Source: Candidatus Omnitrophota bacterium | GTDB taxonomy: Bacteria > Omnitrophota > Gorgyraeia > Duberdicusellales > 4484-171 | Assembly (NCBI GenBank): GCA_037146775.1 | Contig: JBAWWL010000002.1 | Coordinates: forward strand, 262,554 to 326,553 | DNA: 64,000 bases | Direction: 5' to 3' | Part shown: one piece after another, positions 1-64,000 of the stretch | Numbering within the stretch: position 1 is the first letter of the stretch | How the letters are laid out: the number at the start of each line of letters is the position of its first letter | The notes under the pieces: generated by a model | Seen by the model: only the letters and a program-made list of their open reading frames with translations | Told to the model about the DNA's origin: nothing | The model's database searches: none | Program-made: the position numbers and the translations under genes

Positions 1-31
1 GATAAGTATTTTTAAGAAACAATAAGAATAT

Positions 32-1216
32 ATGAAGCTAAATATTTGTTTTAATAAATTAGGCGGAGAGCAATGGACAGTTGGTCCAATTTTCCTCAGA
101 AATCTCATTTTTGCCTTGCGGCAATTCTGCAAAGATGAAGTTATACTTACCCTGATGTCGTATGGAAAGAATGGCAATGATAATGAATATGATGATTTTA
201 TAAAACCAGACCAGATTGTTGTCTGCGAGCCTCTTCAACATGGAGGTTTTGGTTGGTTTGTTGGTGCCGTAAATAAAAAATATTTCTCCCGTGATTTGTC
301 TAAAGAGGTAGTATTATTGAAGAATAAGGTTAATATCTTATTTAGTACGTTTAATCAATTCAAAATTAATAATATAGCAACTTTGGCGTATTTACCTGAT
401 TTCCAGCCTTATAGGATGCCAGAGATGTTTAGTGAAGTTGAAAGAAAATGTTTGATCCGTGATTTTGAGATGACCGTAAAGCATTCAACCCGAGTTATTT
501 TGACTGGTTTATCCATAAAGAAAGATTTTGAATCTTTTTTCCCTAAGCAAATTCATAAAGTTAGAATTTTCAAGCCGGTTAGCTATATTCCCGATTATAT
601 TTACGATGATAAAAAGTTAGCTTCATTCCTGAAATTGTATAATCTTCCAGATAAGTTTGTCTATCTTCCTAATCAGTTCTGGAAGCATAAGAATCACAAA
701 GTATTGTTTAATGCTGTTAAGATATTAAAAGAACGAGGTATTGATATTATTGTTGTTTGTACCGGAAATTCTTTTGATTATAGGTGTCCGAGCTATTTTG
801 CCAAACTTTGGCATCAGATTTCCGAATTAAAGATTAGAGATCAGATTATATATTTGGGTTTAATTCCCCACGATTATATTTTTTATCTTATGAGGGCAAG
901 CGTATGTATCGTGAATCCTTCTTTTTTTGAAGGTTGGGCTAACGCGGTAGAAGAGGCCCGTTCCTTAGGCAAGATGCTACTACTTTCAGATATTCCTATC
1001 CATCGAGAACAAATGTTGTCTCGGTCGGACTTTTTCGATCCTTATAGCGCTGAAGATTTAGCAAAAAAAATAGAAAAAATTTGGGTTAATACTAGTTCCG
1101 GTCCAGATTTACCCTTAGAATCAATAGCACGACGAGAACTTTCTGATCGTCAGTCGGAATTCGCCAAATCTTTTTTGTCTATTGCGCAAGAGGCTATTTC
1201 GGAGGTGTGGTCTTGA
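32..1216 (+). CDS. glycosyltransferase, GT-B fold (GT4-like)
   Basis: 394-aa ORF; C-terminal EGWANAVEEARSLGKMLLLSDIPIHRE resembles the E-x7-E donor-binding region of GT4 enzymes. Confidence 0.6.
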   Translation: MKLNICFNKLGGEQWTVGPIFLRNLIFALRQFCKDEVILTLMSYGKNGNDNEYDDFIKPDQIVVCEPLQHGGFGWFVGAVNKKYFSRDLSKEVVLLKNKVNILFSTFNQFKINNIATLAYLPDFQPYRMPEMFSEVERKCLIRDFEMTVKHSTRVILTGLSIKKDFESFFPKQIHKVRIFKPVSYIPDYIYDDKKLASFLKLYNLPDKFVYLPNQFWKHKNHKVLFNAVKILKERGIDIIVVCTGNSFDYRCPSYFAKLWHQISELKIRDQIIYLGLIPHDYIFYLMRASVCIVNPSFFEGWANAVEEARSLGKMLLLSDIPIHREQMLSRSDFFDPYSAEDLAKKIEKIWVNTSSGPDLPLESIARRELSDRQSEFAKSFLSIAQEAISEVWS

Positions 1217-2079
1217 TGATTGATAATCAGAAGCTTGAAGGAGGATTGAGAACGTTAGGTAAATTTGATAGGAAAAGTACAGTAGAGAAACCGCTGGTGA
1301 GTATCGTTACTGTGTGCCGGAATAGCGAAAAATACATTGAGGAAACTATCAAAAGTGTATTAACTCAAAGTTATGATAATATTGAATATATCATTATCGA
1401 TGGGTGTTCGACAGATAAAACCATTGATATTATCAAGAAATACGATAATAAGATTGCTTATTGGCTAAGCGAGTCTGATCGGGGGGCATATGATGCTATG
1501 AATAAGGGGGTTATTTTGGCTAACGGTGAATGGGTGGGCATTATAAACAGCGATGATTGGTATCATACAAGTGCTGTCGAACAGATTGTTTGTGCATCGC
1601 AAGAGCAACCCTACGTTGATATTGTTTACGGTGACTTATTACACGTAAGGATTGATGGTGGTTATGTTCGACGAGAGGATTGTGAGGATGGCAAGTATTT
1701 TCGTCGTACAGGAAGCCATAATAATATGCTTGAAAGATGGGGTTTATTTCATCCAACCTGTTTTGTTAAAAGACGAATATACAAAGAGCATAAATTTAAT
1801 ATTAAATTTAAGTTATCTGCTGATTATGATTTTATGCTTTCGCTTTATTTTGATGACAAGAAATTTTTTTATATATCAAAACCTATAGCATTTTTCCGAC
1901 CCGTAGGCGTTAGTAGTACGATTAATTATAGAAGTATATTTGAATGTTTTCAGATTCGAAAAAAACATAATGTATTCCTTGCGCTGAAAGTATTAATTTT
2001 AGAAACAAAAATGTTTTTAATAGCCTATATTTATGACAGAAAACAAAAATTGAAAAATTTTGCGTTAAATTATCACTAG
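1207..2079 (+). CDS. glycosyltransferase family 2
   Basis: VSIVTVCRNSEKYI...YIIIDGCSTD...YWLSESDRGAYDAMNKG GT-A/DxD-type motifs; clear paralogue of the ORF at 35477..36385. Confidence 0.75.
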   Translation: MVLMIDNQKLEGGLRTLGKFDRKSTVEKPLVSIVTVCRNSEKYIEETIKSVLTQSYDNIEYIIIDGCSTDKTIDIIKKYDNKIAYWLSESDRGAYDAMNKGVILANGEWVGIINSDDWYHTSAVEQIVCASQEQPYVDIVYGDLLHVRIDGGYVRREDCEDGKYFRRTGSHNNMLERWGLFHPTCFVKRRIYKEHKFNIKFKLSADYDFMLSLYFDDKKFFYISKPIAFFRPVGVSSTINYRSIFECFQIRKKHNVFLALKVLILETKMFLIAYIYDRKQKLKNFALNYH

Positions 2080-2107
2080 TTTGGTAAGACAAAAAGGAAG
2101 GTGTTTT

Positions 2108-2407
2108 ATGAAAGAAAAAGTAACCGCAATAGTTTTTGCGGCAGTTGAGATAATAAATCAACAGCTATCTAAAGATGAGCAGATAGATAAAGCTATGAAC
2201 ACGCCTTTGTTCTACTCTTCCGGTGGGTTAGATTCGTTAGGTATAATAAACCTTATTATGACCATAGAACAAAAAATTCAGGAAGATTTAGGGGTGAATA
2301 TAACTTTAGCCAACGAAAAAGCGTTATCTAGTCAGGACAGTCCTTTTAGGACAATAGGAAATTTGATTGATTATATTTCTTTGCTTTTAAATGAGAATAT
2401 AAAATGA
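2108..2407 (+). CDS. acyl carrier protein
   Basis: GGLDSLGIINLI contains the DSL phosphopantetheine-attachment serine motif; ATG at 2108 is preceded by GGAAGG (2095-2100); the ORF-track start at 2081 is probably an over-extension. Confidence 0.65.
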   Translation: MKEKVTAIVFAAVEIINQQLSKDEQIDKAMNTPLFYSSGGLDSLGIINLIMTIEQKIQEDLGVNITLANEKALSSQDSPFRTIGNLIDYISLLLNENIK

Positions 2408-3108
2408 ATAACTCGCAGGTAATGTTGATTACCGGCACTAGTAGGGGTATAGGCAAATTTTTAGCTAAGCACTATGTGCAAAGAGGTTTTTCTGTTATCG
2501 GCTGCAGCCGTCAATCAGTAGATTATAGTCTGAAGAATTATAGGCATTTTTCTCTGGATATTTGTAATGAAGATGACGTAAGAGAGATGTTTGTTGAAGT
2601 TACTAAAAGCTATAAGCATCTTGATGTTTTAATAAATAATGTGGGAATCATATCTATGAATTATGTTTATTTGACTTCGGCTAAGACAGTAAGAGACATC
2701 ATGGATACGAATTTTATCGGTACATTTATCTGCTGCCGGGAGGCAATTAAGATAATGCAACGGAATCGTTCAGGTAAAATTATAAATATTTCTAGCATTG
2801 CCGTTCCTTTGAGCGCGGCAGGGACTTCTGCGTATAGTGCTTCTAAGGCAGCGGTTGAACAGCTTTCAAAAGTTTTAGCAAAAGAGGTGGTATCGTATGG
2901 AATTGCTGTCAACACTTTAGGGTTATCTTTTGTTGAAGGTAGCGGTATGATTAAAGAAGTTGGAGAAAAAGCCGTTAAAAGTGCGCTGGAGAATACGGCC
3001 TCAAAAATCCCTATTACTTTTAACGATGTTGCGGTGGCTATGGATTCCTTAATCTTAGGTCAAAATAGTACAGCTACTGGCAAGATATCTTATTTGGGTG
3101 GCGTATAA
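2404..3108 (+). CDS. SDR-family oxidoreductase (3-oxoacyl-ACP reductase-like)
   Basis: N-terminal TGTSRGIGKFLA Rossmann motif and YSASKAAV catalytic Y-x3-K; overlaps the ACP stop. Confidence 0.75.
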   Translation: MNNSQVMLITGTSRGIGKFLAKHYVQRGFSVIGCSRQSVDYSLKNYRHFSLDICNEDDVREMFVEVTKSYKHLDVLINNVGIISMNYVYLTSAKTVRDIMDTNFIGTFICCREAIKIMQRNRSGKIINISSIAVPLSAAGTSAYSASKAAVEQLSKVLAKEVVSYGIAVNTLGLSFVEGSGMIKEVGEKAVKSALENTASKIPITFNDVAVAMDSLILGQNSTATGKISYLGGV

Positions 3109-4119
3109 ATGAAAGTAATCATAAAAGACATAGCATATTATTTGCCTCAGCGCGTAGTAACCAATGAAGAGCTATATAAAGAAAACCCAGGATGGAAGAC
3201 AGAAACTCTTGAAGAGCGCATAGGGGTAATGAAGCGTCATGTTGCCGGCGATGGTGAAACAGCTTTAGATTTAGCTTATCGGGCTTGCGAAGAAATTATC
3301 TCAAAGAATTCAGAGTTACCTAAGCTAATAGACGGAATTATTTTTTGTACGCAAAGTGGTGATCATGTTATGCCTTCTAATGCTTGTATTTTACACAAAA
3401 TGCTTAAACTGTCAGAAGAAGTGATTGCTTTTGATTTTAATTTAGCCTGTTCCGGATATATATATGGACTTGCGATAGTGCAAGGACTAATACTTAGCGG
3501 TATGGCAAAAAATATCTTGTTGGTGAATGCAGACACTTATTCTAAATATATTGCAAAGAATGATCGTTCGGTAAGAATGCTTTTTGGCGACGGAGCAGCC
3601 GTCTCTTGGATTAGTCTTTCTGGTTCCGGTAGCAGTATTATTGACATAATTTGTGCTACGGCCGGTCAATACTTTGATAAATTTATTATCCCTGCTGGAG
3701 GTTGTAGAATGCCAAAATCTGGCCGAACATCTGAGTTGTTAACCGACGAAAGCGGCAACTCCCGCACGTTAGAGAATATTCATATGGATGGTATGGGCAT
3801 TTTTTCTTTTGTCAATTCCAGAGTCCCCCGCCAGATTAAAAAAATTTTAACGCATAATAGATTGAACGTAACAGATATAAAATTATTTGTTTTTCATCAG
3901 GCAAGCAAAATGGCCTTAGATTCTCTTGGTTGCCTACTAGGTATTAATCCTGAAAAAGTATTCAAGAACCTCGGTGAAATAGGCAACACCGTATCAGCAT
4001 CTATCCCCATTGCCTTAAAAGATGCGTTAAATAGCGGTAAATTATCTAAGGGCGATAAAGTTTTACTTTCAGGGTTTGGTGTAGGTTTATCTTGGGGGGC
4101 GGCAATCATAGAAATATGA
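3109..4119 (+). CDS. 3-oxoacyl-ACP synthase III (FabH-like KAS III)
   Basis: ACSGYIYGL active-site Cys, FVFHQAS His and GNTVSASIPIAL Asn motif; about 335 aa, typical for KAS III. Confidence 0.75.
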   Translation: MKVIIKDIAYYLPQRVVTNEELYKENPGWKTETLEERIGVMKRHVAGDGETALDLAYRACEEIISKNSELPKLIDGIIFCTQSGDHVMPSNACILHKMLKLSEEVIAFDFNLACSGYIYGLAIVQGLILSGMAKNILLVNADTYSKYIAKNDRSVRMLFGDGAAVSWISLSGSGSSIIDIICATAGQYFDKFIIPAGGCRMPKSGRTSELLTDESGNSRTLENIHMDGMGIFSFVNSRVPRQIKKILTHNRLNVTDIKLFVFHQASKMALDSLGCLLGINPEKVFKNLGEIGNTVSASIPIALKDALNSGKLSKGDKVLLSGFGVGLSWGAAIIEI

Positions 4120-4238
4120 AGTTTTACGGATTTACAGCCGTAGTATTTTCTATTTCTTCGGCGGAGCGGAATCTACCGAAGTAAAAACAACGCATTCATC
4201 CATGGGCTTGCATCCGTGGTTTATGCGTAGGCGGATAA

Positions 4239-5192
4239 ATGGATAACAAGATAAAATGGCCTCACGGCAAGAATTTTGCTTTTACTATTTTTGATGATAC
4301 AGATAACTCGACTATAGCTAACACAAGAGACGTGTATGCATTTCTTTATGATTGCGGTTTTCTGACTACTAAATCTGTCTGGGTATTCGATAGCACTGAA
4401 AAATCGCAGGTTGGTAAGGAATGGACTGCTGGAGATACCTGTGACGACAAAGAATATGTACAATGGCTAAAAGATTTACAAAGCCTCGATTTTGAAATTG
4501 GACTTCATAGCGTTAGCACGCATAGATCGCGCAGAGATCGAGTGATCTATGGAATAGAAAGATTCCGTGATATTTTTGGCTATTATCCTCAATCAGCTTC
4601 GCAACATCTGGATTATCGCGAAAATGAATCCATGTATTGGGGTAACCGAAGGGTAAGCGGTTTTAATGAATATTTATATAACACCATTACCTTAAATCGT
4701 TTCAAGGGAAAATCAAAAGGGCATATTGAGAAGAGTGAATATTTTTGGGGTGATATTTGTAAGCAGCGAATTAAATTTATGCGCAATTTTGTTTTTAGCG
4801 ACATAAATACTCTTAAAACTTGTCCAGTTATGCCCTATCATGATGACGAGAGACCCTATGTTAATTATTGGTTTGCTTCTTCCGAGGGTCGAGATCTTAA
4901 GTCATACATTGAATGCATAAAAGAAAAGAATCAAGACAATTTAGAGGCTAGTGGCGGTGCTTGTATTGTGTACACTCATTTTGCAAGCGGTTTTTTTAAC
5001 CATGGTAAATTAGATTGTAATTTTAAGTTTCTTATGGAGAGGCTTAGTAAAAAAAATGGCTGGTTTGTGCCGGTTTCGACATTATTAGATTATCTTCTTA
5101 GAATAAAAGGCCATCAGGTTATTTCCAATACTGAAAAAAACAGGCTTGAGAGGAAATGGTTATGGCACAAAATAAGGCATGGAACTACGTAA
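4239..5192 (+). CDS. hypothetical protein, possibly polysaccharide deacetylase-like (CE4-like)
   Basis: FTIFDDTDNS and GLHSVSTH loosely resemble NodB motifs 1 and 2; weak. Confidence 0.3.
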   Translation: MDNKIKWPHGKNFAFTIFDDTDNSTIANTRDVYAFLYDCGFLTTKSVWVFDSTEKSQVGKEWTAGDTCDDKEYVQWLKDLQSLDFEIGLHSVSTHRSRRDRVIYGIERFRDIFGYYPQSASQHLDYRENESMYWGNRRVSGFNEYLYNTITLNRFKGKSKGHIEKSEYFWGDICKQRIKFMRNFVFSDINTLKTCPVMPYHDDERPYVNYWFASSEGRDLKSYIECIKEKNQDNLEASGGACIVYTHFASGFFNHGKLDCNFKFLMERLSKKNGWFVPVSTLLDYLLRIKGHQVISNTEKNRLERKWLWHKIRHGTT

Positions 5193-5195
5193 TTA

Positions 5196-6323
5196 GTGAT
5201 TCATATGGGAATAGAAATCAAACCCTACAGTGAAAATTTTATAGACAAGGTCAGAAGTTTTAACTTACGCTTAAAAAATGGGGGATTACTATTTAGCTTT
5301 CCTGTATCGAATATTCCTGAGTGGCTGCCGAAGATAGAAAATCGAAAGATTTATCAGGAATATTTTTTGGCCATAGAAAACAATTCGGAAGTAAGAGGGG
5401 CATATATTTTGAAACACCAGGAATTTATACTTAAAGACAAGGCGGTGTCCCTGGCGGATTATCAGCTGCCTATCTCAGAGGGTACGGTTAATAAATCGTA
5501 TAGTCTTATCGGGGTGCAACTATTAACCAATGCATTGAAGCGGCAACCATTGTTATTTGGCTTGGGTATGGGTAGCTATAAAGAACCATTGCCAAAGATG
5601 TTAAAAGCCGCGGGGTGGAGTTTATTTACCGTCCCTTTTTTCTTTAAGGTTTGCCGTCCTTTCAAATTTTTAAAGAATATTAATTTCATAAGAAAGAAAA
5701 AAATTATAAATATCTTTTTAGATTTAATTGCGATAACTGGTATGGGTTGGATTATAATAAAATTATTACAGCTTTTATTTGAAAAGATTAATCTTGTAAA
5801 CAGAAATATTTCCGTAGAAATAATTAATGATTTTTCTATTTGGGCAGATGAAGTTTGGAATGTGTCTAAAGGACAATATCATATGATAGCAGTGCGGGAT
5901 AGCACCGTGCTTAATATATTGTATCCAAAGGAAAATAATTCATTTATTCGTTTGAAAGTATTGCAGAATAATAAGGTTATCGGTTGGGCGATTGTTTTGG
6001 ATACTCCGATGATTAATCATAAACAGTTTGGGAATATGCGGGTTGGCTCTATAGTTGATTGTTTGGCCCTTACAGGCGAGGAATTTGAGGTAATTAAGTC
6101 CGCGGCTGGTTTTTTAGAAAAAAATGGCGTGGATATAATTGTTTCAAACCAGTTCCATTCGTTTTGGCGCAAAGCTCTCATTAGCAATGGTTTTCTCGAG
6201 GGTCCCTCTAATTTTATATTTGCAGCTTCAAGAAAATTAACCGAATTATTATATCCTCTTGGTGCTAACAAGTTTAAATTTCATATCAATAGAGGCGATG
6301 GTGATGGGCCGATACACCTTTGA
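5196..6323 (+). CDS. hypothetical protein
   Basis: 375-aa ORF in the operon frame with no recognisable motif. Confidence 0.3.
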   Translation: MIHMGIEIKPYSENFIDKVRSFNLRLKNGGLLFSFPVSNIPEWLPKIENRKIYQEYFLAIENNSEVRGAYILKHQEFILKDKAVSLADYQLPISEGTVNKSYSLIGVQLLTNALKRQPLLFGLGMGSYKEPLPKMLKAAGWSLFTVPFFFKVCRPFKFLKNINFIRKKKIINIFLDLIAITGMGWIIIKLLQLLFEKINLVNRNISVEIINDFSIWADEVWNVSKGQYHMIAVRDSTVLNILYPKENNSFIRLKVLQNNKVIGWAIVLDTPMINHKQFGNMRVGSIVDCLALTGEEFEVIKSAAGFLEKNGVDIIVSNQFHSFWRKALISNGFLEGPSNFIFAASRKLTELLYPLGANKFKFHINRGDGDGPIHL

Positions 6324-6392
6324 GGCCAAATATCTTGATTTATGGTTAAATATAGCGATAAAAAATTAATTGATATAGGTTAAAAAGTAAAT

Positions 6393-7667
6393 ATGCCATT
6401 TTTTCTCCTTATAATTTATATAATTGCCGTTTTTATTAGACCTCAGGATTCTATCTCATTTATGCAAGGGTTTCCTCTGGTCAATATTATAACCATACTG
6501 AATCTTTTGTTGGTTTTTATGGGGTTTTCGGCCAAGAAATTGAGTATTCCGCGAGCACCAGAAAATACACTTATGTTAGGATTCTTTTTTGCTATATTAA
6601 TGTCTCACGTAGCAAACACATATTTGGGAGGGTTGATTCTTTCGTTTCAGGAGTTCGGTAAAATTTTAATTTTCTATTTTCTGATAATAATTATTTTAGA
6701 TTCGGTAAATAAAATTAAAATTGTAAGCTGGCTTATTGTACTTTCATCAGTTTATATGGCAATTAATGGTATAATCCAGTTTTATGGGGGATCTGGCATA
6801 CCCGGGACAGCTCCTATCAATGATCACGGCGTAATGCGGATAATCGGCTTAGGAATTTTTTCCGACCCCAACGATTTAGCGCTTCTTTTTATTTTTACTT
6901 TCCCGTTAGTTTTAGCGTTTATTTTTGAAGGGAGAGGATTTTTTCATGCCACTATGGCTATTGTCTGCGGAATTTCGATTGTCTGGGCATTGTGGCTAAC
7001 TAACTCAAGAGGAGGATTATTGGCTTTTATCGTAGCCACAATAATGTTTTTTAGGCTTAGATTCAAGGGAATGAAATGGGTTATATTTGCCATGCTAGCT
7101 GTGGTTATTGCTGTTGCGTTTTTACCTTCCCGCCTTACCGCTGGTTTTTTTGATAAGTCATCTTATGAGCGCGTTATCTACTGGGGTTACGGTAATTGGG
7201 CTTTTAAGTCACATCCGATTTTTGGCGTAGGTTATAATATGCTTTGGCAGTATGCTGCGGATAAAGCTGCACATAATTCTTTTATCCAGTGCTACGCGGA
7301 ACTAGGAATTTTTGGATATTTATTTTGGATAGGCCTTATTTACATTATTTTATACGGTTTATGGAAATTGAGTCTTTACTATAAATCAAAGGCTTATTAT
7401 AAAAGTGACCTTTTTTTATTAGGTGAAGCAATATCTGCTGCTTTTTTTGGTTATTTAACTATCAGTTTATTCTTGAGCCGCACATACATTGTACCATTTT
7501 TTGTTTTTATTGCATTAGCGGTAAAGGTAAGGTTTGTGGCTACGCAAGGAAAATTCTTAGGTGGAGACCTTCTTCCTGCCTATCAAAACCGTAGGATCCT
7601 CGCTATCGGCGTATTAAGTATTCTATTTATGTATATCATGACGCGATTCTTGTTAACGAGGTTTTAA
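6393..7667 (+). CDS. O-antigen ligase/polymerase family membrane protein (Wzy/WaaL-like)
   Basis: Polytopic with >=10 hydrophobic segments; WALWLTNSRGGLLAFIVATIMFF resembles the O-antigen ligase-family periplasmic-loop signature. Confidence 0.6.
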   Translation: MPFFLLIIYIIAVFIRPQDSISFMQGFPLVNIITILNLLLVFMGFSAKKLSIPRAPENTLMLGFFFAILMSHVANTYLGGLILSFQEFGKILIFYFLIIIILDSVNKIKIVSWLIVLSSVYMAINGIIQFYGGSGIPGTAPINDHGVMRIIGLGIFSDPNDLALLFIFTFPLVLAFIFEGRGFFHATMAIVCGISIVWALWLTNSRGGLLAFIVATIMFFRLRFKGMKWVIFAMLAVVIAVAFLPSRLTAGFFDKSSYERVIYWGYGNWAFKSHPIFGVGYNMLWQYAADKAAHNSFIQCYAELGIFGYLFWIGLIYIILYGLWKLSLYYKSKAYYKSDLFLLGEAISAAFFGYLTISLFLSRTYIVPFFVFIALAVKVRFVATQGKFLGGDLLPAYQNRRILAIGVLSILFMYIMTRFLLTRF

Positions 7668-8804
7668 GTGGGTGAGCAGAGGAAAACAATCCTTCACATC
7701 GTTAAACTAAATCCGAAGAAGCTAGGCTCATTTGAAGAGTATATTATTGCTTTACATAGAGAGATTCTAAGCAGAGGATTACGTGGCATTATAATATTCG
7801 AAAGCGAAGTCCCGCCATCTTTGAGGGATAGATATAATGGCATTGAAATTAAAACATTATCTCAGAAAGAAGGATTTTTTAGTTTTTATTTTAAGCTTTT
7901 TAGGTTTATTAAAGAATATAAACCCGATATTGTGCATATTGCTTTCCATCCAATATTTAGCGAAATAAGTTTTTTAGTTTATCTGTTCGGCGCACGGAAT
8001 ATTATTTTTTCTGATCGTATTTCAGGGGAAATTAAACGCAAAAAATTTATTAAAAGGAAATTTTCTTTTATTAAGAATAAATTTATTAATCAATTTATAA
8101 GAAAGATTATTTGTGTCTCAGATTATGTGCAAAATCGCGATAGTTTTATTCCAGGCATAGATCGAACAAAGCTAGTTACTATTTTGAATGGGGTTAATCT
8201 TAAAAGATTTGATAGTTCAGGCGTTAGCAGACAAGATATTCGTCAACAGTTCAAGATTGGCGAGAGCGCTTTTTTGGTAACTAATATTTCTCATTTGGTT
8301 AAAGTAAAAGGCATTGATGTGATAGTCAAGGCTGCCAAAGCCATAAATATTAAATATAAAGACATTATTTTTCTAATCGTTGGCGTAGGTAAAGATGAAG
8401 AAAAAATTAAGTCAATGGTAAACGAATTTTCATTGGAAGGAGTTGTTCAGTTCGCTGGGTTAAGGAACGATACAGAAAATATTCTTGCAGCCAGTGATAT
8501 GTTCGTTTATCCATCGGTATGGCAAGAGGCATGCGGATTCGGTATCATAGAGGCGTTGGCGTGTGGCTTACCGGTGATTACTACACAAGTAGGTGGTACG
8601 CCCGAACTTATCATGGATGGGTTTAATGGTTTTTTAATCGAGAGCAACAGTAGTGAGGCCCTTGCGAAAAAAATTGAGTATTTATATCTTAACCGGGATT
8701 TTTTAAAAAAAATGGGCGAGTGCGCCAAAAAAGACGCTCGAAAACGATTAGATTTAAACCGCGTTGTTAGTCAAGTAATGGATGTCTATGCGCGGTATTT
8801 ATAA
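7668..8804 (+). CDS. glycosyltransferase family 4
   Basis: EACGFGIIEALACGLPVITTQVGGTPELIMDGFNGFLIE GT4 C-terminal signature; GTG start. Confidence 0.75.
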   Translation: MGEQRKTILHIVKLNPKKLGSFEEYIIALHREILSRGLRGIIIFESEVPPSLRDRYNGIEIKTLSQKEGFFSFYFKLFRFIKEYKPDIVHIAFHPIFSEISFLVYLFGARNIIFSDRISGEIKRKKFIKRKFSFIKNKFINQFIRKIICVSDYVQNRDSFIPGIDRTKLVTILNGVNLKRFDSSGVSRQDIRQQFKIGESAFLVTNISHLVKVKGIDVIVKAAKAINIKYKDIIFLIVGVGKDEEKIKSMVNEFSLEGVVQFAGLRNDTENILAASDMFVYPSVWQEACGFGIIEALACGLPVITTQVGGTPELIMDGFNGFLIESNSSEALAKKIEYLYLNRDFLKKMGECAKKDARKRLDLNRVVSQVMDVYARYL

Positions 8805-8922
8805 AATAGCTGTGTTTATCTGTAGTATCCATCTGTGCTCATCCCTGCCTGCCGGTAGGCAGGTGTGATTTTCATCTGTGTTAATCTGTGGTGTGCGATG
8901 ATCTGTGTAAACGAGGAATAAA
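8805..8922 (+). promoter_or_regulatory. intergenic leader with a hairpin and five ATCTGTG direct repeats
   Basis: ATCTGTR at 8818, 8831, 8874, 8884 and 8901; hairpin CCTGCC-tgccggta-GGCAGG at 8844-8863. Confidence 0.4.
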
Positions 8923-9615
8923 ATGATAAGAAAGAAGCTACCCGTATCAATTATTGTTCCTTGTAGAAATGAGGCAAAAAATCTAGAAATACTTCTTCCG
9001 CAGCTAGAAAGCATAGGAGAAGAGCTTATTGTTGTTGATGGTCACTCTCAGGATAATACTAAAGAGTTGGCAATGCGCTATTCCACAAAATTTGTTTTGG
9101 ATAACGGTAAAGGTAAGGGGGACGGTATTCGCGTGGGAATTGCTCACGCAACTAAAGATATCTGCGTGTTTTTAGATGCTGATCTTTCGCATGATCCTTT
9201 AGATATTCCTAAGATGGTCGAGCCGATTTTAACCGGCAAGGCGGATATAGTGTTAGGCTCGCGTATGCGCGGCGGCGGTGACGAGTTTATTGCTACCCCT
9301 CTTATGCTTATTCGACTTTTTGGTAATATGGGCTTGACTTGGTTGATAAATCTTAGATGTAATTCGGCATTGTCAGATAGCCAAAATGGATTTAGAGCAA
9401 TTAAAACATCTTTATTGAGGTCCATTAAACTTATTTCTAATAGGCATACGATTGAATTAGAGATGATTATGCGAGCCCTTCGTTTTGGTGCTCGTGTCGT
9501 AGAAGTACCCGCTCATGAATATCCGCGCAGGTTTGGTGATTCATCTCTTTCGTTAATTGAACAAGGATTTCTTTTTTTATTTGTCTATATTCGTGAGTGT
9601 TTTAGGCCGCTTTAA
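8923..9615 (+). CDS. GT2 polyprenyl-phosphate sugar synthase-like (DPM1/GtrB-like), soluble
   Basis: VSIIVPCRNEAKNLEILL...VVDGHSQDNT...FLDADLSHDP GT-A motifs; 230 aa. Confidence 0.65.
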   Translation: MIRKKLPVSIIVPCRNEAKNLEILLPQLESIGEELIVVDGHSQDNTKELAMRYSTKFVLDNGKGKGDGIRVGIAHATKDICVFLDADLSHDPLDIPKMVEPILTGKADIVLGSRMRGGGDEFIATPLMLIRLFGNMGLTWLINLRCNSALSDSQNGFRAIKTSLLRSIKLISNRHTIELEMIMRALRFGARVVEVPAHEYPRRFGDSSLSLIEQGFLFLFVYIRECFRPL

Positions 9616-9652
9616 TAAATATGTGGTTGATATATAACAGGGGGATGGGGCT

Positions 9653-10582
9653 ATGATTACTTTAGTTATACCATGTTTTAATGAACAAGAAAATCTGCCT
9701 TTACTTTATGAAAAAATTATAAAGGCAGCTGAAGAATGGAAGGAGCCGTTTGAGGTGATTATCATTGATGACGGTTCAAATGATTCTACGTGGGAGATAC
9801 TAAAACAATTTCATACCAAGGATGTCCGGTGGAAAGCTTTGCGATTTTCAAGGAATTTTGGCCATCAAAAAGCCATTTCAGCTGGCTTATTCTATGCTGG
9901 TGGCGATTGCGCAGTTATTTTAGATGCGGATTTGCAGGATTCTCCAGGAGAGGTACGTCGTTTTATAGAGAAATGGAAAGAAGGATACGAAGTTATCTAT
10001 GCGATACGCCTGAAGCGCAAAGAGAATTTTTTTAAAAGAGTAAGTTATAAGATTTTTTATAGAATACTGGGATGCCTGTCTGACATTAAAATTCCTTACG
10101 ATTCTGGCGATTTTTGCCTTATTGACCGTAAGGTTATAGATGTATTGAATAGTATCCGCGAGCAAGACCGTTTTGTGCGCGGTTTACGTGCGTGGATAGG
10201 CTTTCGCCAGGTTGGTATAAAATATGAGCGCAATATACGTCATGCCGGGAAACCAAAATTTACCTTGCGTAAGCTAAAGAACCTTGCCTTTTCCGGAATT
10301 TTTTCTTTCTCGATAGTGCCTTTGCAGATTGCTACTTATTTAGGGCTAATTATCTGCGCTACTACTTTTTTATTAGCTATCTTTTATTTTTTTAAGCATT
10401 TTTCAGTACAGCCACATTATATTTTGATAATTGCTTTTTTTCTGGGTGGCGCCCAATTGCTTTGCTTGGGTGTTCTGGGCGAGTATATAGGCCGTATATA
10501 TAACGAAGTAAGAAACCGGCCATTATGGATAATTAGAGATACGCTGGGTATCAATATAAAAAAGCACTTTAACAGCTTATGA
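9653..10582 (+). CDS. GT2 polyprenyl-phosphate glycosyltransferase (GtrB/ArnC-like) with C-terminal TM helices
   Basis: LVIPCFNEQENLP...IIDDGSNDST...ILDADLQDSP plus two C-terminal hydrophobic helices. Confidence 0.7.
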   Translation: MITLVIPCFNEQENLPLLYEKIIKAAEEWKEPFEVIIIDDGSNDSTWEILKQFHTKDVRWKALRFSRNFGHQKAISAGLFYAGGDCAVILDADLQDSPGEVRRFIEKWKEGYEVIYAIRLKRKENFFKRVSYKIFYRILGCLSDIKIPYDSGDFCLIDRKVIDVLNSIREQDRFVRGLRAWIGFRQVGIKYERNIRHAGKPKFTLRKLKNLAFSGIFSFSIVPLQIATYLGLIICATTFLLAIFYFFKHFSVQPHYILIIAFFLGGAQLLCLGVLGEYIGRIYNEVRNRPLWIIRDTLGINIKKHFNSL

Positions 10583-12360
10583 AAATTCGAATAAATAATT
10601 TTATTACGTGGCGTAAGTCATTTTTTGTTTTTGGAATATTTTTGATTTTTACAGCTATATTCCTTCCAGTAGATTATTTAGTAAATAACGCAATTTCTCC
10701 GCAGATTGCCCAAGAGATAAAAAATCAAGGTATTCCCGGCCGTATGTTAGCATTACAGAATCAATTTAGATTGGGGTTATTATTTTTACGTATTGCTTCT
10801 GTTTTGCTTGGTGGATGGTTGTTAGTTTTAGCCCGTTTCTGGAATTATTTAAAAAAATGGTCATTCGAGACGCTGATAAAAAAGCGCAAAGCTGACTATT
10901 TTGATTCTGATAGTATAGACCTAAGGAAAGAAATTATATTTCCAGGTATTTGTTTTATCTTAGTAATAATAATTTCTGTACCCATACTTTATAAAGGATT
11001 TGATCATTGTGAACTTACTAATTATTTAATGTTAGCTAAGAGAGGTCCGTTGGTTAGCATGGCTTGTCAAAATATGGAGTCTCGTGCCGGTCATCCTGGT
11101 TTTACAGTGGTAGAAAGTATTTTTGTAAAAATTTTAGGGGGTTCAGAAGCTACCGCGAGATTACCGGCTCTTATCTTTGGAGCCTTTGTTATGTTTCCGG
11201 TATATTTCATTGCTCGCAAGTATGGCCCGATTTCTTTTGCGAATTTAGTTTGTTTAGGACTAGCGGCAAACGGATTTTACCTTTTTTATAATACTTATGC
11301 CAGGGGCTACGCTTTTGCGTTAGCAGCGTATATGTTTTGTGTTGCTATAGTGCTTTCGATACGTTTACATCCAAACTGGAATAAATGGGTGTGGCTAGGT
11401 GTTTTTACTATTATTGCCTGTTATTCTCACCAAGGATCAGCGCTGTATCTTAGCTGCTTAATTTTTTTCCTTTTAATTGAACGATACAAAATGGGTGGCA
11501 TGAAATTTTTGGTGCAGCCGGCCATTACGTTAGGAACAGTTATTTTGATTCTATTTTTTCTCTATTCCGTAGCAATTCCTAGTGATTTAAAATATTTAAA
11601 AGAATTTTCAGTAACCAACTATTATCAATCTTACCATATTAACCCGCGTTTGCTTAAAGTTATGGTTGAATCTTGGTCCTGGTTGCGAGGCATGGTTTTT
11701 GTAGGGTGGATTCAGTTTAGTTTATCTACGATAGGAATGGTTTGGCTACTCCGCCGTCGCTTTTGGACTACGATATACTTAGTTGGCCCTGCTGTTATTG
11801 GTATTACAATAATCTGGTCACGGGAATTATATGTTTTTACCCGATATTTTTTGCATTTCTTACCGGTATATGTTTTACTCAGTGTTTTTCCTTTATGGCG
11901 AATTCCCACAAATATTTTAAAAATAAATCGTAGGGTAGCAGAAATATCTCTTGGGCTATTGCTGGTAATTTTTATGACAATATCATTATATCGTATATAT
12001 GCAATGGAGCGCTGTGGGGTGCGGGCTGCAGTTAGTGATGCGCGTAAGCTAATGAGTGCGAATGATCGGGTTATGGCAATCCTCGATGGATATATTACGG
12101 TTAGATATTACTATCCGGAAGTAGTTAATGGATATCGTCACACAAATTTTTGGAAGGAAATTAATAGCGAACAGCCCCCAGAATTTATTATCAATGTTCC
12201 TTATGTTGAGTTTGATATTCCTGGCGGGACTACTGCTATTTTAAAAAAGTATAATCTGGTAAAAAAATATCCGAGTTGGCTTGATGTCGATGACGATCAG
12301 GATTCAATATATCTATATAAATTAAAAATGAAAAATGAAAAACAAAGAATTAATAATTAA
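10579..12360 (+). CDS. polytopic membrane protein, putative GT-C-fold glycosyltransferase
   Basis: 593 aa with many hydrophobic segments; lies between a GtrB-like GT2 and a PMT/ArnT-like gene. Confidence 0.4.
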   Translation: MKIRINNFITWRKSFFVFGIFLIFTAIFLPVDYLVNNAISPQIAQEIKNQGIPGRMLALQNQFRLGLLFLRIASVLLGGWLLVLARFWNYLKKWSFETLIKKRKADYFDSDSIDLRKEIIFPGICFILVIIISVPILYKGFDHCELTNYLMLAKRGPLVSMACQNMESRAGHPGFTVVESIFVKILGGSEATARLPALIFGAFVMFPVYFIARKYGPISFANLVCLGLAANGFYLFYNTYARGYAFALAAYMFCVAIVLSIRLHPNWNKWVWLGVFTIIACYSHQGSALYLSCLIFFLLIERYKMGGMKFLVQPAITLGTVILILFFLYSVAIPSDLKYLKEFSVTNYYQSYHINPRLLKVMVESWSWLRGMVFVGWIQFSLSTIGMVWLLRRRFWTTIYLVGPAVIGITIIWSRELYVFTRYFLHFLPVYVLLSVFPLWRIPTNILKINRRVAEISLGLLLVIFMTISLYRIYAMERCGVRAAVSDARKLMSANDRVMAILDGYITVRYYYPEVVNGYRHTNFWKEINSEQPPEFIINVPYVEFDIPGGTTAILKKYNLVKKYPSWLDVDDDQDSIYLYKLKMKNEKQRINN

Positions 12361-14227
12361 GCAAAAAGGCTTTTTAAGCCACGAGCAACTAACTGAATGT
12401 ATCTTATTTAGCTTAGTTGCAATGATTATCCGTTTAATTTATGTTGCAATGATTACTGCAAAATATGGAGCTGGCCAGCATAGCGATTTTTTGTATATGC
12501 ACCAGTTAGCCCAATCGCTTGCGCAAGGCCTGGGTTTTACTATTGATGGAGTATGGATTTTTAACCAATCACCAGGGTATCCTGTCTTTGTGAGTATTTT
12601 TTATAAAATAATAGACGCGAAATTAATGATTGCGTTTGCGCTCAACATAGTCCTTGGAGCGTTGAGCGTGGCATTGCTTTATATCCTGGCAATATATATG
12701 TTTTCAATATTCAAGCCAGCAAAAGATTCGTATTTTGGAATAGAGGAATCAATTGCTCGTTGTTCTTGTGCGCTTGCTATTATTTACCCTGATAGCCTCC
12801 TATATTGCGCCTATTTTGCTGCCGAGAATCTTTTAATTCCGTTAATTATCTTATTCGTTATTTTTGTTATTAGAGATTGGAGAACTGAATGGTTGGCTGG
12901 TATATTTATAGGGGCGGTTGGAGTTATAATGGCTCAAACCAAAGCATATACGCTTGTATTATGCTTATTTGCACCTTTAATATGGAAGATTCGTGGCCAG
13001 CGCGTTATATACCGTAGTTTAATAGCGATAATTACCGCAGTAGTTATTTTAGCGCCCTGGGCATATCTTAATTATAAAGCTTCCGGAGGAAGAATTGTTC
13101 CTTTTGGTGCATCATTTGGAACAACTTTCTTAGACGGCAACAATCTCCGCGCCAGTGGTAAGCCGACAAATCTTTATTGTTTGCCTGAGAAAGTCGAGAT
13201 TGGCCGTGATGAAATTGAGCTTAATCGATTAAGGCTAAATAAAGCTTTATCATATATTAATGCTAATCCCGGATGGTTTGCGAAACTGACGCTTAAGAAA
13301 TTTTTATTATCTTTTTCTCCGGTGCGGGATTATTTATTTCAAAATAATAATGAAGAACGCCTATTTGCCCCGCTAGTAAGCCGTTGGGTTCCCACTATTT
13401 TTAATACAATATTGCTGTTTGGAATAATAGTTGGGATTATATTTACGTACAAAAAAAAAGAAATTTTTATCGTTGGTTTTTGCTTACTATTGTCTGCCCT
13501 TTTAATCCAATTAGTTTTTTTTGCTTATCCGCGCTATAGATTTCCTTTCTTATTCGCCCTAATTCCTTTCTCGGCCCTTGGCTATATTATGCTTGTAAGT
13601 TTACTGCGTAGCAAACCTCTATTTAAAAATAGCAATCATAAAAAAATAGATTTTTCAAAATATTATAATAGTAAATTTTCTAACTTATTATTTCGCTGGA
13701 TAGATTGGCAAAAAATAACTTTGCTTAAAAGGATTATATCAATTTATAAACCTAAGATTATTGTTGAGTTAGGATCAGGTACTGGGCTTATATCTTCTAA
13801 ATTGCCAGCAAAAATTTTCTGTCTTGAACTTAATCCTGAGCTTGCAAAATTATCTAAAAAAAACGGTATTGTTAGCTGTCAGGCTGATTTAGAAGGTAGG
13901 TTGCCGCTGCGCTCTTCTTCTGCAGAAATGGTTTTCCTGGTTGATAGCATCGAGCACGTTCAAAACCGAGATTTGCTATTTGATGAACTTAAGCGGATAC
14001 TTAAGCCGCAAGGACTGCTTATTATATTTACTCCACCGTATGATTCATTACGTTGGATATTTGCTGAAAAGATACACTTTGCACTTTTACGTAACCCAGC
14101 CGGACATGCTTCTCCCTACACGGAAGAATCTTTACGTTATTTTCTCTCAAAAGGGTTTGAGCAGATAGATATTCGCCGTCTGAATTTTAATTTGACTATG
14201 TGCGCTATGGCGCGCAAAACAGTATAA
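12335..14227 (+). CDS. GT-C (PMT/ArnT-like) membrane glycosyltransferase fused to a class I SAM methyltransferase
   Basis: N-terminal IRLIYVAMITAKYGAGQHSDFLYMHQLAQSLAQGLGFT is PMT/ArnT-like; C-terminal VELGSGTGLIS...LKPQGLLIIFTP are methyltransferase motifs I and post-I. Confidence 0.55.
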   Translation: MKNKELIIKQKGFLSHEQLTECILFSLVAMIIRLIYVAMITAKYGAGQHSDFLYMHQLAQSLAQGLGFTIDGVWIFNQSPGYPVFVSIFYKIIDAKLMIAFALNIVLGALSVALLYILAIYMFSIFKPAKDSYFGIEESIARCSCALAIIYPDSLLYCAYFAAENLLIPLIILFVIFVIRDWRTEWLAGIFIGAVGVIMAQTKAYTLVLCLFAPLIWKIRGQRVIYRSLIAIITAVVILAPWAYLNYKASGGRIVPFGASFGTTFLDGNNLRASGKPTNLYCLPEKVEIGRDEIELNRLRLNKALSYINANPGWFAKLTLKKFLLSFSPVRDYLFQNNNEERLFAPLVSRWVPTIFNTILLFGIIVGIIFTYKKKEIFIVGFCLLLSALLIQLVFFAYPRYRFPFLFALIPFSALGYIMLVSLLRSKPLFKNSNHKKIDFSKYYNSKFSNLLFRWIDWQKITLLKRIISIYKPKIIVELGSGTGLISSKLPAKIFCLELNPELAKLSKKNGIVSCQADLEGRLPLRSSSAEMVFLVDSIEHVQNRDLLFDELKRILKPQGLLIIFTPPYDSLRWIFAEKIHFALLRNPAGHASPYTEESLRYFLSKGFEQIDIRRLNFNLTMCAMARKTV

Positions 14228-14236
14228 ACTAAATGC

Positions 14237-15358
14237 TTGAAGGTGGAAAAGATTAACGTCTTACATGTAGTGCAAACGCTTGATGTCGGCGGGCTTGAGC
14301 GAGTCGTCGTTGATTCCTTTAAATATTACGACAGAAACAAGTTTAATTTTACTGTTTGTTGTTTGAGTGAAGAAGGCATATTGGCAGGAGAATTAAAAAG
14401 ATTGCGCATGGAACCGGTTTTTTTAAACAAGCGAAATGGTCTTGATTTTAGCATAAGCTGCAGAATAATGCAGCTAATTAAAAAAAATGACATTAATATT
14501 CTTCACACCCATAATCAACGGCCTTTGTTTTACGGGGCCATTGCTGCAAGGACGAGTGATTTATTGGCCTATGTGCATACTAGACACGGCCGAAATGATC
14601 CGGATAGTTTTAAAAATGTTCTTATAAACAAATTCTTTAGCTCTTTCGCCGACAGGGTTGTGTGTGTTTCTCGGGATATCTATGAAATCGCGCGCAAGAA
14701 AGAGGGTTTGCCATTGAGTAAGATCGAAGTAATAAGAAATGGCATTGATATAAGTAAATTTGCGTCAATAAAGACAAAAGATAAGTTGCTACTTGCGAAA
14801 TTGGGAATTAAAGAAGGTTCGTTTGTAATTGGTACCGTGGGTAGGCTCTCGCGGATCAAGAATCACACCTTGTTGATAGATGCTTTCAAGAATTTATCTG
14901 CAAAATATTCTAGGGCTATTCTTTTGGTGGTAGGAGACGGCCCCGAAGCACCAAGATTAAAAAAAATTGTCCAAGAGTATGGTTTAACCGAAAAAATTTT
15001 ATTTTTGGGAGAACAAACTGATGTGTCTGCGTCGCTCGGTTTATTTGATATTTTTGTTTTACCTTCATTATCCGAAGGTATTTCTTTGGTGTTGATTGAA
15101 GCTATGGCTGCTGGTTTGCCTATAGTTGCTACCAACGTAGGCGGTAATTCAGAAGTTATTAGTGACGGTGAGAACGGTTTCCTTGTTTCTTCAGGTGATA
15201 CAGCGGCTTTAAGTAATGCCATAGCGCGATTACTAGAGGATGAGGGTTTACGACGGCGCCTTTCGGACGCCAACCGTCATAAAGCGACACAAGAGTTTAA
15301 TATCCAGGTAATGTGTAAAAAATACGAAGAGTTATATACTGCATTAGCGGGGAATTAG
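14237..15358 (+). CDS. glycosyltransferase family 4
   Basis: EGISLVLIEAMAAGLPIVATNVGGNSEVISDGENGFLV; TTG start. Confidence 0.75.
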   Translation: MKVEKINVLHVVQTLDVGGLERVVVDSFKYYDRNKFNFTVCCLSEEGILAGELKRLRMEPVFLNKRNGLDFSISCRIMQLIKKNDINILHTHNQRPLFYGAIAARTSDLLAYVHTRHGRNDPDSFKNVLINKFFSSFADRVVCVSRDIYEIARKKEGLPLSKIEVIRNGIDISKFASIKTKDKLLLAKLGIKEGSFVIGTVGRLSRIKNHTLLIDAFKNLSAKYSRAILLVVGDGPEAPRLKKIVQEYGLTEKILFLGEQTDVSASLGLFDIFVLPSLSEGISLVLIEAMAAGLPIVATNVGGNSEVISDGENGFLVSSGDTAALSNAIARLLEDEGLRRRLSDANRHKATQEFNIQVMCKKYEELYTALAGN

Positions 15359-15360
15359 AT

Positions 15361-15385
15361 GAGGGGTCGAATTGATTGACCCCTC
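15361..15385 (+). other. perfect 8-bp stem hairpin (GAGGGGTC-gaattgatt-GACCCCTC) between the GT4 gene and the GIY-YIG gene
   Basis: Read directly; no U-tract follows. Confidence 0.5.
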
Positions 15386-15774
15386 ATCCTGAGCGTAGCG
15401 AAGGATCTCTAACGGTGAGTAAAGATAAACATCAAGCCGGATATGTATACATCCTAACAAATAGAGGGAATTCGGTTTTGTATACTGGGGCCACAACCAA
15501 TTTGCTTAAAAGAGTTTTCCAGCACAGACAGAGATATCTATCTGGATTCACAAAGCGATATAATTTAAGCAAGTTGGCATATTACGAGGTCTTTATTGAT
15601 ATGGTCAGCGCTCGCGTAAGAGAGCGCAAGATAAAAGGCTGGAAGCGAGGGAGGAAGATAAGTTTAATAGAATCGATGAATCCGATGTGGGAAGATCTCT
15701 ATAATGGATTAGTAAGAGATCCTTCGTCCTTGCGGACTCAGGATGACCCCTTGCTTATTGAAAAAACACCCTAA
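15376..15774 (+). CDS. GIY-YIG nuclease family protein
   Basis: GYVYILTNRGNSVLYTGATTNLLKRVFQH is a GIY-YIG motif; the true start may be GTG near 15415, because the 5' end overlaps a hairpin. Confidence 0.65.
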   Translation: MTPHPERSEGSLTVSKDKHQAGYVYILTNRGNSVLYTGATTNLLKRVFQHRQRYLSGFTKRYNLSKLAYYEVFIDMVSARVRERKIKGWKRGRKISLIESMNPMWEDLYNGLVRDPSSLRTQDDPLLIEKTP

Positions 15775-15786
15775 GGGTTCAATTAT

Positions 15787-16950
15787 ATGAGTTTTATTAT
15801 TCTTTTATTAATCTTTTTATTTTTATTTTTTCTCACAACTATAATTCTGAAAAAGAAAATGCAATATTGGTTTTTTTCTTACGCTAAAACATTTTTTATC
15901 AAAAAAAATAGCACCAATAAACAAAAACCTACAGATATAATATTTTGTCTGGTAGATCATTTTGAGCCAAGTTTTAGAACTAAAGAGGTTACAGTGCAAA
16001 AAAGTAGAGTGGACCGATGGTTAGAAGAATTTCCTCTTTTTTCTGTAACACATCGTGATGGCGATGGTTGTATGCCCAAGCACACTTGGTTTTTCTCGCC
16101 GCATGAAGACACCGAAGATCATCTTGAGCGTCTGACTGGTCTTTGTAAACAAGGCTATGGAGAAATAGAATTACATATGCATCACGACCGTATTTTACCT
16201 TTTCCCGATACATCGGAGACTTTCGAGAGAAAAATCAGGGAAGCCACCGATAGGTACGCGTTGTTAGGCTTATTCGGAAAAGATAACCGTGATGATAAGC
16301 GTAAATTTGGTTTTGTCCACGGCGATTGGGCGCTAGATAATTCAAGAGGAGGAAAATTTTGCGGTATCAATAATGAGTTGCAAATTTTAGCAAAATGTGG
16401 ATGCTACGCTGATTTTACCTTTCCTTCTATTTGTGAATCGCAGCCGCAAAAAATTAATTCTATATATTATGCTTTCGACGATCCGCGGAGGCCAAAATCC
16501 TACGATAGGGGTATTTCGGTAAAGGTTGGGAAGAAAAAATGTGGTGATTTAATGATTATTCAAGGTCCTTTGGGTTTGCATTCAAAGCCCTACAGGCGCT
16601 GGCCGTTTATCGCTATAGAGTCTGCTAATATCTCTTTGACTGATTTACCTTATCCATCAAGGGTCGATTTTTGGGCCAAAACCGGGATAGGAGTGGAAGA
16701 TAAACAAGAATGGATATTCATAAAAGTGCATACCCATGGTGCGTATGAGCCTAATGCTGATGTGCTTTTGGGTGAGCATATGCATACAATGCATTCTTAT
16801 TTAGAAAGCAAATATAACGATGGAATAAATTTCAGATTGCATTATGTTACCGCGCGAGAGCTTTATAATATTGTTAAAGCAGCAGAGAGCGGAGAAATAG
16901 GAAATCCTAGCCAGTTTAGAGATTACTATATTGACAAGCCGCCGTTGTAG
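15787..16950 (+). CDS. hypothetical protein with N-terminal TM anchor
   Basis: 387-aa ORF; His/Asp-rich patches (DHFEP, HMHHD) suggest a metal-dependent hydrolase but no family could be assigned. Confidence 0.3.
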   Translation: MSFIILLLIFLFLFFLTTIILKKKMQYWFFSYAKTFFIKKNSTNKQKPTDIIFCLVDHFEPSFRTKEVTVQKSRVDRWLEEFPLFSVTHRDGDGCMPKHTWFFSPHEDTEDHLERLTGLCKQGYGEIELHMHHDRILPFPDTSETFERKIREATDRYALLGLFGKDNRDDKRKFGFVHGDWALDNSRGGKFCGINNELQILAKCGCYADFTFPSICESQPQKINSIYYAFDDPRRPKSYDRGISVKVGKKKCGDLMIIQGPLGLHSKPYRRWPFIAIESANISLTDLPYPSRVDFWAKTGIGVEDKQEWIFIKVHTHGAYEPNADVLLGEHMHTMHSYLESKYNDGINFRLHYVTARELYNIVKAAESGEIGNPSQFRDYYIDKPPL

Positions 16951-17026
16951 TTTTTCAGTGTTTCGATAACGGCTAGGGTTAGGAAGCCCGTATCGGTTAG
17001 CGGTAACGGTTACGTGGGAATATATT

Positions 17027-18181
17027 ATGAGGGTTTTGTTTCTATCCAATCTTTATCCGAATACGCTTGAGCCGACGCGGGCAACGTTTAATAGGCAGAA
17101 GATAGCTGCATTGAGTAAACATTGCGAAATAACCGTGGTGGCGCCCATATTATGGTTTCCTTTTAAATTCCTATTAAATAAAAAAGAAGCCGCAATTCCT
17201 TTTGAAGAAAATATTGATGGCCTAAAGGTGTATCACCCTAAAGTTTTTTATTTCCCAAAATTTTTTCGGTTTCTATATGGTTTTTTTTACTATACAAGTA
17301 TTGTCGGTTTTGTAATGCGTTTACGTAATAATTTTAGCTTTGATATAATCTTTTCTAGCTGGGTGTATCCGGATGGATATTGCGCAATGCGATTGGCTAA
17401 AAAATTTAGAATTCCCTATATGGTTGAAGCGCTTGGTTCAGACATAAATATTTATACAAAAACGACATTACGCAGAATTATTATCAAACAAATTCTGCGT
17501 CGTGCTACAAAAATAATCACTGTTAGTAAAGATCTTAAGCGAAAAATAATGCAATCTAATATTCCAGAGCAGGCAATATCAATCGTATATGCCGGTATAA
17601 ATCACAAAACATTTTATCCCATGGATAAGACATTAGCCAGAAAGCAGGTTAATGTCAGCGCCGGTAAAGTCGTCATATTTGTCGGAAATCTGGTAAAAAT
17701 AAAAGGAATCGAATATTTATTGAAAGCGATACCTCTGTCTAAAAATAAAGACTGGAAACTTTATATCATCGGTGAGGGTGAGTTGAGAGGGCGTTTTCAA
17801 AAAGTCATTGCTGAACTTGGTTTGGAGGAGCGTGTATTTATGCCTGGCATGGTAGCGCACGATAAACTTTGCCTATGGCTTAATGTATCTGATATGCTAT
17901 GCCTTCCTAGTTTTACCGAAGGAGTGCCTAACGTGGTTCTGGAAGCGATGGCGTGCGGCCTTCCGGTGGTCGCCAGCCGCCTACCCGGAATTATTGAAGT
18001 CACGGATGATCTAACCGCTATTTTAAGTGAACCCGGTAATTCTTGTCAACTTGCAAGTAATATTGATGCGGCGTTGGTAAGAACCTGGGATAGAGACTAT
18101 ATTCATAGAAAAAGTTTAGATTTTGACTGGGATGTGACAGCGCAAGAGTTGTTTAAAAATATACAAATATGTGTGGCATAG
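17027..18181 (+). CDS. glycosyltransferase family 4
   Basis: EGVPNVVLEAMACGLPVVASRLPGIIEV. Confidence 0.7.
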   Translation: MRVLFLSNLYPNTLEPTRATFNRQKIAALSKHCEITVVAPILWFPFKFLLNKKEAAIPFEENIDGLKVYHPKVFYFPKFFRFLYGFFYYTSIVGFVMRLRNNFSFDIIFSSWVYPDGYCAMRLAKKFRIPYMVEALGSDINIYTKTTLRRIIIKQILRRATKIITVSKDLKRKIMQSNIPEQAISIVYAGINHKTFYPMDKTLARKQVNVSAGKVVIFVGNLVKIKGIEYLLKAIPLSKNKDWKLYIIGEGELRGRFQKVIAELGLEERVFMPGMVAHDKLCLWLNVSDMLCLPSFTEGVPNVVLEAMACGLPVVASRLPGIIEVTDDLTAILSEPGNSCQLASNIDAALVRTWDRDYIHRKSLDFDWDVTAQELFKNIQICVA

Positions 18182-20073
18182 TAGGGTTTATTAATTCGAA
18201 GAGATTGGCTTCTGTCGAGGCGGTAGGAATACTTCAAAAAATGGCCGATGAGATCAATTATCGCGGTCCTGATGATGATGGTTATTTTGCCGATGCTACT
18301 ATGTGCCTAGGGATGAAGCGGCTATCTATTATTGATTTAAAAAGCGGCCATCAGCCGATGTTTACAGATAGCGGCAGTATTGTCATAGTTTATAATGGCG
18401 AGGTATATAATTTTAAGGAACTACGTGTCGAGCTTGAGGCAAAGGGAACATGTTTTAGAACGACGAGCGATACAGAAGTGGTCTTAAAGATGTATGAGCA
18501 TTACGGAATAGATTCATTTACGAGATTGAACGGTATGTTTGCTCTTGCTGTGTATGATAAACTTAGTCAAAAACTTGTACTTTGCCGTGATCCAATAGGC
18601 ATAAAGCCACTCTATTACTTTTGGGATGGTTATTCTTTTATGTTTGCCTCAGAAATAAAAGCGATACTTAAACATCCCATGGCGGCGTCAAGAAAGGTGA
18701 ATTTATCCGCAGTGTGGGATTACCTTACTTATGAGTATGTGCCTGCTCCAAAGACGATATTTGATAATATCTATAAGCTCTTGCCTGGACATTTCATTGA
18801 AATTAATTTGAAGGATTTAGCGTTTAACGTTGTAAAGTATTGGGATTTTCCGTTAACACACAATGATAATATAAGTGAAGAGGAATGTAATGAGCGTTTC
18901 GGTTCTCTTTTTGTAGATGCAGTAAATCGCCAAATGGTTGCGGATGTTCCGGTGGGTATTTTCTTAAGTGGCGGCTTAGACTCAAGTGCGGTGACGCTTG
19001 TTGCGTCCCAGTTGAGCGCTACACGTATAAAAACTTTTTGCGTGGGATTCGAAGAAGGCACGCTTACCGATGAAGCTGCATACGCTCGGGAGGTGGCAGG
19101 TTTTTTGGGAACGGATCATAAGGAGTTCATTGCTAACTCAAAAGAATTTTTTAAATTCATTCCGGAATTTGTTTACCTGATGGACGAACCAAACGCGGAT
19201 ATGGCGACTATAGGCAAATACTTTGCTTGTAAGCTTGCCTCCGAACACGTTAAGGTGGTTTTGTCTGGTGACGGTGGCGATGAGATGCTTTGCGGTTACC
19301 GGTTCAATGAGGCAATGCAGCGTATGAGAGAACAGGAGTGTTTACAGAAATTACCACGAAAGTTGGTTAAAGATTCCCCTTTATCGCTATTTAAGCTTAT
19401 GGGGAGAGAAGATTTATACAGGCGTTGGGAAAGAATGTTTATTCCTTTAAGACAAAGAGGACAATTTGCTTTACCTAGCATGACAAAGCGGTTTACTGAG
19501 AACGATAAAAAAGAACTTTTTAAAGAAATACCAAGTGGGGTTCGAGATAGTTTAAAAATTCTTTCTGAAGATTTCAAAAAAGCCGAAACCTTAGATCCGC
19601 TTACACAGATTCAGTATGCTTGGAGTAAGCAGTGGTTGGCAGAGCATTTATTAATGGAAGCGGACAGAATGAGCATGGCCGTATCATTAGAATTAAGGGT
19701 TCCTTTTTTAGATGTTGAGCTAGTAAAATTTCTATTTTCTGTTCCCGATAAATTGAAGGTGCGTAAAGTTAAGGGCAGATATCAGACAAAATATTTATTA
19801 CGACAATTTCTTAAGGGGCGTGTGCCTCGTTCAGTGCTTACGCGGCCAAAAAGAGGCTTCCAGGTGCCGAATATTCGGTTTGTCCGAAACGATTTGGCAA
19901 GTCATATTTCGGATGTTCTTCTTGATTCTGATTCCCGAGTTGCCGCGTTAATGAATAGAGACGTGGTTATGCAATGGATAAAACGTTCATATTCTGACGC
20001 GTATGGTATGGCGTATCAAAAGGTATGGATATTATATATTCTTGAGATATGGTTGCGTCAGTGGTGCCAATGA
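18169..20073 (+). CDS. asnB: asparagine synthase (glutamine-hydrolysing)-type amidotransferase
   Basis: MCGIVGF Ntn nucleophile Cys2, SGGLDSS PP-loop; 634 aa. Confidence 0.85.
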   Translation: MCGIVGFINSKRLASVEAVGILQKMADEINYRGPDDDGYFADATMCLGMKRLSIIDLKSGHQPMFTDSGSIVIVYNGEVYNFKELRVELEAKGTCFRTTSDTEVVLKMYEHYGIDSFTRLNGMFALAVYDKLSQKLVLCRDPIGIKPLYYFWDGYSFMFASEIKAILKHPMAASRKVNLSAVWDYLTYEYVPAPKTIFDNIYKLLPGHFIEINLKDLAFNVVKYWDFPLTHNDNISEEECNERFGSLFVDAVNRQMVADVPVGIFLSGGLDSSAVTLVASQLSATRIKTFCVGFEEGTLTDEAAYAREVAGFLGTDHKEFIANSKEFFKFIPEFVYLMDEPNADMATIGKYFACKLASEHVKVVLSGDGGDEMLCGYRFNEAMQRMREQECLQKLPRKLVKDSPLSLFKLMGREDLYRRWERMFIPLRQRGQFALPSMTKRFTENDKKELFKEIPSGVRDSLKILSEDFKKAETLDPLTQIQYAWSKQWLAEHLLMEADRMSMAVSLELRVPFLDVELVKFLFSVPDKLKVRKVKGRYQTKYLLRQFLKGRVPRSVLTRPKRGFQVPNIRFVRNDLASHISDVLLDSDSRVAALMNRDVVMQWIKRSYSDAYGMAYQKVWILYILEIWLRQWCQ

Positions 20074-20074
20074 C

Positions 20075-20824
20075 ATGATGAGTGAGCCAAAGTATACTGA
20101 TAATTTCTATCAAGACCTGATTAATAGTTCTCATAAGTCTGCCGCTAAGATTGTTCCTCTAGTTATGGATTTAGTTGCGCCAAAGTCGGTTGTCGATGTG
20201 GGATGTGGGGTTGGAGTGTGGTTATCTATCTTTCGCAAACATGGCGTGGAAGACTTTTTGGGTATAGATGGCTCATGGGTTAATAAAAAGTACCTCCAGA
20301 TTCCCGCCGACAGGTTTTTAGCTCACGATTTAAGGTTACCTCTCACAGTTAACAGAAGATTTGACCTGGTGGTGTCCCTGGAGGCTGCAGAACACGTACC
20401 GTCAGAATGTGCCGAAATTTTTATTAACAGCCTTGTTAGTTTTGGGCCAGTTGTTCTTTTCTCTGCGGCAATTCCCTCGCAGGGAGGCATAGGTCACATT
20501 AATGAACAATGGCCTGATTATTGGGCGAAATACTTTCGTATAAAGGGGTATGTCGTTGTTGATTATTTACGAGGGGCAATTTGGAATGAGAAGGTTTCGC
20601 CGATATACGCTCAAAATATTTTACTCTTTATTGATGAGAAATATCTTAAGGGTCAGCCGGCTTTAGCGGAAGCGTATAAGAAAACAGATGTTGCAACTTT
20701 GTGCCGTGTGCATCCGGAATTTTATGCATATCGAATTAATCCCGAAAACATGTCGTTACGAGAATTATTGCACGCTTTTCCTGCTGTCTTAAGAGAGTAT
20801 ATAGTGCGTAAACTAAAAAGATGA
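20075..20824 (+). CDS. class I SAM-dependent methyltransferase
   Basis: VVDVGCGVGVW motif I; ATG at 20075 follows the asnB stop; the ORF-track start at 20003 is an over-extension. Confidence 0.6.
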   Translation: MMSEPKYTDNFYQDLINSSHKSAAKIVPLVMDLVAPKSVVDVGCGVGVWLSIFRKHGVEDFLGIDGSWVNKKYLQIPADRFLAHDLRLPLTVNRRFDLVVSLEAAEHVPSECAEIFINSLVSFGPVVLFSAAIPSQGGIGHINEQWPDYWAKYFRIKGYVVVDYLRGAIWNEKVSPIYAQNILLFIDEKYLKGQPALAEAYKKTDVATLCRVHPEFYAYRINPENMSLRELLHAFPAVLREYIVRKLKR

Positions 20825-21695
20825 AATATTCTTCCTTGGTTTCGGCGATACAGTATTACGGCTATCCATTCCCCAATCATTTCGGCAAATGGTGGTTGCA
20901 TGCGCGATTGCGTAAAGTTTTTAAGATTACGATTAACGAGGATATGGTGGTTGAGCGTGGTGGTTTACGTTGGATTCTTAATCCTTCTGATTATGTCCAA
21001 TCCGAACTTTTTTGGTTGGGGTTGAGGGATAGATGGAATAGCTATCATGTAAAAAATATTATTAAACCGGCAAATACTATTTTAGATATTGGTGCTAATT
21101 TTGGTTATTATTCTATCATTTGTGCATCTTCTTTGAAAGGGAACTGCCGAGTTTATGCTTTCGAGCCCAATTCACCTTCGTTTAATCGTCTGAAGAAGAA
21201 CATTGAGCTCAACTCTCTGGAGGGTTCTGTTACGGCCGCATGTGTGTAGGTTTTGCAAATACCAACTCAACAGCATATATATCTGAGCCAGTTGGTAATA
21301 GCGGAGCGGCAATCATTGTTAATAAGAAAGGAGATAGAAGTGTTACGCTTTATAGGCTGGATGATTTTTGTTGCGATAGGAAAATCGATAAGATAGATTT
21401 TTTGAAAATTGATGTTGAAGGTTTTGAGCGATATGTTTTAGAGGGAGGGAAAGAAACATTAAAAAAATCCAGACCGGTGATGTTAATTGAATTAAATCCT
21501 GTCGCATTGGCAAAAAATAGCCAGTCGGTCCTTGAGCTCGTTGAGTTTATAAAACATAATGGATATGTATTATATGAGGTAATGAGGACAAAACTTAAAT
21601 TACTCACGCATCTGCCCGGCGGTGAAGATCATATAGATGCGTTTTGTTTTCCCAGGGAAAAGATAGAGCCATTTAAAAAAGAAGGTGTAATATGA
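20821..21695 (+). pseudogene. FkbM-family methyltransferase, split by a frameshift at a (TG)n run
   Basis: The first ORF, ending at 21249, has ILDIGANFGYYSII; the second, starting at 21240, has IDFLKIDVEGFERYVLEGG; together they make about 290 aa, typical for FkbM. The break lies in tgtgtgt at 21241-21247. Confidence 0.55.
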
Positions 21696-22414
21696 AAAAC
21701 AAAACTTTTGTGCAGAAAGTGAAAAATGGTCAGCCGCCGTTTTATTCTCTTATTAAATCTGCAGTTTTATTTATTTTAAACTTCAGGATTCCTTTGTTCT
21801 GGCCGCTGACATGGTTTTATAGAGCATTGTATTTCTTTCATGTCTTTCTGAGAGAGTCCGTGGTAGTTCTCTTAAAAATAATTTATTTTGAGCCAATGAT
21901 TCGGGCTGTATGTGTCAAGGTTGGTCGAAACTTACGTTTAGAAAAGTTGCCGTATATAGTGGGCAATGGTTCAATTGAACTTGGCGATAATGTACGTATC
22001 TCCGGCCGTATAGACATCGGTTTTAATAATCGTTTTGGGCACACGCCTCAATTTATCGTAGGAAACAATGTTTTTATCGGGTGCCTCTGTGGTTTTGCTG
22101 CAGCAAAGAAAATAGAAATTGGTAATAACTGCTATCTTGCTTCAGGGGTTAAGATTTTTGATAATGACGGGCATCCTTTAGATCCCCAAAAGAGAAGACA
22201 GGGTGAACCCGTATCTATTGAAGACGTACAATCGGTAAAGTTATGCGATAATGTTTGGGTTGGAACAGGAGGGGTTATTCTAAAAGGAGTTACTATAGGA
22301 GAGAATTCAGTTGTAGGTGCCGGTTCCATTATCACTAAAGATGTCCCGGCAAATACTATCGTTGCTGGTAACCCCGCAAGAATCATAAAGGTAATTAACC
22401 AAGATGCTTCGTAA
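21692..22414 (+). CDS. hexapeptide-repeat (LbH) acyl/acetyltransferase
   Basis: NVWVGTGGVILKGVTIGENSVVGAGSIITKDVPANTIVAGNPARIIK are hexapeptide repeats. Confidence 0.7.
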   Translation: MKNKTFVQKVKNGQPPFYSLIKSAVLFILNFRIPLFWPLTWFYRALYFFHVFLRESVVVLLKIIYFEPMIRAVCVKVGRNLRLEKLPYIVGNGSIELGDNVRISGRIDIGFNNRFGHTPQFIVGNNVFIGCLCGFAAAKKIEIGNNCYLASGVKIFDNDGHPLDPQKRRQGEPVSIEDVQSVKLCDNVWVGTGGVILKGVTIGENSVVGAGSIITKDVPANTIVAGNPARIIKVINQDAS

Positions 22415-23600
22415 TAGAAATATAATATACTTTTCAAATGATTGGAATACGGATCACAAGGTAAGCAGCCATCATATTGCTAAAGAACTTCTAAAGAATA
22501 ACAGGCTTATTTATGTAGAGACAGGAGGAATGCGTAAACCGAAGGCTTCTTCAAGAGACTTGAGACGCATATTTTTTCGATTAGTTTCTTGGTTACGAGG
22601 AATTCAAAAAATAGACGATAACCTATACATTTACCCGCTTATTATTTTTCCTTTTCATCAAAAATTGGCTCGCAGCCTAAATATATATTTGAATGTTTTT
22701 ATCTTGCGTAGAGCTATTAAGAAGTATAAATTTAAAGACCCAATTCTTTGGTTTGTAACCCCACATGTTTCTTATCTCGCCAATTACCTTCCTAAAAAAT
22801 TTACGGTATATTATTCAACAGATAATGTTTCTCTGGCGCCAGGGGTTGATCAAAAGGCTATTGAATGCTTGGAAAATGATTTATTGCATAAAGCTGATGT
22901 GGTTTTTGGTACCTCAGAATATTTATGTGATAGGTTAAGAAAAAAGAATATCAATCATCATATTTTTTATTCTCCCCAGGCAGTTAATGTAGAACATTTT
23001 TCCAGCGTTCAAAAAAATAATACTTCTCTTGCCGAGGAGATTAAAAATTTGAAGAAACCCGTAATTGGCTATATCGGGCTGATAGAAGAATGGATTGATT
23101 TAGATTTAATTGGGTATATTGCGAAATCGCGGCCAGAATGGTCAATAGCGCTAATTGGTAGAGTAGCTGTTTCTGTAGAAAATCTTAAGCGATTTGCCAA
23201 TATAAAATTTCTCGGAATTAAACAATACGAAGATTTACCTTCTTATTTAAAAGGATTTGATGTTTGTATTTCGCCGTTTAAGATTAATGAATTCACCAAA
23301 GGGGTCAACCCGATCAAGATAAAAGAATATTTGGCTTCAGGAAAGCCGGTAGTTTCAACACACCTTCCGGAGATGGAGAGGTTTAAAGATTTTATTGAGA
23401 TAGCAGATTCATATGAAGACTTTGTTCAAAAGATTGACCAATTTTTAAGCTATGATGATAGTGGTAAAATTACCAAAAGGATGGAATCGGTAAAAAATGA
23501 TAACTGGCAGAATCGGGCAGAAAAGATTTCAGAAATTATTGAAGAAATAGAGAGACTTACTATAAACAGACAATATTTATCAAAAGATTCCAGTGATTAG
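22404..23600 (+). CDS. glycosyltransferase, GT-B fold (GT1-like)
   Basis: C-terminal GYIGLIEEWIDLDLI...KFLGIKQYEDLPSYLKGFDVCISPF...IKEYLASGKPVVST; weak. Confidence 0.5.
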   Translation: MLRNRNIIYFSNDWNTDHKVSSHHIAKELLKNNRLIYVETGGMRKPKASSRDLRRIFFRLVSWLRGIQKIDDNLYIYPLIIFPFHQKLARSLNIYLNVFILRRAIKKYKFKDPILWFVTPHVSYLANYLPKKFTVYYSTDNVSLAPGVDQKAIECLENDLLHKADVVFGTSEYLCDRLRKKNINHHIFYSPQAVNVEHFSSVQKNNTSLAEEIKNLKKPVIGYIGLIEEWIDLDLIGYIAKSRPEWSIALIGRVAVSVENLKRFANIKFLGIKQYEDLPSYLKGFDVCISPFKINEFTKGVNPIKIKEYLASGKPVVSTHLPEMERFKDFIEIADSYEDFVQKIDQFLSYDDSGKITKRMESVKNDNWQNRAEKISEIIEEIERLTINRQYLSKDSSD

Positions 23601-23674
23601 ATTTAGATTGCAGTGATTAAAAATCACCGTAATCATCCCATAATCGCTGTAATCATTTTATAAGAGGGGGCTAA

Positions 23675-24802
23675 ATGTCAATTAAAGTTATTAACGTCGT
23701 AGGCACAAGGCCAAATTATATGAAAATGGCTCCTTTGATAGAGGAGATGAAGAAATACCCTCGCGATTTTTCCCCCCTTCTGGTTCATACTGGTCAGCAT
23801 TACGATAAAGAAATGTGTCATCTATTTTTCGATGATTTAAAAATGGCCCAGCCGGATATAAATTTAGAAGTTGGTTCAGGTAGCCATGCGCAGCAAACTG
23901 CAGCTATTATGGTGAAATTTGAGAGGGTTCTAATGAGCTACAAGCCGGATTTAGTTATGGTGGTTGGCGATGTGAATTCAGCTTTTGCCTGTGCGCTCGT
24001 AGCAAGGAAAATGCGCATAAAAGTTGCACACGTAGAAGCAGGATTGAGAAGCTTTGACGAACGAATGCCTGAGGAAATAAACCGGCGCATGATTGACGCC
24101 ATGTCTGAATACTTATTTACTACCTCCGATGATGATAATCGAAATCTGCTAAATGAGGCAATTCCCAGAAAAAAAATATATTTTGTCGGAAATATCATGA
24201 TTCAGACTCTTCTTAAATTTAAAGAGTTAGCTCAAAAAAGGAAAATTCTACAAGATTTTAAACTTAAACCCAAAGAATTTGCGTTAGTAACTATGCATAG
24301 GCCGGAAAATGTCGATCAAGAATCAACATTTTTGCCTATACTTAAAGCTTTGCGCAAAATTTCTAAAAAATTGCCTATTATATTTCCGGCGCATCCCCGT
24401 ACAATAGAGAAAATTAAGGTTTTAAAAATAGAAAGATGTTTTCAAGAGATAAAAGAATATAATATTAATAATCCAAGAGGCATTTTTATTTTGCCTCCCT
24501 TGGGATATCTTGATTTTGTCAATTTAATGTCGAATTGCCGGTTTATTTTAACTGATTCCGGCGGGATACAGGAAGAGGCAACGCTGCTTAGGGTTCCTTG
24601 TTTTACGCTTCGAGATAATACTGAAAGGCCCATTACTATTCGATGCGGAGGTAATATACTTGTCGGCACAAAAGAGCAGCGCATTGTCCAGATTGTAAGC
24701 AAGGCTATGGGGAAAGGCTGGCGTAAGGTCAAACTTCCTAAATATTGGGATAACCAGGTGGCAAAGAGAATAGTAAGTATTTTGAGGCAAGAATTAACAT
24801 AA
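23675..24802 (+). CDS. wecB: UDP-N-acetylglucosamine 2-epimerase (non-hydrolysing)
   Basis: MSIKVINVVGTRPNYMKMAPLIEEM, HVEAGLRSFD, PEEINRR are conserved blocks. Confidence 0.85.
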   Translation: MSIKVINVVGTRPNYMKMAPLIEEMKKYPRDFSPLLVHTGQHYDKEMCHLFFDDLKMAQPDINLEVGSGSHAQQTAAIMVKFERVLMSYKPDLVMVVGDVNSAFACALVARKMRIKVAHVEAGLRSFDERMPEEINRRMIDAMSEYLFTTSDDDNRNLLNEAIPRKKIYFVGNIMIQTLLKFKELAQKRKILQDFKLKPKEFALVTMHRPENVDQESTFLPILKALRKISKKLPIIFPAHPRTIEKIKVLKIERCFQEIKEYNINNPRGIFILPPLGYLDFVNLMSNCRFILTDSGGIQEEATLLRVPCFTLRDNTERPITIRCGGNILVGTKEQRIVQIVSKAMGKGWRKVKLPKYWDNQVAKRIVSILRQELT

Positions 24803-24826
24803 GGGTTTTATCGGGGATGAGCTGAA

Positions 24827-25942
24827 ATGGATAGTATATTTAAGAAAAAATTAAAAAAAGTAGCCAAAACTTTGATTGTTCCTTTTGAAAAAGCTTTCGG
24901 CGGGCTTTTGCATGATAAGCGCTTTCTTACGCTTTATATGGACTTAAACAATAAATGTAATTTAAAATGTACGATGTGCCACTTCAACGCCAATTTAGAT
25001 AACGAACCCGTAGTGATTATGAGTTTAGAGTTATTTGAAAAAATCGCTAAAGAAGTTTTCCCTAAAACACGCAGGCTTCATTTATCCTGTTCCGCCGAAC
25101 CCCTGATAATCCCAGATTTTTTTAAGTATCTTAAGATCGTAAGCAAATATTCTATTCCCCATACTAAGATTTCTACTAATGGTTTGCTTCTTACTGAAGG
25201 AATGAGTTTAGCCATTATAGAGGCGAACATTACCCAGGTAGGAGTATCAATAGATGGGGCAACTAAGGAAACCTATGAAAAAGTGAGAAAGGGCAGTAAT
25301 TTTGAGAAAGTAATAGAAAATATTGTTTTGCTGCAGAGCCTTAAAAGAAAGCTAAAAAAGAATAAGCCTTTGCTTACCTTTAGCTTTACTCTTATGCGTT
25401 CAAACATTCATGAATTACTCCAGTTTGTAAGATTGGCTAAAAAATTAGAAGCTGACCTTATTCAGGTAACTCATTTAATTCCTTTTAAAAGTTTAGATAT
25501 TATGAGCGAATCTCTTGTAAATTATAAAAAGGAAACTAATGAAATTTTAAATGAAGCAGAGTCTCTCGCAAAAAGCATCAAAATCGCTCTTGAACTGCCT
25601 TCCAGGTTTAGTTTAAATAAAGCAAAGGATACACAACTTTTATTTAACAAGCCTGATTGTCGAGTGCTTTATAATTCGATGTATATAATTTCCGACGGCC
25701 GAGTTGTCCCTTGCACGTGGTTTTCTTTGAAAGAATATTGCGTGGGTGATTTTAAAAAAGAGAATTTTCAAGAAATATGGAATGGCGAAGTTTATGGGAG
25801 GCTTCGCAGGCAATGGCGCAATAGAACATATCCTGAATACTGTCGGAATTGCCCTGTTTGGGGCAGCGAGAGTATTGATAATTATGTTTTTCAGGAGAAA
25901 GAGAGGAAAGACGTTCTTAATATTTCTTCGGTTGGCGTTTAG
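24827..25942 (+). CDS. radical SAM protein with C-terminal SPASM-like Cys-rich domain
   Basis: CNLKCTMCHF is a Cx3Cx2C motif; the C-terminus has CTWF...CRNCPVWG cysteines. Confidence 0.7.
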   Translation: MDSIFKKKLKKVAKTLIVPFEKAFGGLLHDKRFLTLYMDLNNKCNLKCTMCHFNANLDNEPVVIMSLELFEKIAKEVFPKTRRLHLSCSAEPLIIPDFFKYLKIVSKYSIPHTKISTNGLLLTEGMSLAIIEANITQVGVSIDGATKETYEKVRKGSNFEKVIENIVLLQSLKRKLKKNKPLLTFSFTLMRSNIHELLQFVRLAKKLEADLIQVTHLIPFKSLDIMSESLVNYKKETNEILNEAESLAKSIKIALELPSRFSLNKAKDTQLLFNKPDCRVLYNSMYIISDGRVVPCTWFSLKEYCVGDFKKENFQEIWNGEVYGRLRRQWRNRTYPEYCRNCPVWGSESIDNYVFQEKERKDVLNISSVGV

Positions 25943-26016
25943 TAATGTCGGGTGCAAGATAGGCTAAATTATTAACAACATAAATTCGAAAACGAAAGAA
26001 GAAATAAGTGATTTAA

Positions 26017-26439
26017 ATGGCTAAAGAGATAAAGTCGGAAGGTCTGGAATATATATCTCATAAAGGGAAATTAATTTGCATTATTGTAAGAAATTCTTAC
26101 TGTAATAATAAAGTTATTTTTTTTACCCCCCAGAGTTTTTCGCAGCAACTTGGTTTTTTGCCCCACAAAAAAGGCGATTTCATTAAGCCGCATAAACATA
26201 AGCTTCACAAAAGGGAGATCTTCTACACCCAGGAAGTTTTGTGGGTTAAAAAGGGCAAAGTCAGAGTTGATTTATATAGCGAAGAAGAGAAATTCTTATG
26301 TTCGGAAGTCTTAATAAAAGGGGAAATAATTCTTCTTTGCGGCGGTGGGCATGGTGTCGAAGTTCTTGAGGATTCAGTGATGATTGAAGTAAAGCAGGGG
26401 CCCTACAAAGGGCCGGAAGATAAGCAATTTCTTAGGTAA
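26017..26439 (+). CDS. cupin-fold protein, possibly sugar 3,4-ketoisomerase (WxcM/FdtA-like)
   Basis: 140 aa with a His cluster (PHKKGDFIKPHKHKLHKRE); sits directly upstream of the DegT aminotransferase. Confidence 0.35.
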   Translation: MAKEIKSEGLEYISHKGKLICIIVRNSYCNNKVIFFTPQSFSQQLGFLPHKKGDFIKPHKHKLHKREIFYTQEVLWVKKGKVRVDLYSEEEKFLCSEVLIKGEIILLCGGGHGVEVLEDSVMIEVKQGPYKGPEDKQFLR

Positions 26440-26444
26440 AAATA

Positions 26445-27578
26445 ATGAAAACGATACCGGTAAGCGAACCGCTGATACTGGGGAAAGAGCTTAAGTATGC
26501 GCAACAGGCAATTGAATCAGGCTGGATTTCTTCTGAGGGAGAATTTATAAATAGATTTGAAAAAGATTTTGCGCAATATATTGGGAAAAAATATGCTGTT
26601 GCGGTAAATAATGGCACTAATGCTCTCATCTTGGCCTTACGGGTATTAGACCTTCCTAAGGAAAGCGAAGTAATTATCCCTACCTTTACTATAATTTCAT
26701 GTGCGCTTTCTTGCATATATAATAACTTAATTCCAGTATTTATAGATTGCGATAAAAGAACGCAGACCATGGACGTTTCTAAGATTGAAGAGAGGATAAG
26801 CAAAAAGACCAAAGCAATAATGCCGGTACATATATACGGCCATCCGGCTGATATGAATATGGTTTTAAAGGTTGCTAAAAAACATAACCTTTGTGTAATT
26901 GAGGATTTCGCTGAGGCCATTGGTTCGTTATATAAAGGCAGAAAATGTGGTAGCTTCGGAGACATAAATTGCACAAGTTTTTACGGTAATAAGCTTATCA
27001 CGACAGGCGAAGGCGGAATGTGTTTAACCGATAACAAAATCTTTGCGGAGAAACTGAGGAGATTGCGCAATTTAGGTTTTATCCCCCAAGAGAGGTTCGT
27101 TCACTATGATTTGGGCTTTAATTTTAGGATAACGAATGTCCAGTCCGCCATAGGTTGCGCTCAGTTAGAGAGAATAGAGGAGCATGTTAAAAGGAAAGTA
27201 TGGATAGCCAACACATACAACCGGGCATTAAACAAATTGCAGCAAAAAGGCTTTATAAGCTTACCTGTCGAAGAAACTTGGGCTAAAAATACTTATTGGA
27301 TGTATACGATAGTATTGAATGAAAAATTTGGAGTAAAAGCAAAAGAAGTGATAGGGAAATTGAGGAAGAAAAATATTCAGGCAAGGCCATTCTTTTATCC
27401 TTTACATCTTCAGCCTGCTTTTAAGAAATTGCCTTGGTATAAAAAAGAAAATCTTCCGGTAAGTGAGAAATTATATGAATATGGTTTTTATCTTCCTTCG
27501 GGATTAACCCTCAAAAAAGAAGATATAGGAAGGGTTTCGTTTGCCCTAGAAGAGGTTTTACATGGTTTTTGCAAGTGA
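26445..27578 (+). CDS. DegT/DnrJ/EryC1/StrS-family PLP-dependent sugar aminotransferase
   Basis: GWISSEGEFINRFEKDFAQYIGKKYAVAVNNGTNAL...FYGNKLITTGEGG (the Lys in NK is the PLP-binding lysine). Confidence 0.8.
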   Translation: MKTIPVSEPLILGKELKYAQQAIESGWISSEGEFINRFEKDFAQYIGKKYAVAVNNGTNALILALRVLDLPKESEVIIPTFTIISCALSCIYNNLIPVFIDCDKRTQTMDVSKIEERISKKTKAIMPVHIYGHPADMNMVLKVAKKHNLCVIEDFAEAIGSLYKGRKCGSFGDINCTSFYGNKLITTGEGGMCLTDNKIFAEKLRRLRNLGFIPQERFVHYDLGFNFRITNVQSAIGCAQLERIEEHVKRKVWIANTYNRALNKLQQKGFISLPVEETWAKNTYWMYTIVLNEKFGVKAKEVIGKLRKKNIQARPFFYPLHLQPAFKKLPWYKKENLPVSEKLYEYGFYLPSGLTLKKEDIGRVSFALEEVLHGFCK

Positions 27579-28320
27579 ATACGCTTTGGTTTACGATACC
27601 CTTTATCGCGACAAAGATTACAAAAAAGAAAGTGAGTTTATTGAAAATATTTTTAGAAAGCTTAAGCTTACTCCAAAAACCATCCTTGACCTTGGTTGCG
27701 GAACGGCAAGCCATGCGATTTCTTTAGCCAGAAGAGGTTATGAGGTAGTTGGCGTGGATAAATCCGCGCAAATGCTTAAAATTGCGAAAGAAAAAGCAAA
27801 AAAGGCTAGAGTTTCTATTGAGTTCATTAAAGAAGATATAACAAAATTAAACTTACAGAAAAAATTCGATGCAATAGTCGCTATGTTCGCTGTCGTTGGT
27901 TATCAAGCGACCGATTCCGCATTAAAAAAAACATTCGATACGGCGCATAAACATCTTGTCCCTGGCGGTATATTTATATTTGATTGTTGGTATGGCCCGG
28001 CTGTTTTAACGGATAAACCTCGCGAATGCATTAAGGAAATTGTTACCGCTAACGGAGAAAAGATAGTCAGATTTACTACCCCTGAGTTTGAAATCTTAAG
28101 AAATATCGTAAAAGTTAATTTTAAAGTGCAAAGATTCAAAGGGGCTAAAATTATAGCGGAAACAAAAGAAAGCCATTTAATGCGTTTTCTATTTGCTGAT
28201 GAGATTGTACACTTTTTAAAAAGAGCAGGCTTTAAAAGTGTGCAATTGCACCCCTTTTTAAATCTTGATAAGGCCATATCAGAGGAAGACCGGAATGTAA
28301 CGGTAGTTGCTCGCGCGTAA
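27562..28320 (+). CDS. class I SAM-dependent methyltransferase
   Basis: ILDLGCGTASHA motif I. Confidence 0.65.
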   Translation: MVFASEYALVYDTLYRDKDYKKESEFIENIFRKLKLTPKTILDLGCGTASHAISLARRGYEVVGVDKSAQMLKIAKEKAKKARVSIEFIKEDITKLNLQKKFDAIVAMFAVVGYQATDSALKKTFDTAHKHLVPGGIFIFDCWYGPAVLTDKPRECIKEIVTANGEKIVRFTTPEFEILRNIVKVNFKVQRFKGAKIIAETKESHLMRFLFADEIVHFLKRAGFKSVQLHPFLNLDKAISEEDRNVTVVARA

Positions 28321-28352
28321 CTTTGGAAATTTTTCAAAACCCTGCTTAATTT

Positions 28353-29165
28353 ATGCCGATGATAAAAAGAATAATAAAACGCATATTAAAAATCTTAGGG
28401 TTTACAATACGAAGATTACCCTCGAGCCGATATGGGAGTAAAAAAAGATTATTCACCCCATTGCGGTTTACAATGGAAGAGGCCCTGCAGCATATATCGA
28501 GCTTGGGCTATTCTCCTCCAATCATAATAGATGTTGGCGCTGCAGGCGGCACGCCGGCTTTACTGAATATCTTTCCGGATGCAAAATATATCTGGATTGA
28601 ACCGTTAAAAGAATTTGAGAGCCATCTCAATAAACTGTCGAAGAGATACAATGGGCAAGTTATTATTGCAGCTGCCGGTAAGCTTAGCGGAGTTTCTGTA
28701 ATTACGATTAGTCCGGATTTATATGGCAGTTCTTTATCATATGATAATTCGAATGAGAGCACATTAAGAGAAGTCAATACGATTAGGCTGGATGATTTAA
28801 TTGAAGAGCACAACTTAAAAAACAATATTCTTCTAAAAGTTGATGTTCAAGGGTATGAACTGGAGGTACTTGAGGGGGCTCAACACGTCCTGCAAGTTTG
28901 TGAGGTTGTGATTCTTGAGGTATCACTTTTTAAGTTCCAGCGGGATTATCCGGATTTTTCTGAAGTTGTTGAGTATATGAAAAAGAGAAATTTTGTTGTG
29001 TACGATATTGTAGACGGACATAATCGTCCACTCGACGGCGCATTAGCCCAGAAAGACGTTCTGTTTGTAAAAGAAAACGGCCGATTCAGGCAAAATCACC
29101 AATGGGGGACAGCCGAGCAAATCGAACAATTTAACAAAATATATCGGCACAATAAGAATAACTAA
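28353..29165 (+). CDS. FkbM-family methyltransferase
   Basis: IIDVGAAGGTP and LKVDVQGYELEVLEGA. Confidence 0.65.
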   Translation: MPMIKRIIKRILKILGFTIRRLPSSRYGSKKRLFTPLRFTMEEALQHISSLGYSPPIIIDVGAAGGTPALLNIFPDAKYIWIEPLKEFESHLNKLSKRYNGQVIIAAAGKLSGVSVITISPDLYGSSLSYDNSNESTLREVNTIRLDDLIEEHNLKNNILLKVDVQGYELEVLEGAQHVLQVCEVVILEVSLFKFQRDYPDFSEVVEYMKKRNFVVYDIVDGHNRPLDGALAQKDVLFVKENGRFRQNHQWGTAEQIEQFNKIYRHNKNN

Positions 29166-30475
29166 TGGAAAAAATAATACTTGTTTATCCAGATTATCGG
29201 GGTGGAGATATTTTTAATGGGCAATATTTGCCTGTAGGTTTAGGTTATCTCGCTAGGGCTCTTGAGAATGCACAAATCCAATATAAAACTATTGATTTGA
29301 ATATCGATTCTATAGATAAGCTGTTTGATGAAATAAAATATTTTCTTCCTCATTTTTTAGGCATCAGTATGATGAGCTTTCGCTGTAAGGCGACGTATCA
29401 ATTGATTGCGAATTTAAAATCTAAGTTCCCGAACCTTACTATAATTGTGGGCGGTCCGCACGTGGCCGCTAATAAAGATAAAGTTATGAAAGAGTGCCTT
29501 TTTGTAGATATCGCCGTATCTAGGGAAGGCGAAACCGCCTTGGTAGATATTGTTGGCGGTAGGCCACTGCCAACAATCAAAGGTATATTTTATCGGCAAG
29601 GTGCAAAAATATATTTCTCCGGAGAAAGAGATTTTATACAAAACTTAGACGATATAGATTTTCCAACATACAAAGGGTTTAATTTGAGTAGATATGGAAA
29701 ACGTATGCAGATATCTTCTTCTAGGGGCTGCCCTTACGAATGTATATTTTGTGGAGCCCCTGAGATTCTAGGTAGGTATTGGCGGAAGCGGAGCGCAAAG
29801 AGTATGATTGAAGAATTTGACTATTGGTATGAAAAAGGCTATAGAAATTTTTATTTTAATGATAGTAATTTTGCTGTTGATAAAATACGAATATGGAATT
29901 TTTGTGAGGAAATTAGAAAGCGCAATCCTAATGTGTCTTTTAGGAGCGATGGTTTACGCGCGGATCATCTTGATAAAGAATTACTTGTTCAGATGCGTGA
30001 GGCAAAATTCACTCATCTTTCTTTTGGAGTTGAAAGCGGCAGTGATAAGGTTTTATTAAATTTAAGAAAAGGAGAGACGCGCGCACAAATAGAAATAACT
30101 ATAGCAACAGCCGTTAATTTAGGGTTTTATGTAACACTTTTTTTCCTGCTTGGTTGCCCGGGGGAAGATAAAGAAGATATCAGGCAGTCTTTTCAGCTTG
30201 CCTGTAAATATAGAGTAGAGCGAGTTTATTTTTTTAATTTAACACCCATTCCGGGAACAGAATATTATCGGTGGGCTGTTGCAAAAGGTTATATTGATGA
30301 ATTTGGTGGTAACTATCCCGAGGATAGGTTCGGTTTTCCAGATAAAATGCTTTTTGGAACCGGAAATATGCCAAAAGAAGAGCTCATATCGTGGCGAAGG
30401 AGCGCACGATGGCTGGAACGAAAAATTAGGTGGCAGTTTCGCTTAGAAAGACTTACAAGAAAATTTATTTTGTAA
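29165..30475 (+). CDS. B12-binding-domain radical SAM protein (class B)
   Basis: N-terminal Rossmann-like region then SSRGCPYECIFC, a Cx3Cx2C motif. Confidence 0.7.
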   Translation: MEKIILVYPDYRGGDIFNGQYLPVGLGYLARALENAQIQYKTIDLNIDSIDKLFDEIKYFLPHFLGISMMSFRCKATYQLIANLKSKFPNLTIIVGGPHVAANKDKVMKECLFVDIAVSREGETALVDIVGGRPLPTIKGIFYRQGAKIYFSGERDFIQNLDDIDFPTYKGFNLSRYGKRMQISSSRGCPYECIFCGAPEILGRYWRKRSAKSMIEEFDYWYEKGYRNFYFNDSNFAVDKIRIWNFCEEIRKRNPNVSFRSDGLRADHLDKELLVQMREAKFTHLSFGVESGSDKVLLNLRKGETRAQIEITIATAVNLGFYVTLFFLLGCPGEDKEDIRQSFQLACKYRVERVYFFNLTPIPGTEYYRWAVAKGYIDEFGGNYPEDRFGFPDKMLFGTGNMPKEELISWRRSARWLERKIRWQFRLERLTRKFIL

Positions 30476-30479
30476 TGCA

Positions 30480-31958
30480 ATGCAGGTAGAGCATAATTCT
30501 TTACACACCGTTATTAGGATACAAGCCTTAGAATCTGTAAGGTGGACTTTTTTAGCCGAAGTCATCTCGCGGTTAATACAACCAATAGTTACTTTGATTC
30601 TTGCTCGCATTTTGTTACCAGAAGATTTTGGCCTTATTAGCATAGCAATGATTGTTATTGGGCTTGCTCAGCAATTCCAAGACTTTGGATTCGGGAAAAC
30701 ATTAATTCAGCGAGAAAATGAAATAGAGAAATCTGCTAACATAATTTTTTTATTAAATATTGCGTTTTCATTTATTCTGTATGGAATAATTTTCATTATC
30801 GCCCCTTTGGTCGCAAAGTTTTTTCATAATCAAAACGCAACTATTGTATTACGAATATTAAGCCTGCAAGTTATTTTGATTAGTTTTAGTATTGTTCAAC
30901 AGGCGTTACTTAGAAGAAATTTTAAATTTAAGGAGCTTTTTTTTATTAGAATTATTTCAGCATTATTCCCTGGTTTTGTTTCGATAGCCTTAGCCCTGTC
31001 AGGTTTCGGCGTATGGGCTTTAGTCTTTGGTGCGATAGCTAGTTCGGTTTTGCAAGCCTATCTTTTATGGAAATTAAGTTTATGGAGACCTAGAATATGT
31101 TTTGATTTTTCTTTGGCTTGGGAATTATTCCATTTTAGCAAATGGATAAGCTTAGAGATGTTTTTTGGATGGCTAATACTTTGGGGAGATTCTATAATAC
31201 TTGGTTATTTTCTTGGCGTAAAGGATTTGGGTATTTATCGTGTAGGGATAGCATGTTTGATATTAGTCTTTGATGTTATTTTTAATCCTTTACTGCCAGT
31301 ACTATTTTCCTTTTTTTCAAGATTGCAGCATGATGCAAAACGATTAAGACAGGAGTTTATCGCGATAAATAGGTTGGTGGCTTTAGTGTCATTACCACTA
31401 GGTGCAGGGTTATTATTTTTTGCACCCACTATTTCTCTTATGGTATTCGGACAAAAATGGTTAGGAATCGACATGGTTATTGGTTTGCTTGGTATTATGT
31501 ATGGTGTTGGATGGCTTGTAGGTATTAATCCAGAAATATATCGTGCTATAGGTAGACCAGATATACAGCCAAAATTATTAATGATAAGCGTATTATTTTA
31601 TATTCCGGTTTACATAGTTTTTGCGCGCTATGGGCTTTTCCAATTCTGCCTAGCAAGATTGGCATTGGCCATATTAATGATACCGTTTCATTTATGGATT
31701 TGTAGTAAGGTCATGAACATTGCTATATTCAAACTAGTACAAAATATGCTTCGTCCATCAGCCGGGGTCTTAATTGCATTAGGGTTAGTTTATCTTACTG
31801 ACAAGTTTATATTTTTAGGAACTTTTATTTGGTATCAGAATTTGCTCGCAATTTTATTATACTTGGCATTTTATATATTTCTTATGTGGATATTTGATAG
31901 AAAATTTATCCGAATAATCTATGTGCTGGCTAAAACAGTTATGGTTAATTTATCCTAA
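30480..31958 (+). CDS. oligosaccharide flippase (MOP/Wzx family)
   Basis: 492 aa with about 12-14 TM segments in a polysaccharide locus. Confidence 0.6.
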   Translation: MQVEHNSLHTVIRIQALESVRWTFLAEVISRLIQPIVTLILARILLPEDFGLISIAMIVIGLAQQFQDFGFGKTLIQRENEIEKSANIIFLLNIAFSFILYGIIFIIAPLVAKFFHNQNATIVLRILSLQVILISFSIVQQALLRRNFKFKELFFIRIISALFPGFVSIALALSGFGVWALVFGAIASSVLQAYLLWKLSLWRPRICFDFSLAWELFHFSKWISLEMFFGWLILWGDSIILGYFLGVKDLGIYRVGIACLILVFDVIFNPLLPVLFSFFSRLQHDAKRLRQEFIAINRLVALVSLPLGAGLLFFAPTISLMVFGQKWLGIDMVIGLLGIMYGVGWLVGINPEIYRAIGRPDIQPKLLMISVLFYIPVYIVFARYGLFQFCLARLALAILMIPFHLWICSKVMNIAIFKLVQNMLRPSAGVLIALGLVYLTDKFIFLGTFIWYQNLLAILLYLAFYIFLMWIFDRKFIRIIYVLAKTVMVNLS

Positions 31959-31986
31959 GATATTTTTCAAGATTATATTTATTTTA

Positions 31987-32709
31987 ATGGACAAAAAATT
32001 TGAATGTTATCGTGATTGGGAATACAAAAGATTAGGCGATTATCACAGAAATTTAGACCCTAATTGGTCTTATACGCCTACCTATCTTGTAAAGATGAAA
32101 TATATAAGAAATTATCTTCATTCTTTGCCGAAAAATCTTAGAATTCTTGATGCTGGGTGTGGTGAGGGAGTTTTAGTTGAAGAGTTTCTCACAAAAGGCT
32201 ATCAAATTACGGGTATAGATTTAAATTATGAAAGCGAATATGTGCAGCGCGCAGATATCTTGCATTTGCCTTACCCCGATAATACTTTTGATGTTATTTT
32301 GATGCTTGACATGATTGAACATATAAGCTTTGAGGATCAACCCCGAGCGCTTAGCGAGGCAAAACGTGTATTACGGCCGGACGGCGCGCTTGTAATGAGC
32401 GTTCCTAACCTAGTGCATCTAAATTCTCGGGTGCGCAATCTTTTAACCGGTAAATTCGACCGGACAGATAAAGAAGAAAATCATCCCGGTGAGCGGCCGT
32501 ATAAAGAAAACATAATGCTTTTAACGAACGCCGGTTTTGACATTAAAAAAATTAAAGGTATTACTCTCACTATGCCGTTTATTTATAGAGGAATTATTTG
32601 TCGTAGACCAGCTCGTTTTAGATGGTTGCACGATATTTTAAATATTTTTGCGATTCCCCAATTAGCTATGATTAATATTTTCGTTTGCAAGAGTATAAGT
32701 GGGTATTAA
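31987..32709 (+). CDS. class I SAM-dependent methyltransferase
   Basis: ILDAGCGEGV motif I; ATG at 31987 (MDKKFECY); the ORF-track start at 31921 is an over-extension into the flippase gene. Confidence 0.6.
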   Translation: MDKKFECYRDWEYKRLGDYHRNLDPNWSYTPTYLVKMKYIRNYLHSLPKNLRILDAGCGEGVLVEEFLTKGYQITGIDLNYESEYVQRADILHLPYPDNTFDVILMLDMIEHISFEDQPRALSEAKRVLRPDGALVMSVPNLVHLNSRVRNLLTGKFDRTDKEENHPGERPYKENIMLLTNAGFDIKKIKGITLTMPFIYRGIICRRPARFRWLHDILNIFAIPQLAMINIFVCKSISGY

Positions 32710-33346
32710 AGATCGTGTAGATATAATGTCACTAAAAAGATGGCGTTTTAAAGATTTTCTTATTAATCATGGCCTAATTATTACATATATTAGATTTATT
32801 TTAAGAGGATACAGAAAATACTTTAATATCTTTACTCACTTAAGAAAAAAAGAGCGGTTGCTTCTTTATAAACTCGCCCTTTCTCTTAAAAAGAATTCAA
32901 TCATAGTTGAAATAGGAAGTTATCTTGGCTCAAGCGCTGCATTTTTAGCTTGTGCAGCTAAAGATAGAGGCCACATGGTTTATTGTGTGGACACATGGAA
33001 GAATGAAGGTATGAGCGAGGGGTCGAGGGATACCTTTGCAGAATTTTGTATAAATATAGCATCGATACAGAGTTATATTCGTATTTTACGAGGCAATTCA
33101 GCAGAAATAGCAAGAACTTTTGATAGAGGAATCGATCTTCTTTTTATTGATGGTAACCACTCATATGATGGCGTAAAACAAGACGTAGAATTGTGGCTAC
33201 CAAAATTAAAAGATAATGGCATAATTATATTTCACGACGTAGCTTGGGAGGAAGGCGTGCAAAAAGTAATTAATGAATATATCCAGCCGATAGTGGAAGA
33301 AAGGGCTATATTAGCTAATACATATTGGGCAAAAGTAAAAAAATGA
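32699..33346 (+). CDS. class I SAM-dependent methyltransferase (CmcI/O-MT family 3-like)
   Basis: IVEIGSYLGSSAAFLA...LLFIDGNHSYDGV. Confidence 0.55.
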   Translation: MGIKDRVDIMSLKRWRFKDFLINHGLIITYIRFILRGYRKYFNIFTHLRKKERLLLYKLALSLKKNSIIVEIGSYLGSSAAFLACAAKDRGHMVYCVDTWKNEGMSEGSRDTFAEFCINIASIQSYIRILRGNSAEIARTFDRGIDLLFIDGNHSYDGVKQDVELWLPKLKDNGIIIFHDVAWEEGVQKVINEYIQPIVEERAILANTYWAKVKK

Positions 33347-35505
33347 ATAACATTAAGTTTTCTGTTATCATTCCTACTCATACAAGGACAGCATTGCTTT
33401 TAGGCGCGATAAAAAGTTTAGAAAAACAGACAATGAATAATTATGAAGTCATAATTGTTGATAATGCTTGTTCTGAAGAGGTAAAAACTATTGTTGAGGC
33501 TAACTACAAGAGTTTCGCTGCGAAGGGTTCAGCAATAAAATATATTCCAGAGCCAAAAATCGGCCTGCATAATGTGCGGCATCGAGGAGCAAAAGCGGCG
33601 CGGGGAGATATTTTAGTTTATATTGATGACGATGTTATCTGTGATGAGAATTTATTAGATGAAATTTTAAAACCGTATAGCGATTCAAATGTTGGTTGTG
33701 TAGGAGGTAAAATCTTGCCTAAGTGGGAGGTAATCCCTCCCGAATGGATACATAAGTTTCCCAAATGGTATTTGAGCCTACTGGATGACGACGAAGGCCC
33801 AAAAGAGAAACAATGGTTATACGGATGTAATTTTTCTATCCGTAAGAGCTTACTCTTTGAGCTCGGGGGTTTCAATCCCGATTCTTTTTACGATAAAAAG
33901 ATGTGGTGGGCTAGGGGCGATGGGGAAATAGGGCTTTTGCGAAAAGTGCATATTTTAGGCAAGAAAGTTATTTATAATCCTCGTGCTATTGTTTGGCATT
34001 TTATACCAAAGGAAAGATTGGCTATTGAGTTTTTCCAGTCGCGTGCATTTAAAAGCGGCGTAGAAACTTCTTTTACGAAATATCATTACAGCCCTCGATT
34101 AATTCATTTATTTCGCCTCTTACCGCGGGCTGCCGCTTTTGGGCTTACTTCGATTTTCTGTAGTATAGAAGCAATTTTGCTTAAAACCAATCGTTTTAAG
34201 GATAAGGTAAATTCGGCTTATTATAAAGGCCGCTGTTTTTACGAATGGAGATTAGCTGTAAATAAAGAATTACAGCAGTTTATAAAACAAAAAAATTGGA
34301 TTGATAATTCAACAAACGTACTGAAAAACACTAGCCACAGTATTGCACTTGTTCTAAATGGAGAAAAGCCGTTAAGTACGTATCCTTCAGTATGTAATAC
34401 TGCTCGATTAATGGCTGAGAATGGCTATGATATTACTTTATTCATTAGAGAAGATATGAAAGTCGATTGTACATTCAAAAATATAAAAATTATTAAATTT
34501 AAAAAAACTTTTCCTTCCGTATACGGTTTATTTAAAATATTAACTTGTTATGCAAAAGAATTTGACCTTCTTATCCCTTTTCATCCTGAAGAATTAATCG
34601 CCGTAGGATTAGCGAGTTTCATATGCAGGGTGCCTTTTATTTATTTTTGCTTAGAAATTATTGATTTTGATGAAATAAAAACTTTTAAGGCAAGAATACG
34701 CAAGCATTTTGAAGTACTCTTTAACAAAAATGCTGTCGCCACAATTGTTCAGGATGATGTACGAAAAGAGTTGATTAAAAAAGTTAATAAAATAGATAAC
34801 GCAAATATATTCTGCGTTCCAAATTCTTATATAGGGGTGGTAAAAGATAAAAGTGATTATTTAAGGCGTAAGTATAATATCGAAAAAGAAAAAACAGTTA
34901 TATTGTATGCTGGCGCCCTTGAGCGCTGGGCAATAGACGTTTCGCTCATTGAAGGCATCAGGCAGTGTAATGAAAATTGTGTTTTTGTTTTGCACGGGTG
35001 GAGTTATGACGGTTTCCTTGGAACGTTAAAACCATTAATTTCTACGTGTAATGAATCCAGTAAGAAAATTTATCTTTCATTGGATGTCGTTGGGGAAGAA
35101 GAATACAGCCAGCTTGTTTCATCCGCAGATATAGGTTTAGTTTGGTACAGAAGAGATTTTTCAAATAACGTTTCCAAGGTCGGCTTATCCTCTGGTAAAT
35201 TTGCCTCTTTTTTACGATGCGGTGTCCCGATTATTATCCCGGTATATCTTGAGGAACTCAAAAGTCTTATTAACAAATATAACATAGGTAGTATGGTTGA
35301 GAATGAATTTGGAATTAAAAAAGGTATAGAATCTATATTAATTAATTATAGTTCTTGCCGAGAAAATGCTTTTAAATTTTCTTCCCAACATCTTGATTTT
35401 AGTAAGAATTTCAATTGTATTTTAAAGTGGCTAAATATTTATCTAGGCAGTAAGCACGGTGTAAAAATATATAACAATGAAAATACCACGTTTTCAGAAA
35501 ATTAA
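33325..35505 (+). CDS. GT2 glycosyltransferase fused to a C-terminal GT-B-like domain
   Basis: N-terminal FSVIIPTHTRTALL...VIIVDNA...YIDDD are GT2 motifs; C-terminal VILYAGALERW...VLHGW is GT-B-like; 726 aa. Confidence 0.6.
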   Translation: MGKSKKMNNIKFSVIIPTHTRTALLLGAIKSLEKQTMNNYEVIIVDNACSEEVKTIVEANYKSFAAKGSAIKYIPEPKIGLHNVRHRGAKAARGDILVYIDDDVICDENLLDEILKPYSDSNVGCVGGKILPKWEVIPPEWIHKFPKWYLSLLDDDEGPKEKQWLYGCNFSIRKSLLFELGGFNPDSFYDKKMWWARGDGEIGLLRKVHILGKKVIYNPRAIVWHFIPKERLAIEFFQSRAFKSGVETSFTKYHYSPRLIHLFRLLPRAAAFGLTSIFCSIEAILLKTNRFKDKVNSAYYKGRCFYEWRLAVNKELQQFIKQKNWIDNSTNVLKNTSHSIALVLNGEKPLSTYPSVCNTARLMAENGYDITLFIREDMKVDCTFKNIKIIKFKKTFPSVYGLFKILTCYAKEFDLLIPFHPEELIAVGLASFICRVPFIYFCLEIIDFDEIKTFKARIRKHFEVLFNKNAVATIVQDDVRKELIKKVNKIDNANIFCVPNSYIGVVKDKSDYLRRKYNIEKEKTVILYAGALERWAIDVSLIEGIRQCNENCVFVLHGWSYDGFLGTLKPLISTCNESSKKIYLSLDVVGEEEYSQLVSSADIGLVWYRRDFSNNVSKVGLSSGKFASFLRCGVPIIIPVYLEELKSLINKYNIGSMVENEFGIKKGIESILINYSSCRENAFKFSSQHLDFSKNFNCILKWLNIYLGSKHGVKIYNNENTTFSEN

Positions 35506-36385
35506 GGAAATTAGCTCAAAGCCATGCTTTGACGAAAAAACTATACTTGACAGGGATTCTTCATATCCCAGAATAAGTATAATTACCCCTTCCTTAAACC
35601 AGGTAAAGTTTCTTGAAAGAACCATTCTTTCGGTATTAAACCAGAATTATCCTAACCTCGAGTATATTATTATTGACGGCGGGTCTTCGGACGGTAGCGT
35701 TGATGTAATAAAAAAATATGAAAAATATATTAGTTATTGGGTTAGTGAGTCAGACAGGGGTCAGGCTGACGCCATCAATAAAGGGTTTAAAAAGGCCAGC
35801 GGTGATTTGGTTGCTTGGCAGAATTCAGATGATATATACTTGCCGGGAGCTTTTCAGGAAATTGCTAAAGAATATAAAAAAAGGAGTGGCGAAGCGGTAT
35901 ATTTTGGCGATATTATTTTTATCGACGATACTGACAATATCCTAAGCATATATAAATTGTTACCTTTTGACTTTTTCAGCAATCTTTTTGAAGGTCCTCA
36001 AGCTCCTACTCAATCTACTTTTTTTAAAAAAGAGGTCTTTTCAAAGATCGGATTTTTAAGAGATGATTATGCTTTTTCATTCGACTATGAGTATCTATGC
36101 CGAATAGGATATAATAAGCTTAAGTTTAAGCATTTAGACTGTTTTCTTGGTTGTTTTAGATTGCATAAGAATTCTAAAACTTCTCAGATAAAAGAAATAG
36201 GCAAAAAAGAGCATAATTCTATCCAAGATTATTATATAAAAGTAGCCGGCTCTAAATGCCCTAAGTCGCTGGGGTATTTGTTTTGTAGAGCGAGAAAATG
36301 GTTAATTCTATTTTTCAGAGGAGATTTTAAGTATATAATTTATAAAATATATTCAAAATATGAAAATAAAGCAAGTCTTTATTAA
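35477..36385 (+). CDS. glycosyltransferase family 2
   Basis: ISIITPSLNQVKFLERTILSVLNQNYPNLEYIIIDGGSSDGS...YWVSESDRGQADAINKG; paralogue of the ORF at 1207..2079. Confidence 0.75.
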   Translation: MKIPRFQKIKEISSKPCFDEKTILDRDSSYPRISIITPSLNQVKFLERTILSVLNQNYPNLEYIIIDGGSSDGSVDVIKKYEKYISYWVSESDRGQADAINKGFKKASGDLVAWQNSDDIYLPGAFQEIAKEYKKRSGEAVYFGDIIFIDDTDNILSIYKLLPFDFFSNLFEGPQAPTQSTFFKKEVFSKIGFLRDDYAFSFDYEYLCRIGYNKLKFKHLDCFLGCFRLHKNSKTSQIKEIGKKEHNSIQDYYIKVAGSKCPKSLGYLFCRARKWLILFFRGDFKYIIYKIYSKYENKASLY

Positions 36386-37595
36386 CATAGCACTACTGAT
36401 TTTTAGTTTTATTATCTTTATGCTGATGTTGGAGTTTATTCTTAGGGGAGTTAATCTCTGCTATGGACTAAAATATATGTCAAACCACCATAGCGCTTTT
36501 TGTGAATATGATCGTCTTTTGGGATGGAGGCATAAAACAAATATTGAAAATATATTTTTAACAAGTGAATTCTCAACGCGACTACGTTTTAATTCGAAAG
36601 GTATCCGCGGGCCAGAATATTCTTACGATAAAGACAAAGATGAATTTCGAATACTCATCATGGGGGATTCATTTGCTGAAGGCTACGCAGTTAATTTTAA
36701 TGAGCTATTCTCTGAAGTTATGAAAGATAGATTAGAAAATAGAGGGGTCCGTTGCGAAGTTATAAATGCTGGTGTTGGGGGCTACAGCACAGACCAGGAG
36801 TTGCTTCTTTTTCAAAGCGAAATGAAAAAATATAAGCCCGATTTAACAATATTGATGTTTTGCTCGAATGATATTTGGTATAACAATCAACCGAGATATT
36901 CACGCGGTTATAAACCATATTTTGTGCTTAATGATGGTAAACTTATTTTAAAAAATGTTCCGGTTCCCCCTCCGGATAATATTAAAAATTTAAAGGATGC
37001 AAAAGAGCATAAAATGGAATTATCGCTAATGCTCGGCAAAAAATGGCTTTCCCGTCATTCATATTTATATCATTTTATTATAGAAAGAGTCAAGAATGTG
37101 GGTTGGCTGTATGAGGCGGCGATAAAACTTAATTTAGTAACTTCGCCCGAGGGTAGCGTATTGATTCCAGATGAATTCAAGGTTTTTGAAAAACAGTACG
37201 ATAGCGTAGTTTCTAACGCTTGGAAAGTTACGGAAGCGTTACTTGTTGAGTTCCGTAGAGAAGCAGTTGCCGTTAATAGCAGGTTTATCGTATTTTATAT
37301 TCCTGGTTCAGCGAATATTTATGTAAAAGAATGGGAAGATACAAAGAAAAAATATAATATTTCTAGTGAATTCTGGAGTACTGACCGGGTTGGAATTGAG
37401 CTGGGCATTATTTGTAAAAAGAATAATATTGATCTAGTTGATTCCACGGAACCCATGAAAATTGCGTCAAATGAACTTACGAAGAATAATGAGGGATTAT
37501 ATTATGTCAAAGATGGCCACTGGAACATTAAGGGGAATAAGCTTGTCGGCGAACTCCTGGCTGAGCTTATTTATTCCGGTTACACAAATAGATAA
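36360..37595 (+). CDS. SGNH/GDSL hydrolase-family protein with N-terminal TM anchor
   Basis: ILIMGDSFAEGY is the GDS(L) block I motif; DGHW near the C-terminus is a block V-like motif. Confidence 0.6.
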   Translation: MKIKQVFINIALLIFSFIIFMLMLEFILRGVNLCYGLKYMSNHHSAFCEYDRLLGWRHKTNIENIFLTSEFSTRLRFNSKGIRGPEYSYDKDKDEFRILIMGDSFAEGYAVNFNELFSEVMKDRLENRGVRCEVINAGVGGYSTDQELLLFQSEMKKYKPDLTILMFCSNDIWYNNQPRYSRGYKPYFVLNDGKLILKNVPVPPPDNIKNLKDAKEHKMELSLMLGKKWLSRHSYLYHFIIERVKNVGWLYEAAIKLNLVTSPEGSVLIPDEFKVFEKQYDSVVSNAWKVTEALLVEFRREAVAVNSRFIVFYIPGSANIYVKEWEDTKKKYNISSEFWSTDRVGIELGIICKKNNIDLVDSTEPMKIASNELTKNNEGLYYVKDGHWNIKGNKLVGELLAELIYSGYTNR

Positions 37596-37657
37596 AAGTA
37601 GAGATAGTTCGATTTATTAGCAATTAATTTGTGACATATTAAACAGAAGGTTTCATC

Positions 37658-38797
37658 ATGCTATCTTTTATTTTTTGTTTATCATTGTTTATGTTGTTTT
37701 ATACATTTATCGGCTATGGACTTTTAATTTTTCTACTGTCTCGAATTCTTAATAAAAAAACCGATAAGAAAATATTTCTTCCAAGGATTTCTATTCTAAT
37801 CGCTGCCCATAATGAAGAAAAGGCAATCGAGCAGCGTATAAAAAACATTCTTTCCTTAGATTATCCCAAGGAACAATTGGAGTTAATTATTATTTCAGAT
37901 GGTTCAACTGACCGCACGGTTGAAATAATTAAGCAATTGAAGGTAGAAAATTTAAGGTTCATTCAGCAAGAAGAAAGAATCGGAAAAGTTTCTTGTTTAA
38001 ATAAAGCTGTACCGCTATGTAGCGGAGAAATTGTTGTATTTAGTGATGTGCGGCAGCGTTTTGAACTAAATGCAATCAAGGAATTAACTGCACATTTTGC
38101 TGATACGAAGGTTGGTGTGATGAGTGGAGAATTGTGTTTTGAAGATGAGGGAAAGACTATAACTGGAGAAGGAGTGGATTTTTATTGGAAGTATGAGAAA
38201 TTCCTGCGTAAAGCTGAAAGTAAGTTAGATTCAATGGTTGGCGCGACCGGTGCAATTTACGCTATCAGAAAAAACCTTTTTAAACCGATACCTGCAGACA
38301 TTCTGCTCGATGATGTATTAATTCCTATGAATATTGTTATGCAGGGGTTTAGATGTGTTTTTGAACCAAAAGCCCTTGCTTATGATCATGTAGCCAGAAC
38401 CGGTCATGAGGAAGCAAGGAGAAAAATTAGGACTATTGCCGGAAATTTTCAGCTATTTTTTAGGTTACCGCAATTGCTCAATCCTTTTAAGAATCGAATT
38501 TGGTTTCAGGCCTTTTCGCATAAGTTTCTGCGCCTTATCGCGCCAATTTTTATAGTTTCTCTTTTAATATCCAATATATTTCTTATGAACAAGCCAATAT
38601 TTAAAATATTTTTAACATTGCAGGTACTTTTTTATGTTTTTGTAATCATCGGATATATTTTGCGCAGGGTTAATTTGCGGTGTAGAATATTTTCTATTCC
38701 TTACGCATTTATGTTGCTTAATCTTATTACCGTGAGGGCATTTTGGGAGTATTTATTTTTTAAGCCGGAGAGGATATGGAGAACAGGAGAAAAGTAG
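37658..38797 (+). CDS. membrane glycosyltransferase family 2
   Basis: ISILIAAHNEEKAIEQRI...LELIIISDGSTDRT...FSDVRQ between N- and C-terminal TM helices. Confidence 0.65.
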   Translation: MLSFIFCLSLFMLFYTFIGYGLLIFLLSRILNKKTDKKIFLPRISILIAAHNEEKAIEQRIKNILSLDYPKEQLELIIISDGSTDRTVEIIKQLKVENLRFIQQEERIGKVSCLNKAVPLCSGEIVVFSDVRQRFELNAIKELTAHFADTKVGVMSGELCFEDEGKTITGEGVDFYWKYEKFLRKAESKLDSMVGATGAIYAIRKNLFKPIPADILLDDVLIPMNIVMQGFRCVFEPKALAYDHVARTGHEEARRKIRTIAGNFQLFFRLPQLLNPFKNRIWFQAFSHKFLRLIAPIFIVSLLISNIFLMNKPIFKIFLTLQVLFYVFVIIGYILRRVNLRCRIFSIPYAFMLLNLITVRAFWEYLFFKPERIWRTGEK

Positions 38798-39051
38798 ATA
38801 GTATGTAGTATAGAGTATATAGTTATATAGTGGGGAAATGACAAGCGTGAATGGTCATTCGCCTTGCCACACACTATTTACGATGTACGATATGCTACGT
38901 ATAGGGAAGGGGTCAAACCTCAAAACTAAAGAATAAAGATTAAAGTGCTGATGAGCGGTAACGTTTTAAAATCAAATATTAAATATTAAATAGCAAATAT
39001 TAAAGTTGAGACCAAGATAGGGAAAAGGGAAAATTAAAAAAAGGAGAGGAG
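38798..39051. repeat. intergenic repeat block (AGTAnnn 7-mer array; shared GGGGTCAAACCTCAAAACTAAA segment; A/G-rich tract)
   Basis: Shares the >20-nt GGGGTCAAACCTCAAAACTAAA string with 40052-40075. Confidence 0.7.
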
Positions 39052-40023
39052 ATGGGGAAGCAAAAAGTCAAAAAAGTTTTAGTCTGCGGAGCGGGAGGGT
39101 TTATTGCAAGTCACTTGGTAAAAAGGCTGAAAAAAGAAGGGTTTTGGGTGAGAGGGGTGGATATAAAATACCCGGAATTTTCTAAAACGCACGCTGATGA
39201 ATTCTTACGTTTAGATTTGCGCGAGAAGAAAAATGCTGACAAAGCCTTAAAACTGAAGACAGGAAATTTTGATGATGTTTATCAGTTGGCCGCGGATATG
39301 GGTGGAATGGGATTTATTCATTCGGCAGAATGTGAAATTATGCGTAACAACGCATTTATAAACTTGAATATGATTGATTCTGCGTCTAAGAGTGGAATAA
39401 AACGCTATTTCTTTTCTTCTTCGGTCTGCATTTATCGGGATATGAAGATAGGCGAACCGGAGTTGACCGAAGAGCAAGCTTATCCGGCATTGCCAGATAA
39501 TGAATATGGCTGGGAGAAGCTTTATGCTGAGCGTACGGCGTTAACATATGGCAGGAAGTGTGGTTTTAAGGTGCGTATTGCCCGTTTTCAAAACTGCTAT
39601 GGCCCGGAAGGCACCTGGCAGGGAGGAAGAGAAAAAGCTCCGGCAGCCTTGTGTCGTAAAGTCGCCCAGGCGAAAGATGGCGGAACCGTTGAAGTGTGGG
39701 GTAATGGTACGGCTGTACGCTCTTATACTTATGTTGAGGATATGCTTGAAGGTATTAGGCGGCTAGTTGAGTCAGATTTAGAGGGGCCTACTAACATTGG
39801 TTCGCCAGAATATGTTTCGGTGAAGGAGCTGGTTGATACGGTAGCTAAAGTCTCCGGAAAAAAATTTACTATTAAATGGATAGAAGGGCCGGTTGGCGTG
39901 CAATCTAGGAATTTCAGCAATAAGAAAATCTATTCCACCGGTTGGCGTTCGAAGTTTTCTTTGGAAGAAGGAATTAGGCAAACTTATCTATGGATAGAGA
40001 AACAAGTGAAGGATAGTAGATAG
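39052..40023 (+). CDS. NAD-dependent epimerase/dehydratase family protein
   Basis: KVLVCGAGGFIASHLVKRL Rossmann motif; AGGAGAGGAG RBS upstream. Confidence 0.75.
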   Translation: MGKQKVKKVLVCGAGGFIASHLVKRLKKEGFWVRGVDIKYPEFSKTHADEFLRLDLREKKNADKALKLKTGNFDDVYQLAADMGGMGFIHSAECEIMRNNAFINLNMIDSASKSGIKRYFFSSSVCIYRDMKIGEPELTEEQAYPALPDNEYGWEKLYAERTALTYGRKCGFKVRIARFQNCYGPEGTWQGGREKAPAALCRKVAQAKDGGTVEVWGNGTAVRSYTYVEDMLEGIRRLVESDLEGPTNIGSPEYVSVKELVDTVAKVSGKKFTIKWIEGPVGVQSRNFSNKKIYSTGWRSKFSLEEGIRQTYLWIEKQVKDSR

Positions 40024-40345
40024 TCGTGAGTATGTAGTATTGAGTAGAGAGGGGAGGGGTCAAACCTCAAAACTAAAAACTAAAAATTAAAGTGATACCA
40101 AACGGTGACGGTCGCTCGCCTCGATTCGTTCGGCGAAGCGGGCGACGCTCGTTTCGGATTACGTATAAAGGCAACGTACATAGTATAGCGTATATAGTTA
40201 GGGAGAAAGTATGTAGTACAGAGTACATAGTATATCGTGGTGGCAGAAGAAAAATTTAAATATATTTTGTATACTCCGCTACATGCTATGTATGATATAC
40301 AACATACCATGGACGATATACGACATACAATAAAAACTTAAAAGT
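40024..40345. repeat. intergenic composite repeat (AGTAnnn arrays flanking a GC-rich core)
   Basis: Core CGCTCGCCTCGATTCGTTCGGCGAAGCGGGCGACGCTCGTTTCGGATTACGT at about 40115-40166 is about 90% identical to the cores at 56445-56500 and 57570-57625. Confidence 0.7.
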
Positions 40346-40708
40346 ATGCTAAAACACATCACAATCGGAATATTTATACCTTATTGCATCTTTTTATTCT
40401 TTTATATTAAAAATGGCTTTAGGGTGGATAGCAGAAAGTTGGCCAGATTACCGTTTCTTCTTTTATTGTGCGCCATTTGGAGTTTTATGCCAAGCATCTT
40501 AAGCAAACTGCATTTATGGCCGTTAAGTGCGATCGCTAATAACTTTTATATCAGCAATATTTTTTTCTTCTACGGAATATTACGTAAAATCGGTCATAGT
40601 GGTTCTACTTTCGGGTTGGGCGTGGTTCTATGTATCTTTTTTTCTCTCGCGATTATCTATGCGAGGTATTTACGAGCGCAGGAGCGAGAAATTAGCAATA
40701 GTATATAG
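40346..40708 (+). CDS. small membrane protein, paralogue of the N-terminal domain of the ORF at 41211..42389
   Basis: RKLARLPFLLLLCAIWSFMP...FFFYGIL...AIIYARYLRA aligns with KRLTARLLFVTVIFMMFCALWAVIP...FFFHGFL...AIYAMFFLM in the downstream gene; embedded in a repeat block, so coding status is uncertain. Confidence 0.3.
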   Translation: MLKHITIGIFIPYCIFLFFYIKNGFRVDSRKLARLPFLLLLCAIWSFMPSILSKLHLWPLSAIANNFYISNIFFFYGILRKIGHSGSTFGLGVVLCIFFSLAIIYARYLRAQEREISNSI

Positions 40709-40788
40709 TATGTCGTACATAGTACATAGGGGGCAGTACAGCATATATAGCATGTAGTATATAGTCGGGTAACAAGAAGGAAAAAAGA

Positions 40789-41151
40789 GTGGAAGAGAAG
40801 ATAAAAACTTTTAAGGATCTAAGAATCTGGCAAAAGGCGATGGAGATCGTTAAAGATATTTACCAGGTAACCAACTCTTTTCCAAAAGAAGAGCTTTATG
40901 GTTTAACATCCCAGATGCGAAGATGTGCGGTGTCTCTTGCTTCGAATATTGCCGAGGGTTTTAAGAGATATCACAATAAAGAGTACAAACAATTTCTACA
41001 TATTATGTTAGGATCTGCGGCTGAATTAGAAACGCAGCTACTAATATCAGAAGAACTTAGATACATTAACAAGGAAGAAACGGAAAAAATATGTGAGAAA
41101 TTAGAGCATCTTTCGAGGATGACCACAGTTCTTATCCGTAAGCTTAAGTAA
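40789..41151 (+). CDS. four-helix-bundle protein (23S rRNA intervening-sequence protein family)
   Basis: 120 aa; DLRIWQKAMEIVKDIYQVT...SQMRRCAVSLASNIAEGF is the family signature; GTG start with a GAAGGA RBS. Confidence 0.65.
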   Translation: MEEKIKTFKDLRIWQKAMEIVKDIYQVTNSFPKEELYGLTSQMRRCAVSLASNIAEGFKRYHNKEYKQFLHIMLGSAAELETQLLISEELRYINKEETEKICEKLEHLSRMTTVLIRKLK

Positions 41152-41210
41152 CTTTTCACTATATACGATATACTATTTACAATGTACATTTATAAAAGGA
41201 ATTAAATAAG

Positions 41211-42389
41211 ATGTCTTTACCATCAGCGCATGTAGCAGTGGGTATGGGGGTACCGTTTCTGGCGGGGTTAGCCAGATTTCTGGCGACAAAACGCCTAACA
41301 GCCAGGCTTTTGTTTGTTACGGTAATCTTTATGATGTTTTGTGCGCTCTGGGCGGTTATTCCTGATATACCGCAAATGCTGCCAAAAGAGTTTCAGCATT
41401 GGGAATCAAAAATTATGCATTCAGGTTATGCTGATGTATTTTTCTTCCACGGTTTTTTAGATGAGCACAATAGCGAGGATAGGGGCCTGCTTGAGGGAGC
41501 CATGGCAATATACGCCATGTTTTTTCTTATGCTCTTTGCTTCGGCTAAAACCGTGCGCGATAATCAGAAAAAAATAGATAGAATGAAAGGTAATCCTTCG
41601 TCACCTACGGTCTTGGATTCGCTTGAAAAGATGAGTCATAAAGACATGGTCGATATCCATTGCCATATATTGCCAGGAGTTGATGATGGCCCGGATACAA
41701 TAGAGGATTCGCTTGCGATGTGTAGAAGACTACATGAGTTGGGAGTGGTGCATATTGTGGCTACTCCGCATCTACCCTGGAGAGAAAAATATGAGGTAGA
41801 TAAAATAACTGCCGCGTATAATTTATTAAAAGATGCACTTGTAAAAGAGAATATTGCGATAGAGCTTTCTCTGGGCGCAGATATCAGGATAAGCTGGGAT
41901 TTGATAGAGAGGTTAAAAAATGGATCTCTGCTTACTTTAGCCAAGGGCCGATATTTTCTTTTAGAATTAGATGATTTCACTGTCCCGCCAGGATTAGAGG
42001 ATTTCATCAAACGTTGCAATAAGGAAGGTTTTTATCCGGTGCTTACACATCCGGAGAGAAATGTTTTATTTTGTTCAGATTATGAAAGAATAAGAAAGAT
42101 TGCACAACTCCCAGTATTAATCCAAATTAGTTCTTGCAGCTTGGTCGGTTCTTTAGGTGCTGCAGCGAAAAGAGCGGCTATGGATTGGCTTAAACTTGAT
42201 TTAGTAGATGTGATGGCTTCGGATGCGCATGCGGTGAATATGCGGTTAGAAGAATTTAATAAAGGTTTATTTGCGGCACAAAAGATCACAGACCGTAAGC
42301 GACTTGAGGATTTGGTCATTGCTACGCCTTCAGCTATCGTACAAAATAAGGAGATTGAAGTAATAAAGAGAAATATAAAAAGTACATAG
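41211..42389 (+). CDS. membrane-anchored CpsB/CapC-type PHP-family protein-tyrosine phosphatase
   Basis: C-terminal MVDIHCHILPGVDDGPDTIEDSLAMCRRL...VATPHL is the PHP metal-binding motif of CpsB-like phosphatases; N-terminal about 130 aa with 3-4 TM helices. Confidence 0.65.
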   Translation: MSLPSAHVAVGMGVPFLAGLARFLATKRLTARLLFVTVIFMMFCALWAVIPDIPQMLPKEFQHWESKIMHSGYADVFFFHGFLDEHNSEDRGLLEGAMAIYAMFFLMLFASAKTVRDNQKKIDRMKGNPSSPTVLDSLEKMSHKDMVDIHCHILPGVDDGPDTIEDSLAMCRRLHELGVVHIVATPHLPWREKYEVDKITAAYNLLKDALVKENIAIELSLGADIRISWDLIERLKNGSLLTLAKGRYFLLELDDFTVPPGLEDFIKRCNKEGFYPVLTHPERNVLFCSDYERIRKIAQLPVLIQISSCSLVGSLGAAAKRAAMDWLKLDLVDVMASDAHAVNMRLEEFNKGLFAAQKITDRKRLEDLVIATPSAIVQNKEIEVIKRNIKST

Positions 42390-42519
42390 TATGTCGTACA
42401 TTGTACATAGTACAAATAAACCCTAAACACTAAACTCTAAATCCTAAATAAATTCAAAATCACAAACTAGAAATTTCAAACTTAAAACAAGATTATTGCA
42501 TATTGGAGGTAGTAAATAT
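42390..42519. repeat. intergenic repeat block (AGTAnnn then YYCTAAA 7-mer arrays)
   Basis: tacatagtatgtcgtacattgtacatagtacaaataaaccctaaacactaaactctaaatcctaaataaattcaaaatcacaaac. Confidence 0.65.
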
Positions 42520-43263
42520 ATGAAGAATAAAAGCTGTTATAGCTATGGATGGGTGCCGGATGTGCCGGATCAGAGGGATTTTTTGTATAAGGCGATTAAG
42601 CCAATAGTGCGGATAAAGAAAAAAGTTGATTTAAGGCATTATTGCTCTGCTGTGGAAGTTCAGGGGCAGTTAGGTAGCTGTACAGCGCAGGCTTTGGCAG
42701 GGAGTTTAGAGTTTTTGGATAATAAAGATGGCACGTATGTGGATGTAAGCCGGCTATTTATCTATTATAATGAGCGAGTGTTGATTAACGCGGTTGAATA
42801 TGATTCAGGAGCGTCGTTACGAGACGGAATAAAAACATTAAAGAATGACGGAGCATGTGAAGAGAGGCTTTGGCCATATATCATTAGCAAGTTTGATCAT
42901 AAACCATCGCTTAAGTGTTATAAAGAGGCAAAGGAGCATAGAATTGTTTCATATCACCGCTTAAGAGGTATACCGGAGATGTTAGCGTGTTTAAGTGAAG
43001 GGTATCCGTTTGTGTTCGGCTTTACGGTTTATGAGAGTTTTGAGAGCGAGAAAGTGACCGAGACAGGTGTGGTACAGATGCCTGGTAAAGATGAAGTCGC
43101 GCTTAGCGGGCACGCGGTGATGGCCGTAGGGTATTCGCAGGCGGATAAGCGGTTCCTGGTAAGGAATTCTTGGGGGGCCGGATGGGGTGTGGATGGGTAC
43201 TTTACTATGCCGTTTAAGTATTTAGAGACGTTGGCAGGAGATTTTTGGACAATCAGAAAATAA
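42520..43263 (+). CDS. papain-like (C1 family) cysteine peptidase
   Basis: QGQLGSCTAQALAG (catalytic Cys), GHAVMAVGY (His), NSWGAGWGVDGYF (Asn/Trp); ATG at 42520 with GGAGG at 42505. Confidence 0.7.
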   Translation: MKNKSCYSYGWVPDVPDQRDFLYKAIKPIVRIKKKVDLRHYCSAVEVQGQLGSCTAQALAGSLEFLDNKDGTYVDVSRLFIYYNERVLINAVEYDSGASLRDGIKTLKNDGACEERLWPYIISKFDHKPSLKCYKEAKEHRIVSYHRLRGIPEMLACLSEGYPFVFGFTVYESFESEKVTETGVVQMPGKDEVALSGHAVMAVGYSQADKRFLVRNSWGAGWGVDGYFTMPFKYLETLAGDFWTIRK

Positions 43264-43399
43264 TTAGGTTGATATGTTGATAGGTTAATAGGTTGTCAGG
43301 TTATTATGTTGATAAGTTAATAGGCGACAAGGGATGGGAAGGGAAAAAGCAAAAATCAAAACGAAAAAGGTAAAACGAATTAAAGTAGAAAGTTAAAAA
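43264..43399. repeat. intergenic repeat block (eight ATAGGTTG-type 8-mers then a purine-rich tract)
   Basis: ATAGGTTG ATATGTTG ATAGGTTA ATAGGTTG TCAGGTTA TTATGTTG ATAAGTTA ATAGGCGA. Confidence 0.7.
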
Positions 43400-43431
43400 G
43401 TTTTTTGAATACTCCTGACTCGGCTGAATAT

Positions 43432-43493
43432 GCGGAAAATTCTAATGAGACTTGCCCGATTTTATCGGGCTTAGGCGAATTATAATTTTCCGC
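43432..43493 (+). ncRNA. nested stem-loop; candidate structured RNA within a 945-bp ORF-free gap
   Basis: Outer stem GCGGAAAATT/AATTTTCCGC (43432-43441 and 43484-43493) enclosing GCCCGAT-ttt-ATCGGGC (43454-43470). Confidence 0.3.
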
Positions 43494-43680
43494 AACCTCG
43501 TCGGAGTAATCTTTGGCGCATCAATCTCTCGGTTGTTCCTGGAATGTTCTGCTGGGTTACCCCACAGGGTGCCCTGGTGAGTTGAGGGCCGAGGATCTAT
43601 GCGCGTCGATTAAAATAAATCTGCGAGAAGCTGCTAAATAGGGAACTAATTTCCTACCAGAAGAGTCTAATTTGTATAGT

Positions 43681-43990
43681 ACATAGTCGTGAGTATTATA
43701 TAGGTTAATAGGTTATTATGTTGATATGTTGATAGGCTATTTAATAAGGGGCTATTAGAAAAGTGGTAAAAAAGGGACAGGAAGGGGTGGAAAGGGTTAG
43801 GAAGGGGAGGGAAGATTAACGAATTAAATAATTAAAGAATTAACGGATTAAGATATTAACGAACTAACGAATTAAGAGATTAACGAATGAACTGATTAAG
43901 ATAAAAAAGGAAAAAATTAAATATCAAAAACATTCCGTTAATCGTTGAACGGTGGCGATGCTCGTTTCGGTTGCGTTAATCGTCAATCGG
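43681..43990. repeat. intergenic repeat block (AGTAnnn, ATAGGTTG, GGAAGGG and 12 ATTAAnnn units, then a partial GC core)
   Basis: 8-nt period ATTAA+NNN repeated 12 times at about 43807-43900; GGCGATGCTCGTTTCGGTTGCGTT at about 43954. Confidence 0.7.
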
Positions 43991-44145
43991 CTTTATTTTT
44001 TATGATATTTATGACTCAACCGTTATACGCGGGACGATACGAGCCGCGCCTGCCTCGCCGGCAAGGCGGGTAACCGCTCAACGCATAACGAGGTATTTTT
44101 CATAAACACTTGTCTATCAATCGATTATATAAAATATTACTTAAA

Positions 44146-44165
44146 TAACAACTTTTAAGTTGTTA
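44146..44165 (+). promoter_or_regulatory. perfect palindrome TAACAACTT-tt-AAGTTGTTA, candidate operator
   Basis: 9-bp arms with a 2-bp spacer, 5 bp upstream of the predicted -35 of the AbiEii-like gene. Confidence 0.5.
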
Positions 44166-44170
44166 AATAC

Positions 44171-44199
44171 TTGACAATACAACTTATATAGTGTAAATT
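44171..44199 (+). promoter_or_regulatory. sigma-70-like promoter (TTGACA-17-TAAATT) for the AbiEii-like/HTH pair
   Basis: TTGACA at 44171-44176 and TAAATT at 44194-44199; ATG at 44209. Confidence 0.45.
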
Positions 44200-44208
44200 A
44201 TAAGTGCT

Positions 44209-44931
44209 ATGGAAGGCAAGAGAATGGTGCAATATCAGCAAAGTGTATTAAAAGCCTTATCTAATAAGGTAAACGATTTTTATCTTGTCGGAGGTACGGC
44301 GCTTAGCCTTTTTTATTTTCAACATAGACTATCCGTAGATTTGGATTTTTTTACGCCTAAATTATCGTTTGCGAGAGTAAAAGAGATAGTTGATTACCTG
44401 CAAAAGGCTTTGGAATGTAAAGAAATCAAACTAATAGCGCAGAACCTTGAAAAAGATAAGACAAAAATGCTTATCTATAATATTAATTTTTCTACCGCCG
44501 ATATATTGAAAATTGATTTTGTAGAAGATGTTTTTGAACTAATAACAGAAGTTAAGACTGTTGACGGTATTAGAGTGTTATCATTGGAAGACATCTACAT
44601 CAGAAAGATATATGCGGTTTGCGGTAATATCGAAATAGAGGATGATGTCGGGCGCAAAAATTTTATTGGCGGGAGAGTCGCCGCGAAGGATTTCTACGAT
44701 CTTTATTTTCTTTCTCATGTTTTTATGCCGTTGTCTGGTTTTGCGCAAAAACATTGCGACGCGGCAACAAAAGAGTCTTTAATTCGCTGGTTTAAAATGT
44801 ATGACAGGATGACCATGGTTGACGGAATTTTACAAATCGATACGGAAAAAAATGTAAATGCTAAAAGTATCGAGAAACATTTTGCTAAAGAAGTTGGAAA
44901 GATTATCGAGCAGCAAATAGGTGAAATATGA
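44209..44931 (+). CDS. nucleotidyltransferase, AbiEii/AbiGii toxin-like
   Basis: FYLVGGTALSLFYFQHRLSVDLDFF matches the GGTAL...S.D.DF minimal nucleotidyltransferase signature of the AbiEii family. Confidence 0.55.
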   Translation: MEGKRMVQYQQSVLKALSNKVNDFYLVGGTALSLFYFQHRLSVDLDFFTPKLSFARVKEIVDYLQKALECKEIKLIAQNLEKDKTKMLIYNINFSTADILKIDFVEDVFELITEVKTVDGIRVLSLEDIYIRKIYAVCGNIEIEDDVGRKNFIGGRVAAKDFYDLYFLSHVFMPLSGFAQKHCDAATKESLIRWFKMYDRMTMVDGILQIDTEKNVNAKSIEKHFAKEVGKIIEQQIGEI

Positions 44932-45449
44932 AAAACAATTGGTTGTGGGACATGAAAGTAAACGAAGCAGAAGTAAAGGCAGCACTTAAAGACCCCACAC
45001 ATAAAGATTTTTTACGTTTTGCGGCTTTACTCCTTGCGCGGAATAATGAACCAAAACAGGTATTCAGTGAATATCTTGATCCGCTTGTCTTCTGTAAATA
45101 TTGGCAAGGTATTAAACGCCGGATGCGTGAAGATAAATGGGTTCAGGGAAGGATAATCTTTTGGCAGGCGATATATGACAGTTTAAAGGAGAAGTATCGC
45201 GCTAGAGGAATAATCTTTAAAAAAGAGCCTGTACCTGAAAAAAACCATCTGTGCAAAGAAGTTGGTGACAAGGTCAGCGCTTTACGCCACAGCCAGCATT
45301 TATCACAAAAAGGATTAGCAGAAAAAATGGGTATTTCCCAACAGTTAATTTCACGTATTGAAAAAGGAAGAGAGAACGTTTCTTTATCTACTTTGGATAA
45401 TGTTGCGCGTGCCTTGGGGAAGAAAGTAGAAATTAGCATGAACGTTTAG
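44928..45449 (+). CDS. XRE-family helix-turn-helix protein (putative cognate partner/antitoxin)
   Basis: C-terminal LSQKGLAEKMGISQQLISRIEKGRENVSLSTLDNVARALG is an HTH_3 motif; ATGA start/stop overlap with the upstream gene. Confidence 0.6.
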   Translation: MKNNWLWDMKVNEAEVKAALKDPTHKDFLRFAALLLARNNEPKQVFSEYLDPLVFCKYWQGIKRRMREDKWVQGRIIFWQAIYDSLKEKYRARGIIFKKEPVPEKNHLCKEVGDKVSALRHSQHLSQKGLAEKMGISQQLISRIEKGRENVSLSTLDNVARALGKKVEISMNV

Positions 45450-45620
45450 TAGAGAGTATGTCGTACGTAGTATGTAGTCGTGAGTATTGAGAGAAAGTAT
45501 ATAGTATGTAGTACATGGTATATAGTGGGGGATGGAATCGGTGGACGGTAACGGTTACATTAGAAATATTAAAAATCAAAATGACATAGTCGATAGTATA
45601 TAGTATATCGTATATAGCTG
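45450..45620. repeat. intergenic repeat block (AGTAnnn arrays around GGACGGTAACGGTTAC)
   Basis: The CGGTAACGGTTAC string also occurs at 17008-17020. Confidence 0.6.
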
Positions 45621-45745
45621 TGAATATAAGCCAGCTAATTTAGATTGCGCTTGTCTGGACATATTTTTGGTATTAAAATAGAAAAGAAGTAGTAAAAATT
45701 ATATAAAAGTTAAGAAGTAAGGTTGTTAAGGAAGAAGGGTAAGGA

Positions 45746-47035
45746 TTGAAAAGTTTAAGAGCAAGTATATTATTTTTATTTATTTCTCTTTTTCTTGTAA
45801 ATACAGTTTATTCTGCTGAGACGCTTAGCTGGATTGACTGCGTAAAAGAGGCGGCAAAGAATAATCCTGACCTGATTGCGGCAAGCGAAGAGATTAAACA
45901 ATTCCAGGCTGATAAAACTATTACTGCAAGCGCGCTTTTTCCACAGGTAAGCGGCAGTATGGGCGCCTCAACTACAAAAGTGCCGCTTACGACCGGTAAA
46001 ATGATTACCGGCACCTCGACAAGAGACAGCTATACTTACGGCTTAGATGCTACCCAGCTCATTTTTGACGGATTTAAGACTATTAACGAGATCAGGTCTG
46101 CCTCGGAAAATATAAAAGCCGCCCAATATAACTATCGTTTTACTTCAACCGAAGTACGCCTGAGACTACGCAGCGCCTTTGTCGAGCTTTTGGCGGCGCA
46201 AGAGCAGGTGAGAATTGCCGAGCAGATTTTTGAGCTTAGAAAACGAAATCTGGAGTTGGTCAGGTTACGCTATGAATCAGGGATGGAGCACAGGGGGGCA
46301 TTATTGGTGGCGCGCGCGAATTTAGGCCAGGCAAAATACGAGATCAAACAAGCCAGGAGAAATATCAATATAGCCCGGCAGAAACTAACCAAAGAGATGG
46401 GTAGAGCCGCGTTCAAGTTAGTGCGGGCTCAAGGGACGCTTGAGGTGGGTGATTCGGCAAAAGTGAAACCGGATTTTGAAAAAATAGCGAAAGATAATCC
46501 GTCGTTGCAGCAGTCCATCGCTTTGACACGCGCGGCTAACTATAATCTCAAAGCTACCTATGCGAATTTTTTCCCCACTATCACCGGCGATGCCGGTACG
46601 GGTAAAACCAGCCAGCTGTGGCCGGCCCACGGCGATACTTGGAATGCCGGCCTTACGGTGTCGCTGCCGATATTTGAGGGTGGCTCGCGTATGGCTCAGG
46701 TAGCGCAAGCGAGAGCCCTGTTAAACCAGTTAGAGGCGAATACCAGAAGCACAAAATATTCTGTGGTAGTCGCTCTTGAACAAACCTGGAATATATTACA
46801 GGATATGGTGGATCAAGTAGGAGTGCAGCACCAAATGTTGCTTGCTTCCGACGAACGTTCTAAGATTGCTCAGGCGCAATACTCATTAGGCTACATGACG
46901 TTTGATAACTGGACGATCATTGAAGATAATTTGGTAAAGTCGAAAAAGCTTTTTTTAGACGCGCAGGCAGCCGCCTTGCTGGCGCAGGCAAATTGGGTTC
47001 AGGCGAAAGGAGATACGTTAGAATATGAAGAATAA
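45746..47035 (+). CDS. TolC-family outer-membrane efflux protein
   Basis: Signal peptide, two-repeat coiled-coil/beta architecture, 429 aa; upstream of MacA/MacB homologues; TTG start. Confidence 0.7.
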   Translation: MKSLRASILFLFISLFLVNTVYSAETLSWIDCVKEAAKNNPDLIAASEEIKQFQADKTITASALFPQVSGSMGASTTKVPLTTGKMITGTSTRDSYTYGLDATQLIFDGFKTINEIRSASENIKAAQYNYRFTSTEVRLRLRSAFVELLAAQEQVRIAEQIFELRKRNLELVRLRYESGMEHRGALLVARANLGQAKYEIKQARRNINIARQKLTKEMGRAAFKLVRAQGTLEVGDSAKVKPDFEKIAKDNPSLQQSIALTRAANYNLKATYANFFPTITGDAGTGKTSQLWPAHGDTWNAGLTVSLPIFEGGSRMAQVAQARALLNQLEANTRSTKYSVVVALEQTWNILQDMVDQVGVQHQMLLASDERSKIAQAQYSLGYMTFDNWTIIEDNLVKSKKLFLDAQAAALLAQANWVQAKGDTLEYEE

Positions 47036-48011
47036 AAAAATAATAGTATTTTTAGTAGTGTTGGCCGTGGTAATAAGCGCATTTTTTTTGGTAAAGAAAA
47101 ACAGTAAGACAGGATCAGCTAATGAATTGACCAAAGAAATAAACCCGACTATCGGCACCATACGCGTGATTATTTCAACTACCGGTACGGTTTTACCCAA
47201 GAACCGCTTGGCGATAAAACCGCCGGTAAACGGCCGCGTTGATAGCATTTTGGTACACGAAGGGGATATGGTAACAATTGGACAGACGTTAGCCTGGATG
47301 AGCTCTATCGAGCGCGCTGCTTTGCTTGATGCCGCACGGGCACAGGGTGAGGCGGTAGTACAATATTGGCAACGAGTATATAAAGGAATACCCTTGCTGT
47401 CTCCTATTGGCGGAGAAGTCATTGTCGCCACAGTTCAGCCCGGCCAAACGGTCACCACCAACGATCCGGTTATGGTGATATCGGATCATTTGATCATTCG
47501 CGCGCAGGTGGATGAAACGGATATCGGAAAAATCTCCGTCGGTCAGAAGGCAGTAGTTAGCCTGGACGCGTATCCCAACAATAAAATAGCCGCAATCGTG
47601 GAGCATATGTATTATGAATCAAAAACAGTCAATAATGTAACTATCTATGAAGTTGATCTCGTACCGGAAATAGTACCGCCTTTTTTCCGCTCCGGGATGA
47701 ATGCATCTATAGATTTTGTGATAGACAGTAAAGAAAATATTTTGGTTATCCCTGTTGAGGCGGTGCAGCGAGTAGACAACGAAACTTTTGTGATGCTGCA
47801 CTCAGGGAAGGGCAAGGGGTCGGTTAAGCGCCAGGTAAGCCTGGGTATTTCTGATGATAAGAATATTGAAGTTTTATCCGGATTAAACGAAGATGACGCC
47901 ATCGTAGTAAAAAGTAAAAAATACGCTCTTCCTAAGAGCGATACTGGAACAAATCCTTTTATGCCGGGCCGTAAGAAGCCAACCCAGCCCAGTTCCGGCC
48001 AAAGCCGTTAG
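47025..48011 (+). CDS. efflux periplasmic adaptor subunit (HlyD/MacA family)
   Basis: N-terminal TM anchor then biotinyl-lipoyl-like and beta-barrel segments (VHEGDMVTIGQTLA, VVATVQPGQTV). Confidence 0.7.
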   Translation: MKNKKIIVFLVVLAVVISAFFLVKKNSKTGSANELTKEINPTIGTIRVIISTTGTVLPKNRLAIKPPVNGRVDSILVHEGDMVTIGQTLAWMSSIERAALLDAARAQGEAVVQYWQRVYKGIPLLSPIGGEVIVATVQPGQTVTTNDPVMVISDHLIIRAQVDETDIGKISVGQKAVVSLDAYPNNKIAAIVEHMYYESKTVNNVTIYEVDLVPEIVPPFFRSGMNASIDFVIDSKENILVIPVEAVQRVDNETFVMLHSGKGKGSVKRQVSLGISDDKNIEVLSGLNEDDAIVVKSKKYALPKSDTGTNPFMPGRKKPTQPSSGQSR

Positions 48012-48016
48012 AAATT

Positions 48017-49987
48017 ATGATAGAACTCAAAGGTATCAATAAAACTTATGTAATGGGTAAGGTGGAAGTAAAGGCACTTAATGAGGTGTCTTTAAAAATC
48101 TCAGCCGGTGAATTTGTGGCAATTATGGGCTCTTCCGGATCAGGTAAGTCTACGCTTATGCATATCCTGGGTTTGCTTGATAGGCCCGATTCCGGGTCAT
48201 ATTCTCTGGGTGATAAAGACATCACCAAACTTTCCGATGAAGAGTTAGCTAATTTACGCAACCGGTTCATCGGATTTGTTTTCCAGCAGTTTCATTTACT
48301 GCCCAGAATGACCGCGCTTGAGAACGCGGAGTTACCTTTGATTTATGCCGGCAAAAGGCATTTAAAAGAAAAAGCCAAAGAGGAGCTTAAGGAAGTTGGT
48401 TTAGCGGATAGAATGCTTCATCAGCCAAATGAAATGTCCGGAGGCCAGCAACAGCGGGTGGCGATTGCCCGCTCATTAGTGAATGAGCCGTTAATACTGT
48501 TGGCAGATGAGCCTACCGGTAACCTTGATTCAAAAAGTAAAGAAGAAATAATTAACATATTAAAGAAATTGAACGAAAAAGGCAAAACCGTAGTTATTGT
48601 TACGCATGAAAAAGAGGTGGCAGCACATGCTAAGCGCGTTATTCAGATGCGCGACGGCCAGATCATCTCTGATGAATGCATGGTGCGTGAAAAGCAGATG
48701 TGCGAATCAATCGCGGAACAAACGAATCTGGTAAATGCCGCTTTATCAACGCCGCATAAAGTTTCCGGAGAAACAAAGTTTTTAGATTACTTACGCCAGG
48801 CGGTATTTGCGATGGTCTCGCATAAGATGAGGTCTTTATTGTCTATTCTGGGAATCTTAATCGGGGTAGCTGCAGTTATTGCCATGCTGGCAATAGGTGA
48901 GGGTGCCAAGTCTTCCATTGAAAAACAACTCGCTTCTCTGGGTTCGAATCTTTTATCGATTAGGCCGGGTTCCGCAAAATTACACGGAGTATCTATGGGT
49001 GCAGGCGCGGTAACGCGGTTTACCTTTGCGGATGTAGTAATGATTTCTAAACTGGGTGATGCGATCGCAAGAATATATCCCTCGGTAAATGGCAGGGGGC
49101 AGATTGTTTATGGTAATAAAAACTGGAATACTCAGGTTGAGGGTGTAGGCGTAGAGTATGCCGAAATGCGCGCGTCTGTTCCTATAATCGGAAGATTTTT
49201 TACCGAGCAAGAATTACGCATGAGAGAAAAGGTGGCAGTTTTAGGGGTGACGGTGGTAAAAGAATTATTCGGCGAAGACAACCCTGTTGGCCAAACCATA
49301 AAGATGAATTTGATTAATTTTAAGGTTATCGGAGTTTTACCCGAAAAGGGGGCGAGTTCCTGGCATGATCAGGATGATTATGCAATTATCCCGGTTACTA
49401 CCGCCATGTATAGAGTGTTTGGCAAACAATATATTGACTCGATTTTTGTAGAAGTAAAAAGCCCGGAACTGATTGAATCTACCCAGGAGCTTTTGACAAA
49501 AGCAATCATCAAACAGCATCGTCTGACCAAAGACGAAGAAGACTCTTTCCAAATTCGCAACATGTCCGATATAAAAGCGACTCTGGAAACTACCACTAAG
49601 ACTATGTCGATGTTGTTGGGCGCCATTGCCGCCATATCGCTTCTTGTGGGGGGTATCGGCATTATGAATATTATGTTGGTTTCGGTGACTGAGCGCACCA
49701 GGGAAATTGGTTTACGTAAGGCAATTGGAGCGACCAATAAAGACATTATGGTGCAGTTTCTTATTGAGGCGATACTGATGTCTTTTATCGGCGGTATCGT
49801 GGGTGTACTTCTTGGTGCAGGTATCGCGGTGCTTATTACATTTTTTGCCGGTTGGGCAGTAAAACTTTCCGGGTTTTCAATAGTACTGGCGACAACATTT
49901 TCTTTGGTAATAGGAATATTGTTTGGGATTTGGCCGGCTCAAAAAGCGGCGCAGCTTGATCCTATCGAGGCGCTGCGTTATGAATGA
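48017..49987 (+). CDS. macB: MacB-type ABC transporter (fused ATPase-FtsX permease)
   Basis: GSSGSGKST Walker A, LSGGQQQRVAIARSL signature, LLADEPTGNLD Walker B, then a 4-TM FtsX-like C-terminal domain. Confidence 0.85.
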   Translation: MIELKGINKTYVMGKVEVKALNEVSLKISAGEFVAIMGSSGSGKSTLMHILGLLDRPDSGSYSLGDKDITKLSDEELANLRNRFIGFVFQQFHLLPRMTALENAELPLIYAGKRHLKEKAKEELKEVGLADRMLHQPNEMSGGQQQRVAIARSLVNEPLILLADEPTGNLDSKSKEEIINILKKLNEKGKTVVIVTHEKEVAAHAKRVIQMRDGQIISDECMVREKQMCESIAEQTNLVNAALSTPHKVSGETKFLDYLRQAVFAMVSHKMRSLLSILGILIGVAAVIAMLAIGEGAKSSIEKQLASLGSNLLSIRPGSAKLHGVSMGAGAVTRFTFADVVMISKLGDAIARIYPSVNGRGQIVYGNKNWNTQVEGVGVEYAEMRASVPIIGRFFTEQELRMREKVAVLGVTVVKELFGEDNPVGQTIKMNLINFKVIGVLPEKGASSWHDQDDYAIIPVTTAMYRVFGKQYIDSIFVEVKSPELIESTQELLTKAIIKQHRLTKDEEDSFQIRNMSDIKATLETTTKTMSMLLGAIAAISLLVGGIGIMNIMLVSVTERTREIGLRKAIGATNKDIMVQFLIEAILMSFIGGIVGVLLGAGIAVLITFFAGWAVKLSGFSIVLATTFSLVIGILFGIWPAQKAAQLDPIEALRYE

Positions 49988-49998
49988 TGATAGAAAAA

Positions 49999-50027
49999 TT
50001 GACAGACAGCAGAGGCAGCATTAAAAT
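49999..50027 (+). promoter_or_regulatory. sigma-70-like promoter (TTGACA-17-TAAAAT) upstream of the plsC-like gene
   Basis: TTGACA at 49999-50004 and TAAAAT at 50022-50027. Confidence 0.45.
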
Positions 50028-50130
50028 AGTTACTATTTTTCGCAAAAGCTCACGAGAAATGAATTGAATATTCTCCAAAGTTCGTAAAAGGCAAACCCCG
50101 GAGAGATTTCTTGGTAACAAGGTGTTTTAA

Positions 50131-50850
50131 ATGAAACAAACGATACAGTCCGCGCTTATTTGGGCGATGAGCATCACCCTGACCTTTTTATTGTTTTTGG
50201 CAATGGCATTTTTTTCAATCATTCTTTATCCTTTTGACCGAAAGCGTAAAATCGCGCACGCCCAATGTTATTGGTGGTCTGATTTTCTATCGGCTTTTAA
50301 TCCTTATTGGAAGGTGACAGTGAGCGGCCTTGAAAATATCGATCATCATAAGATATACGTGGTGGTGTCAAACCATCAGAGCCTCGCTGATATTATCTTG
50401 ATGTACCAAACGAAAATGCAGTTTAAGTGGGTAGCCAAGGAGAGTCTTTTTAAAATTCCGATTTTGGGATGGAATATGATGCTGGCCAAACACATTCGGC
50501 TTAGGCGGGGAGATTTTTCCAGCATCAAGAAAACCTACCGGGAAGCCGGACAGTGGTTGCGTGACGGCATATCGGTAGTATTTTTTCCGGAAGGGACCAG
50601 AAGCAATATTGATGAGATGGGAGCTTTCCAGAATGGAGCATTCAAGCTTGCCATAAAAGAGAAAGTACCGATTTTACCTGTGATGATAGAGGGAACCAGA
50701 AACGCTATTCCCAAAGGAAGCTGGCGTTTTACTAACAAAAGTTCCTGCGCCGTAAGAGTGTTGGCCCCGATAGAAACCACTGGTTTTCTTCCCGGGGATT
50801 TTGCCCGCTTAAGGGATTTGACCAGGAATCAACTTGGGGGCATAAAATAG
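50131..50850 (+). CDS. 1-acyl-sn-glycerol-3-phosphate acyltransferase family (PlsC-like LPLAT)
   Basis: VVVSNHQSLADI (HX4D block) and FFPEGTRS. Confidence 0.7.
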   Translation: MKQTIQSALIWAMSITLTFLLFLAMAFFSIILYPFDRKRKIAHAQCYWWSDFLSAFNPYWKVTVSGLENIDHHKIYVVVSNHQSLADIILMYQTKMQFKWVAKESLFKIPILGWNMMLAKHIRLRRGDFSSIKKTYREAGQWLRDGISVVFFPEGTRSNIDEMGAFQNGAFKLAIKEKVPILPVMIEGTRNAIPKGSWRFTNKSSCAVRVLAPIETTGFLPGDFARLRDLTRNQLGGIK

Positions 50851-51120
50851 TACATAGTACAAATAAACTCTAAACTCTAAATCCTAAATAAACTCAAAAC
50901 GAAAAACTCAAAATTATAAATAATACTGTTTTGAGTTTGGAATATTTGGGTTTAGGATTTGTTTAGGGTTTAGGATCTCGGGTTTAGAGTTTGTCATAAA
51001 ACGTTGCCGATAGACGTAACCGTTTTCCGAGCCCCAACTATCTACTATGTACTACATACTCAATACTACATACTTTCTCCATATACTCAATACTCACGGC
51101 TATATACGACATACTATTCC
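50848..51120 (-). repeat. composite palindromic repeat element, reverse orientation (copy C)
   Basis: 50992-51021 is the exact reverse complement of 57613-57642 (30/30); the terminal arm at 51040-51115 is about 95% identical to the reverse complement of 57483-57550. Confidence 0.8.
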
Positions 51121-51121
51121 A

Positions 51122-51150
51122 TTGACAGATTTAAAATAGGGTGTATAATG
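51122..51150 (+). promoter_or_regulatory. near-consensus sigma-70 promoter (TTGACA-17-TATAAT) upstream of the csp gene
   Basis: TTGACA at 51122-51127 and TATAAT at 51145-51150. Confidence 0.6.
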
Positions 51151-51180
51151 ACGCCAATACGTTAAGGGAGTTAACTTAAG

Positions 51181-51219
51181 CCGCAAGGTAAAAGAAGAAC
51201 TTACCGAGCGGTTTTTTCC
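51181..51219 (+). terminator. intrinsic-terminator-like hairpin plus T6 inside the csp leader
   Basis: CCGCaaGGTAA...TTACCgaGCGG followed by TTTTTT (51212-51217); about 60 nt after the predicted TSS and 120 nt before the csp ATG. Confidence 0.5.
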
Positions 51220-51342
51220 TTTTTATGGGCTGTATTGTTAACAAAAGGAGGGTGATAGCCAAGAAAAAAAGAGTTTTGTAGGGTAAAAGTAGTAGTTTAG
51301 TAGTTTGTAGTCGGGCTTAAATGCCCCTAAAGGAGATTTGAC

Positions 51343-51546
51343 ATGCATACAGGAAAAATTAAAAAGTTAGTAAGAGAAAGAGGTTTTGGATTTATTAGCG
51401 ATACAGACGGTAGTGAAGTGTTTTTCCACCAGAGCAGCCTTGCTGATGTACAGTTTGGCTCTTTACAGGAAGACCAACAGGTTACTTTTGAAGTCGAGAA
51501 ATCGCCTAAAGGCCCTCGCGCTATCAATGTAAGTCTCGCGAAATAA
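51343..51546 (+). CDS. cold-shock protein (CspA family)
   Basis: GKIKKLVRERGFGFI (RNP1) and VFFHQS (RNP2); 67 aa. Confidence 0.85.
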   Translation: MHTGKIKKLVRERGFGFISDTDGSEVFFHQSSLADVQFGSLQEDQQVTFEVEKSPKGPRAINVSLAK

Positions 51547-51624
51547 CGTTGCACCCCTTTTGTAGGGAAAGTAAAGGGTGGTACGTAGCTGCAGAAAATC
51601 TTGCCTGTCTAAGACAAAAATACG

Positions 51625-53067
51625 ATGACATATAAACATGCTCTGTTTTTGAACCCGTATTTTGCTAAGTCTGCTACCAGCGCAATGAAGTTTTTTCCAC
51701 CCACCGGCCTTGAGTACGTAGCTACTAGCGCCAAAGAGTATGCGGATAAAGTAACGCTGCTCGATTTGCGCTATGAAAAAGAATTTTCCAAGGCCGACGT
51801 CCTTTTAGATTTTATAAAACATCAGATAGATATCGTCTGTGTTGGCATCGGATGGGATCGCCAGCTGGATGAAATCTGTAGTTTTTTAAACCGTGTACCC
51901 GAGGGTATACCTTTGGTTGTCGGCGGTTATACGGCAACAGAAAAAGTCGAAGAACTTTTTAAGGCTGCTCCGCGCATTAATATCATTGTCCGCGGAGAGG
52001 GCGAAGAGACAATCCGCGACATACTCAAAGGATATCCCCTTAAAGACATTTTAGGCATTTCGTACCGGGCCAACGGCAACATAGTTCATAACAAGAACCG
52101 GCCCCTGCCTGATGTGGATGAGCTTACTTATCCGGATCGTTCTTTGCGTAATAATAAATACCGTATGACCTTAAATGGCGTTAATATCGCTAATTTAAGT
52201 TTTGATACGGTTTTAAGCGCCCGGGGTTGTCCGTATAATTGCAAGTTTTGTACTTTTAGCGTCAATCCCTTAGGCCAGAAAAGGACCTATTCGGCCCGGA
52301 GCGCGGTTTCTGTTGCGGATGAAATCGCCGGAATAGACGCCAATATAATTCTTTTTAGCGACGAGAATTTTGCGGTTGACCCAAAAAGAGCGGAAGAGAT
52401 CTGTGATTTAATTATTGAGCGTAAATTGAAAAAACGTTTCGCGGCGCAGGTGCGCTTGGATATCGCCAAGTACCCGGTGTTACTTGGAAAAATGGTTAAA
52501 GCCGGGTTTAAGGCGCTGCTTATTGGAATAGAGTCTCCGCATGACTGGATACTTACGCAATTGAACAAAGGTTTTGATTCGCAGACAGTGAGAAAATCTT
52601 TCGCGATACTCACAAAGTACCCGATGTTTTATCACGGCTATTTTATCTATGGCAATATAGGAGAAACCGAGCAAGAAATGTTGTATATTCCCGAGTTCGC
52701 AAAAGAGATAGGAGTCGATTCTATTACCTGTTTGAAGTTAAGGATAGAGAAGTTTTCTCCGCTTCGGGAGCTCGCCCTGCGTACTCCCGGTTACCATGTT
52801 ACGGAGAGAGGAGAGCTTTATTCCGACACTTATGGATACCCTGCTTTAAAAAAGATAGGCAGAAAAATAAAATTTTCTTTTTATACTCCGCAGCGTTTTA
52901 TGAAGTTACTTTCCAAAACTGTTACCATACATTTTTTTAGCCTTAAGGAAGTAGCGCTTTTTCTGTGCGGAGTTCCGTTGATACTTAAGAATGTTATTGT
53001 CAGAGATATACAAAGAGGCCGCCTTAAAGATTCTTTAGCCCGCATTTTTGTCAACAGTAAGCGATAG
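51625..53067 (+). CDS. B12-binding-domain radical SAM protein
   Basis: SARGCPYNCKFC is a Cx3Cx2C motif; a Rossmann-like N-terminal domain precedes it. Confidence 0.65.
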   Translation: MTYKHALFLNPYFAKSATSAMKFFPPTGLEYVATSAKEYADKVTLLDLRYEKEFSKADVLLDFIKHQIDIVCVGIGWDRQLDEICSFLNRVPEGIPLVVGGYTATEKVEELFKAAPRINIIVRGEGEETIRDILKGYPLKDILGISYRANGNIVHNKNRPLPDVDELTYPDRSLRNNKYRMTLNGVNIANLSFDTVLSARGCPYNCKFCTFSVNPLGQKRTYSARSAVSVADEIAGIDANIILFSDENFAVDPKRAEEICDLIIERKLKKRFAAQVRLDIAKYPVLLGKMVKAGFKALLIGIESPHDWILTQLNKGFDSQTVRKSFAILTKYPMFYHGYFIYGNIGETEQEMLYIPEFAKEIGVDSITCLKLRIEKFSPLRELALRTPGYHVTERGELYSDTYGYPALKKIGRKIKFSFYTPQRFMKLLSKTVTIHFFSLKEVALFLCGVPLILKNVIVRDIQRGRLKDSLARIFVNSKR

Positions 53068-53145
53068 CTTTTGTTTCTTACCTCGACGAGCTATGAATTG
53101 TTATCTCTGCCGCATTCGTTATAATGAAAATAATTTTATATTAGT

Positions 53146-54141
53146 ATGACTCGAATTGAGATGAAAACATTATTGCTCGATGGCGCGTCTATCAAGAAGT
53201 TTTTTAAGATGAAAGACGCCATACGCGCGGTGGAGTTTGCTTTTAAGGAGTACGGTTACGGCCGTACTCAGATGCCGTCAAAAATTTACCTCCATCTTGA
53301 CAAATACGGGGGTGATTTCCGGGCCATGCCAGGGTATATCGAGCGCTTGAGGGCATGTGTGGTGAAATGGGTGAATGTGCATCCCGCAAATAAACGTAAA
53401 GGCCTTCCTACGGTGATGGCAGTAATGGTGTTAAGCGATCCTTCGTGTGGATTGCCGCTTTGTATTATGGATGGAACCTATGCGACGAGTTTACGTACCG
53501 GCGCTGCCGGGGCAGTGGCGGCTAAATACTTAGCCCGTAAGAACTCTCGAATTCTTGCGTTGGTTGGCTGTGGTATACAGGCAAGAGCCCAACTTTTGGC
53601 GCTACGGGAAATTTTCAAAATACAGGAAGTACGATTGTGGGATAAGGACAAAAATGCCTGCAGCCGTCTTAAGATCGAGTTGCGTCAGAGCAATGAAATA
53701 TATGTGATTATCTCAAGTCCCGAAGAATGCGTGCAGGGTGCGGATATTATTGTGACTACTACCCCTTCGCGTAAGCCTTTTTTAAAATATGCCTGGCTTA
53801 AACAAGGCGCGCACATCAATGCGATTGGTGCTGACGCTAAGGGCAAGGAAGAGCTTCAGCCGCAGATTTTAAAGAAAGCAAAGGTTGTGGTGGATTCTTG
53901 GGAACAAGCCTGTCATAGCGGCGAAATAAACGTACCTTTTAGGCGGGGGGCAATTTCTCGTAAAAACATCTATGCCGATATCGGAGAGATTGTAACCGGA
54001 AAAAAGAAGAGTAGAATAAATCAGAAGGAAATAACCGTTTTTGATTCAACCGGTTTAGCTATCCAGGATGTCGCCATTGCTGATGCGATCTACAAGCGTG
54101 CCCTTGTTGCTCATAAGGGCAGATGGATGAAGTTGATTTAA
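53146..54141 (+). CDS. ornithine cyclodeaminase/mu-crystallin family protein
   Basis: LALVGCGIQARAQL is a Rossmann NAD motif in the family-typical position; 331 aa. Confidence 0.6.
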   Translation: MTRIEMKTLLLDGASIKKFFKMKDAIRAVEFAFKEYGYGRTQMPSKIYLHLDKYGGDFRAMPGYIERLRACVVKWVNVHPANKRKGLPTVMAVMVLSDPSCGLPLCIMDGTYATSLRTGAAGAVAAKYLARKNSRILALVGCGIQARAQLLALREIFKIQEVRLWDKDKNACSRLKIELRQSNEIYVIISSPEECVQGADIIVTTTPSRKPFLKYAWLKQGAHINAIGADAKGKEELQPQILKKAKVVVDSWEQACHSGEINVPFRRGAISRKNIYADIGEIVTGKKKSRINQKEITVFDSTGLAIQDVAIADAIYKRALVAHKGRWMKLI

Positions 54142-54181
54142 TTAAGTTCGTAGGTTATAAGCGAAAGTACAAGGAGAGAAT

Positions 54182-54934
54182 ATGGAAGGAATTAAAGTAT
54201 TACGCAGTACGCAAATCATTATTTTGGGGATTTGTTTTGTTTTTGCTACCATCGTTTCTACAATAATTTTTTCTCAAGGGTTGTTAAAGATAAAGAAGTT
54301 TTCTTCAGAGGTAATCAAGGTGACCGGATCGGCAGAGAAAAATATAAATTCTGATTTGATAGTGTGGGTAGCGTCATTTTCGCAAAGAGCCCCTACGATG
54401 ATTGCTGCCTTTGGCGCTCTCAAGACCGATTTAAAGACCGTCAAAGATTATCTTGCTTCAAGCGGTATTAAGGATGAGGAAATTATTATTTCTCCGGTTT
54501 CAACCACTGTGTTGTATAGGAAGAACGAAAAAGGAAACGATACGAACGAGATTGAAGCGTATCTCCTGACGCAGGATGTGGAGGTCAAGTCGGTGGACGT
54601 AGTCAAGGTTACTGACATTTCCCGCCAATCTACACAACTTATTGAGCAGGGAGTGGGATTTATGTCGGTAGCGCCGCAATATTTTTATACGAAACTTGCC
54701 CAGCTTAAACTTGAGATGCTTAAGGAAGCTACCGAGAACGCAAAGTTGAGAGCGCAGCAGATGGCTCAAGCCACGGGAAACAAAATCGGCACCATGCGTT
54801 CGGCGAAGATGGGGGTGTTCCAGATCACTCCGGTTAATTCCTACGATGTTTCTGACTGGGGGATGAATGATACCACGTCCTTAGAGAAAAAAGTTAATGC
54901 GGTAGTGAACGCGGAGTTTTCGATTGTTGAGTAG
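54182..54934 (+). CDS. SIMPL-domain (DUF541-like) secreted protein
   Basis: N-terminal TM/signal region and a 250-aa size consistent with the BP26/SIMPL family; weak similarity. Confidence 0.35.
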   Translation: MEGIKVLRSTQIIILGICFVFATIVSTIIFSQGLLKIKKFSSEVIKVTGSAEKNINSDLIVWVASFSQRAPTMIAAFGALKTDLKTVKDYLASSGIKDEEIIISPVSTTVLYRKNEKGNDTNEIEAYLLTQDVEVKSVDVVKVTDISRQSTQLIEQGVGFMSVAPQYFYTKLAQLKLEMLKEATENAKLRAQQMAQATGNKIGTMRSAKMGVFQITPVNSYDVSDWGMNDTTSLEKKVNAVVNAEFSIVE

Positions 54935-55120
54935 AGAGTAGTATATAGTATAGAGTACATAGTAGGGGGAAAAATTAACGAATTAAATAATTAAAGAATT
55001 AACGGATTAAAGAAGAAAGGGGCAGGAAGGAAAAAGAAAAGTAAAAAGTTAAAAGGCAAAAGTAAAAAAGTATAAATTAAGATAGGGAAAAATTAAAAGT
55101 AAAAAACAAGGAGGATTATT
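54935..55120. repeat. intergenic repeat block (AGTAnnn, ATTAAnnn, purine-rich AAAAGTn)
   Basis: gagtagagagtagtatatagtatagagtacatagta...attaacgaattaaataattaaagaattaacggattaaag... Confidence 0.65.
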
Positions 55121-56380
55121 ATGGAGAGTAAAAGAGTTTCGCAAACAAGTTTCGATGGCCTTGGGATAGCGCCGAAAATCTTAGAGGTTTTGGATCATCT
55201 TAAGTTTACCGTTCCTACGCCAATCCAGCATAAGGCGATCCCGGCAGCTATCGAAGGTAAGGATATTATCGGCGTTGCTCAGACAGGTACCGGCAAAACG
55301 CTGGCTTTTGCTATTCCTGCTATTCAGCGTCTGATTCAGGGCAAGGGCTGTTGTCTTGTGTTGGTGCCTACGCGAGAGCTCGCTATACAAGTTGATAAAA
55401 CATTTCAAAAATTTTCTTTTCCGTTTAATATTAAGACCGCGGTTATTATCGGTGGAGCTTCTATGTATGCCCAGATACAGGCGATTAGGCGTAACCCCAG
55501 AGTTTTGATTGCGACCCCGGGGCGGTTGATTGATCATATTGGCCAGCGCACAGTGTCTTTGCATGACGTAAGTGTTTTGGTGCTTGATGAAGCGGACCGA
55601 ATGCTGGACATGGGGTTCTTGCCGCAAATTGAGGAAATCTTGCGTTTGGTTCCTAAAAATAGGCAGACTATGCTTTTCTCGGCAACCATACCTAGCGATG
55701 TTATCAAAATAGCTACCGGTCAGATGAGGCTTCCTATCTATGTAGAGATCGCGCCCTCCGGCACTATGGCAGATAATATTACCCAGGAATTGTTTATTGT
55801 TAAAAGAGACGCAAAAAGGCAGTTGCTTGAAAAATTACTGGGCCAATATCACGGCTCGGTTTTGCTTTTTGTTCAAACTAAAATCGGCGCGCGTAAGATT
55901 ACGCAATTCTTGCGTGAAAAAAATCACCATGCCGCAGAAATTCATTCCGATAGGTCACTTTTTCAGCGTCGTGAGGCGTTGGAAGGTTTTAAGTCGGGCA
56001 AGTACCGGATACTGGTAGCTACCGATATTGCCGCGCGTGGAATCGATGTTATCGGCATAGAGATTGTCATGAACTATGATATTCCGCAAGACGCAAATAA
56101 CTACGTGCATCGGATTGGCCGCACCGGAAGAGCCGGGCATGAAGGCCGGGCAATTTCATTTGCGACACCTGACCAGGGGATGGATGTGCGCGATATCGAA
56201 AAACTTGTCAAGACAACCTTGCCTGTCCGTCAGCATCCGGATTTTCCTAGTGAAAGCTTCTCTTCTCATTCGGCACATTCAGGAGACAGGCGTTCCGGTT
56301 CGGGTCGATATGGCCGTAAAGCGTGGCGTTATTCAAACAGCAGCCGTCGTTCGGGCTCATCGTTTCGGGGGAGCCGTTAA
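55121..56380 (+). CDS. DEAD-box ATP-dependent RNA helicase
   Basis: Q-motif, AQTGTGKT, DEAD, SAT, HRIGRTGRAG; R/S/G-rich C-terminal tail. Confidence 0.85.
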   Translation: MESKRVSQTSFDGLGIAPKILEVLDHLKFTVPTPIQHKAIPAAIEGKDIIGVAQTGTGKTLAFAIPAIQRLIQGKGCCLVLVPTRELAIQVDKTFQKFSFPFNIKTAVIIGGASMYAQIQAIRRNPRVLIATPGRLIDHIGQRTVSLHDVSVLVLDEADRMLDMGFLPQIEEILRLVPKNRQTMLFSATIPSDVIKIATGQMRLPIYVEIAPSGTMADNITQELFIVKRDAKRQLLEKLLGQYHGSVLLFVQTKIGARKITQFLREKNHHAAEIHSDRSLFQRREALEGFKSGKYRILVATDIAARGIDVIGIEIVMNYDIPQDANNYVHRIGRTGRAGHEGRAISFATPDQGMDVRDIEKLVKTTLPVRQHPDFPSESFSSHSAHSGDRRSGSGRYGRKAWRYSNSSRRSGSSFRGSR

Positions 56381-56690
56381 GGATAGTACAGAGTACAGCG
56401 TACATAGTACATCGTGGGGCGTGGGGCAAGATTCGTTAAGCGGTTACTCGCCTCAGCTTTTGCTTCAGCGAAGTGGGCGAAACTCGTTTCGGTTACGTCT
56501 AACGGCTTATGATAAACTCTAAATCCGAAACCCTAAACTCTAAACAAATCCTAAACCCAAATATTCCAAACTCAAAACAGTATCGTTTTGAGTTTTGAGT
56601 TTTTCGTTTTGAGTTTATTTAGGGTTTCAAGTTTAGTGTTTAGAGTTTATTTGTATTGTATAAGACATACTGTATATAGCAATGTCACTA
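56381..56690 (+). repeat. composite palindromic repeat element, forward orientation (copy A)
   Basis: Order: AGTAnnn array, GC-rich core, YYCTAAA array, central hairpin CAAAACagtatcGTTTTG, TTTAGRR array, reverse AGTAnnn-type arm; the 31-bp GGGCAAGATTCGTTAAGCGGTTACTCGCCTC is identical to 57549-57579. Confidence 0.8.
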
Positions 56691-56801
56691 TACTTCAAAA
56701 CAAAAATCATTCTTCTAAAATTCTTAAATAGGAAAGTTCTTTCCTTAAAATTTCTGCAAAAAATAACGAATCCTTTAAAATTACATATCCAGGGCTATAC
56801 C

Positions 56802-57485
56802 ATGGAAGATCTGATAAAGAAATACGCGCCCGGAAAATCATTCGTTGATATCGGATCGTTATGGGCCATAAACGGGTATTTTTCTTTTCTTGCAGAAAGT
56901 TGCGGCGCGCGACGTGTGATTGCAGTAGATATCTTAACTGAAACTGAAGAATTCAGGCAGGCAAAACGACAAAAAAATTCCAAGGTTGAATTTATCTGTG
57001 GCGATATCCATCTTCCGGAGACAACTCAAAAAATCGGCACCTGCGATGTGGTGTTTTGCTCCGGCGTCCTTTACCACAGCCCAAACCCGCTACATCTAAT
57101 AATGATGCTACGCTCAATATGTCGAGAAACGCTGATATTAAAAACCCAACTGATTCCCGAAGTGCCGGGAATAAAAAACGCTGCGGTTTTCTATCCTTTT
57201 CTCGATAAAAAACAAAGAAAGCTTTACGATAGGGGGGCAGGTATCCAGAAAGCTATCACCGAAGACTACGATCCTAAAAGCGGATATGGAAATTGGTTTT
57301 GGGGGCCTTCCCCAAGTTGCGTGAAGTCAATGCTTGAGTGTGCGGGCTTTACGATTGAAAAAAGCTATCTCAACCCTTTTCACGGCTGTTTTATTTGCAA
57401 AACCGCTCCTGTTAAGTTTATGCCGGTATCTGGAGAGCTTGCGCCGGACTATAACCAACCAAAGCCTTACAAACACAGTCAATAG
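56802..57485 (+). CDS. hypothetical protein, class I methyltransferase-like
   Basis: FVDIGSLWAINGYF...RRVIAVD...FCSGVLYH resemble methyltransferase motifs I-III; ATG at 56802; the ORF-track start at 56682 lies inside a repeat element. Confidence 0.35.
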   Translation: MEDLIKKYAPGKSFVDIGSLWAINGYFSFLAESCGARRVIAVDILTETEEFRQAKRQKNSKVEFICGDIHLPETTQKIGTCDVVFCSGVLYHSPNPLHLIMMLRSICRETLILKTQLIPEVPGIKNAAVFYPFLDKKQRKLYDRGAGIQKAITEDYDPKSGYGNWFWGPSPSCVKSMLECAGFTIEKSYLNPFHGCFICKTAPVKFMPVSGELAPDYNQPKPYKHSQ

Positions 57486-57815
57486 TATATAGTCGTGAGT
57501 ATTGAGTATATGGAGAAAGTATGTAGTATTGAGTATATAGTACATAGTAGGGCAAGATTCGTTAAGCGGTTACTCGCCTCGATTCGCTCGGCGAAGTGGG
57601 CGAAACTCGTTTCGGTTACGTCTATCGGCAACGTTTTATGACAAACTCTAAACCCGAAATCCTAAACCCTAAACAAACTATAAATCACAATTCTTCAAAC
57701 TCAAAACGGTATAGTTTGTGATTTTGAGCTTTTCGTTTTGAGTTTATTTAGGATTTAGAGTTTAGTGTTTAGGGTTTATTTATACTATATACAATATACG
57801 ACATACCACATACTT
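57483..57815 (+). repeat. composite palindromic repeat element, forward orientation (copy B)
   Basis: Same module order as copy A; starts at the TAG stop of the upstream gene. Confidence 0.8.
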
Positions 57816-57957
57816 TTTTAAGTTTTACTCACATAAAATCCTTGCTATGGAATAATTAAAAAACTATAATACCATAAATAAGCCTAGGGCCACATACGCT
57901 GTCCGGAAAAAAAATCTATAAAAGCTGAAGGTAATATTGAGTTTATTGGGAGGCTAG

Positions 57958-58764
57958 ATGAACTATTTACAAGGGGCGATCGCTGCGGCAAAAAGAGCCG
58001 GGAAGATCCATAAGAAATATTTTCGTAAAGGCGTTGCCGTAAAAACAAAATCTTCTTCTTACGATTTGGTAACGACAGCCGATACAGAGGCCGAAATAGA
58101 GGTTGTTTCTTTCCTGAAGAAACATTGGCCGGATCACAATTTTATCTGCGAGGAACATCTGTACCAGGAAACCCCCTCCGAATACATCTGGATCATTGAC
58201 CCGCTTGATGGGACTAATAATTTTGCCTGCGGTATTGCCCTATTTTCCGTTTCTATTGCGCTTAAATACCGTAATGAGCTTCTTTTGGGCGTTGTCTACG
58301 ACACTATTAATAATGAGCTTTTTTATGCCCAAAAAAACAAAGGAGCATTCTTGAATAACAAGCGTATCCGTGTGAATGATGTATCTCACCTGAAACAGGC
58401 TATGTTGATTACCGGATTCTATTACGATAGAGGAAGAGAGATGATAAAAACTCTTGTGGCGGTCAAGCGGTTTCTTTCTTTGCATGTGCTTGGGATACGC
58501 CGTTTTGGTTCGGCGGCGCTTGATCTCTGTTATGTTGCCTGTGGCCGCGCCGCGGGATTCTGGGAATTCGAGCTTAGTCCGTGGGATTTCGCTGCGGGAA
58601 AGTTATTGGTTGAAGAAGCCGGCGGCAAAGTCACCGACAACAAGGGCAAAGTCGTTCCCTTAACTAAAAAACATTTTATTGTTGCTTCTAACGGTCAGAT
58701 TGACCGGCAGTTGCTTGAAGTTATAGAGCCGAAGCACTCTCGGATAAAAAAATCAGGAATATAA
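57958..58764 (+). CDS. inositol monophosphatase family protein
   Basis: WIIDPLDGTNNF plus upstream EE...D metal-binding motifs. Confidence 0.8.
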   Translation: MNYLQGAIAAAKRAGKIHKKYFRKGVAVKTKSSSYDLVTTADTEAEIEVVSFLKKHWPDHNFICEEHLYQETPSEYIWIIDPLDGTNNFACGIALFSVSIALKYRNELLLGVVYDTINNELFYAQKNKGAFLNNKRIRVNDVSHLKQAMLITGFYYDRGREMIKTLVAVKRFLSLHVLGIRRFGSAALDLCYVACGRAAGFWEFELSPWDFAAGKLLVEEAGGKVTDNKGKVVPLTKKHFIVASNGQIDRQLLEVIEPKHSRIKKSGI

Positions 58765-58785
58765 GACTGTGGAGTTTCGGGAATA

Positions 58786-60165
58786 ATGAGATTATTTTCT
58801 AAAAAAATCACCGCATTGGCGCGCGAAAGCTGGGCGATGAGCTGGCCCATGATTTTGATCATGTTTTTTGAATTTCTGATAGGCTTGGCCGATGTCTACG
58901 TTGCGGGCAAGGTCGGTAAAGAAATACAAGCCGCCTATGGTCTGGCTTTTCAACTTTATTTTGTCGGGCTCATTCCTGCCATGGCTTTAACCGCAGGAAC
59001 GGTTTCGGTGGTGTCAAAATTGTTTACTGCTCCGCAAGCTCTAAAGCCGTCCGAGCATGATGCTGTTATTGGGGAGAACGAGGAATTAAAAGAAACAGTA
59101 TTTTCTTCTCTCGCATCAAGCACTCTTATGGGTGTTATCGTGGGCGCTCTCGTTATTATGCTCAGTTCGGCGATCATAGGGTTATTGCGCGTTCCCGCAA
59201 TTATTAAAAACGATAGCGCCGCACTTGTAAGAATTTATAGCCTGGGATTTATTTTCGATTATTTTTTGATCAACGCAAACGGTATTTTGCGCGCGTGTGG
59301 TAAGGTTAAGATATCGCTGCGTAATTATACAATAATATGTCTTTTAAATATTGTACTTAATTTTGTTCTTGTGTTTGCCACCCCGCTTGGATTTAGCGGT
59401 ATCGCCATTGCTACCGTAATCAGCGTGGCCGTCGGCGCGCTTTTAAATGCCGTGGCGGTTAAGAATCTTTTGGGTGCGTGGCGATTTCGTTTCCGGGCAT
59501 TCAAAGAAATGGTCGCAATCGGCTGGCCGATCGGGCTCTTGCAGATTCTCTGGAATCTTGCGACTGTTGTTATTTTTTCCATTCTAGGGAGTTTACCGTC
59601 GAATAATATAGAATTGATCGCCGCTTTTACTAACGGTTTAAAAGTCGAAGCCGCTATTTTCCTCCCCGCGTTCGCGTTTAACTTAGCGAATGCCGTTGTT
59701 GTCGGGAATCTTCTGGGTAAAGGGAAGAAGGACGATGCTTTCAAGTCCGGACTCGTTACCGCCGGCTTAGGTATGGCAATCATTGTGGTGCTTTCATTGG
59801 TTGTGATATTACAAGCGCGTAATATTATGACTTTTCTTTCCAATAATTCCATAGTCGTTAGTCAGGGGTTTACCTATCTTTATATTACCTTTGCTTTTGA
59901 GCCGTTTATGGCCTGGGGAGTTATTCTTGCCGGAGGATTAGCCGGAGCCGGCCACACTAAAAATATTTTAGCGGTTGTTGCGCTAAGTTTATGGATCATA
60001 AAAATACCGTTTTGTTACCTTGCGGGAGTTGTGTGGGGCATGGGCGCGGTAGGTATGTGGTGGGCGATGAATTTGGCAATTGTCTTTCAGGCTGTCTTGA
60101 TGAGCTGGTACTATTTTAAAAAAATGCGGCCAGTGGCAAAAGTAATACAGGTATGTAGTACATAG
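58786..60165 (+). CDS. MATE/MOP-superfamily membrane transporter
   Basis: 459 aa with about 12 TM helices as two 6-TM halves. Confidence 0.5.
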   Translation: MRLFSKKITALARESWAMSWPMILIMFFEFLIGLADVYVAGKVGKEIQAAYGLAFQLYFVGLIPAMALTAGTVSVVSKLFTAPQALKPSEHDAVIGENEELKETVFSSLASSTLMGVIVGALVIMLSSAIIGLLRVPAIIKNDSAALVRIYSLGFIFDYFLINANGILRACGKVKISLRNYTIICLLNIVLNFVLVFATPLGFSGIAIATVISVAVGALLNAVAVKNLLGAWRFRFRAFKEMVAIGWPIGLLQILWNLATVVIFSILGSLPSNNIELIAAFTNGLKVEAAIFLPAFAFNLANAVVVGNLLGKGKKDDAFKSGLVTAGLGMAIIVVLSLVVILQARNIMTFLSNNSIVVSQGFTYLYITFAFEPFMAWGVILAGGLAGAGHTKNILAVVALSLWIIKIPFCYLAGVVWGMGAVGMWWAMNLAIVFQAVLMSWYYFKKMRPVAKVIQVCST

Positions 60166-60465
60166 TATGTAGTATATAGTGGGGAGTAAGGATTAACGGA
60201 TTAAAGAATTAAATGATTAACTAATTAAGAAATTAACGCATTAAATAATTAACGAGCTAACGGATTAAGAAATTAACTAATTAAAGAATTATTTGGGGAA
60301 AGAATATAGGTTGATAGGTTAGTATGTTGATAGGTTAGTAGGCAGGAAGGGTCAGAAAAATAAAATATTAAAAATTAAAATAAAAATAAGGGGTAGAAAA
60401 GGACAGAAAGGGAAGAGAAGGGAAAAAGTTAAAAGTCAAAAGTAAAAAACTGAAAAATAAACGCT
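60166..60465. repeat. intergenic repeat block (AGTAnnn, ATTAAnnn, GGTTGATAGGTTAGTA, GGA-rich, AAAAGTn)
   Basis: AAAAGTT AAAAGTC AAAAGTA AAAAACT GAAAAAT at 60421-60455. Confidence 0.65.
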
Positions 60466-60975
60466 ATGGGTTTTTTTAATTTTTTTAAAAGTTTTATCGG
60501 GCGAAAGAAAAAGAAAAAACTAAAAAAAAGGAAGAAAATAACGCCCAGAAAGCCGGCTAAAACCAAGAAAAAGCCGCGCCGCCGGGTTCTCCCGCGTATC
60601 AAGAAAACGCACAAATCAAAACCCGCAAAGGTGCGCACAAAAAGTAAAGTAAGGGCTCGTAAGAAGAGGGGAGCGCCCAAGCGAAAAAAGTTTAAAGTTT
60701 CAGCCAAAAAATCCCTGCCGATTTCCAATGAAAAAGCAATTGGTACGATTACTCATTTTTTTGGCCACATATCCGTAGGGATCATTAAACTTTCTTCGCC
60801 GCTGGCGACAGGTGCCACCATACATATTAAAGGCTCCCACGATGATTTTACCCAAGTGGTTTCTTCGATGCAGTACGACCATCGGGATATTACTTATGCC
60901 AAGCGAGGATTGGAGATTGGTATTAAGGTTATTAAGCCGGTTCACGAGAACGATATAGTCTATATGGTTGGTTGA
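60466..60975 (+). CDS. lysine-rich (histone H1-like tail) protein with C-terminal small beta-barrel domain
   Basis: Residues 10-90 are about 55% K/R (KKKKKLKKRKKITPRKPAKTKKKPRRR...); the C-terminal 75 aa GTITHFFGHISVGIIKLSSPLATGATIHIKG...EIGIKV looks like an EF-Tu domain-2-like barrel. Confidence 0.45.
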   Translation: MGFFNFFKSFIGRKKKKKLKKRKKITPRKPAKTKKKPRRRVLPRIKKTHKSKPAKVRTKSKVRARKKRGAPKRKKFKVSAKKSLPISNEKAIGTITHFFGHISVGIIKLSSPLATGATIHIKGSHDDFTQVVSSMQYDHRDITYAKRGLEIGIKVIKPVHENDIVYMVG

Positions 60976-61053
60976 TGACCAATAGTTTTGTGGAAGTCGT
61001 GATATGGGGTGGAAGATTCTTAAACTGTATGTGTTTCGAGCGAGCATGATTCT

Positions 61054-62052
61054 ATGACACGCTATTATCTTGATATCGATAATCGTTTTGTAATCAAAAA
61101 AGATAGACAGAAGCTTTATCCCCGAGGAAAGTTTGTTATCGATACACAAAACAAGTTATCGTATATCATCTTGGAGCCTATTTCTTGGCGCAGAAAAGAA
61201 ACAGTATCTAAAAAAATAACTTTTGAAGGCACGTGGTCTTTAGACGAGAATCATACTGTTGTATTTACTTTACATCACACACGCAAACAGCCAGAAGGCG
61301 GGCAATTTTATTTTACGTCGGAATTGATTGATACACGTTCCGACGCGCTCATTTTCTCGTTAGCCACAAAAGAGCAGCCTGGAGTGTCTACTATTCGGCT
61401 TTTACAATTACAAGGGAGATGGCAGGCCGATCAATATAACCGCTTAAGTTTTCTGGTCAAAAAAACCGGTTTGCAATATGATACGCTCACTTTTGCAGCT
61501 GCCTGGGAATTGGACAGGAACAACACGCTTGTTTATACCTACAAGAAGACGTATCTTAAGACAAAAGAGCGCATAGAGAAAACGTTAGTTTTTAAAGGAT
61601 TCTGGCAGATTGGCGAGAAGGATCGTCTTTGTTACGCCCTTGATATCGAACAAAATTCATATTTTTCTTTTAAGGTTGCCTACGAGACTCCGAGCATACT
61701 GGCGAAAAAAGGTGAGATTAAGTATCGCTTGGGTGTGGGGGTTAGAGGGGAACGTTTATTCCGTGCGAAAGTTATTACTATTTACGGTGTATGGAAGTTA
61801 AGCAGAAAGATAGGATTGTCTTTCGAGGTCGACTACGGTCATGGAGTTCGGGAAATCGTCTTTGGCGCGCAGCTCGAGTTAGTTAAAGGAAACCAGGTTA
61901 CTTTTGAATTGACCAGCCAAGAAGGAAACAGCCTGGGCTTGCGCATTACGTTTAGCAAGTCTTTTCTGCGTAATAACGCTCAATGGTTTTTGCGCTTTAG
62001 CCAGCGGGACAAAGAATCTCGTGTTGAGGGTGGGGTAGATATTGCATGGTAG
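61054..62052 (+). CDS. hypothetical protein with about five internal 45-50-aa beta-rich repeats
   Basis: Recurrent h-x-G-x-W-x-L/I-x4-6-L-x-F/Y blocks: TFEGTWSLDENHTVVFTL, TFAAAWELDRNNTLVYTY, VFKGFWQIGEKDRLCYAL, TIYGVWKLSRKIGLSFEV. Confidence 0.4.
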   Translation: MTRYYLDIDNRFVIKKDRQKLYPRGKFVIDTQNKLSYIILEPISWRRKETVSKKITFEGTWSLDENHTVVFTLHHTRKQPEGGQFYFTSELIDTRSDALIFSLATKEQPGVSTIRLLQLQGRWQADQYNRLSFLVKKTGLQYDTLTFAAAWELDRNNTLVYTYKKTYLKTKERIEKTLVFKGFWQIGEKDRLCYALDIEQNSYFSFKVAYETPSILAKKGEIKYRLGVGVRGERLFRAKVITIYGVWKLSRKIGLSFEVDYGHGVREIVFGAQLELVKGNQVTFELTSQEGNSLGLRITFSKSFLRNNAQWFLRFSQRDKESRVEGGVDIAW

Positions 62053-62186
62053 AAGGGATTAAAGAATTAACGAATTAACTAATTAAAGAATTATTTGGGG
62101 AAAGAATATAGGTTGATAGGTTGGCATGTTGATAGGTTAGTAGGCTAAAGAATTAACTGATTAATGGATTAACCGATTAACGAATT
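62053..62186. repeat. intergenic repeat block (ATTAAnnn, GGTTGATAGGTT modules)
   Basis: attaaagaattaacgaattaactaattaaagaattatttggggaaagaatataggttgataggttggcatgttgataggttagtaggc is nearly identical to 60268-60340. Confidence 0.7.
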
Positions 62187-62795
62187 ATGGCTGATAATAT
62201 TATTTGCGAAAAATTTAAAGAGTGGACGAAGGATCTTGCGCCTAAAGAAGCCAGGATAGCTGTGTTTGAGCGTATACGTGATATTCCGTACGCAATCGTG
62301 CCGAAGCTAAGAGATCATTTTTCCGGCCCGGCTGGTATGTTGGAATTGAATAAAGGTTCGTGCCAACCGAAGCATTACTTATTAGCGCAATTTTTTGAAA
62401 AGTTAGGTATACCTATTCAATTGGCCACTTACGTTTTTAGATGGCAGGATTGCCCCGTAGCCTATCCATCTAAAATTAAACAATTAGTAGAACAGTTGCC
62501 TGTGGGGTATCATCTTGCTTGTAAGGCTTACATAGAGAAAAAGTGGGTCTTAGTTGATGCGACCTGGGATAAACCTCTTAAAGCATATGGTTTTAGTGTG
62601 AATGAGCATTGGGATGGTTTAAGCGCTACCGAGAATGCTGTGGTAGTTTTGGAAGAAATTACGCACAAGGATGCGGCAGATAGATGTAGCTACGAAACAC
62701 AGAAAAGAAGTGGTTATAGTGATAACGAAAAAGCATTGTATACTGAATTTATCGAACAATTTAATCAGTGGCTGGAGCAGATAAGGCGAAGCTAA
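62187..62795 (+). CDS. transglutaminase-like (papain-fold Cys-His-Asp) domain protein
   Basis: GSCQPKHYLLAQ (Cys), YHLACKAY (His), VLVDATWD (Asp), in the canonical order and spacing. Confidence 0.5.
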   Translation: MADNIICEKFKEWTKDLAPKEARIAVFERIRDIPYAIVPKLRDHFSGPAGMLELNKGSCQPKHYLLAQFFEKLGIPIQLATYVFRWQDCPVAYPSKIKQLVEQLPVGYHLACKAYIEKKWVLVDATWDKPLKAYGFSVNEHWDGLSATENAVVVLEEITHKDAADRCSYETQKRSGYSDNEKALYTEFIEQFNQWLEQIRRS

Positions 62796-63214
62796 TGTAT
62801 GTAGTATATAGTCGTGAGTATTGAGTATATGGAGAAAGTAGGTAGTATTGAGTACTGAGTATATAGGTGGGTTAGAAATGGGTAAAAAGGTTGGTATGTT
62901 GATAGGCTAAAGAATTAACGGATTAAAAAATTAAATCATTAAATAATTAACGAATTAACTGATTAATGAATTAACGCATTAAAGAATTAACTAATTATTG
63001 GGGGGAAAGGATATAGGTTGATAGGTTGGCATGTTGATAGGTTAGTAGGCAGGAAGGGATGAGACATTAACGGATTAAAAAATTAAATAATTAACGGATT
63101 ATTTGGGGAAAGGGGAGTAGGGGAAAGAGAAAAGTAAAAAGTTAAAAATAAAAAGGCAAAAATAGAAATCAAAATAGAGAAATATCAAAAATTAAAAAGA
63201 GAAGGAGGCAGATT
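62796..63214. repeat. intergenic repeat block (AGTAnnn, ATTAAnnn x2, GGTTGATAGGTT x2, purine-rich)
   Basis: Third copy of ...GGAAAGgATATAGGTTGATAGGTTGGCATGTTGATAGGTTAGTAGGCAGGAAGGG..., also at 60300-60350 and 62100-62150. Confidence 0.7.
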
Positions 63215-63556
63215 ATGCAGAGATTTTTATTAAAATGGGCAGTTAACTCGGTTGCGATTCTTGTTGTCGTTCATACGATAAAAGGTATTGAGATTTCAAA
63301 CACATCGCTTGTGGTGGTAGTGGCTCTGGTATTGGGGATCATCAACGCATTCCTAAGGCCTATTTTGATCGCGATCACGCTACCGATAAACGTGCTTACC
63401 CTTGGCGTGTTTACTTTTTTTATTAACGGATTTCTTTTCTATCTGGTTTCCAAAATCGTAAAGGGTTTTACCGTTACCGGATTTTGGCCGGCATGTTTTG
63501 GGGCAATTCTCTTTAGTATCGTTAGCTTTCTTTTGAGTTTATTTGTACGCGAGTAG
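63215..63556 (+). CDS. phage-holin-family 4-TM membrane protein (YvlD/DUF360-like)
   Basis: 113 aa with four hydrophobic helices and a LGIINAFLRPIL motif; AGGAGG RBS. Confidence 0.45.
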   Translation: MQRFLLKWAVNSVAILVVVHTIKGIEISNTSLVVVVALVLGIINAFLRPILIAITLPINVLTLGVFTFFINGFLFYLVSKIVKGFTVTGFWPACFGAILFSIVSFLLSLFVRE

Positions 63557-63565
63557 TATCTAAAG

Positions 63566-64000
63566 ATGAAGCTTCAAGATATACGTGCATCGTTACGCTC
63601 ATCCGGCAATAAAGAAAAGGCCAGAGTTTTGCGCAGTTTTTTTAAAACAGGCGCGGGCCAATATGGAGAAGGAGACGTTTTCTTAGGCATCGCGGTCCCG
63701 GAAATAAGAAAGATAGCCAGGCGCTGCCAAGATATCTCCTCATACGATATTATCCAGTTATTGCGCTCAAGAATTCATGAAGAACGGATGCTGGCGCTTG
63801 TGTTACTTTTGTCGCGTTATGGAAAAGCAACCACTAATGAGAAAAAAATAATTTACAGTCTGTATCTGGAGAATATAAAACACATTAACAGTTGGGATCT
63901 GGTTGATGTGAGCGCCCCGCATATTGTGGGCGATTTTTTGTTTAAAGGAAACAGAAGCAAACTTTATTGCTTCGCTCGCTCGAAATCGCTCTGGGAAAGG
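63566..64000 (+). CDS. DNA alkylation repair protein (AlkD-like HEAT-repeat), 3'-truncated by the window end
   Basis: DIRASLRSSGNKEKARVLRSFFKTGAGQYGEGDVFLGIAVPEIRKIARR matches the family N-terminus; no stop before position 64000. Confidence 0.5.
   Translation, partial: MKLQDIRASLRSSGNKEKARVLRSFFKTGAGQYGEGDVFLGIAVPEIRKIARRCQDISSYDIIQLLRSRIHEERMLALVLLLSRYGKATTNEKKIIYSLYLENIKHINSWDLVDVSAPHIVGDFLFKGNRSKLYCFARSKSLWER

Follow-up and report, generated by a model that had tools for sequence, protein, structure and literature searches.

Most long intergenic gaps in a Candidatus Omnitrophota genome window consist of degenerate tandem repeats of 7 and 8 bases that form two kinds of copied mosaic element

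We analyzed a window of 64,000 nucleotides from a Candidatus Omnitrophota MAG and refer to its 4.8 kb of non-coding sequence after 38.8 kb as late intergenic DNA. Most long gaps in this DNA consist of degenerate 7- or 8-base tandem repeats, which group as two kinds of copied mosaic element, class I and class II (Table 1). An earlier note on the window had described six word families, and TRF output placed all six where they had been read by eye, with 65 to 85% matches within arrays. The note had also stated that every non-coding block parses into such words. This was too strong: arrays occur in 13 of the 19 spacers, and six short ones (≤143 nt) carry none. Also non-repetitive are 43396-43680, 43925-44208, and promoter/leader stretches.

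Base-match autocorrelation of the late intergenic DNA gave a match rate of 0.412 at lag 7 (z = 19.9 versus shuffles) with further peaks at lags 14, 21, 8, 16, 24, and 32, while coding DNA showed period 3 only. The words occur at 4.8 to 7.3 per kb in late intergenic DNA versus 0.02 per kb in coding DNA (a 200- to 400-fold higher tandem-word density), and arrays of period 7 or 8 account for 34% of the bases in late intergenic DNA versus 0.28% elsewhere. The proposed three-letter alphabet was borne out, with C at 1.5 to 7% in families A, B, C, and D and G at 2.7% in family E. Sense-to-antisense word counts were 35:0 for B, 15:0 for C, 5:0 for D, and 6:0 for F; since all window genes lie on one strand, transcription polarity is inseparable here from replication polarity. 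In agreement with the earlier note, we found non-coding arrays that are restricted to intergenic DNA, tied to stop codons, and distinct from CRISPR. Its argument that they place stops in all three frames proved uninformative, as stop trinucleotides numbered 302 against 301 expected from base composition.

Table 1. Repeat arrays and mosaic elements of the late intergenic DNA (kcal/mol and z refer to predicted folds)
Feature	Coordinates	Strand	Evidence and setting
A array AGTAnnn	57518-57549 (57483-57552 by eye)		TRF
B array ATTAAnnn	43815-43904		TRF, period 8, 9-11 copies
C array ATAGGTTG	43265-43324		TRF, 7.5 copies
AAACCCT array	57643-57674		TRF
TTTAGGG array	57747-57778		TRF
AAAAAGT array	60423-60448		TRF
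G-rich period-10 block (F)	43771-43814		TRF
Small class I hairpin: A array, short GC hairpin, complementary A' array	38793..38905	+	from TAG of gene 37658-38797; -36.6 kcal/mol, z=-3.97
A-rich D-type leader arrays (TAAAGAA, TTAAATA, AGGGAAA)	38927..39050	+	TRF, sequence; up to Shine-Dalgarno + ATG 39052
A array, short AAAACTA array, GC-rich X module copy (40092-40169)	40021..40169	+	TRF, repeat family D16; A array at TAG of gene 39052-40023
A/A' inverted heptamer arrays	40170..40335	+	hairpin ending 10 nt before ATG 40346; -43.2 kcal/mol, z=-3.57
A array over last codons + TAG of ORF 40346-40708	40698..40770	+	TRF, repeats I9, D19; A'-type partner 41156-41197, beyond IVP/bAvd-like gene 40789-41151
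Half element: A array, then E array (TAAACYC)	42381..42482	+	TRF, repeats D11, I3; A array encodes last codons + TAG of gene 41211-42389
Class II segment: C array, G-rich F block, D array	43265..43395	+	TRF, composition; starts at TAA of gene 42496-43263
Class II mosaic A, C, F (G-tract run 43771-43814), B (43815-43904)	43675..43925	+	TRF, repeats, composition
A arrays 45450-45530 and 45585-45625	45450..45625	+	TRF, D13; first from TAG of gene 44928-45449
Reverse class I composite A-E-loop-E'-X'-A'	50847..51125	-	repeats I1, I2, I4 (97% over 66 nt); starts at TAG of gene 50131-50850; z=-4.44
Class II spacer A-B-F-D	54935..55120	+	TAG of gene 54182-54934 to DEAD-box helicase Shine-Dalgarno site; C = 3.2%; predicted RNA structure essentially nil (MFE/nt -0.006)
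Class I composite A-X-E-loop-E'-A'	56381..56681	+	repeats; whole helicase-stop-to-ATG 56682 gap; -93.3 kcal/mol, z=-4.68
Class I composite A-X-E-loop-E'-A'	57483..57815	+	repeats; starts at TAG of gene 56682-57485; -101 kcal/mol, z=-5.63
Class II spacer A-B-C-F-D	60151..60465	+	TRF, repeat D6, composition, fold; ends at ATG 60466; A array encodes last four codons + TAG of MATE transporter gene
Class II spacer B-C-B	62053..62186	+	TAG of gene 61054-62052 to ATG 62187; repeat D6; 93% identical over 86 nt to 60258-60343
Class II spacer A-C-B-C-F-B-F-D	62796..63214	+	TAA of gene 62187-62795 to Shine-Dalgarno + ATG 63215; C = 4.5%; repeat D13, 88% over 75 nt

Short-read contigs end inside arrays, as might be expected if the arrays were chimeric low-complexity joins, an artefact that the earlier note had allowed for. 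However, the NCBI MAG contig, the Logan assembly of SRR12676968, and GCA_964613555.1 are identical over the arrays and flanking genes, apart from one 4-nt repeat-unit indel and one SNP across 6.4 kb, both inside the class I element 57483..57815, and gene order is unbroken across every array. Since three assemblies agree, the arrays are real. An origin in chimeric joins, contradicted by this agreement and by the continuous gene order, has in our view a negligible chance of being correct. The arrays are repeated enough to break assemblies.

A arrays adjoin or overlap the stops of all 10 genes for which this had been claimed, and of an eleventh ending at 40708. Nine of these 11 genes end in TAG, versus 11 of 48 other genes (Fisher p=0.0005), and three genes have array-encoded C-terminal codons. 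Class I elements sit directly on the stop codon: in many cases the TAG, and in some also the last two to five codons, belong to the element. They are imperfect palindromes of 110 to 330 nt with the architecture A-X-E-loop-E'-A', occur in both orientations, and are predicted to form long hairpins directly 3' of stops, folding well beyond shuffles (z from -3.6 to -5.6). The earlier dismissal of REP/BIME-like elements and hairpins could not be upheld, as half of the arrays are parts of these palindromes. Near-identical mosaic copies in both orientations imply behavior like that of BIME- or MITE-type repeats.

The class I palindromes might instead be primarily selected functional RNA structures: transcription terminators, 3'-end stabilizers, RNase III sites, or "ribosome termination structures." Besides the long hairpins running from the stop codon, strong promoter-like sites follow two elements, a sigma-70-like one (12/12) at 51122-51149, directly after the 50847..51125 composite, and another (10/12) at 57842, reached through a T run after 57815. 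An inner hairpin, 56568-56595, is terminator-like by score. Stable structures just 3' of stops are outlined by Chemla et al. (2020, PMC7518266), and transcribed inverted heptamer pairs occur at Xanthomonas stop codons (Rehm et al. 2015, PMC4692102). In a distant Omnitrophota genome (helicase 71% identical), the E-E' core reappears, once more at a gene end, with 78% identity over 144 nt, a conservation that fits function as well as mobility. However, promoter-like hits overall do not exceed shuffle expectation, and most class I copies have neither U tract nor GC-rich stem and thus are not canonical intrinsic terminators. Two hairpins directly abut the next start with no promoter between (56681/56682 and 40335/40346), which argues against obligatory termination. 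The fold comparison gave no consistent sense/antisense asymmetry, so RNA-level selection is not demonstrated; among six sequences, an underpowered set for covariation, there was one compensatory pair. Relatives lack class I elements. We regard a primarily RNA-structural role as possible, though rather unlikely.

Class II elements fill gaps between co-directional genes, from one gene's stop codon up to the ribosome-binding site of the next, in the module order A-B-C-F-D, with A first and D last, the end being an A-rich leader. They contain 3 to 6% C (versus 18.6% in coding DNA), have a fixed strand polarity, and are predicted to hold almost no RNA structure (MFE/nt -0.006 to -0.15 versus -0.228 ± 0.042 for coding DNA). 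In their C depletion and fixed module order, they look more ordered than neutral junk.

Replication slippage, one of the origins suggested earlier, does contribute. Periods of a higher order (14, 16, and 24 nt) give a better fit than the base one, a pattern that block duplication would produce (TRF matches of 79% at period 24 versus 71% at period 8 in 43815-43904, and of 93% at period 14 versus 78% at period 7 in 60151-60180), and a 4-nt indel separates assemblies. These features would suit purely local slippage, with each array arising in place without copying between loci, as would the report that, among the long simple sequence repeats of prokaryotes, heptamers are the most frequent (Mrazek 2007, as relayed in PMC4679880). 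Such an origin is contradicted by long-range unit order shared between loci: segments of 66 to 176 nt, and with them the unique X module, are found at several loci and in both orientations with 86 to 97% identity, their variant units following one non-trivial order. Dispersed copies match at 97% over 66 nt (reverse complement of 51042-51107 versus 57485-57550), 93% over 86 nt (60258 versus 62060), 88% over 75 nt (57483 versus 62802), and, in inverted orientation, 86% over 176 nt. We consider slippage alone highly improbable. Local slippage by itself does not account for the arrays; their mosaic element types have spread as copies from one gene junction to another. The window's own genome yielded no transposase, target-site duplication, or empty site.

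The closest helicase relatives (73 to 74% identity; one partly syntenic) have ordinary spacers and no arrays, nor were arrays present at three further Omnitrophota loci. The closest relatives make the conserved "genome-wide system" of the earlier note doubtful. Contigs of Atribacterota, a different phylum than that of the window genome, have the same stop-A-E-loop-E'-A'-start architecture, and there a 262-nt inverted-array element, with a TAG stop and the next Shine-Dalgarno site as its exact borders, is carried by some strains and missing from others with flanks 99.97% and 99.7% identical. The arrays turn over rapidly between relatives.

This turnover bears on whether the arrays are dedicated cis-regulatory punctuation, with A marking gene ends, D marking gene starts, and the word families acting as multi-site platforms for a sequence-specific RNA- or DNA-binding protein (cold-shock/S1/KH-type, CsrA-like, or a nucleoid protein). 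The positions fit, with A arrays at 11 stops, D arrays directly 5' of the Shine-Dalgarno site, and a structured ORF-less 285-nt segment bracketed by A and D like a gene; so do the strict strand polarity, the C depletion, and the similar A and E words in Atribacterota. S1, Csp, or CsrA binding has been proposed for TAACTGA heptamer repeats (MacGregor 2015, PMC4679880). Yet the closest relatives manage without arrays at comparable junctions, near-identical Atribacterota strains have a 24-nt spacer in place of a 286-nt array element, and other genomes (L079, L259) combine the same architecture with quite different word sets. The units are also degenerate (65 to 85% matches), and we found no candidate binding protein that only genomes with arrays encode; array-less relatives, too, have csp and DEAD-box genes. 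We think a punctuation system improbable.

Taken together, we lean toward a joint reading, with moderate confidence, in which class I and class II are dispersed, fast-evolving selfish or neutral repeat DNA, filtered at the RNA level and possibly co-opted as 3'-end hairpins, and the vocabulary is lineage-specific short-period tandem-repeat DNA of the LSSR/STRR type with a BIME/MITE-like side. Its starting points, namely, the arrays, mosaic copies, positions, composition, predicted folding, and turnover between relatives, were observed directly, while transposition or recombination and all RNA-level roles are what we infer. Judging from the sequence patterns, slippage or unequal recombination would amplify 7- and 8-nt units, which point mutation would then erode. 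A class I copy would land directly on a stop codon, in either orientation, and because it folds on itself it should disturb the stop-to-start junction little; it may then serve as a 3'-end hairpin for termination, transcript stabilization, or RNase III processing. Surviving class II elements would be only those variants harmless in a read-through transcript, that is, unstructured, C-poor, and ribosome-loading-friendly, and, being poor in C, they are probably poor Rho substrates.

The gap architecture is an extreme, little-described variant of repeat classes of cyanobacteria, Xanthomonas, and enterobacteria. REP/BIME, BOX, ERIC, Correia/NEMIS, and MITE repeats do not code for protein, are palindromic and modular, and are scattered in either orientation; they lie at gene 3' ends or separate genes that run in the same direction, interrupt assemblies, and vary in presence from strain to strain. 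The window elements resemble these mosaic repeats in being palindromic, modular, and dispersed, with 3'-end or co-directional placement. However, class I arms are tandem arrays of 7- to 8-nt words rather than one palindromic unit of 35 nt, class II is not palindromic at all, and no RAYT, transposase, or target-site duplication was seen for the window elements.

LSSR/STRR repeats, as described via PMC4679880 and PMC4692102, are tandem units of 5 to 11 nt, dominated by heptamers, strongly intergenic (Mrazek et al. 2007; Calothrix STRR1-3), and attributed to polymerase slippage. To the extent of those descriptions, they share with the window short tandem units, several word families per genome, and a sporadic phylogenetic distribution. 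In contrast, window units are degenerate (65 to 85% matches), families with period 8 stand out as much as those with period 7, and spacers are wholly tiled by several families in recurring order, packaged as copied mosaic elements. The GGGAATC and GGGGA(T/C)T heptamers of Xanthomonas and Nostoc, biased to within 0 to 50 bp of the stop or overlapping it (Rehm et al. 2015, PMC4692102), share the stop-codon bias, frequent convergent inverted stem-loop pairs, and length variation among close relatives. They are a G-rich, quadruplex-forming, single family, whereas the window has AT-rich A words, G tracts in F blocks only, and at least six families combined. The ribosome termination structure, outlined as a general and conserved stable mRNA structure directly 3' of stops (Chemla et al. 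2020, PMC7518266), is paralleled by the predicted class I structure immediately downstream of stop codons, but the class I hairpins are 110- to 330-nt repeats absent from close relatives. Finally, the TAACTGA intergenic direct repeats of marine Beggiatoaceae, some cyanobacteria, and Bacteroidetes (MacGregor 2015, PMC4679880) are likewise fixed-orientation heptamer arrays at gene boundaries with a patchy cross-phylum spread. They immediately precede start codons and take the place of the Shine-Dalgarno site, whereas the window D arrays precede a clear Shine-Dalgarno site and the best-defined family lies at stop codons.

Beyond 38.8 kb, TRF returned about 75 rows of short period, nearly all of them at 7 or 8 nt or at multiples of these (14, 16, and 24). 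This confirmed, at the coordinates claimed in the earlier note, the word families AGTAnnn (A), ATTAAnnn (B), ATAGGTTG (C), the A-rich leader AAAAGTn (D), TAAACYC (E), and a G-rich family (F); a prime denotes the complement. Across 4.8 kb of late intergenic DNA (beyond 38.8 kb), the lag-7 base-match rate was 0.412 (z = 19.9 against within-segment shuffles), with z of 6.4 at lag 8 and 9.2 at lag 16 and further peaks at lags 14, 21, 24, and 32, while the same analysis found period 3 alone in coding DNA. Tandem words (AGTAnnnAGTA, ATTAAVnnATTAA, etc.) occurred at 4.8 to 7.3 per kb in late intergenic DNA versus 0.02 per kb in coding DNA, a 200- to 400-fold enrichment, and period-7/8 arrays covered 34% of late intergenic bases and 0.28% of those elsewhere. 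Thus, the words are confined to intergenic DNA and carry a periodicity signal. The three-letter alphabet described in the earlier note also held: C makes up 1.5 to 7% of families A, B, C, and D, and family E is 2.7% G. Depletion of C on the sense strand was not general in array-rich spacers of other organisms. The claim that every noncoding block can be parsed into arrays was overstated, as arrays were absent from six short spacers and from several stretches of unique sequence. By the ORF map, the intergenic fraction is 2.0% in positions 1 to 38797 and 19.1% past 38797. The first part is a packed glycosyltransferase, methyltransferase, and polysaccharide-synthesis cluster of mostly lower GC (0.33 to 0.40) with no intergenic arrays, in sharp contrast with the remainder of the window.

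An assembly artifact was ruled out as the source of the arrays, since three assemblies agree across them. Logan contigs of SRR12676968 matched the window with zero mismatches, and their ends fall within arrays. Over 6.4 kb, a contig of GCA_964613555.1 (L128), a second assembly of this organism, differed from the window only by an indel of one 4-nt AAAC repeat unit and by a single SNP (~57670 and 57708), both within a class I element (a folded mosaic palindrome at a stop codon); this contig also starts and stops inside class I elements. The window genes are ordinary bacterial genes; the DEAD-box helicase is 100% identical to a protein of a Candidatus Omnitrophota MAG, and its close homologues are likewise all from Omnitrophota.

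All ten genes said to have an A array at or over the stop codon were correctly identified, and we added an eleventh, ending at 40708. In three genes (ends 40708, 42389, and 60165), the array encodes the last 2 to 5 codons. TAG was used by 9 of 11 array-contacted genes compared to 11 of 48 others (p = 0.0005). This enrichment fits an element landing beside TAG, and it also fits an array overwriting the 3' end of a gene and giving the first in-frame TAG. A metagenome tally gave 22 arrays with an ORF stop on the same strand and 4 with one on the opposite strand, a count skewed by the lack of stop codons on the antisense strand of A words. The point made of stop codons in all three frames was overstated, with 302 stop trinucleotides observed and 301 expected from composition. 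Given this agreement, we rejected a "stop-codon barrier" role.

Class I elements are imperfect palindromes with the order A array, GC-rich X module of ~80 nt, E array, loop, E' (GRGTTTA), and A'. There are at least five copies in 27 kb, with 86 to 97% identity and inverted arms of 35 to 90 nt. Their predicted hairpins are long and begin at the stop codon. Whole-element folds (n = 4) ranged from −36.6 kcal/mol for 123 nt to −101 kcal/mol for 361 nt. Over all five elements that were folded, z was −3.6 to −5.6, and none of the shuffles folded equally well. Comparison of sense and antisense folding, a G-U pair test for RNA-level selection, gave mixed signs. Covariation in the E-E' stem amounted to one compensatory pair in an underpowered set of six sequences that includes two near-duplicate pairs.

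Array-containing elements and spacers, by class
Class	Coordinates	Orientation	Following feature
Class I, full	56381-56681	forward	ends directly at next start codon, 56682
Class I, full	57483-57815	forward	T run, then promoter-like site 57842 (10/12)
Class I, full	50847-51125	reversed	promoter-like site 51122 (12/12)
Class I, full	L128:7690-7978	reversed	
Class I, smaller/partial	38793-38905		
Class I, smaller/partial	40170-40335		ends at next start codon, 40346
Class I, smaller/partial	42381-42482		
Class II spacer	54935-55120		
Class II spacer	60151-60465		
Class II spacer	62053-62186		
Class II spacer	62796-63214		
Class II-related segment	43265-43395		
Class II-related segment	43675-43925		

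The earlier note had set these repeats apart from CRISPR arrays, REP/BIME elements, and hairpin terminators, and the first of these exclusions stands, whereas hairpins should not have been dismissed. CRISPR arrays have identical 23- to 50-nt repeats with unique spacers of similar length, and we rejected a CRISPR array here on the basis of contiguous, degenerate units of 7 to 8 nt. Intrinsic terminators have a short stem, rich in GC, and a U tract after it. Class I stems are long and AT-rich, and we therefore rejected these elements as intrinsic (Rho-independent) terminators; among the copies, the sole terminator-like score was at 56568-56595 and the sole T run follows 57815. Promoter-like and terminator-like sites were no more numerous than shuffles predict, and we therefore cite single strong sites only. 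One, at 51122, is a perfect sigma-70-type promoter (TTGACA-16-TATAAT) directly after a class I element, with a leader of ~190 nt and then a cold-shock protein gene (51344-51546).

The X module, which contains CGAAACTCGTTTCGG, was found at 40092-40169, 43925-43990, 56416-56509, and 57553-57639, with its reverse complement near 50995-51035. It recurs within or beside class I elements, has small hairpins of its own, and is the sole nonperiodic part of the repeat family. The E/E' words (CCCTAAA/TTTAGGG and variants; 57643-57778 and 50864-50993) match the plant-type telomere repeat, which explains weak, spurious Rfam matches to plant MIR hairpin families. Rfam 15 gave no match in the window at gathering score, the subthreshold matches (E of 1 or less) were all to hairpin models of plant or viral miRNAs, and tRNA and tmRNA scans found nothing real.

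Class II spacers run from the stop codon to the following Shine-Dalgarno site. Family A comes first where present, B, C, and G-rich F come next in no set order, and A-rich D comes last. The B, C, D, and F words lie on the sense strand only (35:0, 15:0, 5:0, and 6:0, respectively). C content is 3 to 6%, compared to 18.6% in coding DNA, and predicted RNA structure is very weak, with an MFE per nucleotide of −0.006 to −0.15 versus −0.228 ± 0.042 in coding windows. Five G3-4 tracts at 43771-43814 (GGGACAGGAAGGGGTGGAAAGGGTTAGGAAGGGGAGGG) form a potential G-quadruplex, and other F blocks have fewer G tracts by eye. A general G-quadruplex role was rejected because four or more G runs occur at 43771-43814 only.

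Three further loci lie among the arrays. Positions 43396-43680 hold 285 nt of nonrepetitive, GC-richer DNA with a predicted fold of −97.3 kcal/mol (z = −4.65), no ORF longer than 42 amino acids, and no Rfam match, flanked as a gene would be by D arrays upstream and an A array downstream. Given this fold and setting, the segment may be a structured RNA. A 23S-rRNA-intervening-sequence protein/bAvd-like four-helix gene (40789-41151) has an A array (40698-40770) on one side and an A'-type array (41156-41197) on the other, a layout (40698-41197) resembling the stems that flank rRNA intervening sequences. At 44209-45449, genes for an AbiEii-type nucleotidyltransferase and a helix-turn-helix protein overlap in the manner of a toxin-antitoxin pair, with array-rich spacers on either side.

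Repeat finding identified segments of 66 to 176 nt that share the order of variant units between loci in both orientations. The reverse complement of 51042-51107 is 97% identical to 57485-57550 over 66 nt; the segments at 60258 and 62060 share 93% over 86 nt, those at 57483 and 62802 share 88% over 75 nt, and an inverted pair shares 86% over 176 nt. This shared long-range order, in both orientations, shows copying between loci. The arrays themselves would be generated by slippage or unequal exchange, as suggested by their degenerate units, by the repeat-unit indel between assemblies, and by the higher-order periods 14, 16, and 24, which fit the arrays better than the base period in TRF.

We compared the window with related genomes and other phyla. 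The closest helicase relatives (L251 and L252, 73 to 74% identity) have ordinary spacers without arrays; L252 is partly syntenic with the window (TolC-MFP-MacB and CSD-helicase). Arrays were also absent at three further Omnitrophota loci. In the distant Omnitrophica RBG_13_46_9, whose helicase is 71% identical, there is an E-loop-E' hairpin that is 78% identical over 144 nt and also overlaps a gene end. The architecture of the window, inverted arrays included, is seen with a different word set in L079, a further Omnitrophota contig. A metagenome scan with three AGTAYRT units returned many unrelated or eukaryote-like microsatellites, and only a subset was informative. One contig, L244 from Atribacterota, has stop-A-E-loop-E'-A'-Shine-Dalgarno elements in both orientations, and it has minus-strand genes.

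A second Atribacterota contig (L259, 21 kb) has an intergenic fraction of 23.8% and z of 15 at lag 7 and 14 at lag 8. GGTTAGYT arrays lie after several of its stop codons and the complementary CTAACCAA arrays ahead of several of the starts that come next, so these spacers are able to form bracketed hairpins. Among Atribacterota strains with identical GalT protein, four contigs (L255 to L258) have a PFK-Mfd spacer of 24 nt and two (L253 and L254, 5058-5343) have one of 286 nt, and the flanks are 99.97% and 99.7% identical. The longer spacer owes its additional 262 nt to an inverted 8-mer-array element running exactly from the TAG stop to the Shine-Dalgarno site. In L259, a more distant strain, the arms are kept with a different core nested inside. 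This MITE-type presence/absence polymorphism was seen in Atribacterota only, for an analogous element.

A genome-contig scan with four ATTAAVNN units was too permissive and mostly found perfect 8-mer tandem repeats in Bacteroidota. These perfect arrays, e.g., nine units of ATTAACCC or 15 of ATTAAGTT (L074, L096, L108, L003, L012, L095, and L117, the last from Calditrichia), some of them just upstream of start codons (L074 and L012), are a separate VNTR-like phenomenon. Degenerate ATTAACGn/ATTAAAGn arrays closely resembling family B occur in contigs labeled "bacterium AUK088," Paceibacterota, and Shapirobacteria (L014 [452-528], L036, and L111); that of L014 occupies the whole stop-to-start spacer. 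Shared origin, convergence, and misbinning are possible explanations for these.

Absence in close relatives together with the Atribacterota strain polymorphism shows rapid turnover and dispensability. Combined with copying between loci, this leads us to read the arrays, from sequence comparison, as dispersed, fast-evolving repeat elements and not as a conserved regulatory system. The earlier interpretation, a genome-wide system of binding arrays, slippage products, or insulators, is thus supported in part; a conserved genome-wide system is made doubtful by the array-free relatives and the strain-level gain or loss. Surviving elements appear to be filtered by transcript tolerance, with self-folding palindromes kept at stop-to-start junctions and unstructured, C-poor, A-rich linkers kept where read-through transcription is probable. 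Plausible roles would be termination, RNase III processing, Rho avoidance, and ribosome loading. We think it unlikely that short-period word arrays form a "punctuation" common to several phyla of uncultivated anaerobes (Omnitrophota, Atribacterota, and perhaps others) and read by RNA-binding or processing factors. Inverted arrays would then bracket the whole spacer and fold the stop codon beside the start of the next gene, and distinct word families would control termination, cleavage, or reinitiation via such factors. The same low likelihood covers a new class of stop-codon-targeting mobile element, whose arms would be built by heptamer or octamer slippage.

The arrays have practical consequences: short-read assemblies break up at them in Omnitrophota and Atribacterota, and annotated genes owe to them their stop codons and sometimes their final codons. 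Full-text literature searches on Omnitrophota or Atribacter with repeats found no description of these arrays. The window is a richer case than the heptamer and octamer intergenic repeats of cyanobacteria, Xanthomonas, and Beggiatoaceae, which have been noticed for decades with no agreed function. It has at least six word families, each fixed in its placement around stop and start codons, and two contrasting mosaic types, one predicted to be strongly folded and the other unstructured and C depleted. Its architecture is found again in an unrelated phylum, with gain or loss visible among near-identical strains. These contrasts are testable by metatranscriptomics and reporter assays.

The pattern is striking, underdescribed, and cross-phylum, yet it has clear precedents. 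REP elements have a conserved palindromic unit of ~35 to 40 nt with a GTAG head and a cognate RAYT (Y1 transposase), and MITEs are small, noncoding, dispersed elements with terminal inverted repeats and a target-site duplication. The earlier note was wrong to dismiss REP/BIME-like elements: the A-X-E-E'-A' composite is a modular, palindromic mosaic found in either orientation at gene 3' ends, but its arms are heptamer arrays of 35 to 90 nt, and no single REP-like unit is present. Class I elements likewise resemble MITEs in being small, noncoding, and dispersed in several copies with terminal inverted repeats. We saw no clear target-site duplication at the window copies or at filled and empty Atribacterota sites, no RAYT among the window's proteins, and no transposase-like or otherwise suggestive protein among unannotated ORFs flanked by arrays. 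Long simple sequence repeats (LSSRs) and the STRR heptamers of cyanobacteria are among the closest descriptions. The window arrays share their head-to-tail units of 5 to 11 nt, array lengths beyond chance, and predominantly intergenic location; they depart from perfect or near-perfect units, with typical TRF matches of 65 to 85%. The TAACTGA repeats of Beggiatoaceae (PMC4679880) are also among the closest, as are the heptamers of Xanthomonas and Nostoc, which, like the window arrays, gather on or across stop codons and occur as inverted pairs in convergent orientation (PMC4692102).

Follow-up and report, generated by a model that had tools for sequence, protein, structure and literature searches.

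Results

Organization of the locus

The locus lies in a 64-kb stretch of DNA from a Candidatus Omnitrophota MAG, which was analysed as a whole and is called the window below. On the plus strand three open reading frames follow each other, of 120 aa (40346-40708), 120 aa (40789-41151) and 392 aa (41211-42389). The features of the region, with the evidence on which each was assigned, are the following:

29165..40023, plus strand: upstream part of the conserved glycan operon (Pfam; synteny with the related locus L031)
40013..40340, no strand: (GTAYATA)n heptamer arrays in both orientations, lying between epimerase gene and small gene (repeat search, pattern count, TRF)
40346..40708, plus strand: small free-standing protein with three TM helices, 120 aa, B-type (BLASTP, hhalign, 21 homologues, selection, residue losses)
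40698-40765, 41151-41195 and 42379-42414, no strand: more GTAYATA arrays (repeat search)
40789..41151, plus strand: inserted 23S-rRNA-IVP / four-helix-bundle gene (PF05635, E 3.5e-40)
41211..41591, plus strand: A-type membrane domain of the fusion, residues 1-127 (AF2 models, conservation)
41592..41645, plus strand: flexible linker, residues 128-145 (pLDDT below 50 at residues 130-137; gapped, unconserved alignment columns)
41646..42389, plus strand: CpsB/YwqE-type PHP phosphatase domain, residues 146-392 (Pfam, PDB sequence hits, Foldseek, invariant columns)

An original prediction, made on the letters of the window, had placed the small and the large gene beside a glycan locus. This was borne out by the Pfam assignments, according to which the operon part upstream encodes a B12-rSAM protein, a Wzx flippase (30480-31958), methyltransferases, three GT2 enzymes, a GDSL esterase and an NAD-epimerase. 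A Wzy_C protein is encoded at 6393-7667, also inside the window. The small ORF had further been described as lying inside a repeat block. Inverted GTAYATA arrays do bracket the small gene together with the IVP gene, but the "block" is a genome-wide intergenic heptamer repeat, since the arrays recur after the stop codons of many genes and the pattern was observed 37 times in the window against 1.6 expected. Rfam gave no match on 38700-44300, and the promoter and terminator scan of 39900-42600 yielded nothing above chance.

The sequence of the fusion is already public. It was deposited for this MAG as MEI8349059.1 under the name 'CpsB/CapC family...', annotated simply as a CpsB/CapC phosphatase, and was not recognised as a fusion. 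The public entry of the small gene (MEI8349057.1) is a 73-aa fragment which starts at an internal Met.

The phosphatase domain of the fusion

CpsB (Cps4B) of Streptococcus pneumoniae and YwqE (PtpZ) of Bacillus subtilis are Mn-dependent phosphotyrosine phosphatases of the PHP family. Both are soluble, about 245-255 aa long, and have their genes next to that of the CpsC/CpsD or the YwqC/YwqD kinase, respectively (PMC2777267). Residues 146-377 of the 392-aa protein match Pfam CpsB_CapC (PF19567) with an E-value of 1.6e-47 and a score of 162.4 bits (cut-off 27), covering profile positions 1-233 of 234. In a PDB sequence search the solved relatives nearest to the PHP domain were YwqE (E 9.8e-27) and Cps4B (1.2e-19). 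The AF2 model of the fusion had a mean pLDDT of 89.7, with values above 90 across the PHP domain, and Foldseek matched this domain with YwqE (3qy6, E 2.4e-18, TM 0.88, rmsd 1.8 A) and with 2wjd (TM 0.88). The fold is thus shared with CpsB/YwqE (TM 0.88, rmsd 1.8-2.5 A), as are the Pfam family and the invariant metal-site columns, at a sequence identity of only 26-30%; with canonical CpsB-like proteins the PHP domain is 35-39% identical.

The motifs of the metal site are all present (HCH150-152, DDG, ATPH187, E252, HPER280-283 and SDAH337-340). In a 59-sequence alignment of the PHP domain with canonical CpsB-like proteins D148, H150, H152, D158, D159, H187, E252, H280, E282, R283, D338 and H340 were invariant. 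Since all invariant CpsB-like columns are present, the enzyme domain looks active and its metal site is predicted to be intact. The score against the NCBIfam Cps4B equivalog (NF041488) was 101.8 bits, below the cut-off of 400. By profile, fold and motifs the fusion is a member of the CpsB/YwqE family, and it is no Cps4B equivalog.

The 392-aa protein breaks the usual form of the family (soluble, single-domain, about 240-260 aa) by the addition of three N-terminal TM helices, while the ordinary CpsB homologues found in the same search as the fused ones are 231-299 aa long. The PF19567 match and the three helices of the AF2 model together confirm the predicted fusion of a CpsB-type PHP phosphatase to a multi-TM N-terminus. 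The two parts are joined by a linker of about 18 aa (residues 128-145) which is of low confidence in AF2 and differs in both length and sequence among the orthologues. Compared with CpsB and YwqE, the locus has in addition a 127-aa domain with three TM helices, this linker and a paralogous small membrane partner.

PHP-type tyrosine phosphatases also occur in Gram-negative bacteria, where PhpA of Myxococcus xanthus is linked to exopolysaccharide and community phenotypes. The same kinds of phenotype are connected with Php1 of Porphyromonas gingivalis, another PHP tyrosine phosphatase (PMC6759763). The fusion is like these two in coming from outside the Firmicutes and in belonging to a PHP-type tyrosine phosphatase family. 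Unlike the fusion, however, Php1 and PhpA have been described as soluble and as consisting of a single domain, with BY-kinases identified as their substrates, and neither a membrane domain nor a paralogous partner is reported for them. In the literature, searched by full text, neither a PHP/CpsB phosphatase with a membrane anchor nor tyrosine phosphorylation in Omnitrophota was found to be described.

Structure and family of the membrane domain

In the AF2 model residues 1-127 form TM1 (5-26), TM2 (31-56) and TM3 continued by a juxtamembrane helix (92-127), with three short loop helices (residues 59-86) between TM2 and TM3. When the membrane domain was modelled alone its pLDDT was 86; the loop had values of only 64-76 in the AF2 models. 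Loop 1 has a charge of +3 (K27, R28, R32) and lacks acidic residues, the TM2-TM3 loop contains nine acidic versus three basic residues (net -6), and the segment after TM3 contains six basic versus two acidic ones (net +4). On account of these charges, and by the positive-inside rule alone, the N-terminus and the polar cluster are predicted to be outside and the C-terminus inside, which would put the PHP domain in the cytoplasm. The cytoplasm is where a phosphotyrosine substrate would be.

The domain had been called novel, and no characterised family was found for it: there was no significant match in Pfam or NCBIfam, and Foldseek against the PDB gave nothing significant (best E 2, TM at most 0.37). 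There is no relation to the Wzz/PCP fold either, the best E-value for a Wzz Pfam family being 0.22. Superficially it resembles the YdjM proteins (PF04307), which are predicted to be metal-dependent hydrolases bound to the membrane, and the PAP2 lipid phosphatases in having an N-terminal His, two TM helices, 'PD', a His in the loop and one more TM helix, and its 'LPxMHTA' stretch is superficially like the PAP2 'PSGH' motif. A YdjM-like membrane hydrolase was rejected on a Pfam E-value of 0.17 in 1 of 16 members and on hhalign probabilities of 0.1-0.6% for the 142-sequence family profile against E. coli YdjM. PAP2 (PF01569) was also rejected. Its best E-value of 0.015 (residues 2-46 versus profile positions 50-93) did not reach the threshold, the C1 (KxxxxxxRP) and C3 (SRxxxxxHxxxD) motifs are absent, and so are the C1 Lys/Arg and the C2 (PSGH) His. 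A SemiSWEET or EmrE-like fold was supported neither by Foldseek nor by NCBIfam.

When 1.84 billion representatives were searched exhaustively with HMMER, 171 clusters matched the membrane domain at E <= 1e-3. Among the 150 matches listed nearly all were free-standing, with lengths of about 100-215 aa and with some fragments that were shorter, and the PHP fusion was present in only three representatives. A scan of GTDB genomes with the alignment of the fused type found relatives in Omnitrophota, Planctomycetota (Phycisphaeraceae, and Stieleria mannarensis, which is cultured), Kiritimatiellae and one Pseudomonadota MAG. In these genomes the gene usually follows glycan genes, namely GT2, GT4, UDP-glucose dehydrogenase or PGA_cap; in Stieleria the preceding gene is PGA_cap (CapA-like). 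The matches describe a family of small membrane proteins which is found mostly in PVC-group bacteria, mainly in Planctomycetota, Kiritimatiellae and Omnitrophota, at the ends of glycan gene clusters.

The family unit is about 110-125 aa long and has three TM helices and the motif H / W-x3-PD / FFFH-x3-D. Its signature comprises a His with which TM1 begins (H7 in the fusion), G11 and W47-A-x-x-P51-D52 at the end of TM2, the last being defined for the family as W-[AS]-x-x-P-D. The part of the signature in the outer loop reads [ND]-[ILV]-F-F-F-H80-x-x-x-D84, also written as [ND]-I-F-F-F-H80-x-x-x-D84. In the A-type domain H7, G11, W47, P51-D52, F77-F-F-H80, D84 and E89-D90 are conserved, and in 102 representatives from outside Omnitrophota P51 was found in 100%, H80 in 97%, D52 in 86% and D84 in 86%. 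The N-domain of the fusion carries every family motif and is a canonical A-type. The invariance of the His and Asp residues, which are predicted to face outward, argues that this module would be more than an anchor.

The small protein is a paralogue of the membrane domain

The predicted similarity between the ORF at 40346 and the N-terminal domain of the fusion was recovered by BLASTP with composition-based statistics (E 2e-9, 121 columns) and by hhalign (probability 99.1%, E 6e-19); the identity between the A and B members of the pair is 25%. The small ORF has 21 homologues of about 120 aa which have the N-terminus MLKHI in common. Five orthologues differ from each other at 0.17-0.42 non-synonymous changes per site with saturated synonymous sites (0.7-0.9), and the gene is under purifying selection. 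These homologues and the purifying selection rule out a spurious ORF and establish it as a real gene.

The 120-aa protein keeps H4, W45 and P49 and has PS for PD, FFFY for FFFH and R/K for the second Asp. In general the B-type copies of Omnitrophota keep the H, W and P, replace D52 by S/N and D84 by R/K, and have Tyr at the position of H80 in 64% of the members. The mean net charge of the outer loop is -1.9 in A and +2.6 in B. The description of the small ORF as a duplicated anchor module was right in that the paralogue is real, but it has to be revised in two respects. A local duplication inside the repeat block is ruled out by the 25% identity, by the conservation of the pair across lineages and by the widespread occurrence of the heptamers between genes, and the invariant polar residues again suggest something more than an anchor. 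A and B are an ancient paralogue pair, conserved across Omnitrophota.

At the locus L011 there is an independent tandem pair, A followed by B (probability 82%, E 1e-5). A 249-aa protein, P0183, had two matched stretches in the HMMER family search; its reading as a clean tandem A-B fusion is weak, the second half having a probability of 26%. For most family members outside Omnitrophota no B partner was detected nearby.

Conservation of the gene pair and of the operon

The original prediction had raised the question of whether homologues carry the fusion. There are 17 full-length fused homologues of 382-405 aa, with identities of 43-91%, and the next-best matches are ordinary CpsB proteins of 237-260 aa which align with the C-terminal 60% only. 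The small gene directly adjoins the fused gene, or overlaps with it, in all of the examined related loci whose sequence extends over the upstream flank (L001, L002, L003-5, L007, L008, L014, L015 and L031); in L001 it is an uncalled ORF (4796-5173). In nine loci from seven other Omnitrophota lineages the adjoining or overlapping pair closes a glycan operon of the Wzx type, and the adjacency of the B gene to the A-PHP gene persists down to 36-53% amino-acid identity. In L031 the order is the same as in the window: B12-rSAM, Wzx, methyltransferases, GT2, GT2, GDSL esterase, GT2, small gene, fused gene.

In the window 502 bp that contain the 23S-rRNA-IVP gene separate the two genes. No IVP gene stands between the pair genes in any of the loci listed above, and the gene is an insertion into an otherwise contiguous pair, not a part of the system. 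The fusion gene is like the genes of CpsB and YwqE in its location in a surface-polysaccharide locus and unlike them in standing at the 3' end of the operon, with no kinase within tens of kb.

Search for a kinase

For this phosphatase family linkage to a BY-kinase (CpsD, YwqD, Wzc) and to a Wzz-type modulator is usual, and such linkage was not found here. The ORFs of at least 110 aa in the 64-kb window gave no match to Wzz, GNVR, AAA_31, CbiA or the BY-kinase P-loop, in agreement with the earlier remark that no kinase is in the window. Nor was a BY-kinase, Wzz or Wza gene found within 10 kb in the related loci, where the genes called in L001-L008 and L031 were covered. A kinase elsewhere in the genome is possible.

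Discussion

CpsB, YwqE, Php1 and PhpA are the textbook soluble partners of BY-kinases that control capsule or exopolysaccharide output. The explanation that we prefer, with a probability of about 0.55, is that the two genes described here would form a conserved two-protein membrane module of Omnitrophota, ending a Wzx-type surface-glycan operon, in which an active phosphatase is tethered to a heteromeric A/B membrane unit at the site of glycan assembly. The PHP phosphatase would sit in the cytoplasm on the flexible tether of about 18 residues coming from the domain with three TM helices. In the inner membrane the A and B proteins would most likely pair as an active/degenerate heterodimer, that is a unit of six TM helices, which would position the phosphatase at the glycan assembly machinery. 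We propose the heteromer because one paralogue retains the polar cluster and the other has lost it, because the two are co-encoded with a geometry of translational coupling, because their outer-loop charges are opposite, and because of the independent tandem pair at L011 and the possible tandem fusion P0183. The phosphatase would then remove phosphotyrosine from a membrane-associated target. This target would be a glycan enzyme phosphorylated on tyrosine, or else a BY-kinase or co-polymerase whose gene lies elsewhere. In addition, the action of the phosphatase may be coupled by the outward-facing site to something sensed or bound outside. The different regulatory wiring that the original prediction had read into the tethered phosphatase is, in the same way, something that we infer.

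Such a module would be like CpsC/CpsD and Wzc, in which a membrane adaptor, split or fused, goes with a cytoplasmic BY-kinase, insofar as a membrane module, either fused or encoded by an adjacent gene, holds a phospho-signalling enzyme of the cytoplasm where the glycan is assembled. It would be unlike them in that the phosphatase is tethered and not the kinase. Several observations were counted against the preferred model: the lack of a kinase, Wzz or Wza gene in the window and within 10 kb in the relatives, the members outside Omnitrophota that mostly have no detectable B partner nearby, the low probability of the second half of P0183, the loop pLDDT of 64-76, and a topology that comes from the positive-inside rule alone.

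The alternative to which we give appreciable weight, unlikely as we consider it to be, is that the PHP domain acts not on a BY-kinase but as a membrane-associated phosphoesterase on a lipid-linked or sugar-phosphate glycan intermediate, the module of three TM helices placing it at the membrane or delivering the substrate. Firmicutes cpsB adjoins cpsC and cpsD; the pair described here, on the other hand, is the last unit of a biosynthetic operon, right after the GT2 and epimerase genes, and neither the window nor the surroundings of any related fused locus showed a kinase or a Wzz gene. The occurrence of the membrane family in glycan clusters without a phosphatase, for instance after the PGA_cap gene in Stieleria, and the 102 bits obtained for the Cps4B equivalog against a cut-off of 400 also speak for a non-protein phospho-substrate. 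However, the nearest and sole solved relatives, YwqE and Cps4B, are phosphotyrosine phosphatases, the domain has 35-39% identity and every invariant column in common with canonical CpsB-like proteins, and a flexibly tethered PHP domain with a predicted cytoplasmic location fits a protein as its substrate.

More speculatively, the A/B pair could be no tether but itself a working outward-facing site, either a metal or ligand sensor or a small hydrolase on lipid-linked glycan, whose state would be passed on by TM3 and the juxtamembrane helix to the PHP domain in the cytoplasm. This reading is a tentative one. If it is true, the protein would be a bacterial receptor-type tyrosine phosphatase, and a function would be given to a hitherto undescribed family of small membrane proteins that ends glycan operons in Planctomycetota, Kiritimatiellota and Omnitrophota.

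It is rather doubtful that the N-terminal domain is a passive membrane anchor and the small ORF an accessory or relic functionally untied to the phosphatase. The membrane domain does match zero known functional families, the conserved acidic residues are gone from the B-type copy, and in the window the pair is split with evident harm to neither ORF. For an anchor, though, a His, an Asp and a Pro invariant across phyla are unexpected, and this explanation is also opposed by the B gene that adjoins or overlaps the A-PHP gene in all the related loci examined that cover the upstream flank, by the purifying selection and by the persistence of the family as free-standing proteins in glycan clusters. 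Least probable in our opinion is a small translocator with 3+3 TM helices, comparable to SemiSWEET or ArnE/ArnF, for a sugar, a metal or a lipid-linked sugar, with the phosphatase as its fused regulatory or processing domain: units of three TM helices are found single, in tandem pairs and, apparently, once in a tandem fusion, and they adjoin membrane GT2 enzymes, but Foldseek against a PDB that includes SemiSWEET and EmrE reached at best E 2 and TM 0.37, the SemiSWEET NCBIfam match (E 0.05) was far below the cut-off, and from the model and the conservation the conserved residues would lie at one membrane face and not along a pore.

With respect to the preferred model, a tethered phosphatase found lineage-wide would mean that the phosphatase arm of a BY-kinase circuit can be a membrane-integrated component. 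The significance of this is limited by the organisms being uncultivated and by the substrate being only proposed. The analysis also exposes an unannotated family of small membrane proteins with a conserved His/Asp cluster, which goes with glycan loci in several phyla that have been little studied and is defined well enough for curation in the manner of Pfam. Finally, the gene model of the small protein is corrected to 120 aa, versus the 73 aa of the public record.

Heptamer arrays and the IVP insertion

A GTAYATA heptamer is present in the window in short tandem arrays of 2-6 units each, and many genes on the + strand have such an array starting at their stop codon or just past it; the pattern was counted 37 times vs 1.6 expected, and inverted pairing is frequent among the arrays. 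The arrays resemble the cyanobacterial STRR heptamer repeats.

Features of the window
40346-40708, +, small gene, paralogue of the membrane domain of the phosphatase
40789-41151, +, 23S-rRNA-IVP gene
41211-42389, +, fused gene (membrane domain and CpsB/CapC phosphatase)
42496-43263 and 44209-45449, region with the C1 cysteine protease and AbiEii toxin/HTH antitoxin genes
45746-49987, TolC-HlyD-MacB efflux operon
38793-38831, 40013-40340, 40698-40765, 41151-41195, 42379-42414, 45454-45617, 50847-51074, 54939-54964, 56385-56411, 57518-57814, 60151-60180, 62797-62862, GTAYATA arrays
42417-42448, 50864-50992, 56513-56649, 57643-57778, and also 43265-43324, 43815-43904, 54973-55014, 60192-60340, 62058-62187, 62908-63043, spacer repeat mosaics

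The interval between the small and the fused genes (40709-41210) is occupied by the IVP gene, which encodes a bAvd-like four-helix bundle and was the sole IVP copy found when the window was searched by tblastn. Inverted arrays of the heptamer lie on either side of it (40736-40765 and 41158-41187), and it separates two genes that are contiguous in all the related genomes, as seen at every locus examined that takes in the upstream flank. Since the array-flanked gene is thus inserted in an otherwise contiguous pair, the IVP gene and its flanking arrays suggest a small mobile or recombination-prone cassette.

Gene models and neighbourhood

In the public annotation of the MAG (MEI8349057.1, WCI77_02790) the small gene is represented by its C-terminal 73 aa only, and a Logan assembly likewise calls just this part. 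The homologues show the correct form to be that of 120 aa starting at ATG 40346.

The papain-family (C1) protease gene and the AbiEii/HTH pair lie directly 3' of the phosphatase gene and are followed by the efflux operon; none of these was conserved beside the small/fused gene pair in the related loci. In a MAG labelled Chlamydiota (GCA_042567415.1, locus L008, 10001-11194) the fused gene is in two pieces of 322 aa and 83 aa, both matching CpsB_CapC; either a frameshift or an error in the assembly accounts for the split, and the neighbourhood is otherwise Omnitrophota-like. The cultured planctomycete Stieleria mannarensis JC639 (locus L027, 8401-10321) carries a free-standing A-type member of the membrane family, with a PGA_cap (CapA-like) gene (E 1.1e-62) immediately 5' of it, and could serve for the genetics of this family.

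Other repeats in the spacers

Upstream of the small gene, a G+C-rich stretch with imperfect dyad symmetry (40100-40165, gtgacggtcgctcgcctcgattcgttcggcgaagcgggcgacgctcgtttcgg) is located within the AT-rich repeat spacer; no match to it was found in Rfam.

Other classes of tandem repeat, with units of 7 and 8 nt, form mosaics in the intergenic spacers of the second half of the window: the telomere-like TAAACCC/GGGTTTA, ATTAACGA/ATTAAAGA and ATAGGTTG. These are often nested as inverted arrays with the potential to form long, imperfect hairpins; an example is AGTATAT-AAACCCT ... TTTAGGG-TATACTA at 57518-57814.

Follow-up and report, generated by a model that had tools for sequence, protein, structure and literature searches.

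What kind of system is encoded by a nucleotidyltransferase-like gene and the HTH gene that overlaps its end in a Candidatus Omnitrophota contig, and what does each half of the second protein do? The original prediction took the pair for a candidate type IV toxin-antitoxin or abortive-infection module with a non-canonical gene order. We consider that the cassette is probably a DUF1814 (AbiEii/MenT) module of the toxin-antitoxin/abortive-infection kind, autonomous and self-repressed, with two genes of which the toxin gene comes first. The "type IV" label itself is dated, since AbiE has been reclassified as type VII (bioRxiv 10.64898/2026.01.19.700257). The two genes lie within the window, by which we mean the whole stretch of 64,000 nucleotides that was analysed, and are laid out as follows.

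44209-44931, + strand: ORF1, AbiEii/DUF1814/MenT-family nucleotidyltransferase, putative toxin (240 aa)
44928-45449, + strand: ORF2, two-domain partner, putative repressor and antitoxin (173 aa)
44928-44931, + strand: ATGA start/stop overlap of ORF1 and ORF2, read from the sequence
44919-44924, + strand: Shine-Dalgarno-like AGGTGA for ORF2, within the 3' end of ORF1, read from the sequence

An XRE-HTH gene thus follows ORF1 with an ATGA overlap exactly where it had been placed. One gene caller chose an alternative start for ORF1 (ATG at 44224, giving 235 aa), and the alignment of homologs favours the start at 44209. The overlap suggests translational coupling of the two genes, and a Shine-Dalgarno-like motif is present before ORF2 in 39 of 48 loci and before ORF1 in 1 of the 48. 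The cassette has neighbours of a housekeeping type, namely a TolC/MacAB efflux operon and genes for a C1 peptidase and a CpsB-like phosphatase. Next to it there are no genes of phages or of restriction-modification systems, and searches found no Rfam families or tRNA genes around it and no further copies of it within the 64-kb window. Direct repeats that flank the cassette at 43677 and 45468, of the form TAGTA(c/t)(a/g)TAGTCGTGAGTATT, were considered as insertion scars and rejected, because they belong to a genome-wide intergenic motif (11 matches versus 0.94 expected).

The AbiEii-like assignment of ORF1 was put to an HMM search, which was clearly positive: the protein matches PF08843 (AbiEii/DUF1814) with a score of 69.7 bits (cut-off 22.5; E 4.8e-19), and it is matched by 19 PADLOC AbiEii models. 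Judged by the motif definitions of PMC3985639, it carries nucleotidyltransferase motifs I (hGG/S), II (R..DhD) and IV (+DxxD) and the lysine of motif III; at +7 of motif III, N140 stands in place of the arginine. The active-site loop reads R40-L-S42-V-D44-L-D46 and the KDxxD motif reads K160-D161-F-Y-D164. Across 34 homologs the invariant residues are G28-G29, R40-x-S42-x-D44-x-D46, K133 and K160-D161-x-x-D164, and the residues that are essential to the toxicity of AbiEii and MenT3 are those invariant here, namely G28/G29, R40, D44, D46, K133 and KDxxD (PMC3985639; PMC7450476). The segment R40-x-S42-x-D44 is equivalent to R76-S78-D80 of MenT3 and R63-T65-D67 of AbiEii (PMC11375011; PMC3985639; bioRxiv 10.64898/2026.01.19.700257), and Ser42 sits where a phospho-acceptor is expected, at position -2 relative to the first catalytic Asp and with an Arg close by. 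A profile search of the PDB with ORF1 gave weak matches to the Helicobacter pylori chains 4O8S/4OK0, which are JHP933 (PMC7450476), and a search with ORF1 as a single sequence gave spurious matches only. ORF1 is clearly a PF08843 nucleotidyltransferase with intact catalytic motifs.

The partner protein divides into three parts.

44928-45212, + strand: ORF2 N-domain, residues 1-95, five helices preceded by an invariant WLWD peptide
45213-45260, + strand: flexible, variable linker of ORF2, residues 96-111
45261-45437, + strand: XRE/434-type HTH of ORF2, residues 112-170, with recognition helix SQQLISRIE

We found 136 homologs of ORF2 at E <= 0.001, mostly in Omnitrophota, with 47-72% identity among the 120 matches listed. 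The C-terminal part is readily classified. Residues 112-170 match HTH_3 at 48.7 bits (cut-off 23), the best PDB sequence match of the C-terminus is HigA (6af3_B, E 6.9e-6), and ORF2 matches the PADLOC model Control_protein (E 1.7e-10). Foldseek with the HTH returned ClgR, HipB and the restriction-modification C proteins C.BclI, C.AhdI and C.Esp1396I, and with full-length ORF2 it returned HTH matches and nothing else. The HTH shares 33% identity with the 434 repressor, and its Q138-Q139 align with Q28-Q29 of the latter, the residues by which the 434 repressor reads its ACAA half-sites. Both the recognition helix of ORF2 and the operator half-site are nearly invariant among loci, and a search for covariation between them gave no usable signal because neither varies enough.

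The N-domain is a different matter, and here the expectation of a non-canonical N-terminal domain was upheld. ORF2 has no match to the AbiEi_1-4 families of Pfam at E <= 1 and none to the PADLOC AbiEi models; the N-domain has no Pfam match at all, and Foldseek found nothing for it in the PDB (best E 9.4) or in BFVD. Its AF2 model has pLDDT 88.9 and pTM 0.81, and by these searches the N-domain belongs to no known family or fold. It is rare, with only 93 cluster representatives among 1.84 billion, nearly always N-terminal, and it occurs almost exclusively in the gene context of an AbiEii partner. Mean pairwise identity is 53% in the N-domain, which holds invariant Trp, Arg and Asp residues, 51% in the HTH and 20% in the linker, where pLDDT falls below 50 at residues 100-104.

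Upstream of ORF1, the promoter region contains two putative operators rather than one.

44146-44165: operator O1 (putative), perfect palindrome TAACAACTT-tt-AAGTTGTTA with core ACAAC-N6-GTTGT, separated by 5 nt from the -35 downstream of it
44171-44176, + strand: -35 hexamer TTGACA (promoter scan)
44177-44196: operator O2 (putative), ATACAAC-TTATAT-AGTGTAA, filling the 17-nt spacer and overlapping the -10
44194-44199, + strand: -10 hexamer TAAATT (promoter scan), with 9 nt between it and the ORF1 ATG

The palindrome and the TTGACA-17-TAAATT promoter, which scores 10/12 in the promoter scan, had been recognised before; O2 had been overlooked. At this locus the left arm of O2 equals the consensus and its right arm is degenerate, and the -10 is also off the family consensus; these departures count against the preferred reading. 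The family consensus of O2 is AtACAACtTaTATGTTGTATA, and the variant "TATAGTGTAT" is also present in L016, L020, L021, L024 and L057. The centres of O1 and O2 are 31 bp apart, that is, three helical turns. The half-site ACAACTT occurs 8 times in the 64 kb, and 3 of these occurrences fall within 40 bp at the ORF1 promoter, the third copy at the locus being the one inside O2 (44179-44185). On its own, the O1 palindrome is not statistically rare: the window, at 38% GC, contains 3 perfect 9-bp inverted repeats whose spacer is <= 4 nt, and Markov simulations predict 2.7 +/- 2.3. Promoter-like sites in the window likewise show no excess over shuffles. The case for the operators therefore rests on their conservation across homologous loci rather than on the palindrome statistic. 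The arrangement of operator and promoter, with (T)ACAAC-N6-GTTGT(A) at the equivalent position, is kept in about 46 related loci, and ACAAC-N6-GTTGT with <= 1 mismatch is found 69 times in 3,036 nt of promoter windows versus 7 times in the remaining 329,335 nt, an enrichment of about 1000-fold. The -35 TTGACA is almost invariant among loci and is the most information-rich part of the promoter alignment. Counted from the first T of the -35, the distance to the ATG of ORF1 is 35-38 nt in 43 of 46 loci, which places the end of the -10 6-9 nt upstream of the ATG. Because of this promoter geometry, the ORF1 mRNA is probably leaderless, with transcription predicted to start at 44206-44209.

Of 55 genome loci anchored on ORF2, about 50 have an AbiEii homolog as the next gene upstream, in the same orientation, and about 40 of 52 genome loci show the 4-nt ATGA overlap. 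In metagenomes an ORF2 homolog follows the toxin in every one of the 35 ORF1-anchored loci with room downstream. The toxin-first order and the overlap, first noticed at a single locus, are conserved traits of the family. Hosts of the cassette are mainly Omnitrophota and span several phyla, and a flanking homolog is shared by only 33 of 1275 locus pairs; since the flanking genes are unrelated, the cassette appears to move on its own. Searches of plasmid and viral contigs gave HTH-level matches only and no phage or plasmid copy of the cassette, the nearest plasmid matches being HigA-like genes that adjoin RelE/ParE toxins.

Natural variants take the system apart. Three loci carry an orphan ORF2 gene (L011, L019 and L025); O1 is kept before all three, and O2 also in L011 and L019. 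A decayed AbiEii gene stands beside an intact ORF2-type gene in L030 and L048, the partner in L048 being a long fused form, and a truncated AbiEii stands beside a stand-alone N-domain in L150-L153. Orphan toxin genes were seen in none of the surveyed loci. The stand-alone N-domain proteins (86-90 aa, with genuine stop codons) are encoded downstream of AbiEii-like genes in loci that have no HTH anywhere and no operators, and two of three such HTH-less pairs show the ATGA overlap (L147 and L149). The variants separate the parts of ORF2: the HTH therefore tracks the operator, and the N-domain tracks the toxin. The original proposal that the HTH protein regulates its own operon is strongly supported by this comparison of sequences: the operator is conserved, it stays with orphan ORF2 genes, and it is missing where the HTH is missing. 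In five loci the N-domain and HTH are fused to effector-like Mrr_cat-TPR-PIN domains, which fits a regulator or adaptor role equally well as an antitoxin role. Distances in ORF1 and ORF2 correlate in a mirror-tree comparison (r = 0.80), with values of 0.67 for the N-domain and 0.75 for the HTH, and this comparison does not tell the N-domain from the HTH.

These patterns suggest the following mechanism. The near-consensus sigma-70 promoter would, by its geometry, yield a bicistronic leaderless mRNA that starts at the ORF1 ATG or a few nucleotides away from it. By analogy with MenT1, MenT3, MenT4 and the AbiEii of Streptococcus agalactiae, the product of ORF1 would add nucleotides to the 3'-CCA ends of tRNA, and translation would stop. 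ORF2, translated through the ATGA overlap and from its own Shine-Dalgarno sequence, would probably be made in larger amounts than the toxin, which would offset the toxin-first order. Dimers of ORF2 are predicted, with strong comparative support, to bind O1 and O2 through their 434/HigA-like HTH and shut the promoter off. The N-domain would handle the toxin, likely by direct binding, possibly with induced auto-phosphorylation of Ser42; this invariant residue occupies the place of the phospho-acceptors S78 of MenT3 and T65 of AbiEii. If ORF2 were lost, be it by proteolysis or because a phage shuts down host gene expression, the toxin would be set free and its gene derepressed.

A more specific reading of the N-domain is possible, and we advance it tentatively. 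The domain, with its WLWD peptide, may be a structurally new antidote or adaptor for DUF1814 toxins that acts by binding at the active site and by inducing auto-phosphorylation of Ser42. It would be modular, occurring alone, with a 434-like HTH, or with an HTH and Mrr_cat-TPR-PIN effectors, and it would define a defence family centred on Omnitrophota that is probably missed by present tools for finding defence systems. The charge of the two proteins counts against the neutralisation reading, because both the N-domain (pI 9.7 in this locus, family median 10.06) and the ORF1 homologs (median pI 8.8) are basic, and the charge complementarity common in antitoxin/toxin pairs is absent.

Much of the evidence can also be read without any contact between the two proteins. 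ORF2 could be a pure transcriptional controller like the C proteins, one that sets the off state or the timing of the toxin gene and never touches ORF1, and its N-domain could serve only to dimerise or tetramerise the HTH for cooperative binding to O1 and O2 or to sense a releasing signal. The PADLOC and Foldseek matches of the HTH to C proteins speak for this, as do the basic N-domain without complementarity to ORF1 and the paired palindromic operators three helical turns apart with their leaderless geometry, an arrangement that we take to be reminiscent of C-boxes. A protein that did nothing but repress transcription would be equally expected to leave co-occurrence, orphan partners and decayed toxins. 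Losing such a repressor would also be lethal by itself, which explains equally well that orphan partners are seen and orphan toxins are not. However, N-domains without HTH and without operators still follow AbiEii-like genes, in two of three cases with the ATGA overlap, and their persistence counts against this alternative because a mere dimeriser of the HTH would have no reason to persist. The N-domain is, in addition, as conserved as the HTH, down to its invariant Trp, Arg and Asp, and it is found almost solely beside AbiEii genes. On balance we regard a role of ORF2 restricted to transcription as unlikely.

It is quite improbable that the N-domain acts on the target of the toxin instead of on the toxin, in the manner of classical type IV systems, by binding the toxin substrate (for example the acceptor ends of tRNA) or by reversing the modification. 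A pI of about 10 would suit the binding of nucleic acid, and antidotes that do not bind their toxin exist in the superfamily, as in the case of MenT4, which reportedly neither interacts with MenA4 nor is phosphorylated (bioRxiv 10.64898/2026.01.19.700257). Yet the N-domain is small (95 aa) and all helical, it shows no signature of an RNA-binding or enzyme family detectable with Pfam or by Foldseek against the PDB, and the invariant Ser42 and Arg40 of ORF1 suggest that a route of phospho-regulation is available. That ORF1 is a benign physiological nucleotidyltransferase, modifying a small molecule or RNA under an ordinary XRE repressor, is very improbable indeed: membership of PF08843 is no proof of toxicity, the neighbours are of the housekeeping type and no phage or plasmid copy was found, but every residue needed for the toxicity of AbiEii and MenT3 is invariant in the homologs, the cassette sits in unrelated neighbourhoods in several phyla in the manner of mobile toxin-antitoxin modules, decay strikes the toxin genes and leaves the partners in place without any case of the opposite, fusions to the Mrr_cat-TPR-PIN domains of conflict systems occur, and tight double-operator control of a near-consensus promoter is typical of harmful genes.

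The preferred reading, a self-repressed DUF1814 module whose partner both represses and handles the toxin, bears on a family of toxins that is under active study and in which unrelated antitoxins appear to converge on induced auto-phosphorylation. A third unrelated partner domain facing the same R-x-S-x-D-x-D loop would offer a direct test of the generality of this mechanism. The regulatory design is also clean, with a near-consensus promoter, two 434-like operators, a toxin cistron that is predicted to be leaderless and a partner cistron driven by a Shine-Dalgarno sequence. Rule sets that demand AbiEi for AbiE presumably overlook the pair, and because of this its share of the defence or toxin-antitoxin genes of uncultivated Omnitrophota may be under-counted. 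Our literature search found no paper on a pair of AbiEii and XRE-HTH, on DUF6922, or on such a module in Omnitrophota.

In its regulatory half, the cassette resembles the 434 repressor/Cro and the C proteins. The likeness extends to the HTH fold, the recognition helix that begins with QQ, the palindromes with ACAA...TTGT arms and the two adjacent operators, putative here, overlapping the promoter. The 434 operator consensus is ACAA-N6-TTGT; the ACAA and TTGT cores are 8 bp apart here, in contrast to 6 in 434. ORF2 differs further from these proteins in its additional N-terminal domain of 95 aa and in its neighbours, which are not restriction-modification or phage genes.

Among nucleotidyltransferase systems, AbiE of Lactococcus lactis and Streptococcus agalactiae shares with the cassette a PF08843/DUF1814/COG2253 toxin that has the lysine of motif III and all of motifs I, II and IV, a bicistronic layout with a 4-nt overlap, and a partner that combines a DNA-binding with an antitoxic domain, the antitoxic part being putative here. 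The AbiE promoter has two inverted-repeat sites for negative autoregulation (PMC3985639; PMC7319586), and two putative sites are likewise present here. The order of the genes is antitoxin then toxin in AbiE but toxin then partner here. AbiEi (COG5340) has an N-terminal winged HTH, whereas ORF2 has a C-terminal XRE HTH and an N-domain without detectable similarity to the C-terminal antitoxin domain of AbiEi. The inverted repeats of AbiE are 23 bp long and its leader 26 nt, in contrast to the ACAAC-N6-GTTGT sites of 16-20 bp and the predicted leaderless mRNA in our case. Similar to ORF1, the toxins of the type VII systems MenAT1 and MenAT3 of Mycobacterium tuberculosis belong to DUF1814 and have the R-x-S-x-D-x-D loop, with a Ser in ORF1 at the place of MenT3 S78. 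In these systems unrelated antitoxin folds trigger the same auto-phosphorylation mechanism (PMC11375011). They differ in that the antitoxin gene comes first and in the antitoxins themselves, MenA1 being a 7.4-kDa helix protein and MenA3 being AbiEi-like.

The small partner of the DUF6922 (PF21956)-AbiEii pairs, whose AbiEii clade is the nearest sister of the ORF1 toxin (27-38% identity), looks helical, is similar in size to the N-domain and has an N-terminal LFWD where ORF2 has WLWD; unlike ORF2, it is encoded upstream of the toxin in the canonical order and has no HTH. Homology between this partner and the N-domain was considered and is not supported: a Pfam DUF6922 search with the N-domain and 10 distant family members gave no match at E <= 10, and the hhalign alignment is colinear and non-significant (probability 0.1-0.9%, E 0.06-0.5).

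The gene order of the cassette, which the original prediction called non-canonical, is indeed reversed relative to AbiE, but it is not unprecedented for DUF1814 toxins. RlegTA, SanaTA and SdenTA are DUF1814 toxin-antitoxin pairs from shotgun cloning, named toxin then antitoxin (bioRxiv 10.64898/2026.01.19.700257; PMC3985639); RlegA is encoded downstream of the toxin RlegT, and SanaTA and SdenTA are grouped with RlegTA (bioRxiv 10.64898/2026.01.19.700257). SanaTA guards Escherichia coli against T7 lacking gp4.5, and RlegTA shrinks T7 plaques (bioRxiv 10.64898/2026.01.19.700257; PMC3985639). Their antitoxins, unlike ORF2, are COG5340/AbiEi-like or distant kin of these, with neither an XRE HTH nor the N-domain of ORF2. 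With the order already precedented, the new element is the partner protein. Its architecture resembles in plan that of HigBA and MqsRA, although the toxins there are of RelE/ParE fold or are MqsR RNases, in contrast to the PF08843 nucleotidyltransferase of ORF1, and the N-terminal parts of the antitoxins are unrelated to the N-domain. In those systems, too, the toxin comes first, and the antitoxin handles the toxin with its N-terminal part and represses the operon with a C-terminal XRE HTH, the two roles that we propose, as putative ones, for ORF2.

The locus is laid out as the original prediction described it, with two overlapping ORFs preceded by a palindrome and a promoter, and to these features we add a second predicted operator (O2), which had been overlooked and came to light through a third copy of ACAACTT at 44179-44185.

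Features of the locus
44146-44165: O1, the palindrome TAACAACTT-tt-AAGTTGTTA
44171-44176: -35 element, TTGACA
44177-44196: O2, left arm consensus, right arm degenerate
44194-44199: -10 element, TAAATT, after a 17-nt spacer from the -35
44209-44931, + strand: ORF1, the putative toxin, 240 aa
44928-44931: ATGA overlap of ORF1 and ORF2
44928-45449, + strand: ORF2, the partner, 173 aa

The alignment of homologs favours the ORF1 start at 44209 over the internal Met6 chosen by one gene caller. ORF1 had been read as AbiEii-like, and an HMM search bears this out, with a PF08843 match of 69.7 bits (cut-off 22.5); 19 PADLOC AbiEii models also match. Residues G28-G29, R40, S42, D44, D46, K133, K160-D161 and D164 are invariant across the aligned homologs (n = 34). 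They constitute motifs I, II, III (lysine) and IV, and AbiEii is no longer toxic when these motifs are mutated (PMC3985639); the set also includes the counterparts of MenT3 D80, K189 and D211 (PMC7450476). The stretch R40-x-S42-x-D44 corresponds to the phospho-acceptor loop of MenT3, with S78 and R76 (PMC11375011), and to the loop in which AbiEii T65 is the phospho-acceptor (bioRxiv 10.64898/2026.01.19.700257). The sole matches in a PDB profile search with ORF1 are the H. pylori chains 4O8S/4OK0, which carry the label 'Putative' in their deposition; 4O8S is JHP933, a structural neighbour of MenT3 (PMC7450476).

The partner was expected to carry a non-canonical N-terminal domain, and ORF2 residues 1-95 (the N-domain) indeed have no match in Pfam, NCBIfam or PADLOC. 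Modelled with 58 homologs, they form a confident five-helix domain (pLDDT 88.9, pTM 0.81), and this model has no match in the PDB by Foldseek (best E 9.4) or in BFVD. An exhaustive HMMER search of 1.84 billion proteins finds the N-domain in only 93 cluster representatives, nearly always N-terminal and mostly followed by an HTH, with some proteins consisting of the N-domain alone (86-98 aa). The N-domain is strongly basic (median pI 10.06), and the ORF1 homologs, with a median pI of 8.8, are not acidic, so the N-domain may bind nucleic acid. A linker that is variable in sequence and of low model confidence (residues 96-111) leads to a C-terminal XRE HTH (residues 112-170), for which HigA is the top PDB sequence match; Foldseek on ORF2 returns ClgR, HipB and restriction-modification controller proteins. 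The HTH is 33% identical to the DNA-binding domain of the phage 434 repressor (the 434 sequence used is identical to PDB 1R63), and in the alignment Q138-Q139, which open the recognition helix, correspond to 434 Q28-Q29.

Judged from its homologous loci, the pair forms a cassette that is both conserved and mobile. An ORF2-anchored scan of one genome per species yields 63 loci, about 55 of them full-length, mostly in Omnitrophota with single cases in bins labelled Margulisiibacteriota, Elusimicrobiota, Hydrogenedentes and Nitrospirae. In about 50 of the 55 full-length loci, the gene directly 5' of ORF2, on the same strand, is an AbiEii homolog, and about 40 of those 50 have the 4-nt ATGA overlap, so that the order predicted to be non-canonical, with the toxin gene before its partner (the reverse of AbiE), is conserved. 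When the JGI metagenomes are searched from ORF1, an ORF2 homolog comes next in 35/35 cases in which the contig of a close homolog (identity of at least 44%) extends far enough 3' to hold one. Flank homologs are common to only 33 of 1275 locus pairs, the flanking genes being otherwise unrelated; a few recurrent ORFs, about 120-130 aa long, flank several related loci. Neither 72,556 plasmid records nor 2.9 million viral contigs yielded a full-length ORF2 relative.

A Candidatus Omnitrophota metagenome-assembled genome encodes a protein with 100% identity to ORF2. The genes that neighbour the module are ordinary chromosomal ones, encoding a bAvd-like four-helix-bundle protein of the 23S rRNA intervening-sequence type (40789-41151), a CpsB-like phosphatase, a C1 peptidase and a TolC/MacA/MacB-type efflux operon. 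The window holds no tRNA gene, Rfam family or second copy of ORF1 or ORF2. The 945 nt upstream of the module (43264-44208) contain no convincing ORF and no Rfam match, and are filled with periodic repeats plus, at about 44030-44075, a segment rich in G+C. AT-rich arrays whose period is strictly 8 nt, built of units such as TAGGTTGA, ATTAACGA and TAACGAAT, occupy many intergenic regions (43265-43324, 43815-43904, 54973-55014, 60192-60291, 62058-62093 and 62908-62997) and are not part of the module. The motif TAGTCGTGAGTAT is also strongly over-represented (11 matches with at most 2 mismatches vs 0.94 expected), with exact copies at 40021, 43684, 45475, 57490 and 62809; nine of the 11 sites, including all five exact copies, are on the + strand. 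This motif occurs genome-wide, two copies flank the cassette, those near the module at least are intergenic, and the motif may represent either a REP-like element or a signal for transcription.

The palindrome by itself is not beyond chance, as perfect inverted repeats (arms ≥ 9 bp, spacer ≤ 4 nt) number 3 in the window vs 2.7 ± 2.3 in Markov simulations. The only other perfect palindrome with arms of at least 9 bp is a 10+10 bp one with no spacer at 1791-1810. TTGACA-17-TAAATT is a sigma-70-like site (10/12 in the promoter scan), and promoter-like sites are no more frequent in the window than in shuffles. ACAACTT occurs eight times in the 64 kb, three of them within 40 bp at the locus. The consensus of 46 loci aligned on the -35, ...ttttACAActTAtAagTTGTA... 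TTGACA AtACAACtTaTATGTTGTATA.TT, shows two predicted operators, both palindromes that follow the pattern (T)ACAAC-N6-GTTGT(A), with O1 ending a few bases 5' of the -35 and O2 exactly filling the 17-nt spacer, its right arm overlapping the -10 (GTTG-TATAMT). Such sites (at most 1 mismatch) number 69 in 3,036 nt of promoter windows vs 7 in the other 329,335 nt, with two or more in 30 of the 46 loci. In the window O1 is perfect and its centre lies 31 bp, or three helical turns, from that of O2, whose degenerate right-arm variant recurs in L016, L020, L021, L024 and L057. We take the recognition helix with its QQ pair, and the operator arms ACAA...TTGT, to parallel the 434 repressor and its operators, in which the two cores are 6 bp apart rather than the 8 bp of the module.

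The start of the -35 and the ATG are 35-38 nt apart in 43 of 46 loci, and the -10 ends 6-9 nt before the ATG; an SD-like motif precedes 1/48 ORF1 genes vs 39/48 ORF2 genes. From this short distance and this distribution of SD motifs we predict a leaderless toxin cistron, with a transcription start deduced from the geometry, and a partner start that uses SD plus overlap. The dual-operator promoter, which is probably leaderless, is newly defined here.

Decay of the pair is one-sided. ORF2 stands without a toxin gene in three loci (L011, L019 and L025), all of which keep O1; in L011 and L019 the -35 and O2 are retained too. Only an AbiEii remnant lies beside an intact ORF2 in L030 and beside a long fused ORF2-type gene in L048, L150-L153 combine a truncated AbiEii gene with an N-domain that stands alone, and no toxin gene without a partner was seen among the loci examined. 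The mirror-tree correlation of the pair (r = 0.80) is specific to neither ORF2 domain. A partner that acts only as a repressor, like a C protein, would account equally well for the co-occurrence and the one-sided decay, and what argues against it are N-domains paired with AbiEii-like genes in the absence of an HTH.

Stand-alone N-domain proteins
L147 (77-1068): P0331, 90 aa, immediately 3' of an AbiEii-like gene that is intact (240 aa), with ATGA overlap
L149 (3-499): P0333, 86 aa, with ATGA overlap, after a gene fragment that runs off the contig
L150-L153, contigs of 72-74 kb (L150:2049-2773): P0329, 90 aa, with a 13-nt overlap with an AbiEii-like gene truncated to 154 aa, without motifs III-IV

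All three proteins end at real stop codons, and their loci contain no detectable HTH anywhere and no ACAAC-N6-GTTGT before the toxin. By eye, the C-terminus of the L149 fragment is AbiEii-like and similar to the L147 toxin, but the fragment has no tblastn match to ORF1; the gene preceding a fourth short protein (P0284, 98 aa, L148) has no detectable similarity to ORF1. Taken with the orphan ORF2 genes, these loci indicate that the operator travels with the HTH and the N-domain with the toxin, and this segregation is our main argument that the N-domain is probably the toxin-directed part, more than a dimerisation module. In five loci the N-domain and HTH are lengthened to 755-1207 aa by Mrr_cat (restriction endonuclease), TPR and PIN-TPR-GreABC domains (L048:1304-4888, L049:3998-6265, L051:4001-7624, L052:4001-7213 and L057:4001-7573), and these genes remain 3' of AbiEii, behind the same operators. 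The fusions tie the module to conflict systems and, as far as domain composition shows, the N-domain-HTH unit can serve other effectors as a regulatory head.

The mechanism that we infer, from toxicity and target to binding, phosphorylation, transcription start and trigger, gives ORF2 both roles. The near-consensus promoter would be strong if unrepressed, and ORF2 dimers on O1 and O2 would occlude the -35 and -10, probably cooperatively because of the three-turn spacing. By family analogy, ORF1 would add nucleotides to tRNA 3' ends and thereby block translation (PMC7450476; PMC10435456; bioRxiv 10.64898/2026.01.19.700257), and the N-domain would neutralise it, possibly through induced auto-phosphorylation of Ser42. 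The leaderless toxin cistron and the SD-driven partner cistron would let the partner outnumber the toxin even though the toxin gene comes first.

The module is real, conserved and well delimited. It differs from AbiE in the strict sense, as ORF2 is not AbiEi and the gene order is reversed, although reverse order is known for DUF1814 toxins with AbiEi-like antitoxins, RlegA being downstream of RlegT, with which SanaTA and SdenTA are grouped (bioRxiv 10.64898/2026.01.19.700257, section 12). HigBA and MqsRA share its architecture, toxin first and then an antitoxin with a C-terminal XRE HTH, but their toxins are different. In the nearest AbiEii sister clade (27-38% identity to ORF1) the partner lies upstream and is DUF6922 (PF21956), a protein of about 95 aa with an N-terminal LFWD motif, whose gene overlaps the AbiEii-like gene (L107-L143, e.g. 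L110:97-387, L111:2181-2477 and L139:2172-2477). DUF6922 is probably an uncharacterised antitoxin family, and its kinship with the N-domain is without statistical support. The literature searched contains no description of an AbiEii and XRE-HTH pair, of DUF6922 or of this module in Omnitrophota. The module joins a toxin of known family to a partner in which a new domain is fused to an HTH of known type; partner swapping among toxin-antitoxin systems is what specialists expect, and the new domain, together with its clean natural dissection, makes the mechanism directly testable.
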